Origin: a virus | Length of the DNA stretch: 24,359 nucleotides | Reading direction: 5' to 3' (one strand) | Virus record (IMG/VR): IMGVR_UViG_3300049811_000251 | Location: 1 to 24,359 of that record | Part shown: positions 1 to 24,359 of the stretch, piece after piece | How positions within the stretch are numbered: the first letter of the stretch is position 1 | Layout: every line of letters starts with the position of its first letter | The notes under the pieces: model-generated | Databases searched by the model: none | Told to the model about the DNA's origin: nothing | Seen by the model: only the letters and a program-made list of their open reading frames with translations | Position numbers and translations under genes: made by a program

Positions 1-98
1 TCCTCGTCGATCTCCGTCCCCCCGGCAGTCAGGGAGAGAGTCTCCAAGAACGACCCTGCCCAATACAGAGTGTTCTTGGTCACGTCATCGGCTAGCAT
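1..98 (-). CDS. hypothetical protein, 5' part (runs off window)
   Basis: ATG at 98 with GAGGAG SD (106-111); frame open to window edge; downstream of promoter 157-185. Confidence 0.6.
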   Translation of the reverse strand, partial: MLADDVTKNTLYWAGSFLETLSLTAGGTEIDE

Positions 99-156
99 TG
101 CAGTGCTCCTCGCGGGGGGGGGGGGGTCGGGGGCGGATCGTTCCGCCGATAACCCC

Positions 157-185
157 AGTGTACCCAGACACTTCGAGCGTGTCAA
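157..185 (-). promoter_or_regulatory. sigma70-type promoter TTGACA-N17-TACACT
   Basis: Consensus -35, 17-bp spacer; overlapped/flanked by 13-bp inverted repeat (153-165/187-199). Confidence 0.8.
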
Positions 186-219
186 CGGGTACACTGGGGA
201 TTTTTCCAATCGTTTGGAG

Positions 220-567
220 TCAGACTTCCACCAATTCCTTGGGGGTCTCAGCCGCCTTGGCGTTAGCGATCTCCGCCAACTGACCCGCGTACTTGACGAT
301 TTTCTTTTGGGCGACGGCGAACTGCTTGATGCTCAGCGGAAAATCGTACTTCCGCTGGTCCGGGTAGTCCATCCACCGCTGGATTTGCTCGGCGAAGGAC
401 GAAAGAATCGTGCTGTCGGCCCCGTTGAAGCCAACTTCGTTGTGGTACTTCGTGGCTTGCTGAAGTTGCTCGTCACGAGTCTGGCGAGAATAGATCGCCA
501 GCACGCCCTTGATGACTGCCCACCGATTAGTGGTGAGCAGTTCCTTAACCGCTTCCTTCGTCCACAT
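220..567 (-). CDS. conserved phage hypothetical protein
   Basis: 115 aa; motif AIYxRQTxDEQ...NxVGF recalled from phage hypotheticals; downstream of promoter 618-646. Confidence 0.8.
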   Translation of the reverse strand: MWTKEAVKELLTTNRWAVIKGVLAIYSRQTRDEQLQQATKYHNEVGFNGADSTILSSFAEQIQRWMDYPDQRKYDFPLSIKQFAVAQKKIVKYAGQLAEIANAKAAETPKELVEV

Positions 568-617
568 GATTGGATCTCCATGCTAGAGAGGGTGAAAGGC
601 ACGCAAGCGTTCCCCCG

Positions 618-646
618 AGTTTAATCGGAGGACGCTTGCGTGTCAA
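618..646 (-). promoter_or_regulatory. sigma70-type promoter TTGACA-N17-TAAACT, -10 in loop of an inverted repeat
   Basis: Consensus boxes; hairpin arms 600-618/625-642. Confidence 0.8.
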
Positions 647-663
647 GTCCACACGATTGGATT

Positions 664-1098
664 TTACTTGATCACTTTGGCCAAGTTGTGCAACTGGGCA
701 CAGATGATGGTGCCAGCGGGGAGCTTAAGCTCCTGTTCCAGCTCGGTTTCCTCGGAGACTTCGATGAGAGCGAAGAAAGTGCGCTTCTTGTTGAAGGGCT
801 GAATACGATTCTCGTATCCGATGATCTTGCCCAGGATGCCTGCCATCCAGATGACCTCCCCGCCTTCGATCCCAGAATCGTAGCAGGACTTTTGGAAGTC
901 CGTGTACTTCTGTCCGCGGGGGAAGCAGAAGCGGAAGACCCGGACCTGGCTCCCTAGACTGGGACGGTCGAACTGGCTAGCCGTGGTAGCCGCCGTAGTA
1001 GCGGGGCTGCTGGCGAACGCCGTGCTAGCGTTATTGAGCTTCCGGCGGAACGCCACTTCCTCGCAGAGTTTGGCGATCAGTTTGTCAGAGACTGGCAT
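664..1098 (-). CDS. hypothetical protein
   Basis: 144 aa, GGAGAG SD upstream of ATG. Confidence 0.75.
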   Translation of the reverse strand: MPVSDKLIAKLCEEVAFRRKLNNASTAFASSPATTAATTASQFDRPSLGSQVRVFRFCFPRGQKYTDFQKSCYDSGIEGGEVIWMAGILGKIIGYENRIQPFNKKRTFFALIEVSEETELEQELKLPAGTIICAQLHNLAKVIK

Positions 1099-1281
1099 CT
1101 TGGACTCTCCATTTTAGAGAGGGGGGTGAAGCGACAACCCCGAGAATAGAGCAGAGAGTTTCTTGCCAGTCAATAGGGGGGTACGCAAAAATCCCCGAGG
1201 CCAACTTTAAGGATAAACTTCTACTGCTACTCAGGCTCCAATCAATTGGACTACTGCTACTTCTCGCTTCGATCCATAAAG

Positions 1282-1313
1282 AAAGACAGATACGTAATAA
1301 CGTATCTGTCTTT
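1282..1313. terminator. intrinsic terminator (perfect 14-bp hairpin, possibly bidirectional)
   Basis: AAAGACAGATACGT-AATA-ACGTATCTGTCTTT right after stop at 1318. Confidence 0.75.
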
Positions 1314-1317
1314 TGTT

Positions 1318-1587
1318 CTAGTCCGCTTGCATCATAAGCAGATCGTGGGTAAGGTCTCCAGCGTCCCACTCCCCGCGGGAGGGGATGCTGCTGATGAATT
1401 CGTCGATCACGCGACGAACGTCTGCCTCGTCCAACTGCCAGAACTGGCAGATGGAGTTGATGGCGGTCTGCTCGCTCACGTCAGTGACGGGCTGGCCATC
1501 TCCATCCGTCACCGGACCCGGCATCACTCCCCGGTGCATGAGCACCAACTCCACGCACAGACACACGTCGTACTGAACTTCGTTCAT
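1318..1587 (-). CDS. hypothetical protein
   Basis: ORF track 1318..1620; ATG 1587 with GGGAG SD fits promoter 1626-1654 better. Confidence 0.7.
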   Translation of the reverse strand: MNEVQYDVCLCVELVLMHRGVMPGPVTDGDGQPVTDVSEQTAINSICQFWQLDEADVRRVIDEFISSIPSRGEWDAGDLTHDLLMMQAD

Positions 1588-1625
1588 GGAAAACTCCCGT
1601 GAAAGAGGCGTAAAGCACAACCCCC

Positions 1626-1654
1626 ATCGTAATCACACACTTCTTTAAACGCAA
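1626..1654 (-). promoter_or_regulatory. sigma70-type promoter TTGCGT-N17-TACGAT
   Basis: 17-bp spacer; same upstream module as promoter 2126-2154. Confidence 0.65.
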
Positions 1655-1723
1655 TAGTGTACAGAGGAATTTTTCCAACCGATTGGAGTCAACTGCTACT
1701 ACTTCTTCTAAGCGTGGTGATTA

Positions 1724-1752
1724 GAAAACGCACCGTGCTTCCACAGTGCGTT
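1724..1752 (-). terminator. intrinsic terminator
   Basis: AACGCACUGUG-GAAG-CACGGUGCGUU-UUCU after stop at 1759. Confidence 0.65.
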
Positions 1753-1758
1753 CACTTG

Positions 1759-2073
1759 CTAGAACATCTTCCAGAAGTCCACCCGCTCCATGTGATAGGG
1801 TTCCCCGTTCTGGCGGATGGGGCCGGTCCACGGCTCGCTGAGGTGGACCACGATGAAGTAGCGGCCCTGCTCGTTTTCGAGCGAGTAGGCGTACTCGACG
1901 CCCACGGACCGTTCGCTCAGCTTGATGACTCCCCACCCTCCCAGAATGGTGTGAAACAGGGGATGATGGTAGTTCCATCCCTCGTGATCCGGGATGATCG
2001 AAAACTCCAACTCGGTGGGCTGGAGGTCTCCCCACCCGTGTTCGATCATGTCGAGGAGCGTTTGCTTGGTCAC
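1759..2073 (-). CDS. hypothetical protein
   Basis: 104 aa, GTG start with GGAGG SD, lies between promoter and terminator. Confidence 0.75.
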   Translation of the reverse strand: MTKQTLLDMIEHGWGDLQPTELEFSIIPDHEGWNYHHPLFHTILGGWGVIKLSERSVGVEYAYSLENEQGRYFIVVHLSEPWTGPIRQNGEPYHMERVDFWKMF

Positions 2074-2125
2074 TGTAGTCCTCCCGTCAAGAGTCGTTCG
2101 GCGAAACCGTTCCGCCGGTTCCCAC

Positions 2126-2154
2126 AGTGTACCAAGGTACTTTTAGCGTAACAA
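2126..2154 (-). promoter_or_regulatory. sigma70-type promoter TTGTTA-N17-TACACT with extended -10 TG
   Basis: 17-bp spacer, TGn-TACACT. Confidence 0.7.
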
Positions 2155-2222
2155 TAGTGTACAAAAGAATTTTTGTCCACACGATTGGAGTACTCTGCTA
2201 CTACTTCTTACAGTGCTGAAAG

Positions 2223-2252
2223 AGACGCAACCGCTTTCACGGCTGCGTTTTC
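2223..2252 (-). terminator. putative intrinsic terminator
   Basis: ACGCAGCCG-UGAAAG-CGGUUGCGU hairpin right after stop at 2253. Confidence 0.55.
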
Positions 2253-2459
2253 TCACTTAGTCACTACGAGAAGAATGGAGAACACCTTCTCCTCGGTGGT
2301 GTAGTCCAAGCTGTACCTGCCTGGAGCACGATAGTCTACCCCGTGGTCTTCTCGCTGGATGCGAGTCAACAAACCCTTCTCTTGGAGCATCTCTCCAATC
2401 ATAGCTTGAAGCCTATCCCAGGAGGGAGTAAGCTTCGCTCCGGTGATGGTGATTGTCAC
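2253..2459 (-). CDS. hypothetical protein
   Basis: 68 aa, starts directly after upstream stop. Confidence 0.65.
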   Translation of the reverse strand: MTITITGAKLTPSWDRLQAMIGEMLQEKGLLTRIQREDHGVDYRAPGRYSLDYTTEEKVFSILLVVTK

Positions 2460-2460
2460 G

Positions 2461-2766
2461 TTAGTTCTGCTTCTCCAAGAGTTCGGCCAGCATCTTGGTC
2501 AAGACCACCTTGACCTCGATGGGCTGACGGTTGAACGTACTCGGCACTTCGCCGAGAAAAGAGTACACGGTGTTGCCTTCCTCCTGCGTGAGGACGCCGC
2601 TGATGACGGCAAGGCTCTTGAGTTGCTGGAGGCGGACGTATTCGTCCATCTCCATGTCGAAGTTCTTGTGTGCCTGATCCACTTGCTCCTTGGTGATGAT
2701 CCCGGCTTGGAGGCGGGACGCAATCCGTGCCTTCATCTGTTCGATCTTTTCGATCACGCGGTTCAT
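2461..2766 (-). CDS. hypothetical protein, paralog of 2792..3103
   Basis: Shares DM..EYV..Q, LT.EEG.TV.S.LG..PSTFN.QPIEVK..LTK.L.ELLE with neighbour. Confidence 0.85.
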   Translation of the reverse strand: MNRVIEKIEQMKARIASRLQAGIITKEQVDQAHKNFDMEMDEYVRLQQLKSLAVISGVLTQEEGNTVYSFLGEVPSTFNRQPIEVKVVLTKMLAELLEKQN

Positions 2767-2791
2767 AGTACGTCTCCAGAGATAGTGATAG

Positions 2792-3103
2792 TTACGCTTG
2801 CTTAAGCCCTTCCAAGAGTTCCTCTAGCAGCTTGGTCAAGGTCATCTTGACCTCGATAGGCTGATTGTTGAACGTGCTTGGAAAAGCACCGAGAAGTGAG
2901 TGCACAGTGGCACCCTCCTCGCGTGTAAGCAGCCCCTTTGTGACAGCTCGTGACGTAATTTTTTGGAACTTGACGTACTCCGTCAAGCCCATGTCAAGTT
3001 CCTTGATGACAGTTGCCGCCTGGGCTTCGGTGAGCTTGCCCTCCTTCAAGTAGGTGTCGAGGAGGTCTTTCGTTTGCTTGATCTTCCTAGTAATTCGGTT
3101 CAT
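2792..3103 (-). CDS. hypothetical protein, paralog of 2461..2766
   Basis: As above; GGAG SD provided by palindrome at 3112. Confidence 0.85.
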   Translation of the reverse strand: MNRITRKIKQTKDLLDTYLKEGKLTEAQAATVIKELDMGLTEYVKFQKITSRAVTKGLLTREEGATVHSLLGAFPSTFNNQPIEVKMTLTKLLEELLEGLKQA

Positions 3104-3106
3104 AGC

Positions 3107-3397
3107 CTAGCTCCAATCGGTTGGAGGACACTTGCTGACTCGAATCGACCCAACGTTTCTCCCGTTGGGATGCCTAACTTTGAGCCTACCCTTGAAGGGT
3201 AGCTCCACGTAGTACACGTACCCGTTATCCAACTTCCCCTTAGGGAAGCGGGCGAACCACTCCCCTAAAAGTTCGGCGAACTTGTACTGAGGTTCGCTCG
3301 ACTTGAGGAAGCCTACTTCCTTGGCACGCTTAGCCAAGGCGTCAATGGTTCGGAACTTACCCGTGGCTTCTTGCGTAAGGAACTCGGTCATTGTCAT
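3107..3397 (-). CDS. hypothetical protein
   Basis: 96 aa, GGAG SD, downstream of promoter 3439-3467. Confidence 0.75.
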   Translation of the reverse strand: MTMTEFLTQEATGKFRTIDALAKRAKEVGFLKSSEPQYKFAELLGEWFARFPKGKLDNGYVYYVELPFKGRLKVRHPNGRNVGSIRVSKCPPTDWS

Positions 3398-3438
3398 TCG
3401 AGTTCTCCGCGTGTGTGTGGGTATCGCCAGTACCCCCG

Positions 3439-3467
3439 AGTTTAATCGGGGGCTTCTTGCGTGTCAA
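3439..3467 (-). promoter_or_regulatory. sigma70-type promoter TTGACA-N17-TAAACT, near copy of 618-646
   Basis: TTGACACGCAAG...CCGATTAAACTCGGGGG shared; hairpin CCCCCGA-GTTTAA-TCGGGGG. Confidence 0.8.
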
Positions 3468-3471
3468 GTGG

Positions 3472-3711
3472 TCACAGCTCAAAATATTGCAAGAGGAGGT
3501 GCTGCGTTCCTTCGATCTTAAACGCAAGCTTGAGAGCCTGTGCGTGCTCCACTTCCACCATGATCTTGCGTGCCATTTCCAAGCACGCATGAGCAAGGGC
3601 TGCTCCATCCTGATCCTCGATGAGCTTGTTCACCTTGCTCGGCCCCGCCATCGGGGCAAGGATTTGCTGAAGACGCTCAGCCTTGTTCGCCAAGTCGATG
3701 CTGACTTTCAC
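3472..3711 (-). CDS. hypothetical protein
   Basis: ORF track 3472..3744; GTG 3711 with AGGAG SD preferred because ATG 3744 lies in hairpin 3731-3757. Confidence 0.65.
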   Translation of the reverse strand: MKVSIDLANKAERLQQILAPMAGPSKVNKLIEDQDGAALAHACLEMARKIMVEVEHAQALKLAFKIEGTQHLLLQYFEL

Positions 3712-3770
3712 GATGCGTTCTCCTAGAATCGGGCCGTCGCCCATAAGACGACGGCCCTGGGATTGAAACG

Positions 3771-4181
3771 TTACTTGTGGAGGATTTCGTTCAGGAGTTC
3801 AACTTCCTCGTCCAGGTTCAGCTTGTACTGGTTCAGGAAAGTCCAGTACACGACTTGCTGCCAATCCGAGTGAACCTTGCGGTTCAGAAGGACGATCAGC
3901 ACGTCCTTGAGATCATGCCGGAGAGACGCCAATCCCTTGAACATCCGGGCCAAGGCGTCGAAGGTAGCCGTGTCTTCCTTGTAAATCTCCGTCAGCATGA
4001 CGAGGGAGTAAGGCTCGGGGTCGATGGGGGACTCTCCGGCCTCAACGTACCCCCAATTCGTGTTGACCACCTCGGCCAGCTTAGTCGCCAGCCAGTGCCA
4101 ATTAACATCGGCAAAGTGAGAGTAGTAGGTCACTTGGATGCTCCGCGTGAGGGGTTGTGCTCGGGCGAAAATCGCCCGCAT
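3771..4181 (-). CDS. hypothetical protein (probably leaderless mRNA)
   Basis: 136 aa; ATG 6 nt after -10 box, no SD. Confidence 0.75.
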   Translation of the reverse strand: MRAIFARAQPLTRSIQVTYYSHFADVNWHWLATKLAEVVNTNWGYVEAGESPIDPEPYSLVMLTEIYKEDTATFDALARMFKGLASLRHDLKDVLIVLLNRKVHSDWQQVVYWTFLNQYKLNLDEEVELLNEILHK

Positions 4182-4187
4182 GTAGTA

Positions 4188-4216
4188 AGAGTAGCACGAC
4201 CACTTTTTGGCGTCAA
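4188..4216 (-). promoter_or_regulatory. sigma70-type promoter TTGACG-N17-TACTCT
   Basis: 17-bp spacer; near-palindrome 19 bp upstream of -35. Confidence 0.7.
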
Positions 4217-4594
4217 GCCCCCCAACTTCAAAAAAGCCAATCGTTTGGACCGCTCAGTACATCTGTACACTATAGGACACACAGTTACCCCCTAACCAGG
4301 TGTCTCTACTGCTTTTACTCCTACTTTCGGGGGTTCCCCCCCTTTTGGTTTTTTCAAGGAATTTTGGCGGGCTCCTAGGGGAAAACTGACCTATCCAAGG
4401 ATTTGGAGGGTCTATCTTACCTATCTTAACACCTACTCCCCCTGCTGAGTGGGAGACTGAAATATTATCTACTCCTAAATCTACTCAGTTACCCCTCCTT
4501 CTGCTTCGACTGTAGCGCTACAAACTCCTCCTAAAGTAGGGAGTCCCACCTGCTTTTACTACTACTTCTGGGTTAGTGTACATAAATTCTCAAG

Positions 4595-4660
4595 ACTACT
4601 GCTTCTTTGTACACTACTGTACATGATTTTTTCAAAACTACTGCTTCTTTGTACACTACT
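4595..4660. repeat. 24-bp direct repeat x2 within CTACT-rich tract
   Basis: ACTACTGCTTCTTTGTACACTACT at 4595-4618 and 4637-4660. Confidence 0.9.
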
Positions 4661-4920
4661 CCAATCAATTGGAGTCAAACTTAGCCTAGAACTGGGCCTA
4701 CTTCTAATCCTAACTCCTCTGTTAAACTATCTACTAGCCTAACTACTGACCGCTACTACTAAACTTTCTTAACTTTTTATAACTTCTACTATTTTTAGTG
4801 CTGTAACTAGCCCTACTACTTCTTCTTTTACTGAGACTACTACTAAAAAAATAGATGCTCCTGCTACTGAAACAGGGGCGTCTACTGCTATTTCTACTAC
4901 TAAAACTGCGAGAAATAAGC

Positions 4921-5205
4921 TCAAGACTTGATTATTTTGGCTGCAACCTTCTCTACAACTTCCGGCGGAAAGAAGATTTTAGCTGATCCAAGCAATTCCA
5001 CTACAGCATTTATACATTCATCTTCTGTTATATCTAGGTAATAATTGCGTCGAATTGACACAGCTTCTAGGCATAATCTTGCTAAATACTGCTCAGATTT
5101 TTGATTAAATTCCTTTCTGAGACGCAAATGAGCGTCTGAGAGCAAATTTGTGGGGTTTTGAAGGTCTGTTTTGTAGAATTTGTACAAAACTGCCATCTTT
5201 TTCAC
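4921..5205 (-). CDS. hypothetical protein
   Basis: 94 aa ORF, isolated in the non-coding region. Confidence 0.6.
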   Translation of the reverse strand: MKKMAVLYKFYKTDLQNPTNLLSDAHLRLRKEFNQKSEQYLARLCLEAVSIRRNYYLDITEDECINAVVELLGSAKIFFPPEVVEKVAAKIIKS

Positions 5206-5488
5206 CTAAAATGGGGTCCAATTGATTGGAAAATGTCGGTTTTCCGCCACTTTTTTGACTTCTTCTATCTTTCTCGTGTCTTTTTTGCGTACTCCAGCTT
5301 CTATTACTAAGTCTTAATCTACTACTAATTACTACTACTTTAACTAAAATTACTACTAAATCTCGAACTTAAAGAACTAAATTTTAACTATAAACTAACT
5401 ATAAGCACTTCTACACAAAACCTAAAAGTTCTCTGGGGGGGTCTCTCAGCTCACTGAATTAAAACTTCTTTACCTTCTAACTGACAAT

Positions 5489-5612
5489 AACAGTCGAGAA
5501 AAATCGAGTTCAACAGTCGAGAAAAATCGAGTTCAATAAAAACGAATCTTAAAATCGAGTTCAAACAGTCGAGGAAAATCTAGTTCAACAAATCTTAAAA
5601 ATCTAGTTCAAA
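5489..5612. repeat. iteron-like array, 5x AAAATC(G/T)AGTTCAA
   Basis: Copies at 5500, 5523, 5551, 5575, 5598. Confidence 0.9.
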
Positions 5613-5736
5613 GAGGGACTACGAGAAGTTTAAGTCTGGGTTCTACAAGTTCTATATCATATATACTATTAAAGAGTACGCAAAAACCCAAAACCAGGCT
5701 TTTTTTTTGTTTCATGATTTTTTTGTTTCTTGCTTT

Positions 5737-5955
5737 TTAAGTCCAATCAATTGGAGTGAAGTAAATATCTAATAACATGAATTTATTGATTTCTGGATTA
5801 TCGACTTTAACCATATATGTAGGATAATCATTAGTCTTAGAGTTCTTACTTACCTTAGTAATAGTGAACGCACCGATATTCAAGTGTTTTACTCCAAAAA
5901 CATCCATTAAACCCGTTTCATTAAACTTAACTCGATCTCCCACTTTTAGTTTCAT
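5737..5955 (-). CDS. small hypothetical protein (KVGDRV start, SH3/KOW-like)
   Basis: ATG 5955 preferred; palindromes at both ends. Confidence 0.7.
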   Translation of the reverse strand: MKLKVGDRVKFNETGLMDVFGVKHLNIGAFTITKVSKNSKTNDYPTYMVKVDNPEINKFMLLDIYFTPIDWT

Positions 5956-6047
5956 TTTTTTTATTCCAATCAATTGGAGGTTTAGTCTTGATCTAAAGGT
6001 TAAAAAATCCGTAAAATTTGACTAAATTTCAAATTTTTTGGTGTCAA

Positions 6048-6084
6048 TTGTTGTAACTCCTTATGTAGCAAGGACTTACGACAA
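6048..6084. repeat. imperfect inverted repeat, 15-bp arms with 7-bp spacer
   Basis: TTGTTGTAACTCCTT-ATGTAGC-AAGGACTTACGACAA, 13/15 arm match. Confidence 0.8.
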
Positions 6085-6126
6085 TCCTAGTTTTGATTTT
6101 ATAGTGATTAACTTATACAGCGATTT

Positions 6127-6465
6127 TTAGTCCCTTGACGACCTTGGAGTACTTTCCTCGAAGACAATTTGATAGATAGTACCGAAAGTTTTCTGCCGGG
6201 TAGTCCCAAAAGTCTCTCTTATCTTACGTCCTCTAAGGAGTTGTTGCACGCCAAACTGCAATCTTTGAGAGTAAGGGTCTTTAATCGAGAAATGATCCGC
6301 TAATTCTTGTGGAGTTGCAGAGTTTTTGAATACTTCCTTGAGTACCTTCAAGATTCTCCACTGAGAAATGTTTCCCTGTTCATCTGTCTCTTCACTTTTC
6401 TCACTAGAGGTTCTTGGTAGTAATGGAGGTAGTTCTGGTAACTGTTCATACCTATCTGTACTCAT
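6127..6465 (-). CDS. putative winged-HTH protein
   Basis: RILKVLKE...TPQELADHF...QQLLRGRKI pattern; start at ATG 6465 is uncertain. Confidence 0.55.
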   Translation of the reverse strand: MSTDRYEQLPELPPLLPRTSSEKSEETDEQGNISQWRILKVLKEVFKNSATPQELADHFSIKDPYSQRLQFGVQQLLRGRKIRETFGTTRQKTFGTIYQIVFEESTPRSSRD

Positions 6466-6523
6466 TCCTTTATTCCTATAAAGGGGAACGCAAACAGCCA
6501 CTTGAAAACCCGCGAAATTCCAA

Positions 6524-6787
6524 TCAATTGGATTCTTTATCCCATTCAAGGTATCTATTGAATTTTTCGTGCTGACGCTCAGCCATTCTATTAGCGTCTA
6601 ACTTAAGCTTGTATTGAACGAAGTAGCAGATAGCCATAACATCTGCCATTTCGTCTTCAAGTCTCTTAGTTAGATCACCTTTGTTATCAGGGTGTTGAGA
6701 ATCTGGGTACGCAAGCTTTTTCCCGACAACCTGCGTAAGCTCACCCATTTCCTCGATTAGTTTAACCAGTCCCTGAGCAACCATCAT
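6524..6787 (-). CDS. MazG-like NTP pyrophosphohydrolase
   Basis: KLIEEMGEL...LEDEMADV (EEXXE...EXXD) motif. Confidence 0.8.
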   Translation of the reverse strand: MMVAQGLVKLIEEMGELTQVVGKKLAYPDSQHPDNKGDLTKRLEDEMADVMAICYFVQYKLKLDANRMAERQHEKFNRYLEWDKESN

Positions 6788-6789
6788 GC

Positions 6790-7074
6790 TTATGCCTCCA
6801 AAGGATAGACTACTCCAAGAGTCTGTAAAAGCATTGAGATATACTCTCTGTGCGTAGGTATGTAGCTATTTCTATCATCATAGATAATAGCGTCATCTTG
6901 CTTAATTACTAAGCAAGTCTTGTCGTTTTTGGATAAACTGTCAACCTGAATAGTTTTTCCAGCTTTAGTAGAACAAGACAGTCTCATCTTGTCCACTCCA
7001 TCAATATACTCCTTGGTATCCCACGGAAAGTTAAGTAACCACAGAGGAGTTACTACATCATATGAGGCTTTCAT
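6790..7074 (-). CDS. hypothetical protein
   Basis: 94 aa, ATGA overlap with upstream gene. Confidence 0.65.
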   Translation of the reverse strand: MKASYDVVTPLWLLNFPWDTKEYIDGVDKMRLSCSTKAGKTIQVDSLSKNDKTCLVIKQDDAIIYDDRNSYIPTHREYISMLLQTLGVVYPLEA

Positions 7075-7535
7075 GTATCAATTCCTCCGATAAAAGAGTC
7101 ATCGAAAGACAGAACCCCGTTCTTTAGGTACTTAGTAAAGGGTCTATCATAAGTCCAATCTTTATTTCTAAGTTTATTGATAATCTGTTCGATTTCTTCA
7201 GACTTACTTGGGTCATTATAGACTTCATGGGTTAAGAAACTTCTAATAGTTTCCTCAGACTTAGCAATAGAGATTACTGTCCTATTCTCTTTACCGAGTT
7301 TCCGATAAATGCAAACAATGGCATCTCCAATCCTGTTCTGTCCAAAGTTTTTGAAGTCTTCTTTCATTATTTCAACCTTTAACCAAGGGAGTAGAGCGTT
7401 ACGCTTCCAAGCTGGCCAAGTTTCAACTACAGCCGCAGTACGTTTTAAGTACTCAAGAAACTTAGCAGCGTCTTCTTTTTGTTGTTCAAAATCACGCACT
7501 GTATTGCCACTCACTGAAGTAATAGTGAACACCAT
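7071..7535 (-). CDS. hypothetical protein
   Basis: 154 aa ORF in operon; start uncertain. Confidence 0.65.
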   Translation of the reverse strand: MVFTITSVSGNTVRDFEQQKEDAAKFLEYLKRTAAVVETWPAWKRNALLPWLKVEIMKEDFKNFGQNRIGDAIVCIYRKLGKENRTVISIAKSEETIRSFLTHEVYNDPSKSEEIEQIINKLRNKDWTYDRPFTKYLKNGVLSFDDSFIGGIDT

Positions 7536-8220
7536 CCCTATCCACTGCTTTCCAAAGTTTTCTCTGGGGGTCTAGTTGTGAGTCCTCCACACGGACTACT
7601 TTAACTAAACGAGTAGCAGCCATCTTATTTGGGTCTTCGGTTCTAATGTAGAATGGCTGTGGGAACTTAGGAGGTTCTAAACTAGATGGATTGCACGCAC
7701 CGACTTCAAATTCGGCCTTATCTTTCAGAATAACCTTATCATACCAACTTTTATCCAGAGTAAGAGCTTGTAATCTATCCACTAATTTAACGAGCACAGG
7801 AGAGTAACTGTCTACAAGTTCCTTTAGAAACTCCGCAGCTAGAGATTTCTTATATGAAAATTCTTCAATCATTGGAACATTGGCTACCATAGGAGCGTTA
7901 GCTAAAACTTCATCAACGTACCCAGATTCATACTCCTCTGGCGAGAAAAGAGGCTCATCAATAGCTTTAAGGATGTTTTCCTTAGTCTTTTCAGATTCTA
8001 AGAATCTGTTAAGGTGCTGATCTGCGTTGTTAAAGTCAATCAGCCATTCTTCAAATTTTCCTCCTTGTTGAAGGTCTTTCCAAGGTGCAACATCTCCATT
8101 CAAGTGGAGTCCATCTACGCCATCACTCTCGTCAATGAGATTATTGACGCTAGCGAATCCTTGGATGATTTTATCAAAGAGTTCTTTAGGGAGTTTCATT
8201 TCTTCCATCATCATCCACAT
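7492..8220 (-). CDS. phage hypothetical protein
   Basis: 242 aa; ESDGVDGLHLNGDVAPW motif recalled from phage hypotheticals. Confidence 0.7.
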   Translation of the reverse strand: MWMMMEEMKLPKELFDKIIQGFASVNNLIDESDGVDGLHLNGDVAPWKDLQQGGKFEEWLIDFNNADQHLNRFLESEKTKENILKAIDEPLFSPEEYESGYVDEVLANAPMVANVPMIEEFSYKKSLAAEFLKELVDSYSPVLVKLVDRLQALTLDKSWYDKVILKDKAEFEVGACNPSSLEPPKFPQPFYIRTEDPNKMAATRLVKVVRVEDSQLDPQRKLWKAVDRDGVHYYFSEWQYSA

Positions 8221-8399
8221 CCTTCCGTTACTTCGTGTTCATCTTTCCAGCCAGTATCAACAAGATACTGAGCGGCCTTACCGTACTCTTCCGCCAGAAG
8301 ATCATTAGAACGTTGAAGTTCTTCTTTAATGCGTTTTCTGCACTCAGTCAACGCAGTTTTGGGATACTTGGTAGTCAGGTACAGTACAATGTCGATCAT
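8211..8399 (-). CDS. hypothetical protein
   Basis: ATG 8399 with GGAGAG SD from palindrome 8407 removes the long overlap in the track. Confidence 0.55.
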   Translation of the reverse strand: MIDIVLYLTTKYPKTALTECRKRIKEELQRSNDLLAEEYGKAAQYLVDTGWKDEHEVTEGCG

Positions 8400-9235
8400 T
8401 CTACTCTCCAAACCATTGGATATTTCTTTTCTCGAAGTAAAAACGACGCAATATGTTCTTCCGTAAGTAAGACTATCTGCCAGCCGTAAAGTTGACAAAA
8501 TTCATACACGGCTTTCTTTACTCCAACTCCCCAAGGCTCATCGCAGAAGTCATGTCCTGTAATTAGACCTCCAGGAACCACTTTATCTTTAAGCAACGCA
8601 AGTTCATCTCGTGTTACTTCATAACCGTGATCGCTGTCAATGTAAACCCAGTTTAGTGATTCGTTAGGTAAAGACTTAAGGAATGGCACTGAGTAGGAAC
8701 GCACAATTTCAACATTGGTCCTACCTTCAAATCGTGCCAGCACTCCATTATATGTTTCTTCTCCGGTTTCCTGAAACCAGGAATCTGCGTCTGGAGATTT
8801 TTCCCAATCCCACCTATCAACGAGATACAGCTTGTGAGGCTTGGTAATGTTCAGCAATTGTTCAGCGTTAGAACCTTTGAAGACGCCCAACTCAACGCCA
8901 ATACTACCCTTAGGGAACAGTTTATACATATCTTCCCGAGTTAGGCAGTTTCTTCCAAAGTTTGGCTCGGGGTCTTGTTTCAAAGATAGTCCGTAAAGAT
9001 GAGTCTCGAAACATTCTTTCAAATGCTGTAATTCCTTAGTGCTTCCTGAGTTAATCTTATACACTGCACCATCAGTCTTAGCAATTTGAAAAAACGCATC
9101 CCCGAGAAGAAACCTTCCGACTTCCGCATCAGTTTCCCTAAGGTTGACAGTTACTCCAAAACCCTTGCTAAGGAATTCTACAAGGGTATCAAGAAGCTCG
9201 CTAGATACGTACCACATGCTTTTGGTTCCAATCAT
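8396..9235 (-). CDS. class I SAM-dependent methyltransferase (Methyltransf_24-like) with N-terminal extension
   Basis: GVELGVFKG, LYLVDRW, VYIDSDHGYE, PGGLITGHDF motifs. Confidence 0.85.
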   Translation of the reverse strand: MIGTKSMWYVSSELLDTLVEFLSKGFGVTVNLRETDAEVGRFLLGDAFFQIAKTDGAVYKINSGSTKELQHLKECFETHLYGLSLKQDPEPNFGRNCLTREDMYKLFPKGSIGVELGVFKGSNAEQLLNITKPHKLYLVDRWDWEKSPDADSWFQETGEETYNGVLARFEGRTNVEIVRSYSVPFLKSLPNESLNWVYIDSDHGYEVTRDELALLKDKVVPGGLITGHDFCDEPWGVGVKKAVYEFCQLYGWQIVLLTEEHIASFLLREKKYPMVWRVE

Positions 9236-9435
9236 TTGGAGTTTTTGACGACTTCCACATCAATCTCGGCTTGGATTAACGCATTAGTTAATCCATTTTT
9301 CATCAAACGCACCGCTTCGCGGGCAAAACTTGAAGGAAGACCCATAGCTTTTTTGTGTGCAACTATTTTATCAATAGTGCGAATTATCCATTGATCTTCT
9401 TCAGGAACCGAGATCGTTCTTAGCATTTGTTTCAT
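9232..9435 (-). CDS. putative ribbon-helix-helix protein
   Basis: RTISVP strand followed by two helices. Confidence 0.6.
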   Translation of the reverse strand: MKQMLRTISVPEEDQWIIRTIDKIVAHKKAMGLPSSFAREAVRLMKNGLTNALIQAEIDVEVVKNSK

Positions 9436-9601
9436 GTAGCGGCTTTAGTCTTTCATATAAGATGAGCCTAATTACGTCAGACTCGTTCATCCTTATCCCC
9501 ATTTTCTCGTATTCTTTCACAATGTCAAGTATTTTATCCCTCATCCACAGTTGTTCTGTGGGAATCCACACACTCAGTCTGTTGGGATAAATCTTTGCCA
9601 T
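9401..9601 (-). CDS. putative ribbon-helix-helix protein
   Basis: RLSVWIP strand, helix, MG, SDVIRLIL helix; start moved to ATG 9601 because the track start lies in tRNA-Thr. Confidence 0.65.
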   Translation of the reverse strand: MAKIYPNRLSVWIPTEQLWMRDKILDIVKEYEKMGIRMNESDVIRLILYERLKPLHETNAKNDLGS

Positions 9602-9603
9602 AA

Positions 9604-9676
9604 GGCCAACAGAGGGACTCGAACCCTCAACCTGTTGATTACAAGTCAACTGCTCTACCAATTGAGCTATGTTGGC
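9604..9676 (-). tRNA. tRNA-Thr(UGU)
   Basis: Cloverleaf GCCAACA/TGTTGGC, anticodon loop CTTGTAA, TTCGA T-loop; no encoded CCA. Confidence 0.95.
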
Positions 9677-9682
9677 AACTTA

Positions 9683-10135
9683 CTATTTGAGTTCTTCTTC
9701 CAGAATCATAGCCAACCGATCAATTCTTCGGCGATATTCCTTATCGGATGCCGACATTCCTGCAATTCTAGCCGCGTTTGCTCTCGCAGAGTACGTATCA
9801 CCCTGCTCCAGGTCTCTTACCACTCCCGCCACCCACGTTGCCATCCTTGCCTCTTCCCCAAAAAACAATGCGGCGAACCCGTCTTGACATTCAGATTCTG
9901 CCAGTGATGCGTTTACTGTCAGCAGCGCCCAATTAACCGCTTCGCCTCGCAGATCGGCCCGCAGACCTTCGAGCACAGCGGTTGTTGCGGCTGGTAAAAT
10001 TTTCTTACCGAACACATGCTCCAGGCACTCCGCAAGCCAGCGAAGCATTGCTCTACGGCTATGCTTCGCAGCTAAATCCGTCAAATACCACAGTCTGTCA
10101 ACAATTGACCAACGACTGTTTTTGGTTATCTTCAT
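9683..10135 (-). CDS. hypothetical protein (weak Imm5-like pattern)
   Basis: 150 aa, AAGGA SD; WLAECLEHV and Ala-rich helices. Confidence 0.7.
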   Translation of the reverse strand: MKITKNSRWSIVDRLWYLTDLAAKHSRRAMLRWLAECLEHVFGKKILPAATTAVLEGLRADLRGEAVNWALLTVNASLAESECQDGFAALFFGEEARMATWVAGVVRDLEQGDTYSARANAARIAGMSASDKEYRRRIDRLAMILEEELK

Positions 10136-10150
10136 TGAAGTTTCCTTCGT

Positions 10151-10435
10151 TTATTGAGTTTCTTTAACAACTTTTTCAGTGAAAACATGCCAAATGTAAC
10201 CACCTTCTTGAATTGTGGAGAAGTATGGTAGCTCAGTAGTTATCTCCCAACCTGTACCATACACTCGTATTGGGTGTAAGGCTGTAGTGGAGTCTTTAAT
10301 ATCGTAAACTAAAACCCACACTTGGATTGTATCATTCTGTCTTTGAATATGTAAAAGTTCTCCTAGGGGTAGTTCCATGTAAACATCTTGATACCACGCA
10401 GTTTTGGGTACTTCGTACTTATAGATTTTTTTCAT
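10151..10435 (-). CDS. conserved small phage protein (DUF7352-like)
   Basis: IYKY...W.LV...YGTG...IWHVF pattern; family name recalled, not searched. Confidence 0.75.
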   Translation of the reverse strand: MKKIYKYEVPKTAWYQDVYMELPLGELLHIQRQNDTIQVWVLVYDIKDSTTALHPIRVYGTGWEITTELPYFSTIQEGGYIWHVFTEKVVKETQ

Positions 10436-10895
10436 TTTTATCCAAACAATTGGAGTTTATCTTAGCCAATTCCAACTTTTTCTTGATTTGTCGTCGGCTT
10501 GTCTTAGGAGTTTTTCCTAATTTTCTATTCTCGTTAGCTTGAGGAAAAACGTAATGAAAAGTACGAATCTTCTTACAGATAGTGCTTAAAGCCTGACATA
10601 GAACACTTTTAATGTTTTCATCTTTAACGTCAGACTCAAAAACCTTAAAACTAATTCCATAGAGTCTGTACTTTAAGCAACCTCCTACGTCGTTACCTCT
10701 ATCTATTAGTAAGTAAGCGTCCTTGTCCGCAGTATCCACTTCATTAGGATGATGAACTGCTTTTGATTCGCAGTGTGTGTATAAAATCAATCTACCTTCG
10801 ATTGTAACATCAATAAACTTAGAATACTTACTTTTGTAGAATTTAACGGATAAGTCCCTATTTCCTAGTTCTTTGACTATTGATAGAATGTCCAT
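10419..10895 (-). CDS. hypothetical protein
   Basis: 158 aa in operon. Confidence 0.65.
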   Translation of the reverse strand: MDILSIVKELGNRDLSVKFYKSKYSKFIDVTIEGRLILYTHCESKAVHHPNEVDTADKDAYLLIDRGNDVGGCLKYRLYGISFKVFESDVKDENIKSVLCQALSTICKKIRTFHYVFPQANENRKLGKTPKTSRRQIKKKLELAKINSNCLDKNEKNL

Positions 10896-10896
10896 T

Positions 10897-11205
10897 TTAA
10901 CCCTTTGTCATTCTAAATACTGCGATAAGAAACTTCCTAATTATCTCATCCATCTCGGCAGTTTGTTCCCTAAACTGCCAATGAATTAACTTGTACTTGA
11001 TGAGAAACTTGTCGATCTCTGTTAAGATAGGGTCTCTATCGTAAGACCCTCTAACAGAAGAAATAATGTCAGACGCAATTGCTAAGCAGTTTCGTTCTCC
11101 AGCTAATTTTTCCCACCAGTCTGGAACGTATCCTTGAGGAGGATCAAGAATCTTTCCCTTAACTTTGCGGTAAAGTTCAATCTGTTCTTTTGTATCGAGA
11201 ATCAT
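10897..11205 (-). CDS. hypothetical protein
   Basis: 102 aa, GGAGG SD, TAATG coupling. Confidence 0.7.
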   Translation of the reverse strand: MILDTKEQIELYRKVKGKILDPPQGYVPDWWEKLAGERNCLAIASDIISSVRGSYDRDPILTEIDKFLIKYKLIHWQFREQTAEMDEIIRKFLIAVFRMTKG

Positions 11206-11375
11206 TATTCTTCCTCCATTCGAGAAATAAGAGCCACAACTAAACAGTGAGCCGCTCCCAAAATGTACGCCTTAATTATCTTTGCGTACTCACTAACTTC
11301 TAATACTTGTATGAGGTTTAGTGTTAAAATGGACGCAATCGTAACTAGCATCACCAAAGAAACTTTATTGAGCAT
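11205..11375 (-). CDS. small membrane protein, 56 aa (not in ORF track)
   Basis: AAGGAG SD; MLNKVSLVMLVTIASILTLNLIQV...ILGAAHCLVVALI, two hydrophobic segments. Confidence 0.65.
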   Translation of the reverse strand: MLNKVSLVMLVTIASILTLNLIQVLEVSEYAKIIKAYILGAAHCLVVALISRMEEE

Positions 11376-11390
11376 CTTTAATCTCCTTAG

Positions 11391-11463
11391 TTGAAGAGGC
11401 GGGATTTGAACCCGCGACCTTCCGGGTGTAAGCCGGATGCTCTTACCGCTGAGCTACTCTTCA
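11391..11463 (-). tRNA. tRNA-Val(UAC)
   Basis: TGAAGAG/CTCTTCA acceptor, anticodon loop CTTACAC, TTCAAAT T-loop. Confidence 0.9.
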
Positions 11464-11475
11464 AGAATTACGCAA

Positions 11476-11739
11476 CTATACTTGTGATTTCTTTCTAAAT
11501 GAAGACGCCAACTGATAATCAGTGTATGTTTCTCCGTCTTGTTCCTCAGTGTAAGGAACTGGAGACTCAACTATTCTACCCCAACAAATGTTATTGACAA
11601 CTTCTTCATCCCATTCTGACTCAGGTCTAGTTCTTTCCTCTTCCAGTGCTTTTTCAGCGTAATTCTTCGCCTCTTCCTTAGTTTCAAAAAGTTCGTAATC
11701 GTACCCATCTGTGGCAAAGTATCGGTTTCGTTTACTCAT
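11476..11739 (-). CDS. acidic phage hypothetical protein
   Basis: FETKEEAK..A...W.EEV..ICWG pattern. Confidence 0.75.
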   Translation of the reverse strand: MSKRNRYFATDGYDYELFETKEEAKNYAEKALEEERTRPESEWDEEVVNNICWGRIVESPVPYTEEQDGETYTDYQLASSFRKKSQV

Positions 11740-11785
11740 CTTCAAAGTCCAATTAGTTGGAGGAAATTAGTAAACTTTTAGTCAG

Positions 11786-11859
11786 TGACCCCAGTGGGAC
11801 TCGAACCCACGACCTACGGATTAAAAGTCCGTTGCTCTAACCATCTGAGCTACGGGGTC
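11786..11859 (-). tRNA. tRNA-Lys(UUU)
   Basis: GACCCCG/TGGGGTC acceptor, ACGGA-CTTTTAA-TCCGT anticodon arm. Confidence 0.95.
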
Positions 11860-12016
11860 CAGTATCTTTAGGAGGAGTATCTCCTACATATCCAGGGAGT
11901 AATCTAATGTTATCGTAGTAAGTGGCCTCATCTACCTCTACCCACTTGCCCTCCCCACGAAATTCTCCTAACGCAGGATATTTAATCCAAAATCGAGGCT
12001 TATCTTGTGTATTCAT
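11837..12016 (-). CDS. small hypothetical protein, 59 aa (not in track; stop inside tRNA-Lys)
   Basis: GGGGA SD, MNTQDKPRFWIKYP...; fills the gap between two tRNAs. Confidence 0.5.
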   Translation of the reverse strand: MNTQDKPRFWIKYPALGEFRGEGKWVEVDEATYYDNIRLLPGYVGDTPPKDTGPRSSDG

Positions 12017-12068
12017 GTTTTCCCCTAAATAGGGACGGAAGGATTTGAACCTTCGACCTACGGATTAG

Positions 12069-12688
12069 CTTCCCACACTACATTACTGTAGCCATACTTT
12101 CGTATGTTGTAGGCTGGACTATATCTTCACCATTTCAGGTGGACGGCGTATAGTCTCTACGCATCCCGTTGTCTGCGGTTTGCTCGGAATTGTCCATAAC
12201 ATCACTAAGGTTTATAGCCCAGTGATATTCTTGGATGTTTTCCGAAATAGCCATCTCCAGTTTATGTGTTTCTCGGCTGAGTTGTAAAGCTCTCGATAAA
12301 GAACCTCTGCAACTACGACTACAAGTAGTGTAACGTTGCGGAGGCTTAACTAAATGAGTTTGCCTTCGTTCTCTTATGAAAACATCACCACACCAAGGAC
12401 ACTTAAGAATTACAAACAGTTTCATCTTATGTCCGTGCATTCTTGCGTGTTCTGATTTACTCATTACACGCAAATTGCATAAACTGTTGTTTTTCTTATC
12501 ATCATTGATGTGATGAACAACTTCATCCGCATTAAGAAGCCTTCCAAGGTGATTTTCTACAACAACTCTGTGATGTAGAACATAACCATTCTTAGTACAA
12601 AACGGATGTTCTGGTACTAAGGCATAGTTATAAACCCCCTTGCTGACAATCTTCTTAATGTTCCACATAAACGCTCCAATTAAGCACA
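12069..12688 (-). mobile_element. group I intron (620 nt) in tRNA-Arg at 34/35, encoding HNH endonuclease
   Basis: R CGTAGAGACTA, S AAGATATAGTCC, P3 GATGGC/GCCGTC, P8 CACC-TGAAAT-GGTG; exon ends in U, intron ends in G. Confidence 0.9.
12135..12668 (-). CDS. intron-encoded HNH homing endonuclease with C-terminal Zn finger
   Basis: HRVVVE.HLGR.L...EVVHHINDDKKNNSLCNL; CPWC...CSRSC; GGAG SD before ATG 12668. Confidence 0.9.
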   Translation of the reverse strand: MWNIKKIVSKGVYNYALVPEHPFCTKNGYVLHHRVVVENHLGRLLNADEVVHHINDDKKNNSLCNLRVMSKSEHARMHGHKMKLFVILKCPWCGDVFIRERRQTHLVKPPQRYTTCSRSCRGSLSRALQLSRETHKLEMAISENIQEYHWAINLSDVMDNSEQTADNGMRRDYTPST

Positions 12689-12712
12689 AAGTCCGTTGCT
12701 CTATCCGCTGAG

Positions 12713-12907
12713 CTACGCCCCCAAATTAGTCTCCTTTCGTTGCTCTATCCGCTGAGCTACGCCCCTAATCTTGAGCCACTTAATAAGTTCATAGTAATCT
12801 GAAAAGATAGGAGAAGAGGCAACGAACCTCCCATCTTTCTTTTCGCCTGTCGAAAGGAAAGTACCTACTTTCCCGTTAGAAGCCGTACACTGATAACAGG
12901 TAATCAT
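12713..12907 (-). CDS. hypothetical protein
   Basis: 64 aa, ATGA coupling; C-terminus encoded by the duplicated tRNA fragment. Confidence 0.55.
   Translation of the reverse strand: MITCYQCTASNGKVGTFLSTGEKKDGRFVASSPIFSDYYELIKWLKIRGVAQRIEQRKETNLGA
12738..12766 (-). repeat. duplicated 5' fragment of tRNA-Arg
   Basis: 28 nt (12738-12765) identical to 12694-12721. Confidence 0.9.
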
Positions 12908-13101
12908 TCTTGTATAGTTTCTGAAGGAAGTTTGATACTTACGTTATCCCCTAGACGCACTCGTGCATCTAAGTCCTTTTCACTCTTCCCATTCACGAAA
13001 ATAAATCCGTTTAGGGCTAAGACTGAGAGGGTATCACGTTTGAGCTTTAATCTTTCGATTAAAACTTTCTTCAACGCAACGGTTTTGAGTTTGAATAGCA
13101 T
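12904..13101 (-). CDS. stand-alone S4-like RNA-binding protein
   Basis: LKRD.....LNGFIFVNG....D....V..GDNVSI fits the S4 motif; GGAGG SD before ATG 13101. Confidence 0.7.
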   Translation of the reverse strand: MLFKLKTVALKKVLIERLKLKRDTLSVLALNGFIFVNGKSEKDLDARVRLGDNVSIKLPSETIQE

Positions 13102-13112
13102 AATTCCTCCAG

Positions 13113-13200
13113 CGGAGACTGAGGGACTCGAACCCTCACCGGACATTATCCGGGCTTGTTTTCAAAACAAGTGCAGCAAACCTTTATCTGCCTAGTCTCC
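13113..13200 (-). tRNA. tRNA-Ser(UGA)
   Basis: GGAGACT/AGTCTCC acceptor, anticodon loop TTTGAAA, long variable arm, G73; atypical A8. Confidence 0.9.
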
Positions 13201-13252
13201 ATCAGTAGCCCCGGCGGGACTCGAACCCGCACGCCTTGCGGCAAGGGATTTT

Positions 13253-13878
13253 CTTTACCACATCACTTTCGTATTGTGGTCTGGACTTTCTCTTGACCAT
13301 TTCAGGTCCGCCGTGTAAAGTCTCTACACTCACTGATTTCTCAGTTAGCTCGGGGTTTCCATGACGAAAGGATTCTCCGAATTAGCGGCGTCCACTTAAC
13401 AAGTTACTATTCCTTGTTAAGGCTCTTAAAGGATGTGAGACTAGGTAACGGTGATTTATGATGGCTTTTTATTCCAGCACACTTTTTAGAGCAATACGGA
13501 CCTGTGTTGCTTTTATTCCTATTCCTTTCTCGTGCAATTCTGCTAATTTTTGCACCAGAAAGAAAGAAGAATTCTTTACAAACAGGGCACTGAAATTCCT
13601 GAAGGGGGTATCTCAAAGCATCTATCTTGCAATGAGATCGTCTTTCAAGAATCCTTAGATTGCTCAAATCATCGTTAGTAAAGTCTCCGTCAATATGATC
13701 TACAGTTTCCCACGCTTCCAAGTATCTGCCTAAATGAACTTCAACCAGATACTTTGGATACGATACAGTTGTTCTTTTTCCGTTCTTATACAGAAGACAG
13801 ACGTGCTTACGCCCATCTTTTCGTAAATACGGACCACGAACAACTGCGTCACTGTAAATCACTTTACATCCTTTCTCA
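13253..13878 (-). mobile_element. group I intron (626 nt, IC3-like) in tRNA-Leu(UAA) with HNH ORF in L1
   Basis: IGS GAGCC, P2 CTTAACAAG/CTTGTTAAG, P3 CGCCG/CGGCG, R GTAGAGACTTT, S AAGAGAAAGTCC, terminal G. Confidence 0.92.
13407..13862 (-). CDS. intron-encoded HNH homing endonuclease with C-terminal Zn finger
   Basis: HLGRYL..WETVDHIDGDFTNDDLSNL; CPVC...YCSKKC; GTG 13862 with AAGGA SD (track ATG 13898 lies in the tRNA exon). Confidence 0.9.
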   Translation of the reverse strand: MIYSDAVVRGPYLRKDGRKHVCLLYKNGKRTTVSYPKYLVEVHLGRYLEAWETVDHIDGDFTNDDLSNLRILERRSHCKIDALRYPLQEFQCPVCKEFFFLSGAKISRIARERNRNKSNTGPYCSKKCAGIKSHHKSPLPSLTSFKSLNKE

Positions 13879-13917
13879 AAGTCCCTTGTGTCTGCCATTC
13901 CACCACAGGGCCTGAAT

Positions 13918-14331
13918 CTAGCACAAGGATTCTAAGAAAGCTCCAATTGTTTGGAGTTCCTTTGCGTTTTTCTCAAACGCAGGATCGAAGAACCCGTATT
14001 CTCCGCGTTTCTGGTTCTCCAAAAAGACACGCACCTTTTCCAGCGTTTCCTTGTAATTCTTTACAGCATCTAAGGCTGGAAACTTAGTTCCCTTCGGAAA
14101 CAGTATAGACTTTACTCTGTAATCCGAAGTAGGTAAAAGGTACTCTACTTCAAGGATTTCCTTTTCCAGGATTAACTCATCCAAGGCGAGGAAGAAATCT
14201 TCTTTCGTAGAGGGAGTCAGAGAATCAGCACTTGTGTTGCTGCTAAACTTCGCGGCTAATTCCGTAGCCTTAAGAGGCCCCTCGTTTTGAACGATTTCTT
14301 TGATGATTCGCTTAGTTTTTTCGTTACTCAT
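13918..14331 (-). CDS. putative winged-HTH protein
   Basis: GPLKATELA...ALDELI..KEI; similar to neighbour. Confidence 0.7.
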   Translation of the reverse strand: MSNEKTKRIIKEIVQNEGPLKATELAAKFSSNTSADSLTPSTKEDFFLALDELILEKEILEVEYLLPTSDYRVKSILFPKGTKFPALDAVKNYKETLEKVRVFLENQKRGEYGFFDPAFEKNAKELQTIGAFLESLC

Positions 14332-14594
14332 ACAGATTTCTCCTGAATGAATTGAAAAGTGACAGTCTTATCAAAAAGCAACAATGTCTTAAGGGAGTCC
14401 ATTTCAAACACTAAGAATTGAACCTCCTTTGAATCAATCAAGTCCTGAATAGCTCTTGCAACATTAGTACAGTGGTGAGAGTCTCTGTAGATACTGTACA
14501 GAGCGGCCACAGTCAAAGGACTGTTAATTCTTAAAGCATTCTTGATCTTATTTTTAATAAGATCGTGGTCTGGGTGACGTAATTCTAGTGACAT
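14328..14594 (-). CDS. putative winged-HTH protein, paralog-like to 13918..14331
   Basis: SPLTVAAL...AIQDLI..KEV. Confidence 0.65.
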   Translation of the reverse strand: MSLELRHPDHDLIKNKIKNALRINSPLTVAALYSIYRDSHHCTNVARAIQDLIDSKEVQFLVFEMDSLKTLLLFDKTVTFQFIQEKSV

Positions 14595-14608
14595 ACTTTA
14601 GTTAGCAC

Positions 14609-15115
14609 CTAAAAAGAGTGCTTTCTGTATAAATCGAGGGTAGTTTGAACTAAACCCTTCATACGCAAATCAAAAGCCGACACTCCACAATTCTTCAAAG
14701 CGGGCCAGTTTTTCCACGCCGTTTGCAGGAGATCAATATACAAAGTTTCTTCTTGTTCGTCAATAGAAATCTTGTCAAATTTAGCGTTACGCAAAACCCG
14801 CAGCAGGGTTAGTAAACTTTGTTCAGGCTTCAAACGATCTTTTACACACTTTTCGATTTCCATAAGTCGCCACGCACACGCGAGCAAAACATCTCCGTGG
14901 CATCTTTTAGGGTGACACCAGCATCCTAAAATCTTTCCCCTTAATTCTCCTAAATCATAGAGGAGGGGACTGCCCAAAAACCACTGTTCATACTTATCAA
15001 TGACTTCTTCTCGATTTCCGTCTTTCCCTATTTCGTAATGATTACCCCACTTAGAAGGTCTTCCGATGTACACGTCGTAGTGTACTCCATCTCTATTGCA
15101 ATGAACTACCTTCAT
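14609..15115 (-). CDS. DUF4326-domain protein
   Basis: VVHC...YDVYIGRPSKWGN...ELRGKILGCWCHPKRCHGDVL. Confidence 0.85.
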   Translation of the reverse strand: MKVVHCNRDGVHYDVYIGRPSKWGNHYEIGKDGNREEVIDKYEQWFLGSPLLYDLGELRGKILGCWCHPKRCHGDVLLACAWRLMEIEKCVKDRLKPEQSLLTLLRVLRNAKFDKISIDEQEETLYIDLLQTAWKNWPALKNCGVSAFDLRMKGLVQTTLDLYRKHSF

Positions 15116-15126
15116 GGTAACTCCAA

Positions 15127-15294
15127 TCAAATGGACAACCCTGAGAGAATGTACAACAGTAAAACTAAAATAAGTACAACACGTACTAACTTGAAAAACT
15201 TTGCACGATACCTAGTATTAAACAAGGTATCAGACGCTAACGCCAATCCATACACTGCTAAAATTACAGCAATTCCACTAAGAACGTCCTGCAT
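15127..15294 (-). CDS. small membrane protein, 55 aa (not in track)
   Basis: Two hydrophobic segments around a basic loop; fills the gap. Confidence 0.6.
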   Translation of the reverse strand: MQDVLSGIAVILAVYGLALASDTLFNTRYRAKFFKLVRVVLILVLLLYILSGLSI

Positions 15295-15556
15295 TCCTAC
15301 TCTCACAAGTTAAACAAGGGAAGATGTAAACTAGACCTCCACAACCCTTACATCTTTTAGCTTTACGAGCCAAACATCTTTCGTCAAAAATATCGGTATT
15401 CTTACATCCTTTAACGTAATTTACTCCCTTTCTACTTATTACCGATACTACTGCCCTAGATACCCCGTACTTTCTAGCTACAGAAGCTTGAGTCACGTTG
15501 CTTTTTAAGTCTTCTACAATCAAAAGTACTAAATTTGGGTCTAGTGCCTTAGCCAT
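15278..15556 (-). CDS. HTH plus Cys4 zinc-finger protein
   Basis: TQASVARKYGVSRAVVS; RCKGCGG...PCLTC. Confidence 0.8.
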   Translation of the reverse strand: MAKALDPNLVLLIVEDLKSNVTQASVARKYGVSRAVVSVISRKGVNYVKGCKNTDIFDERCLARKAKRCKGCGGLVYIFPCLTCESRNAGRS

Positions 15557-15591
15557 GTCCGTTAGCCTTTTGTAAATCCATTCTGTTGGAG

Positions 15592-15664
15592 TAGGGCGGG
15601 AGGGAATTGAACCCCCGACCAGGGCATTATGAGTGCCTCGCTCTAACCTCTGAGCTACCGCCCC
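15592..15664 (-). tRNA. tRNA with CAU anticodon (elongator Met or Ile2)
   Basis: GGGGCGG/CCGCCCT acceptor, anticodon loop CTCATAA; lacks initiator features. Confidence 0.9.
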
Positions 15665-15895
15665 TTAAAGTTCTTTTCCACACACTTCACAAGTGTAATA
15701 ACTAGGATCATAAGATGAACCCATGTTATATCTCTTGTGATTGTGAGGACAAACTGATTGCAAGTCTATTATTTTCTGCCTAATGGTTCTTAGTAAATCT
15801 TCATACAGCGTCTTTGCTAAGTCAATATCCTGATAATACTCAATTAGCATTCCATAAATTTCTTCATCCGTCAGTGGTTTGGGAATAATGCTCAT
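15665..15895 (-). CDS. small zinc-ribbon protein
   Basis: CPH...CEVC. Confidence 0.7.
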   Translation of the reverse strand: MSIIPKPLTDEEIYGMLIEYYQDIDLAKTLYEDLLRTIRQKIIDLQSVCPHNHKRYNMGSSYDPSYYTCEVCGKEL

Positions 15896-16254
15896 TGCTC
15901 AGACGCATTATACAATATTGTTTCTTCCGAGTCAATTTGTTCCCGAAGTTCAAAATACTTTGCGTCCCACTCAAGATTCTTGCTAGTACCTAGAGAACAG
16001 ATACTACAAGTATGTAACGTACAGAGAGGTCTTAGGTACGGCGGAACAACGCAACCCTTTTCTCCCATAAATGGAAGCTTCTCATTACCCGTGGATTCCA
16101 GTTCAACTCCGAACGCCTCTAGTGCGTACTCTTTAACTAAGTGGCAATACTCCTTACTGCAACACGAGTAAGGACGCCTACACTTCCCGCACTCAGGAAG
16201 AGTAAGTTCGTGCATCTCTTCATATAGCTTTTTCAGTTTTTCTGATGCTTCCAT
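15892..16254 (-). CDS. Cys-rich protein (YkgJ/CxxCxxCC-like)
   Basis: CGKC....CC....C; PF....GC......RPLC....C. Confidence 0.7.
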   Translation of the reverse strand: MEASEKLKKLYEEMHELTLPECGKCRRPYSCCSKEYCHLVKEYALEAFGVELESTGNEKLPFMGEKGCVVPPYLRPLCTLHTCSICSLGTSKNLEWDAKYFELREQIDSEETILYNASEQ

Positions 16255-16255
16255 C

Positions 16256-16522
16256 TTAGTTATCCGAGAAGATTGGAGTTGAGTTGTAAACTAAAGAATT
16301 GGCTTCCTCTTCACTGATTGGTATAGCCTCCGCTAGAGTGAAGAAAGCGATAGCACTTTTCATTAAGTCTTTAAGCTCTTCATCTGAAACCACGCAGTCT
16401 TCAAACTGAGCGATTTCGTGATCTCCAATCTTTAGGATGTAGATAGGAGAAGCCTCTTTCATAGGAAGCACGCAAAAAGCCACTGCTTCGTTTTTACTCA
16501 GCAGTTTTCTGATTTTCTTCAT
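16256..16522 (-). CDS. hypothetical protein
   Basis: 88 aa; GGAG SD from palindrome 16531. Confidence 0.65.
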   Translation of the reverse strand: MKKIRKLLSKNEAVAFCVLPMKEASPIYILKIGDHEIAQFEDCVVSDEELKDLMKSAIAFFTLAEAIPISEEEANSLVYNSTPIFSDN

Positions 16523-16826
16523 TTGTGGACTCCAATTGATTGGAGGAGCGTTTTCCTTGCTTCAACTCTTTTTCGATATTTCGTTGAACCATGTTCCCTG
16601 CAATCTTTTGCAGGTTGTGAATCTGAATATCCGACAGCGAAGGGAAGAGTTTCTTGAGGCCAATAGAGACAGCCTTGGCCCTCTTACTTACAGCCGACGC
16701 TGCGTCGGCTTCATCCTTAGTAGTAAAGACTTGAGTGTACTTCTTACTCACAGCCTCCATCAAAGGAAGCTCTTCAATTTTTCCACTATCACTGACGCAG
16801 AATACCTGCATTTCTTGAATTTTCAC
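16494..16826 (-). CDS. hypothetical protein
   Basis: 110 aa in operon. Confidence 0.65.
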   Translation of the reverse strand: MKIQEMQVFCVSDSGKIEELPLMEAVSKKYTQVFTTKDEADAASAVSKRAKAVSIGLKKLFPSLSDIQIHNLQKIAGNMVQRNIEKELKQGKRSSNQLESTNEENQKTAE

Positions 16827-16829
16827 GAA

Positions 16830-17150
16830 TTATTTCTCGCAGTAAGAGTACGTAGTGTCAAGCTCAACCTTGTGAAAATGACGCTTTTCACCCTCTAAGT
16901 TCAAGTATCTCCAGTGATACTGAATTTCTCCCCTGTAATTCACTTTGTCGGGATACATCACCGGAGTCAAAACTCCGCACAACACTCCGTTAGATTTTAC
17001 TAACAAAGAGTGTTCCTTACTAATATCTTTAAGGGTAATGTCCTCTTCCCACCCGTACTCCATGAATATACTGAGGCACTCATTAACTGTGGAAGCCTCA
17101 GCAAGAAACTCCCCTCGAAAATTTTCAATAGTAACCAAGACTTTGGGCAT
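16830..17150 (-). CDS. hypothetical protein
   Basis: 106 aa, AAGGA SD. Confidence 0.7.
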   Translation of the reverse strand: MPKVLVTIENFRGEFLAEASTVNECLSIFMEYGWEEDITLKDISKEHSLLVKSNGVLCGVLTPVMYPDKVNYRGEIQYHWRYLNLEGEKRHFHKVELDTTYSYCEK

Positions 17151-17152
17151 AA

Positions 17153-19654
17153 CTACTTCCTTGTTCCCGAGACACTTTTGATGATACGCAGGAAGAGACG
17201 CTTCATGTCAACCACCAACTTACTCATGTCCGTAAAGTGAAGCACGTTTTCCTTGCCATACATAGCCTCGGAGTTCATCCGGTCTTCAATGGCAATTTGA
17301 ATAACGTGTGTCCCACTCTTGCGGATTTTGGTAACTTCCTTTTTCACCAAAGTCTCGGCGTCGTACTCACCTAAGCACCCGCAGGGTGCTCCATCCGAGA
17401 TAATGATGATAAGCTTGTTTTTCTGTTGAGTTTTTTCCTTGAGGAGCCTGTTAGCTGTTGCTAACGCCATGTAGTCGAAGTTACCATCCATCTTCTCCCC
17501 GTAAGCTCCAATCGAATGGAGTTGAGGATTATCTTTCCCGTGTAGATACTGCATCCTGTTAGTGTCTACGCCGTTCCCATAATCACTGGTGAATGAGTAA
17601 ACTTCCAACTCGATACCTTGGATTTTCTGAACAGCCTCCACCATGCAAATTGCTGCTTTGAGGCAGTTAGAGTCCTTAGTGCTTGAACGCATACTCCCGG
17701 ACTCATCCAAGAGTAAGGCAATGGCAATGCCAGTCTCAACCTTAGTGTAATTACGCTTGAAGATTTTGTCCGTGACCGCTGCTTTTCCGAGCATCTTACG
17801 GTCTAGACGACCTTCGATGAGTTCCCTCTCGGAGAAATCCCGTTTTCCAACACGAATCTGTCGGAAAGCTTGCTGCATTGCAGCAATGTCATTCTTGATG
17901 CTTTGAAGTGCTCGAAGGTACTTCGACTTTCGTTGTTCCGTCACTTGGGGGTGAATTAAGAACGTTCTAGTAGGATTAGACGTACCTTCCGGCTTCCAAT
18001 CCTGAGAGAGTTGCCATCGCTCGTTTTCCATCTGAGCAAGGTTGAAACTTTCTCCAACCGTCAGACAGTTTCGAGTCAAGTCTAGATTATCTACCATGTG
18101 CTTCAAATCTTGGAGGGTGAACCGACCCTCCTTGATTCGTTTCTTGAGAAGCCCCATGAATAGATCATGTTCTTTCTCGATCTTTTCTTCCAAGTTTTTC
18201 AGCTTAGAGTTAGATTCGTGTTCCGACACGTCCGTCTTACTTGCCGCCTTGGTATAGGCGTCAATCAAAGACTTAAGGTTATCCGTGTGTTTCTTTATCG
18301 TCTCAACGTCATCCCTTAGAAGTTCTTCCTCGTTAGCCTTCAAGCGATTCTTCGCAAGCTCCGTGGGGTCCAATTGATTGGAGTCTTTTTGTTCAGTAGT
18401 GGACGGTAGTTCACCAACCCTTTCGGGTGAATCCGTAGCGCTAGGAGAACCCGCCACATCAGGGGAGTTTGTAGCGCTAGAATCCGGGGGTGCGGAACCG
18501 CCCGGTGAACCGCCGGCCCCTGGAATGCCGTTGTCGATCTCCGGTTGACTCGCAGACGCTTCCGAACCATCGTCAGGTGCAGAGATACCCCCACCCGCCC
18601 CAGGCTGCCCAGGGGCGTTTATCGAGGGTGGTTCGTTCGGGGGGGTGGACGGTTGTTCAGTAGTAGGTGAACCACTACGAGAAGATTGGCTGCCACTTTG
18701 ACCTTGTACTCCAGTCGGTCCATTCGATTGGAGTTTTTGTTGTTCCTGCTTTTGTTGTTCTTGCTTCAGTTTTTCCAAGGCCAAAACTTCAGCAGCAGTA
18801 GCAGCCTCGGAGTCCTTCATATCGGCTAGACGCCGCGTCTCGTCTAGTACATAGTACGCAATAGCCAGCCCGAACTTTTCGACTTCCAACTCATCAATGG
18901 GAAGCCTAGGCACAGCTTTGCAGAACTCTTCAAACGGGCAACTACCCGTTAGAGTCTTCCAAGTCTTCATTTCCTCAGTGATTAGGTACGCAGACCTAAT
19001 GTACGCAAAACTGAGGGAAGTAAGCTTGGTGTAATCGGAGCAGGGGACCATCAGGGGGTCTAACGATTCTTGAGACCACCGCTGCAAGATTACCCCAACA
19101 TCATCTTTCTCGAAGAGTTCTCTCTTAGAGATAGTGATGTAATCCTGGAATCCTGGAGAAGTCTTTACAAGTTCTCGCTCGATTCGTTCATCTTCCAACA
19201 AGCCGATGTACAACTTTTCTACGGGAGAGTAGGCTCCATCCTTAAGACGCTTGTAGTGATACCTGGTGTTCAGAATATGGGAAGCTTCGTGTAAGCCTAC
19301 CCCACAGTAAACATCCAGTACCTTATCTTGAGACAGCCGCTCAAAAACGCCAGCGTCTAGGTAAATCTTGGGCTTTTTCCAAACTCCAATGTCGTCAAAC
19401 ATGGCACAACCCATGCCGAACGACTCCAAGTCTGCCAACTCGACAGGACATTCCTTAGGAAGTCCATGCACGAGGAGCAAGTTTCTTACCGTGTCTCTGA
19501 TGGTAAGAAGCTCGTACAGACGGTTTTTGTGGTGACTTTTTCCAGAGTACCCAACCTCCCACTTGCTAGAGTCTTGAATAATCTCCTTATTCAAGACTCT
19601 ATCCAAGCTATCCGAGAGATAGGTAAGGGTTTCTTTGTAATACTGGGAAGACAT
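17153..19654 (-). CDS. CobT/NorD-like vWA protein: HExxH N-domain, disordered linker, vWA domain
   Basis: LHEASH...LEDERIE; GRLDRK; MIDAS DESGSM; ISDGAP. Confidence 0.9.
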   Translation of the reverse strand: MSSQYYKETLTYLSDSLDRVLNKEIIQDSSKWEVGYSGKSHHKNRLYELLTIRDTVRNLLLVHGLPKECPVELADLESFGMGCAMFDDIGVWKKPKIYLDAGVFERLSQDKVLDVYCGVGLHEASHILNTRYHYKRLKDGAYSPVEKLYIGLLEDERIERELVKTSPGFQDYITISKRELFEKDDVGVILQRWSQESLDPLMVPCSDYTKLTSLSFAYIRSAYLITEEMKTWKTLTGSCPFEEFCKAVPRLPIDELEVEKFGLAIAYYVLDETRRLADMKDSEAATAAEVLALEKLKQEQQKQEQQKLQSNGPTGVQGQSGSQSSRSGSPTTEQPSTPPNEPPSINAPGQPGAGGGISAPDDGSEASASQPEIDNGIPGAGGSPGGSAPPDSSATNSPDVAGSPSATDSPERVGELPSTTEQKDSNQLDPTELAKNRLKANEEELLRDDVETIKKHTDNLKSLIDAYTKAASKTDVSEHESNSKLKNLEEKIEKEHDLFMGLLKKRIKEGRFTLQDLKHMVDNLDLTRNCLTVGESFNLAQMENERWQLSQDWKPEGTSNPTRTFLIHPQVTEQRKSKYLRALQSIKNDIAAMQQAFRQIRVGKRDFSERELIEGRLDRKMLGKAAVTDKIFKRNYTKVETGIAIALLLDESGSMRSSTKDSNCLKAAICMVEAVQKIQGIELEVYSFTSDYGNGVDTNRMQYLHGKDNPQLHSIGAYGEKMDGNFDYMALATANRLLKEKTQQKNKLIIIISDGAPCGCLGEYDAETLVKKEVTKIRKSGTHVIQIAIEDRMNSEAMYGKENVLHFTDMSKLVVDMKRLFLRIIKSVSGTRK

Positions 19655-19682
19655 GCTGCACCGTTCGTAAAGCGTTACCCGT

Positions 19683-19711
19683 ATTTTACCAGCACGCTTC
19701 TAGGGTGTCAA
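19683..19711 (-). promoter_or_regulatory. sigma70-type promoter TTGACA-N17-TAAAAT (extended -10)
   Basis: Consensus boxes upstream of the vWA gene. Confidence 0.8.
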
Positions 19712-20535
19712 CGGGCATTTTTGGATTGTGAAAGATACCGTTCAGTATCTTCGAGAAAATGCTGGAACATATCCTTGAGTTCCTTGTTGATTTTCTCCAA
19801 GTCCCTGATCCTTCGATCTTGCTTACTGGTGCGTTCCATCAAGATGTTAAGCTGATTCCAAATCTTGATGGACTCGTCAGAACGTCCATTCGATTGGACA
19901 TTCTGAAGGGGAGTCTCAACCACAACCTGAGGATTTTCTACCTCTGGTGACTCGACCGGAGATTCGAGTTTCTTGAGAACCTTTTGAATCTCAAGATTCA
20001 GAGTCTTACCAGCGTACTTACCAGTCAACTCAAGAAGGAGTGACTTAGTGGCTTGAGACAGATCACTACTCTCGAAGAGATGGATGTGAGGGAAAATCCT
20101 AGAGTAGTAATCTGAGTACTCGTCATTCAGGATGCCAGCGTTCTGTAGAGTAGTGGCAACCTTGAGAATCTTACAGTAAGCACTGTAAGAAAGATCGAGG
20201 TACTCCCCTAAGTATTGAGATTGTCTAATCATCAAAGTTTTCCACGGCTTGGAGTCCGCAACTCGCAAAATCGTGGAAAACTTACTCTGATCCGCAAGAC
20301 TGATAAGCTCTTCCCCGAACTCAGAGGTTTCGACTTCCTCCAGTTCTTCGGAGTCTTCCTTGTAGAAGACACCTTCTTTACTCAGTGCCCCTTTCAGATT
20401 CTTCTCGGAGATAAAGCAATCGAGATACTCGACTGCCCTATCAAGAATTTCCGAATACGTCTTGCGTTCCAGGAGATTCTTGTTGTCCTTGACCCACGTT
20501 TGGAGTTTCAGCAGTTGAACTTTTGTCAGCCTCAT
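19708..20535 (-). CDS. putative HTH / coiled-coil protein
   Basis: N-terminus similar to 20441..20842; C-terminal heptads RIRDLEKINKELKDMF. Confidence 0.75.
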   Translation of the reverse strand: MRLTKVQLLKLQTWVKDNKNLLERKTYSEILDRAVEYLDCFISEKNLKGALSKEGVFYKEDSEELEEVETSEFGEELISLADQSKFSTILRVADSKPWKTLMIRQSQYLGEYLDLSYSAYCKILKVATTLQNAGILNDEYSDYYSRIFPHIHLFESSDLSQATKSLLLELTGKYAGKTLNLEIQKVLKKLESPVESPEVENPQVVVETPLQNVQSNGRSDESIKIWNQLNILMERTSKQDRRIRDLEKINKELKDMFQHFLEDTERYLSQSKNAR

Positions 20536-20842
20536 CGGTCAGTGCCTTAACGATGGAGTATAGAGTAGCAACTTGTTCCTCTAGTTGCTCAATTCGGAAT
20601 TCCAAGGATTCCTTAGAGCCTTTAGTGTAAGACCTTGAATACTTCTCAGATTTGAGAATGATTCCTAGAGTACCTGCCAACTTACTGACATTGTGCTCCG
20701 AGATAGGAAATTTCAGGAAGTCGGAGGCTTCTTTACAAACCTCTTCGACAGTGACTGATCCTTGAATCCGTTCTCGATTGGCTGTAAGGTAGTTAGCCAA
20801 TCCAATCGTTTGGAGTGTGCTAAGTCTGTTTCTGGTAGTCAT
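20441..20842 (-). CDS. putative HTH / coiled-coil protein
   Basis: TVEEVCKEASDFLKFPISEHNV; RIEQLEEQVATL. Confidence 0.75.
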   Translation of the reverse strand: MTTRNRLSTLQTIGLANYLTANRERIQGSVTVEEVCKEASDFLKFPISEHNVSKLAGTLGIILKSEKYSRSYTKGSKESLEFRIEQLEEQVATLYSIVKALTDEADKSSTAETPNVGQGQQESPGTQDVFGNS

Positions 20843-20849
20843 TGGATTC

Positions 20850-22412
20850 CTACGGGTTTTTCTTTTGGATCAACTGGAAGATTTTCGACCGATCCGAAGC
20901 TTCAGCACCATCGTTACTGAAGTGATTGGCAACGCAGAACTTCAACGCATCCTTAATGGAAATGCCGTTGACGATCTGCTTTGCCACGGCAAGAAGCATA
21001 CGAGTACTGACATGCCTCGTAAAGTCGCCTTGCAGCTTCATAGTTCTCTGATCGTTAGCGAAGTCCACCAGCTTGGACGCCACAGCCGTCTTCAACTGGG
21101 GATAACGCCCCATCAGAATCTTCATTTCCGGTTCTTTGGGAGGGAACTCAACGTCGATCACAACGTCGAACCGATCCTCCAGAGCCACGTCTAGAGCTTC
21201 CGTACCAGAGTACTCGGACCCTAGGTTTGCCGTAGCGATGAACGTCGCTCGTTCACCCTTCTTGATGATAGGAGAGGTTTCGGACTCATCAAGAGCCAAG
21301 TAACCTTGCCTATCCAAGAGCGGCAGTAGAATGTTGTACGCAGCCGGCCCTGCTCGGTTGATTTCATCCAGCAGAGCACAACCATTAGCTTGCTGAACAG
21401 TTCTCACGAACCTGGATTCAGCAAACCAAGTACCTTTCTCCTTGTTGAAGTGAGTATTTCCGATAAGACTGGCCCGAGGTTCTGACATGGCTCCGAAGTT
21501 AAAAGCTTCGAGCGTCAGTCCCAAGGTTCTAGCTGCGATGTAAGCCAGTTCAGACTTACCCTGTCCGGCAGGTCCGGTCAGAAGAACGTTTCCGCCTTCC
21601 GCCAAACAGTACAGAATCTGCCGCCAGTTGCTTTCTAGAACGTAGAACTCCGTAATCGCAGGAAGCTTCGCAGTCTTCCACGGAAGAACCGGAGCATGAA
21701 CTGCCGGAGCAGAACTTCCCGAGAGATTCGGAGCAGAGGCTTGAGCAGGCACAGACTCGTCCAGGTTGAAGATTTCTTTCAGCCAAGGGCTGAGAGATTT
21801 CTTTTGAATAAACCCCGGACTAGCCCCACTCAAAATTTCCACTGAGGTAACAGTGGCCCTCTTTTGATACGCAGACGTGAGCCTGTCGAACAGGTAGTTC
21901 ACGTCTAAACATAGTTCTCCGTTTTTCGGAGCATCTTCGATAGCACGAGTGCTACCGAACTTGAGCAGATGGTTAAACTGCTCCACGTCCAGCGGTCCAA
22001 CCTCAGGCGAGAGAAGTGCGTACTTGGGATTGTCCTTGAGGGGAAAATGGAGACCGACACACTGCATGACTGGAACACTCGCATCAGTCCAGTTGATTGG
22101 AGTTTCCAAGTCAAGAAAGACTTCCGTCGAGATCAACTTTTCTCGGAACGGAGTTTTCAGGATTTGAACGTGCTCACACTCCGACCGCCCAACCCTCCCC
22201 AAGGGACAGGTGCAAGAGAACTTGCCTGACGAAGCATCGTGCGTCAAAGAGTAGGAGAGGGACACTTTGTAATCTGAGAGCACCATAATCACGAACTCGT
22301 TGTGACGAGTCTTGAAAATGGAATAATAGCGATCTTTTGGGGAGGGTGGCATCGTACTCTCCGAGGATGTTGGATGTGCCGTCATTTTACCATGACGGCT
22401 AGTTAATCGCAA
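20850..22412 (-). CDS. SWIM-finger fused MoxR-type (CobS/CbbQ-like) AAA+ ATPase
   Basis: CTC...CEH; Walker A GPAGQGKS; Walker B LLDEINR; FIATAN, LEDRF, STRML. Confidence 0.92.
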   Translation of the reverse strand: MRLTSRHGKMTAHPTSSESTMPPSPKDRYYSIFKTRHNEFVIMVLSDYKVSLSYSLTHDASSGKFSCTCPLGRVGRSECEHVQILKTPFREKLISTEVFLDLETPINWTDASVPVMQCVGLHFPLKDNPKYALLSPEVGPLDVEQFNHLLKFGSTRAIEDAPKNGELCLDVNYLFDRLTSAYQKRATVTSVEILSGASPGFIQKKSLSPWLKEIFNLDESVPAQASAPNLSGSSAPAVHAPVLPWKTAKLPAITEFYVLESNWRQILYCLAEGGNVLLTGPAGQGKSELAYIAARTLGLTLEAFNFGAMSEPRASLIGNTHFNKEKGTWFAESRFVRTVQQANGCALLDEINRAGPAAYNILLPLLDRQGYLALDESETSPIIKKGERATFIATANLGSEYSGTEALDVALEDRFDVVIDVEFPPKEPEMKILMGRYPQLKTAVASKLVDFANDQRTMKLQGDFTRHVSTRMLLAVAKQIVNGISIKDALKFCVANHFSNDGAEASDRSKIFQLIQKKNP

Positions 22413-22870
22413 GCAGGTTCCAGGAAAAAAGCAAAAGAATTTTTCCTGATACTAACAGACCAAACTATCTTGAGTAAATTCGGAGGAACTACTTCCTTGG
22501 GAAGTTGAATAGTTACTCCTGTAACTACCTCAGGCATTTCAGAAAAATCCAACTTTACTGGTTCAGGAATCCCCAAAACCGAGACTAACTTCTCGATGGT
22601 TCTTTCATATAGAACCTCCGCTTCGTTCTTAGAGATTCCCGTGGTGAATGGCTCTTTCTTGTTAAGCATCTTAAGATGCTTGCATTTTCGGAACTTGCTG
22701 TAGCCTAGACAGGTGCAACTTGTGCCCGCTGTCATAATGTACATCTCAGTCCTAGTCACTTGCTCAGATTTTTCTAACTTCGAGCAAGTAACGCCGGTCG
22801 CATCTTTCTGAAAAACGTAAACGGGGAATTCAACTAATTGTTCTAGTTCTCTTACAAATTTTGTCTTCAT
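22403..22870 (-). CDS. SWIM zinc-finger protein
   Basis: CTCLGYSKFRKCKH; ATG 22870 with AAGGA SD. Confidence 0.8.
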   Translation of the reverse strand: MKTKFVRELEQLVEFPVYVFQKDATGVTCSKLEKSEQVTRTEMYIMTAGTSCTCLGYSKFRKCKHLKMLNKKEPFTTGISKNEAEVLYERTIEKLVSVLGIPEPVKLDFSEMPEVVTGVTIQLPKEVVPPNLLKIVWSVSIRKNSFAFFLEPACD

Positions 22871-22901
22871 GGGAAAAGTCCTTAAAAGAGAGATTTTTAC
22901 T

Positions 22902-22943
22902 AAAAACAACTCCCCCGAGTCCATTCGATTGGACTCGGGGGAG
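22902..22943 (-). terminator. intrinsic terminator whose hairpin top is the palindrome
   Basis: CUCCCCCGAGUCCA-AUCGAA-UGGACUCGGGGGAG-UUGUUUUU. Confidence 0.75.
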
Positions 22944-22970
22944 CTAGTGTCAATCAGGTGCCTACGAGGC

Positions 22971-24005
22971 TCACGAGGCCGCTGGAACTTCGACAGTCCC
23001 GCTTTGGGCCTCGATCTGTGCCAGAAGCGAAGGGTCCATCTCCTTGACTTCCAGCTTCACCTTGAAGGCCCGTTCGACGCTCTGGATGATGTAATCCAGG
23101 CGAGCCAGGACTCCACCAGCCGAGGCCGAAGCGTTGCCGGCGAGGTACTCCGTGCAGATGGTGTCGAGGAGAGTACCAGGCTCCTGAGACCCCGTGAATT
23201 CCTGAGCCACCTGCATGGCGGAGTTGATATTCTCCGACTGGGCAGGAGTGACTCGGAACTTGAGAGTGGAAAATTCCTCCTTTTCCCCGGCTTCCGCAGG
23301 GGCCGAGGAATCTCCCGAACCCTCATCCGACCCGGCAGCCTTCGTTTCCTTGGGCGGTTTCCCTTCCTTGGAGCGAACGTAGGCTTGAACCTGAGGAACG
23401 CTCATGGACTTGGTAGCGTCCAGAACTTCCAGAACGTTTTCAGGCGTAACGATCCGGGTGAGCTCCTTCGCCTTCGACCATTCCAGGTCTTTCAGGTGAT
23501 CCGCCGAGAGCTTGCACTCCACGACGAACTTCTTGTAGATGCCCTTGAGGTAGTGGGCCATCGACTTTTTCATGTTATGCTCGACGAGGCAGTAGTCCTC
23601 GAACGTAGCATAAGGCATGTTCGTGTTCGGGTTGATCCACTCCTTGTGGTAGCCGTTTTCGGCCACCTCGTAGAGCATCTCACCCGCGACCAGCTTCAGC
23701 CGGTCGTCTGCGGTTGAAACCTTCTTGAGAACTTCCCGAACCGCCTCCCGACGCTCCGTCGGGGTCATACCCGAATGAAGCATATTCGGGACGAAGATGC
23801 TTCCGCCCAGTTCTTCCTGAACCAGGGCGAGGCTCGTACCAGCGACGAACACCGGCTCCTTCGGAGCTTCGGGGGCGTCTTCCTTTTTCTTGCCGCGGCT
23901 GGCCTTCTGGGGGGTCGCGGGGGTTTCGGGGGTGAGGAGTTCTTCAGCCATCTCGTCATTCACTCCAATCAATTGGCGGTCGATTTTCTTCAGAAAGTTC
24001 GCCAA
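22971..24005 (-). CDS. putative DNA-binding protein (DUF3102-like)
   Basis: GEMLYEV....YH...FEDYC...MKKSMAHYL..IY...LEWSKA; start may be ATG 23951. Confidence 0.75.
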   Translation of the reverse strand: MANFLKKIDRQLIGVNDEMAEELLTPETPATPQKASRGKKKEDAPEAPKEPVFVAGTSLALVQEELGGSIFVPNMLHSGMTPTERREAVREVLKKVSTADDRLKLVAGEMLYEVAENGYHKEWINPNTNMPYATFEDYCLVEHNMKKSMAHYLKGIYKKFVVECKLSADHLKDLEWSKAKELTRIVTPENVLEVLDATKSMSVPQVQAYVRSKEGKPPKETKAAGSDEGSGDSSAPAEAGEKEEFSTLKFRVTPAQSENINSAMQVAQEFTGSQEPGTLLDTICTEYLAGNASASAGGVLARLDYIIQSVERAFKVKLEVKEMDPSLLAQIEAQSGTVEVPAAS

Positions 24006-24047
24006 GTTTTCTGAAGGCGGTGGCGAAACATTCGCCGTTGTTCCCGC

Positions 24048-24076
24048 ATTTTACCCAAACGCTTTCCCGAATGCAA
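24048..24076 (-). promoter_or_regulatory. sigma70-type promoter TTGCAT-N17-TAAAAT
   Basis: Palindrome 1 bp upstream of -35. Confidence 0.75.
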
Positions 24077-24137
24077 GTCCAATTGTTTGGAATTTTTGAG
24101 GTTTCTAGCACCGGGATTTCGTTTGGGGTATGCCGGT

Positions 24138-24165
24138 ATTATACACCATTACTAAACGAAAGCAA
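24138..24165 (-). promoter_or_regulatory. sigma70-type promoter TTGCTT-N16-TATAAT
   Basis: Consensus -10, in tandem with 24048-24076. Confidence 0.6.
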
Positions 24166-24176
24166 GTACATTTTTT

Positions 24177-24359
24177 CTAGATTTTTCGATTTGGTACAAC
24201 GTGCTCTATGAGCACAAAAATTGAATCTTGGTGTACTCGTATCTTACGATGCCTAACTTCTACTAATTGCGAATCATCTTGAAAAACTAATCCTTGCATA
24301 GCATCTGCTAAAGGTTTATTAAGATTATCTAAGTCTATCCGAGCTTCGTCCAAGAACCA
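24177..24359 (-). CDS. rusA: RusA-family Holliday junction resolvase, 3' end (not in track)
   Basis: DLDNLNKPLADAMQGLVFQDDSQL matches the RusA catalytic DxDNxxK...D...DD motif. Confidence 0.85.
   Translation of the reverse strand, partial: WFLDEARIDLDNLNKPLADAMQGLVFQDDSQLVEVRHRKIRVHQDSIFVLIEHVVPNRKI

Follow-up and report, generated by a model that had tools for sequence, protein, structure and literature searches.

What does a phage gain from a 14-bp palindrome, TCCA-N6-TGGA, that recurs along its genome and is written into its coding sequence? The window considered here is a stretch of 24,359 nucleotides, the first 24 kb of the complete genome of an uncultured phage (circular, 102,151 bp). 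A sequence-only reading of this stretch had proposed that the palindromes are bound by a dimeric protein serving as a regulator, a chromosome organizer or a self-marking system; the evidence leans toward coverage and organization of the phage chromosome plus autoregulation.

Distribution of the palindrome

Between positions 205 and 24091 the window holds 31 exact sites, compared to a mean of 0.40 and a maximum of 2 in dinucleotide shuffles, and two near sites with one mismatch each (4236–4249 and 23964–23977), which bears out the numbers first reported. The complete genome has 94 exact copies, and spacer lengths other than N6 yield 0–9 sites. The site carries approximately 21 bits of information and is also able to fold as a 5-bp hairpin. 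The enrichment survives codon-preserving shuffles as well: 59 sites are observed in the ORFs of the complete genome, compared to 3.5 when synonymous codons are shuffled with the amino acids fixed and 1.5 when the codon order is shuffled. The claimed interval of roughly 0.75 kb fits the window (0.80 kb), which is the denser part, but not the genome as a whole (1.09 kb). In terms of orientation, both directions had been described, and this holds for the core; in this genome the flanks follow the direction of transcription (C on either side, coding strand, p<0.001), weakly so in two relatives, while 15 of 18 genomes display no polarity.

Many sites had been placed inside ORFs, which is only partly the case: 12 of the 31 lie wholly within called CDS (14 using longer ORFs), and most of the rest fall in non-coding DNA or at the boundaries between genes, with all class counts approximate as gene and promoter calls were made with simple scripts. 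At the left end, sites at 205–218 and 648–661 lie 19 nt and 1 nt upstream of −35 boxes at 185 and 646, respectively, and a site at 561–574 overlaps the start of ORF 220–567. Three intergenic sites follow (1237–1250; 1674–1687, over a promoter-like −35 region; 2176–2189, overlapping a weak −35 match), and two more are non-coding (4394–4407, with a degenerate core, and 4660–4673). Several sites are found at the 3′ end of a reading frame shortly before the next start: 3112–3125 and 16531–16544 (each 9 nt before), 8407–8420 (8 nt) and 10441–10454 (6 nt). Others precede a start codon by about 20 nt (5217–5230), 10 nt (5965–5978) or 54 nt (6519–6532), occupy the 3′ end of ORF 5737–5955 (5742–5755), or sit at gene junctions (9227–9240 and 15122–15135). 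Near tRNA genes, 11748–11761 follows tRNA-Lys with a start 9 nt on, 13942–13955 is at a CDS 3′ end before the intron-containing tRNA-Leu, and 15577–15590 comes directly after tRNA-Met. Sites deep in coding sequence are 8095–8108, three in a vWA gene (17507–17520, 18369–18382 and 18719–18732) and 19885–19898 in CDS 19708–20535; 20801–20814 is in the 5′ part of ORF 20441–20842, and the MoxR-type AAA gene holds 22088–22101 in its 5′ part as well as 21064–21077, again with a degenerate core. The two group I introns, in tRNA-Arg and tRNA-Leu, are supported (by Rfam matches that fall short of the gathering score, narrowly or by a wide margin) and are site-free as had been noted; however, a stretch of about 1.3 kb would be site-free by chance roughly 1 time in 5, and the observation was dropped as evidence because the introns are too short to be informative.

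The sites are dispersed more evenly than chance would produce, with a coefficient of variation (CV) of the gaps of 0.57 in this genome compared to 0.98 for random placement, and the clustering of a ParABS-type centromere is absent. Even spacing is seen in 16 of 18 genomes (CV 0.16–0.67, p<0.05, also against a class-matched null), among them 15 of the seventeen related genomes or loci described below; both short and long gaps are depleted. About half of the sites are deep in CDS, some of them kept at the same codons across genomes, each with its own motif.

The candidate binding protein

The palindromes are probably docking sites of the phage's own protein encoded at 22971–23951 on the minus strand, a pairing that we infer from the fold, the distribution and the surroundings of this gene. 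The protein has 326 aa from the ATG at 23951, in an ORF open from 24005, and is DUF3102-like (phrog_17202). A predicted model places a ParB/KorB/Noc-type HTH domain at approximately residues 80–215 of the 344-aa ORF, between helical N-terminal and C-terminal dimer regions. This AF2 model matches the DNA-binding domains of Spo0J, ParB-parS, Noc-NBS, KorB and SopB (Foldseek probability 0.6–0.97, but E>0.4). For VIA, Z is 8.1 with an rmsd of 4.0 over 107 residues to 1vz0 and 6.4 to KorB 1r71, and the best match is Raf1 at Z 9.5; the structural scores are middling overall. A search of PDB sequences with the protein gave no significant match, and among 93 family members DUF3102 is matched by 12 and HTH_ParB, weakly, by one. 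No ParB_N match to a CTPase domain is seen in the protein, whose N-terminus is largely low-confidence and unstructured in the model, and the arginine-patch pattern occurs in 0 of 171 family members. The protein is predicted to be a dimer, as the homodimer model scores 0.71 compared to 0.00 for the best control, a level that was attained by 20 of 30 solved pairs and by 1 of 23 single chains; the runs share at least 76% of contacts with pLDDT of at least 73.

The surroundings of the gene suggest autoregulation. Three sites bracket it: one at 24078–24091, in an autoregulatory position 1 nt upstream of the −35 of a sigma70-type promoter on the minus strand (24048–24076; −35 TTGCAT, 17 nt, −10 TAAAAT; a consensus match only), the near site at 23964–23977 at the ribosome-binding site, and one at 22920–22933 that forms the top of a terminator-like hairpin following the gene (22910–22943, minus strand). 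The candidate gene has a site no more than 150 bp upstream in 10 of 16 genomes and none there in the other 6, which ranks this gene third of 44 gene families (median 9%), and six further loci likewise have a site upstream of the homologue. The homologues, among them gp066 of DLP5, gp050 of SM1 and gp074 of L338C, adjoin recombination or replication genes in all relatives viewed.

In comparing candidates, this family is the only HTH-type protein among those common to all nine lattice genomes tested, and a 105-aa and a 266-aa protein, both widespread as well, are the remaining alternative candidates. The sequence-only reading had named HTH, RHH and DUF3102-like candidates; the last of these stands, and the others were rejected for their patchy distribution: the RHH protein at 9232 is present in just three of the nine genomes tested, no more than two relatives have homologues of the HTH/wHTH ORFs at 6127 and 15278, and the ORF at 9401 (RHH/HTH group) is similarly patchy. 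The earlier notion that a dimeric dsDNA-binding protein marks the genome throughout is supported. ParA (PF13614) was not matched in this genome (the control matched in 14 of 14), and the phage encodes no integrase.

Site variants among relatives

Seventeen other genomes or loci, including the cultured phages DLP5, SM1 and L338C, carry their own 14–16-bp variant, mostly TGCA-N6-TGCA; variants of the same geometry occur in phages of Pseudomonas, Stenotrophomonas, Rhizobium and Vibrio. The variant of G003 has the parS-like core CACGTG and that of G004 the NBS-like core CCCGGG. The motif changes between close relatives alongside the HTH helix of the phage protein: half-site position 2 is G for 16 of 16 Arg-type proteins with a known site, and TCCA is found only with Ser in the recognition helix, in two lineages unable to form one clade (AU p 2e-89). 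The TCCA variant arose at least twice, each time with an Arg-to-Ser change in the recognition helix. The converse rule, that Ser predicts TCCA, was rejected: in four advance predictions P0019 failed (a TGCA site), P0023 and P0032 were unclear and the Arg case P0005 was consistent, and G010 and G012 are exceptions. The surviving part of the rule is that Arg never occurs with TCCA. An exact-pattern scan of viral contigs returned mostly chance matches, and a cluster of seven sites in G037 turned out to be a repeat within the coding sequence of tandem leucine-rich genes, in a T4-like phage that is unrelated.

Possible roles of the lattice

The phage lattice is of the KorB-OB and Noc-NBS kind, in a variant of its own. 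KorB acts on 12 OB operators of the IncP plasmid RK2 (PMC11790492, PMC13768133), and shared features are the ParB-type HTH, scattered palindromes (16 bp for OB) of which some are 4–10 bp upstream of −35 boxes and others far away, autoregulation, and positions kept between relatives. The KorB-like layout is seen here at the candidate gene's own promoter and in pooled data, and at only 3 of the 25 strong promoters of this genome. KorB differs in having a CTPase clamp, sliding, needing KorA or TrbA and also serving partition, whereas the phage protein has no CTPase domain and the phage no ParA; the phage sites are also more numerous (up to 100), evenly spaced and half in genes. Noc sites are dispersed over the chromosome. 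Noc-NBS and ParB-parS share the DNA-binding fold, 16-bp palindromes with a central CG and a specificity switched by few residues (PMC7383237), but the phage sites are on a phage genome, with no CTPase domain, ParA or clustered centromere. The analogy to mycobacteriophage stoperators that had been offered holds in part. In L5 and cluster A the phage makes a protein that occupies more than 20 sites along the phage genome, some at promoters and some not (PMC9283540), as we infer for the 22971–23951 protein; however, stoperators are asymmetric, monomer-bound 13-mers, intergenic and oriented with transcription (PMC9283540), while the present palindromes would be bound by a predicted dimer with a different fold, are symmetric throughout the family and in half of the cases lie deep in genes, and most promoters lack one; KorB-OB or Noc-NBS is the better analogy. 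The closest published phenomenon is the 17-bp palindromic repeat of cluster O mycobacteriophages, with 34 symmetric sites, of which roughly a third are in genes and few are near promoters, and with no known function (PMC4351075); these differ in sequence and phage group, are concentrated at one genome end and have no binding protein identified (PMC4351075).

Given the pairing of protein and sites, a coverage or organizing role is slightly favored, and the full proposal, that a dimer without a clamp organizes the intracellular phage chromosome from evenly spread sites, is given a little less than an even chance. A dimer with a ParB/KorB/Noc-type HTH would dock on the palindromes; the missing CTPase domain suggests no spreading, such that the protein, unlike ParB and KorB, would be unable to move along the DNA from a single loading site, and the phage is therefore proposed to keep approximately 100 static, evenly spread sites. 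The protein would coat and organize the chromosome, compacting, bridging or positioning it while the phage replicates or resides as an episome, and a site abutting a promoter, above all its own, would bring repression too. Of the 25 strong sigma70-like promoters in this genome, only 3 are preceded by a site at a distance of 50 bp or less, where 1.6 are expected, which does not support a classic operator regulon and fits chromosome coverage better.

The same protein and sites could instead serve mainly in genome-wide silencing, through promoter repression and elongation roadblocks that keep late genes switched off or hold a non-integrated lysogen silent, the site variants acting as immunity types; this is possible, if doubtful. 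It would account for the autoregulatory layout of the 22971–23951 gene and for sites 1–45 nt upstream of −35 boxes, akin to the OB-proximal class at 4–10 bp, from which CTP-defective KorB still represses (PMC11790492). The pooled genomes point to transcription control as well, with an enrichment 4–13 nt upstream of −35 boxes (13 compared to 1.7, a figure largely driven by L338C) and a site preceding the head operon in 9 of 13 genomes; the early region is densest, at 1.6 sites per kb compared to 0.6 in structural genes. Non-integrating lifestyles agree with this, as DLP5 lysogenizes as a phagemid (PMC5834331), DLP3 forms stable lysogens, VHS1 is extrachromosomal and no integrase is found here; roadblocks would favor even coverage too. 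Against silencing, 22 of the 25 strong promoters have no site just upstream, core promoters are poor in sites in the pooled data, and the sites are symmetric in 15 of 18 genomes, unlike the oriented, intergenic stoperators of L5, which lack symmetry (PMC9283540); the enrichment at junctions may merely reflect lower coding cost and GGA serving as a ribosome-binding site.

It is unlikely that the lattice is a self-mark, by which the HTH protein brings another activity to phage DNA only (a ParB_N helper with a glycosyltransferase cluster, the packaging machinery or the neighboring MoxR/vWA chaperone) or shields it from nucleases. A site of about 21 bits is nearly absent from bacterial genomes, a ParB_N gene lies beside sugar-transfer genes here and in 12 of 15 genomes, the DNA of DLP5 is reported to be heavily modified, and there are ParB-dependent enzymes of phages that modify DNA (PMC13229309). 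However, three lattice genomes (G001 and the complete G036 and Ares1) have no ParB_N, which also removes a split ParB of separate HTH and ParB_N proteins as the general purpose; MoxR/vWA/SWIM is confined to the closer clade, the DLP3 homologue gp62 is not among the 21 proteins of virion preparations (PMC7326821), and 6-bp restriction sites are strongly purged, suggesting that the DNA is still exposed.

More improbable still is that the sites bind a host factor (a LacI-type regulator or the ParB/Noc of the host) or some other phage protein, or serve as methyltransferase or restriction targets or RNA hairpins: the 5-bp hairpin, the core AANCGNTT, which is similar to LacI-family operators, and the outer CCA-N6-TGG, a BstXI-type site, would suit it, but one geometry spans phages of four host genera, changes in the motif between close relatives accompany those in the phage HTH helix, a site of 21 bits whose core is conserved does not look like a methylase target, and the 61 bacterial genomes sampled (Gemmatimonadota, which may not include the true host) have 0–1 sites each. 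This sample gives no sign of a similar density of the motif in bacterial DNA, the condition named as refuting the earlier reading; loose matches number 15–16 in two MAGs of 6.6–8.6 Mb. A Gemmatimonadaceae host was not accepted, as its sole link is a 2.7-kb related contig binned in one MAG.

Returning to chromosome organization, its extension to the lineage of 80–110 kb tailed phages is tentative: a CTPase-less ParB derivative would there use static, even sites in essential genes in place of CTP-driven spreading, with a switchable specificity separating co-infecting relatives. No published description of the lattice or of DUF3102 in phages was found in a literature search, with most subscription journals outside its coverage. 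A large family of uncharacterized phage proteins, with 2,046 clusters at E≤1e-10, gains a concrete candidate DNA target, and DNA-level marks are seen to be under selection strong enough to shape coding sequence every 1–6 kb. How specificity changes in the ParB fold could be studied with the natural series of site variants, which may also supply orthogonal, non-spreading pairs for DNA labelling. The cultured members DLP5, SM1, L338C and Vibrio Ares1 open to the bench the question of silencing, segregation or organization without ParA or integrase; if the organizing role is true, it would be a phage chromosome-organization system without a described equivalent.

The palindrome lattice in this genome

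The network of dispersed TCCA-N6-TGGA sites described in the window by the sequence-only reading is real: 31 exact sites are present against 0.40 expected, and 94 occur in the full 102,151 bp genome, where spacer lengths other than N6 yield 0–9 sites. When synonymous codons of the ORFs were shuffled with the proteins held fixed, 3.5 sites arose versus 59 observed. The motif extends over ~16–18 bp with an information content of 21 bits, and 0 of the 94 exact sites match the perfect palindrome. The genome is circular, with a 139-nt terminal overlap, and belongs to a tailed phage; the window is its first quarter, and it encodes PolA, UvsX, DnaB, primase and terminase, and nearly all genes lie on the minus strand.

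Gaps between sites are evener than random (CV 0.57 vs 0.98; 0 of 20,000 simulations), with short and long gaps depleted alike, and this persists under a null preserving coding and junction classes. For 24% of sites a start codon is no more than 20 bp away (4.7% expected), about half of all are deep in genes, and in-gene sites tend to fall where the protein is slightly less conserved (mean percentile 0.40, p 0.03). Density is 1.6 per kb in the early region and drops to 0.6 per kb in the structural genes; the 50 bp upstream of strong sigma70-like promoters contain a site in only three of 25 cases, versus 1.6 expected.

The degenerate centre of the sites is probably explained by the purging of 6-bp palindromes, as ATCGAT is wholly purged from the genome (0 versus ~21 expected) along with 26 others. 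Avoidance of restriction sites is extreme across the genome: GCGC occurs at 6% of its expected frequency, and of the 64 6-bp palindromes 27 are nearly absent. The avoided sets differ among relatives, and in two of these, G001 and G006, the central hexamers avoided by the genome are also broken in its sites. On the coding strand, flanks across the whole genome are C..C at 22 sites and G..G at 5, non-coding sites behaving likewise; the flanking C on both sides may keep RNA hairpins from extending and avoid an internal GGAG, or may mark a real polarity.

Elsewhere in the window, tRNA-Arg (12030–12722) and tRNA-Leu (13205–13912), both on the minus strand, each contain a group I intron that bears an HNH-like ORF, the introns scoring 47.8 and 25.8 bits against Rfam Intron_gpI (gathering 50). 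A 23-bp repeat present about five times in AT-rich non-coding DNA (5466–5611) may represent replication-origin iterons, since a lambda O-like protein is encoded, as is a DnaC-like loader. GC content falls from ~55% in the early cassette region (1–2300) to 33–45% (4500–9000), and is ~58% in the HTH gene at 22971–23951. Outside the window, a ParB_N gene, encoding a separate CTPase-type domain, is followed by glycosyltransferase, radical SAM and amino-sugar genes, with the terminase adjoining (L003:6656–16975; genome 64.6–75 kb), and 10-bp and 15-bp tandem arrays lie close to the genome junction, where genes are sparse and GC is high (L005:6720–7343; genome ~96.7–97.3 kb).

Lattices in related phages

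Relatives were gathered via the capsid protein and the 22971–23951 gene, and each has one dispersed palindrome with the geometry seen here. The TCCA-N6-TGGA version is found at locus L130 and in genomes G025, G027, G035 and G036; TGCA-N6-TGCA with genome-specific cores is the type in most others, and G001, G003 and G004 hold further variants. G001, syntenic with this phage, has 0 TCCA sites and 23 of its own type. Among cultured phages, exact sites of their own type number 31 in DLP5, 30 in SM1 and 47 in L338C, and a looser variant recurs ~25 times in Vibrio Ares1. Of 18 genomes, 16 show significantly even spacing, and they do so at any density. At a few in-gene positions, genomes with different motifs have a site at identical or adjacent codons, each with its own sequence; it is therefore the DNA site that is under selection. 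There is precedent for palindromes scattered over a phage genome, as cluster O mycobacteriophages carry a similar unexplained array (PMC4351075). In G039 (chromosome OZ252030.1, Bryobacterales; loci L271 and L272), eight dispersed identical perfect TCCA-N6-TGGA palindromes with core AGTACT may belong to a mobile element or represent a motif of the host.

A candidate binding protein

The HTH gene (22971–23951, minus strand) is one of six found in 9/9 test genomes, the others being RecA, helicase, polymerase, primase and a 105-aa unknown. Its protein model matches the DNA-binding domains of ParB/Spo0J, Noc, KorB and SopB with middling scores, no CTPase domain was found in the protein, and a homodimer is predicted (0.71 versus 0.00 for the control; 20 of 30 solved pairs attained the mark for this score, as did 1 of 23 single chains). 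Three sites bracket the gene, one abutting the -35, a near site at the RBS and one in a terminator-like hairpin; in 10 of 16 genomes, and at six extra loci, the homologue is preceded by a site no more than 150 bp away. The protein likely binds the lattice sites. Directly downstream (17153–22924, minus strand) lie genes for a SWIM-like protein, a MoxR-type AAA ATPase and a vWA protein, a block conserved in the close clade and with no counterpart found in DLP5, SM1 or L338C. Tandem small RHH-like genes (9232–9661, minus strand) follow tRNA-Thr and are conserved in several close relatives; by analogy, it may be speculated that they are KorA-style co-regulators.

Arg at recognition-helix position 148 accompanies G at half-site position 2 in 16/16 Arg-type proteins with a known site. 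This association recalls the Arg-guanine specificity contact known in ParB (PMC7383237), of which position 148 is a putative equivalent only. Ser is the only residue seen with TCCA; this pairing, with its repeated Arg-to-Ser change, occurs once in this clade and once in G036, which groups with DLP5. A G/C pair is the sole difference between the sites of G036 and DLP5, and the AU test rejects one clade for both TCCA lineages. Ser alone was discarded as a predictor of TCCA, as one advance prediction failed and G010 and G012 are exceptions.

Proposed coverage of the chromosome and competing readings

The leading reading, a little short of probable, is that the protein covers the chromosome inside the cell and, beyond this, regulates its own gene and exerts some control over promoters; this reading is favoured by even spacing at any density, in-gene sites, family-wide symmetry and poor promoter overlap. 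A close rival, possible if rather doubtful, is genome-wide silencing of a non-integrated lysogen: the DLP5 lysogen is a phagemid (PMC5834331), neither integrase nor ParA was found in this phage genome, pooled genomes show an excess of sites just upstream of -35 boxes, and sites are also enriched ahead of the head operon. The earlier comparison with stoperators applies in part; the lattice differs from them in the symmetry and location of its sites. A weaker, unlikely reading takes the sites for a self-mark used in modification or packaging, since the ParB_N helper is missing from three lattice genomes and the DLP3 homologue of the 22971–23951 protein was not seen in virions (PMC7326821). Binding by a host factor, or by a protein other than this one, is the least likely reading.

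The closest parallels are KorB-OB and Noc-NBS, which the phage system resembles in fold and site geometry; however, the protein falls outside the ParB/Noc/KorB CTPase family and the system is not a ParABS system. A literature search found no paper describing a 22971-type protein and lattice sites as a system. ParB, Noc and KorB load at few sites and then slide as CTP clamps, thereby covering DNA, and KorB without CTP function acts only on DNA adjoining its own site (PMC11790492). A CTPase-less ParB-type protein would therefore need its own site at each place of action, an arrangement in keeping with the many evenly spaced sites.

Follow-up and report, generated by a model that had tools for sequence, protein, structure and literature searches.

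A nuclease gene sharing bases with a predicted group I ribozyme in a phage tRNA-Arg(UCU) gene

Can the gene of a homing endonuclease be read through the core of a group I intron and, if so, is the overlap a device that decides between nuclease and tRNA? A tRNA gene in the window, the 24,359-nt stretch analysed here, raises this question. The window forms the opening 24 kb of an IMG/VR virus record of 102 kb (IMGVR_UViG_3300049811_000251; completeness estimate 78%). A preliminary description had proposed a group I intron at position 34/35 of tRNA-Arg(UCU), with an HNH reading frame that runs on into the ribozyme as part of a built-in switch. Taken as a whole, the locus is best explained, in our opinion with high probability, as a group I intron with an HNH gene in its L2 loop, capable of splicing and mobility, in which translation and splicing exclude each other and whose overlap originated by core creep, the extension of ORF ends into the ribozyme core.

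Two halves of a tRNA gene

On the minus strand of the window is an array of small ORFs together with tRNA genes, for which ARAGORN and Rfam give Thr, Val, Lys, Ser and Met. At 12030-12722, neither ARAGORN nor the Rfam tRNA model called a tRNA in the unspliced gene. The minus strand there (12722..12030) holds a tRNA-Arg(UCU) gene that is split between U34 and C35:

12689..12722, minus strand: exon 1 of tRNA-Arg(UCU), nucleotides 1-34, GGGGGCG...ACGGACUU, with C32, U33 and U34 at its end
12069..12688, minus strand: group I intron of 620 nt with the omega-G (12069) as its last base, recognized by Rfam RF00028 and covariation
12030..12068, minus strand: exon 2 of tRNA-Arg(UCU), from C35 to the discriminator A73, CUAAUCCGU...CCCUA; CCA is not encoded

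Exon 1 reads GGGGGCG-UA-GCUC-AGCGGAUA-GAGC-A-ACGGA-CUU, a perfect tRNA 5' half, and exon 2 is the matching 3' half (CUAA-UCCGU-AGGUC-GAAGG-UUCAAAU-CCUUC-CGUCCCU-A). Once joined, they make a 73-nt tRNA that ARAGORN calls tRNA-Arg(tct), with A20 present in the D loop (AGCGGAUA). The exon-terminal U, the terminal G of the intron, the anticodon UCU and A20, from which the preliminary description had identified the tRNA, are thus all in place on this strand.

The predicted junction, ACGGACUU/CUAAUCCGU, agrees with intron-less phage tRNA-Arg(UCU) genes. This junction, the one forecast in the preliminary description, exists uninterrupted elsewhere: viral contig L008 contains ACGGACUUCUAAUCCGU, with 43 bases identical to the joined exons. 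A 28-nt stretch of exon 1 covering the D arm and anticodon stem occurs in eight intron-less viral tRNA-Arg(UCU) genes (...ACGGACTTCTAATCCG(T/C)AGG), that of L008 among them. Wherever the 5' exon could be matched, in the window and 28 related loci, removing the intron after ...CTT and between its terminal G and CTAA gave tRNA-Arg(tct) (29 of 29 cases). The 5' exon was unmatched in six loci, namely four near-identical viral contigs (whose 3' exon is common with L021), one Anaerolineae and one Saprospiraceae, the last of which is cut by its end; in one further locus the contig ends ahead of the 3' splice site. We rejected a 5' splice site one base downstream, which would make an 8-nt anticodon loop and leave an intron base +1 that is not conserved.

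Upstream of the gene, a partial tandem copy of tRNA-Arg nucleotides 2-29 lies at 12738..12768 on the minus strand (31 nt, 97% identity, 44-nt spacing). It is absent from 27 related loci and is possibly a repair scar.

Ribozyme, guide sequence and nuclease gene

The Infernal-type group I model search that the preliminary description had proposed as a check returned RF00028 (Intron_gpI) at 12312..12091 on the minus strand, with 47.8 bits; the E-value was 7.2e-11 when 1 kb was searched and 1.7e-12 for the full 102-kb record. The match was found at relaxed thresholds and lies 2.2 bits under the curated gathering cut-off of 50. Even at E-values up to 10, Rfam gave no intron in the related contigs L011, L012 and L019. 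Since the introns of L011 and L012 are readable in the sequence, we regard the miss in these two as a sensitivity failure of the model.

Ten distinct phage precursors were aligned, and P1-P9 and the anticodon stem were written onto the alignment. Standard pairs fill 93.4% of the 654 cells formed by 66 proposed pairs in the ten phage introns, against 37-42% in slid controls, and none of 500 shuffles matched any observed pairing measure; pairing in the ribozyme is therefore far beyond chance. Compensatory changes on both sides affect 31 of the 66 pairs. P3 is 100% paired, with covariation at four of its six pairs; the figures are 98% for P4, 95% for P5, 97% for P6 and 100% for both P8 and the inner hairpin of P9. 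P7 (GACUAU/AUAGUC) is invariant in the ten relatives and therefore supplies no covariation evidence. The U34.G pair at the 5' splice site is found in seven of the ten aligned sequences, the aligner having displaced it by one column in the other three, and the omega-G is invariant. The window intron has every core helix intact, keeps the conserved J-regions, omega-G and U.G pair, and lacks none of the invariant family columns. P3, P7, P8 and the R and S elements, noticed initially, can all be read, along with P4, P5 and P6, and the Rfam match, the covariation and the tRNA call on the joined exons bear out that tRNA-Arg(UCU) is interrupted by a group I intron at 34/35. Rfam also draws a local 'P2' hairpin at 12312..12285, which we rejected because covariation favours a long-range P2 enclosing the ORF. 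The elements are, from the 5' end of the intron:

12674..12679, minus strand: internal guide sequence UUGGAG, 3' strand of P1 plus P10, whose GGAG doubles as Shine-Dalgarno sequence
12664..12672, minus strand: P2 5' strand, GUUUAUGUG, which holds the HNH start codon (12668..12666)
12135..12668, minus strand: HNH_3 homing-endonuclease ORF of 177 amino acids plus UGA, with its ATG at 12668, in the P2 loop (L2)
12260..12268, minus strand: P2 3' strand, CACAUAAAC, codons 134-137, immediately ahead of P3, where the dual-use stretch begins
12142..12255, minus strand: catalytic core P3-P4-P5-P5'-P4'-P6-J6/7-P7-P3', wholly inside the ORF, from helix pairing in the alignment
12160..12149, minus strand: R element, GUAGAGACUAUA
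minus strand: S element, AAGAUAUAGUCC
12128..12141, minus strand: P8 hairpin CACC-UGAAAU-GGUG, whose loop holds the ORF stop UGA (12137..12135)
12069..12122, minus strand: P7 3' strand (AUAGUC), P9 with two inner hairpins and the terminal AAG, from the covariation alignment

The two strands of P2, 12672..12664 and 12268..12260, pair perfectly, and relatives compensate: L035 has a GUG start with CAC opposite, and L023 pairs CUUGCUUUG with CAGAGCAAG. The GGAG of the guide is the sole Shine-Dalgarno sequence, 5 nt ahead of the AUG, and this GGAGC-N4-AUG layout, together with the P2 pairing, is conserved with covariation among relatives. With the Shine-Dalgarno sequence in the guide and the AUG in P2, the initiation region is therefore built from P1 and P2. 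Sequence and covariation thus show a layout with the nuclease gene in a long-range P2 loop, the guide as its Shine-Dalgarno sequence and its AUG in the P2 5' strand. The family consensus guide, UAGGAG, is complementary to the ligated loop CUU/CUA; relative to it, the UUGGAG of the window has one mismatch, to U36 in P10, and the window P1 contains three G.U pairs. Local folding of isolated P1 regions gave a stability no greater than that of shuffled sequence, so occlusion of the Shine-Dalgarno sequence would depend on the whole tertiary fold.

The protein matches Pfam PF13392 (HNH_3) with 46.3 bits (E 3.4e-12; gathering cut-off 24.8). Residues H52, H53, N61, N65, H74, H78, C90, C93, C116 and C120, which include the catalytic His/Asn and the Zn-ribbon Cys, are invariant in 66 sequences and all present in the window, where the nuclease is intact. 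An AF2 model built on the 66-sequence alignment has a mean pLDDT of 89, and 85 over residues 131-150, 74 over residues 151-160 and 50-62 beyond; confidence over the overlapped segment may partly mirror conservation imposed by the RNA. A PDB sequence search gave no significant match to the protein and Foldseek no PDB match with E below 0.001, the top fold match being a weak one to I-HmuI (1u3e; E 0.12, TM 0.26). We discarded an alternative start, TTG at 12689 (184 amino acids), which extends across the splice site and lacks a Shine-Dalgarno sequence; the family N-terminus is MWNIKK after GGAG.

Reading frame and ribozyme on shared bases

At E below 1e-5 the nuclease has a family of at least 372 protein clusters, most of them 50-60% identical and unannotated. 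Searches with the protein and with the exact 24-base core pattern TAGAGACTATACGC-N6-CCTGAAATGG led to 17 viral contigs and to 17 bacterial genomes in GTDB. A database search for the insertion site, another check proposed at the outset, found the intron always at 34/35 of tRNA-Arg(UCU) where the 5' exon could be matched (14 viral and 15 bacterial cases, 14 of the latter being Bacteroidota MAGs). The bacterial copies are ORF-less or have a PD-(D/E)XK gene in place of HNH. The ORF-less ones (262-269 nt) have the guide UAGGAGCC, a short local P2 hairpin and then GUGGA...P3, and that hairpin sits at the exact position of the ORF in the phage introns. In the Bacteroidota members a PDDEXK_5 gene (E 2e-32), whose product weakly matches PDB 2ost, lies in another loop further 3', which indicates a presumably independent invasion. 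Blastn against GenBank phages gave tRNA-sized matches only, apart from a 90-nt match to the core in one uncultured phage of 484 kb, and the family is essentially absent from cultured phages. A search with the neighbouring 89-amino-acid ORF found no close relative of this phage without the intron.

A second intron lies nearby in the window, in tRNA-Leu(UAA) (13912..13206). It also has an HNH ORF, which stops ahead of P3; its core can be aligned with that of the Arg intron, and a tree of poor resolution puts it together with the phage Arg introns. By eye, the tRNA-Leu(UAA) introns of Haliscomenobacter and Parabeggiatoa have a like build.

How deep is the overlap in the Arg intron? The preliminary description put it at more than 100 nt; we measured 134 nt (12268..12135), from the P2 3' strand to the stop. 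These last 134 nt of the ORF are also P2', P3, P4, P5, P4', P6, J6/7, P7, P3' and half of P8. The frame does run through P3-P7, as first noticed, and ends ...ACG CCG UCC ACC UGA within the P8 loop.

We surveyed motifs and stops in the best 120 of the at least 372 homologous clusters. The motif A[IVL]S.N, the translation of P3-J3/4-P4, occurs in 116 of the 120; with slightly relaxed motifs, AIS.N and DN.E.T (P5'-J5/4-P4'-P6) stand in one frame in 110, separated by a P5 spacer of 8 to 14 codons. The frame through P3-P6 is thus kept in 110 of 120 clusters, and past DN.E.T the frames diverge. Stops among the relatives lie in the P6 loop, J6/7, the P8 loop and the P7 3' strand: the P6 loop accounts for 58 clusters, the UAG of GUAGAGAC for 28, the P8-loop UGA for 13 and positions beyond P8 for 8. 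The P8-loop type seen in the window arises after a 1-nt deletion in P6. Codon-position entropy has a coding signature, highest at the third position, over the HNH and Zn-ribbon part; the signature is absent over P5'-P8.

The idea of core creep, like that of translation and splicing working against each other, has been put forward before (Edgell, Chalamcharla and Belfort 2011, PMC3073962), and the ORF-intron overlaps tabulated in that work range from 0 to 81 nt. Here the ORF lies in a peripheral loop, L2, its ends reach core helices and the length of the extension varies across the 120 clusters. Because stop positions vary, the P8-loop stop is not a conserved design. The data fit a 3' overlap that would have arisen by core creep, the variable stops matching the prediction of PMC3073962. 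On our reading, the codons over P2'-P5 (the first 25 or so overlapped) appear from the protein model to have been taken into the protein fold, and we read the tail encoded by P4'-P8, P8-loop stop included, as lineage-specific drift, incidental rather than a designed switch.

What would such an element do? The Arg intron would be related to the tRNA-Leu(UAA)-type introns of bacteria. From the architecture, the guide UUGGAG would pair first with exon C32-U33-U34, which puts U34.G at the cleavage site, and next with C35 in P10; as in group I introns generally, guanosine attack and exon ligation at the omega-G would release a normal 73-nt tRNA-Arg(UCU). Judging from its family, the HNH_3 nuclease would attack, by cutting or nicking, the intron-less tRNA-Arg(UCU) genes of co-infecting phages, into which the intron would be copied by repair; the intron-less genes in L002-L009 are candidate substrates, and the window holds a near-identical tRNA-Lys(UUU) gene. 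The folded ribozyme would hide the initiation region and a translating ribosome would melt the core, so that each transcript would be either translated or spliced. Since the Shine-Dalgarno sequence is the guide and the AUG lies in P2, this physical exclusivity is, if anything, stronger than first described. The P2 5' strand and the Shine-Dalgarno sequence are transcribed some 400 nt ahead of their partners and the core, which makes a short co-transcriptional translation the most economical model: most likely, nascent RNA would be briefly translated before the P2 3' strand and the core exist, and then fold, shut off translation and splice. Shut-off by folding and splicing would keep nuclease levels low. 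We offer, as a tentative and rather doubtful extension, that about 75 nt of the core (P2' to P5') are dual-coding, selected both as helices and as a folded C-terminal module; that 'translate once, then fold, shut off, splice' is forced by this arrangement; that phages and Bacteroidota exchange the intron; and that the nuclease may hit intron-less tRNA-Arg genes of the host.

Could the overlap instead have been selected for regulation, with ribosomes reading through P3-P8 to decide between nuclease and tRNA? The Shine-Dalgarno sequence in P1, the AUG in P2 and the 134 nt of core within the ORF would suit a dedicated switch, and so would the frame retained through P3-P6 in 110 of 120 clusters and the need of td splicing for delayed I-TevI translation, as cited in PMC3073962. 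However, the stops of close relatives differ and use all three frames, as expected of neutral creep. Moreover, the HNH ORF of the neighbouring tRNA-Leu(UAA) intron ends before P3 and the bacterial relatives have no HNH ORF, so the ribozyme does not need the overlap. We thus consider a dedicated switch unlikely. Of the built-in switch in the preliminary description, the layout that would make translation and splicing mutually exclusive stands (Shine-Dalgarno sequence in the guide, AUG in P2); the stop in the P8 loop, however, is not conserved among relatives.

It is also conceivable that the element is dead: an intron that no longer self-splices, a tRNA-Arg pseudogene and an HNH gene surviving as a free-standing cassette in the tRNA array. 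The intact core helices, J-regions, omega-G, U.G pair and invariant columns speak against this, as does the absence of any second tRNA-Arg(UCU) gene in the window, and we regard it as very improbable despite an Rfam score under the gathering cut-off, a weak P1 and P10 and the partial duplicate of the 5' exon upstream. Some organellar LAGLIDADG maturases bind their own intron RNA and assist its folding. That the core-encoded C-terminal segment does likewise could be argued from its conservation in frame and predicted fold, but ORF-less and PD-(D/E)XK-carrying relatives have the same core and we know of no HNH maturase; such a dual role seems extremely unlikely. We continue to prefer a group I intron whose L2 houses an HNH gene that overlaps the core by creep.

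Known introns and the place of this family

Classic bacterial and plastid group I introns of the tRNA anticodon loop (IC3 type) are found in Leu(UAA), fMet, Ile(CAU, Azoarcus) and Arg(CCU, Agrobacterium) and are mostly ORF-less. They resemble the present intron in being small ribozymes in the anticodon loop, and tRNA-Leu(UAA) is interrupted exactly as here, after U34 with exon CUU. Here, however, a phage carries the intron, the interrupted gene is tRNA-Arg(UCU) with insertion at 34/35, and an HNH gene occupies L2; we agree with the preliminary description that this site lies outside the classic set. Among phage enzymes, I-HmuI and I-BasI are HNH nicking endonucleases of Bacillus phage DNA-polymerase introns. 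They are likewise intron-encoded, elongated and modular, whereas the window enzyme would be aimed at a tRNA gene, its ORF lies in L2 rather than P8, and the fold match is weak.

In two further systems an ORF also overlaps the ribozyme. The Synechocystis PCC 6803 tRNA-fMet intron carries the gene of I-Ssp6803I, a PD-(D/E)XK enzyme, near its 5' end, with a P1/P2 overlap of 61 nt (Table 1 of PMC3073962). Like the window, it combines a group I intron in a tRNA gene with a homing endonuclease gene overlapping P1/P2, and its enzyme class is that of the PDDEXK_5 gene in the Bacteroidota members of our family. In contrast, the window enzyme is HNH_3 and its gene overlaps the ribozyme at both ends, far longer at the 3' side (134 nt, through P8). 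The td intron of T4 with I-TevI also has an ORF in a peripheral loop reaching core helices, a ribosome binding site sequestered by RNA structure, and antagonism between translation and splicing. The host gene of the window, being a tRNA, is untranslated and brings no upstream ribosome, unlike td, and the Shine-Dalgarno sequence is the guide itself. The overlap of 134 nt compares with 20 nt in I-TevI, and none in the table of PMC3073962 exceeds 81 nt.

Putative group I introns in tRNA-Arg-TCT as well as in tRNA-Leu-TAA of Beggiatoa BOGUAY and Thiomargarita nelsonii are mentioned by Flood et al. (2016, PMC4853749, citing MacGregor et al. 2013). As far as that mention goes, the same tRNA gene is interrupted as in the window, and tRNA-Leu-TAA is interrupted too in the same genomes. 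We found a homologous tRNA-Arg intron in two Parabeggiatoa genomes, with a core 72-74% identical to that of the Haliscomenobacter intron; a coarse tree places it amid the bacterial introns of the 34/35 site. Its site is 36/37: the 5' exon ends in ...CCUUCU, the 3' exon is AAGCCGA, and the guide AAUUGGA is shifted accordingly. It thus differs from the window intron in being ORF-less, at 36/37 and chromosomal. The preliminary description knew of no Arg(UCU) case at 34/35. We also found none published at that site, but tRNA-Arg-TCT has already been reported interrupted (PMC4853749), so the gene target is in the literature. The cyanobacterial 'tRNA-Arg group I introns' of PMC5733544 measure 22-49 nt, far too short for group I ribozymes, and were set aside.

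When Hausner, Hafez and Edgell reviewed the field (2014, PMC3984707), all phage introns then known were in protein-coding genes, despite the many tRNA genes of phages. Our search of the literature after that review found no report of a phage tRNA group I intron. As far as we could find, the 34/35 site, the carriage by phages and the arrangement with HNH in L2 are new to the literature. Our verdict, from comparison of sequences, is that the locus is most probably a group I intron, mobile and housed in a phage tRNA gene, with a non-classic site and an unusually deep, partly selected overlap of nuclease and ribozyme.

To judge by the nuclease clusters, which number at least 372, and by the 14 viral contigs in which the exact core pattern confirmed the intron, phage tRNA genes are a common home of introns. 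Since tRNA finders and Rfam thresholds miss these introns, phage tRNA-Arg(UCU) and tRNA-Leu(UAA) genes are under-annotated. The HNH_3 nuclease could serve as a site-specific enzyme directed at a sequence in a tRNA anticodon arm. The family is a natural, sequence-rich system for asking how a protein gene and a ribozyme share bases, one in which three forms of a single ribozyme (ORF-less, PD-(D/E)XK-carrying and HNH-carrying) can be compared, together with a homologue two bases away in the same anticodon loop.

A second intron in tRNA-Leu(UAA)

The window carries a second group I intron, related to that of tRNA-Arg(UCU), which splits a leucine tRNA gene and has an HNH_3 gene of its own:
13206-13912, minus strand: group I intron that splits tRNA-Leu(UAA)
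13898..13407, minus strand: HNH_3 gene of this intron

Insertion is after U34: the upstream exon ends in AAGGGACUU and the 3' exon, which has a long variable arm, reads AAAAUCCCUU. The Rfam search returned no match for this intron (13206-13912). The HNH_3 proteins of the leucine and arginine introns share 33% identity; however, the leucine ORF ends ahead of the core helix P3, unlike its arginine counterpart.

Sequences resembling tRNA-Arg(UCU)

Two further elements of the window resemble parts of tRNA-Arg:
11785-11859: tRNA-Lys(UUU)
12738-12768: tandem copy of tRNA-Arg nucleotides 2-29 (31 nucleotides, 97% identity)

The sequence AGAGCAACGGACUU[U/C]UAAUCCGUAGGUCG is common to tRNA-Lys(UUU) and spliced tRNA-Arg(UCU). 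Over the presumed homing site the two tRNAs differ at nucleotide 35 only, and the nuclease may or may not tell them apart. The tandem copy lies 44 nucleotides upstream of the real tRNA-Arg gene, is followed by AAAGGAG, and was found in none of 27 related loci. It may be a scar from the repair of nuclease cleavage.

Related introns in bacteria and other phages

The ribozyme of the arginine intron also interrupts chromosomal tRNA-Arg(UCU) at 34/35 in 14 MAGs of Bacteroidota, plus another from Saprospiraceae. These are among the bacterial loci L038-L054, which come from GTDB genomes, mainly Saprospiraceae, Haliscomenobacter, Cyclobacteriaceae, Cytophagales and Chitinophagales. The intron takes three forms:
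262-269 nucleotides: ORF-less
628-654 nucleotides: with a PDDEXK_5 endonuclease gene inside, whose stop is the UAG of GUAGAGAC
351-355 nucleotides: decayed

Two contigs have other elements beside their intron-bearing tRNA-Arg. In L011 (1524-2332), just upstream of that gene, a tRNA match of 45 bits spans 113 nucleotides, more than an ordinary tRNA does, and a GIY-YIG-like ORF comes after it; this may be another interrupted tRNA. In L012 a skipping-rope RNA (RF02924, 49.7 bits) at 3421-3501 adjoins the intron-bearing tRNA-Arg within the phage tRNA array.

In two Parabeggiatoa loci, L175 and L176, a group I intron with a high score (92 bits) interrupts what from its sequence looks like an IscU/NifU-type scaffold gene. 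ORF-less homologues of the arginine intron occur in tRNA-Arg(UCU) of the same genus:
G002:C232:2452-2824 (L181): Parabeggiatoa intron
G001:C127:3945-4315 (L182): Parabeggiatoa intron

This intron, of about 305 nucleotides, sits at 36/37 rather than 34/35, and its guide sequence is shifted to match. The intron family thus uses two sites within the same anticodon loop.

Follow-up and report, generated by a model that had tools for sequence, protein, structure and literature searches.

A phage tRNA-Leu(UAA) gene interrupted by a predicted self-splicing trnL(UAA)-family group I intron with an HNH endonuclease gene in the P1 loop

The tRNA-Leu(UAA) gene of the phage described here is interrupted by a group I intron of the trnL(UAA) family, which is predicted to be self-splicing and carries a gene for an HNH endonuclease. 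With a probability of roughly 0.78, we interpret the element as a self-splicing trnL(UAA)-family intron with a putative homing HNH endonuclease in the P1 loop, for which we propose acquisition by collaborative homing. In textbooks, the intron of trnL(UAA) is presented as "ancient, vertically inherited, ORF-less".

A 2014 review noted that the phage introns known at that time were all located in protein-coding genes, despite the many tRNA genes of phages (PMC3984707). In a catalogue of 5,292 split tRNA genes from bacterial genomes, Williams (2020) pointed out that introns longer than 400 bp may hold genes; phages and nucleases were not treated. Our literature search found no description of phage tRNA introns or of an HNH or other nuclease gene in a trnL(UAA) intron, and as many subscription papers were outside its reach, this absence is not proof.

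Results

Split tRNA-Leu(UAA) gene

The analysed stretch of DNA, called the window, comprises the first 24.4 kb (24,359 nucleotides) of a 102,290-bp IMG/VR virus record and has a G+C content of 41.6%. Every tRNA gene of the window is on the minus strand. Five intact tRNAs were detected by standard scans (Thr UGU, Val UAC, Lys UUU, Ser UGA, and Met CAU). When introns were allowed, ARAGORN reported two further genes: tRNA-Leu(taa) at 13205..13912 (-), whose intron of 626 nt is at position 35, and tRNA-Arg(UCU) at 12029..12723 (-), whose intron is 620 nt long. According to ARAGORN, these two split genes are the sole Leu(UAA) and the sole Arg(UCU) genes of the whole record.

Joining of the exons (13912..13879 and 13252..13206) produced a normal 81-nt tRNA-Leu(UAA) fold with the anticodon loop CUUAAAA, and the exon-exon junction reads ...ACAAGGGACTT/AAAATCCCTTG... 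The insertion point is between U34 and A35. The loop CUUAAAA is regained only if the terminal G is that at 13253; no alternative pair of splice sites preserves both U34 and this G, so the splice sites are fixed. An earlier inspection of the letters alone, referred to as the sequence-only reading, had placed an insertion after U34 of tRNA-Leu(UAA), and both ARAGORN and the tRNA joined in silico agree with it. The coordinates of all features are summarized in Table 1.

Table 1 Features of the split tRNA-Leu(UAA) gene, its intron, and the companion tRNA-Arg(UCU) gene.
Feature	Position	Strand	Remarks
tRNA-Leu(UAA) 5' exon	13879..13912	-	tRNA positions 1-34; ends ...GGGACUU, including U34
Group I intron, 626 nt	13253..13878	-	U1 to terminal G (omega-G) 13253; model R1, Rfam Intron_gpI
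tRNA-Leu(UAA) 3' exon	13206..13252	-	A35 to A73; exon joining and ARAGORN
P1 5' strand	13878..13881	-	C32-U33-U34 and intron U1; pairs with AGAG 13426..13423
P1-extension 5' strand AAAGGAUGU	13866..13874	-	perfect 9-bp complement of 13436..13428; holds the likely Shine-Dalgarno AAGGA
HNH homing-endonuclease gene P0003 (putative)	13407..13862	-	GTG start, 151 aa, stop TAG 13409..13407
P1-extension 3' strand ACAUCCUUU	13428..13436	-	within the last HNH codons
Internal guide sequence GAG	13423..13425	-	pairs with C32-U33-U34
P2 hairpin, 9 bp (CUUAACAAG/CUUGUUAAG)	13395..13421	-	loop holds the HNH stop codon; pairs covary
Ribozyme core	13257..13390	-	aligned to R1
P3	13390..13386 with 13313..13309	-	CGCCG/CGGCG
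P4/P5	13379..13351	-	
P6	13348..13329	-	GAAA loop
J6/7 and P7	13328..13319	-	P7 pairing GACU/AGUC
P8, short	13308..13295	-	GACC-UGAAAU-GGUC
J8/7 and P7'	13294..13284	-	
P9, single hairpin	13280..13257	-	GAAA loop
Split tRNA-Arg(UCU) gene	12030..12722	-	620-nt group I intron, related HNH gene, insertion 34/35

Family membership of the intron

The general Rfam model of group I introns (RF00028, Intron_gpI) gave 25.8 bits for the Leu intron (13449..13260) and 47.8 bits for the Arg intron. The gathering score is 50, and neither intron of the window was detected at this threshold. Because of these low scores, relatives were gathered using the pattern AGAGARAGTCC-N(20-50)-GAAAATCC, which covers J8/7, P7', P9, the terminal G, and the 3' exon. 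The pattern matched 38 viral contigs and at least 120 bacterial contigs. Splicing in silico followed by a second ARAGORN run confirmed split tRNA-Leu(UAA) genes in 21 viral and 50 bacterial cases, every one of them interrupted at CUU/AAAA. The window intron is thus not unique. The verified bacterial set contained 10 cyanobacteria and also many Gammaproteobacteria, Bacillota, Bacteroidota, Chloroflexota, one Planctomycetota, and others; as judged from these assignments, many phyla other than cyanobacteria harbour members of the trnL(UAA) intron family. The intron clades mostly track the host phylum.

The split trnL(UAA) loci on genome contigs (L043-L162) extend far past cyanobacteria, with Gammaproteobacteria MAGs, Bacillota, Mycoplasmatota, Bacteroidota, Chloroflexota, Planctomycetota, Rhodothermota, and Bdellovibrionota as hosts.

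We constructed a covariance model, R1, from 28 trnL(UAA) intron cores, five of them cyanobacterial, leaving the window intron out. R1 matched the window at 13435..13254 from end to end (model positions 1 to 211) with 100.5 bits and an E value of 9e-27; the Arg intron scored 76 bits and the next match 7 bits. An HMM of ORF-less introns also found the window core (E 3e-21). RNAalifold, applied to an unfitted MAFFT alignment of 45 cores, recovered P2, P3, P4, P5, P6, P8, and the P9 hairpin, with compensatory changes in 30 of the 35 family pairs, those of P2 included. Every invariant base of J6/7-P7 (GUAGAGACU) and J8/7-P7' (AGAGAAAGUCC) in this alignment is retained in the window. These comparisons show homology over the whole core between the window intron and the trnL(UAA) intron family, cyanobacterial members included. 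Williams (2020) assigned the classical bacterial tRNA introns, including that of Leu at CUU/AAAA, to subgroup IC3, and the window intron is placed in IC3 because it is homologous to them. Covariance-model classification was one of the checks proposed with the sequence-only reading, and R1, at 100.5 bits, places the core in the trnL(UAA)/IC3 family. This match and the joined exons bear out its description of a phage-borne group I intron in tRNA-Leu(UAA) at 34/35.

Relationship to cyanobacterial introns

The sequence-only reading had called the intron cyanobacterial in type, having noticed GAGCC, then a P2 hairpin, then TGGA. These elements are present at 13425..13391, and the hairpin between them is of 9 bp (CTTAACAAG/CTTGTTAAG). 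The junction GAGCC-P2-GUGGA is common to the window, nine of the 10 sampled cyanobacterial introns (the exception, L090, reads GAGCA), and a few viral ones. Proteobacterial introns read GAGCAC...GUGAAU at this junction, and GAGUGC...GUAGAA is the form of a further group.

A maximum-likelihood tree of 59 cores placed the 10 cyanobacterial introns in a clade of their own (SH-aLRT 100) with the window outside. The neighbours of the window intron in this tree were the viral introns L009, L011, L012, and L021; the tree is a quick one and the window branch is long. The window core was the most divergent of the set, with the longest branch (1.1) and a best identity of 69%, to L012. The designation therefore holds for the family and the junction but not for the placement, which is among viral introns. 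As judged from the junction and the tree, the window intron is a family member with the cyanobacterial junction variant, yet it is not a cyanobacterial intron.

The same gene, the CUU/AAAA site, the U-G wobble with the guide GAG, and the terminal G are shared with the classical cyanobacterial trnL(UAA) intron, as are the GAGCC-P2-GUGGA junction and the order of P3 to P9; J6/7-P7 (GUAGAGACU) and J8/7 (AAGAGAAAGUCC) are nearly identical. Unlike the cyanobacterial intron, that of the window is carried by a phage, has a 151-aa HNH frame in the P1 loop, and has shortened P8 and P9.

P1, its extension, and the ribozyme core

The U34-G wobble of P1 at the 5' splice site can be read directly from the sequence. 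UGAG or AGAG at the guide is nearly invariant among the 45 aligned cores. The +1 pair, in which the first base of the intron faces the nucleotide just 5' of GAG, covaries among 69 distinct introns: 67 are canonical, of four types (A-U in 56, G-U in six, U-A in three, namely the window, L030, and L033, and C-G in two), and two are U-U. This covariation supports the formation of P1 across approximately 450 nt.

The duplex of the P1 extension had a predicted energy of -19.0 kcal/mol, moderately better than random, as 12 of 300 shuffles were as good (z about -2). An extension helix is present in most introns with an ORF in L1, with z values of -1.3 to -3.5 in eight of 12. The loop closed by the 9-bp extension of the window is approximately 430 nt long and contains the nuclease gene. 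This arrangement corresponds to the earlier suggestion that the ORF is looped out of P1: the HNH gene is in L1, enclosed by P1 and its extension.

The 3' end of the intron is AAAG. In the window core, P3 is 5 bp long, P8 and P9 are shortened, and P4 contains an A-C mismatch. Because of these features, and because the core is the most divergent of its set, its activity may be reduced or lost.

A promoter and terminator scan of 11900-14400 detected nothing above shuffled sequences. One promoter-like site was present on the coding strand (13879..13851), from which transcripts would begin downstream of the GTG.

HNH endonuclease gene

The HNH frame is open upstream to an ATG (13898) in the D-loop. 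The homologues start 7-12 residues ahead of the conserved YGPY; this argues against ATG 13898 as the start codon, and for the same reason the most likely start of P0003 is GTG 13862, behind AAAGGA. The frame is open from the D-loop ATG, as described earlier, but this ATG is probably not the start codon. The likely Shine-Dalgarno sequence is located 6 nt before the GTG, in the 5' strand of the P1 extension. At the other end, the last 10 codons overlap the P1 extension, the guide, and the 5' strand of P2, and the stop codon is in the P2 loop. The HNH genes of L009 and L021 likewise terminate in P2.

P0003 matched PHROG 14913 (HNH endonuclease; E 1e-25) and Pfam HNH_3 (E 4e-5; 23.5 bits, slightly below the cut-off of 24.8). 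In metagenomes, 145 homologues with identities of 40-58% were found. H56, N68, C92, C95, and C128 are invariant in 28 homologues (A3 alignment), and C124 is nearly so. The AlphaFold model of P0003 had a pLDDT of 86. I-HmuI (1U3E) was the top PDB match both by sequence (E 0.089) and by fold (Foldseek E 6e-3, probability 1.00). By motif and predicted fold, P0003 is an I-HmuI-like HNH endonuclease.

ORF-bearing introns of the family

ORF-sized introns accounted for 23 of the verified split trnL(UAA) genes, at 14 viral and nine bacterial loci. The sequence-only reading had described trnL(UAA) introns as classically ORF-less; at these numbers, ORF-bearing ones are unexceptional in metagenomic data. 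Twelve distinct introns have the ORF in the P1 loop, and about nine have it in P6. At one pair of loci, L010 and L026, a 302-aa open frame extends from the P1 loop across the core and into P8. BLASTP (E <= 1e-5) joined all but one of the intron ORFs into a single related set, with two motif groups: a YGPY...DHIDGD zinc-finger group, to which the window belongs, and an ELDHIDGD...CPNCH group with a longer N-terminal region.

Three Gammaproteobacteria MAGs (L058, L089, and L147) have trnL introns of approximately 690 nt with a P6 insert in which the longest frames are 54-66 aa. From their frame lengths, these inserts look like decayed nuclease genes.

The window element may be asked the same question. 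It could be a decaying relic, in which the intron or the nuclease is inactive, trnL is effectively a pseudogene or poorly spliced, and the element merely persists. The longest branch of the family tree, the reduced P8 and P9, the mismatches in P3 and P4, and the decay known in the family (the 54-66-aa frames in the introns of approximately 690 nt) would be in line with this. It is countered by the retention of all family-invariant core bases, the full-length R1 match of 100.5 bits, and an intact 151-aa ORF with conserved catalytic and zinc-binding residues; moreover, the record contains no second tRNA-Leu(UAA) gene. We consider a relic unlikely.

Free-standing and intron-borne relatives of the nuclease

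The genomic context of HNH homologues was taken from the viral-contig loci. Among 13 close free-standing viral homologues, 11 (L003, L192-L197, L199, L200, L202, and L216) adjoin an intact tRNA-Leu(UAA) gene, at a distance of less than 100 nt or with an overlap of 10-18 nt. ARAGORN detected no tRNA gene in the locus of another of the 13 (L191). In the thirteenth, L201, the free-standing HNH gene ends 8 nt before a trnL(UAA) that is interrupted by an ORF-less 231-nt intron (R1 143.5 bits). The same HNH type is located inside L1 in five distinct introns (the window, L009, L011, L021, and L033), and more distant homologues adjoin tRNA-Ile(UAU) or tRNA-Arg(UCU). Phages in GenBank also carry such genes. 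In the tRNA cluster of the cultured Salmonella phage PVP-SE1, an unannotated homologue (NC_016071.1 65992-66408, L283; 41% identical) precedes tRNA-Leu(UAA) by 41 nt, and tRNA-Arg(UCU) comes after the latter; in Klebsiella phage RaK2 the homologue precedes tRNA-Asn.

In L193, L194, and L195, the free-standing HNH gene ends 10-18 nt inside the 5' end of tRNA-Leu(UAA), so that the genes overlap.

Free-standing HNH genes of this type adjoin intact trnL, one adjoins an ORF-less intron, and others are intron-borne; for this reason the series fits collaborative homing. The HNH tree was poorly resolved (one starred branch); it did not separate the order of events and does not demonstrate a direction from free-standing to intron-borne.

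The same distribution bears on another explanation, in which the HNH protein is a general nuclease for inheritance or exclusion of tRNA clusters, like SegB of T4, that cuts the tRNA regions of competitors with or without an intron and uses the intron as a safe harbour. Most close homologues are indeed free-standing in phage tRNA clusters, by Leu(UAA), Ile(UAU), Arg(UCU), or Asn, and T4 SegB, also free-standing, targets a tRNA gene region (PMC2988022). Five independent trnL introns with this HNH type in L1 argue against it. In addition, a nuclease that cuts the anticodon region of uninterrupted trnL and is sited there in an intron is effectively a homing endonuclease, so the two readings overlap. 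We regard the exclusion-nuclease explanation as quite improbable and favour a homing endonuclease acquired by collaborative homing.

Uninterrupted trnL(UAA) genes in 16 viral contigs are identical to the joined exons over 22 bp across the insertion site; potential empty homing sites therefore exist. This HNH gene was found near none of these 16 genes. The neighbouring protein (13918..14331, -) had no relatives in the viral collection, and accordingly no sister phage was found in which this locus is either empty or filled. Megablast and blastn searches of the region against 50,697 GenBank phage records returned tRNA-exon matches only and no similar intron.

Companion intron in tRNA-Arg(UCU)

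The 12-mer ACCTGAAATGGT occurs exactly twice in the window, once in P8 of each intron, with 0 occurrences expected by chance. The HNH proteins of the Leu and Arg introns are 33% identical (E 6e-13), both with the CxxC...CxxxC layout. These data confirm the shared P8 sequence and HNH-zinc finger layout noticed in the sequence-only reading. ACCTGAAATGGT with the adjoining J8/7 is also present in 28 other viral contigs. Where readable, the interrupted tRNA in these contigs is mostly Arg(UCU), and none has a trnL intron. By this distribution, the short P8 of the window trnL intron is a form typical of the tRNA-Arg(UCU) intron family and not of trnL introns. The earlier suggestion that the two introns form one family is a reasonable one for the wider HNH family and for IC3 introns, but the introns themselves represent distinct sub-families, and the short P8 is atypical for trnL.

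The shared P8 may reflect common ancestry of the two IC3 families, convergence towards a minimal form, or exchange between co-resident introns. The identity of the Leu and Arg introns at P8 covers 12 nt only, with different flanks, so that recombination between them may or may not be its source.

The first 28 nt of the tRNA-Arg(UCU) 5' exon are exactly duplicated 16 nt upstream (12738-12765 versus 12694-12721, -; 0 expected). This duplication may be a footprint of recombination or homing at tRNA-Arg(UCU).

A phage-wide palindrome, TCCA-N6-TGGA, is present in 31 copies in the window, with 0.4 expected. The largest gap between copies (11762-13941, 2.2 kb) lies exactly over both introns, and subtraction of the 1,246 intron nucleotides leaves 0.9 kb, an ordinary spacing. 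This hints that the introns arrived after the palindrome lattice was set.

A recurrent 603-nt intron with the same short P8 was found in L163, L168, L172, L174, L178, L180, and L183. ARAGORN labels the surrounding gene 'tRNA-Stop(tta)'. Because the exon junction reads CTT/CTAAAC, a wrongly placed splice site in an Arg(UCU) gene is the more likely reading.

Discussion

We infer splicing, cleavage specificity, mobility, and origin from sequence, and propose the following scheme. On folding of the pre-tRNA, exon C32-U33-U34 would pair with the guide GAG approximately 450 nt downstream, and the 9-bp P1 extension would clamp both ends of the loop holding the I-HmuI-like HNH gene. The same helix would mask the ribosome-binding site of the HNH gene. 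Because the extension would hide this site, splicing and nuclease translation are likely to be mutually exclusive, and pairing of the guide with the splice site would likely be accompanied by a block of translation. The ribozyme would excise the intron and restore the tRNA. The nuclease, once made, would cut or nick intron-less trnL(UAA) of co-infecting phages across the anticodon-loop DNA, and repair would copy the intron into the cut gene. As to origin, our proposal is that an ORF-less intron acquired a trnL-associated HNH gene that had until then been free-standing, by the collaborative-homing route.

In collaborative homing, a free-standing nuclease aimed at the insertion site of an intron recombines into that intron (Bonocora & Shub 2009, as summarized in PMC2988022). 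Cases of free-standing nucleases include F-CphI at the psbA intron site of cyanophages, mobE/I-TevIII of T4, and SegB in the tRNA cluster of T4 (PMC2988022, PMC2790892, PMC6083498). The HNH relatives described here are likewise beside the presumed target gene, by an ORF-less intron (L201), or in an intron. They differ from the published cases in that the stages are at a tRNA gene and come from metagenomic contigs rather than crosses. The ribosome sites of T4 intron nucleases are sequestered (PMC2988022), and the P1 extension predicted over the HNH Shine-Dalgarno sequence resembles this arrangement by analogy.

P0003 is similar to I-HmuI, the HNH nicking enzyme of the DNA-polymerase intron of Bacillus phage SPO1 (1U3E), in being encoded by a phage intron and in having an N-terminal beta-sheet followed by the HNH motif. 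In contrast, the identity is approximately 21%, P0003 has a C-terminal four-cysteine zinc module in place of the helix-turn-helix tail, and the gene that hosts it encodes a tRNA instead of a protein. A tRNA-fMet intron with I-Ssp6803I is known from Synechocystis PCC 6803 (Bonocora & Shub 2001, cited in PMC3984707). It differs from the window intron in being in another tRNA gene and in being chromosomal, not phage-borne. I-Ssp6803I is a PD-(D/E)XK enzyme and not an HNH enzyme.

A broader idea, which we put forward only tentatively, is that one I-HmuI-like HNH family may be specialised on the anticodon-loop DNA of phage U34 tRNA genes (Leu UAA, Arg UCU, and Ile UAU) and may repeatedly have left a free-standing position next to the tRNA gene to enter ORF-less IC3 introns, giving rise to mobile tRNA introns.

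The series of HNH genes beside intact trnL, beside intron-bearing trnL, and in the intron is a rare natural record of the possible assembly of a mobile intron. The cultured phage PVP-SE1 belongs to this series and makes the idea testable. A phage-borne trnL(UAA) intron with a putative homing nuclease, with relatives in phages and at least nine bacterial phyla, would provide a concrete mechanism for horizontal spread. If the HNH-family idea is true, the 'ancient' trnL(UAA) intron would be carried from one bacterial phylum to another by phages, and this would explain its patchy distribution, long debated between vertical inheritance and transfer.
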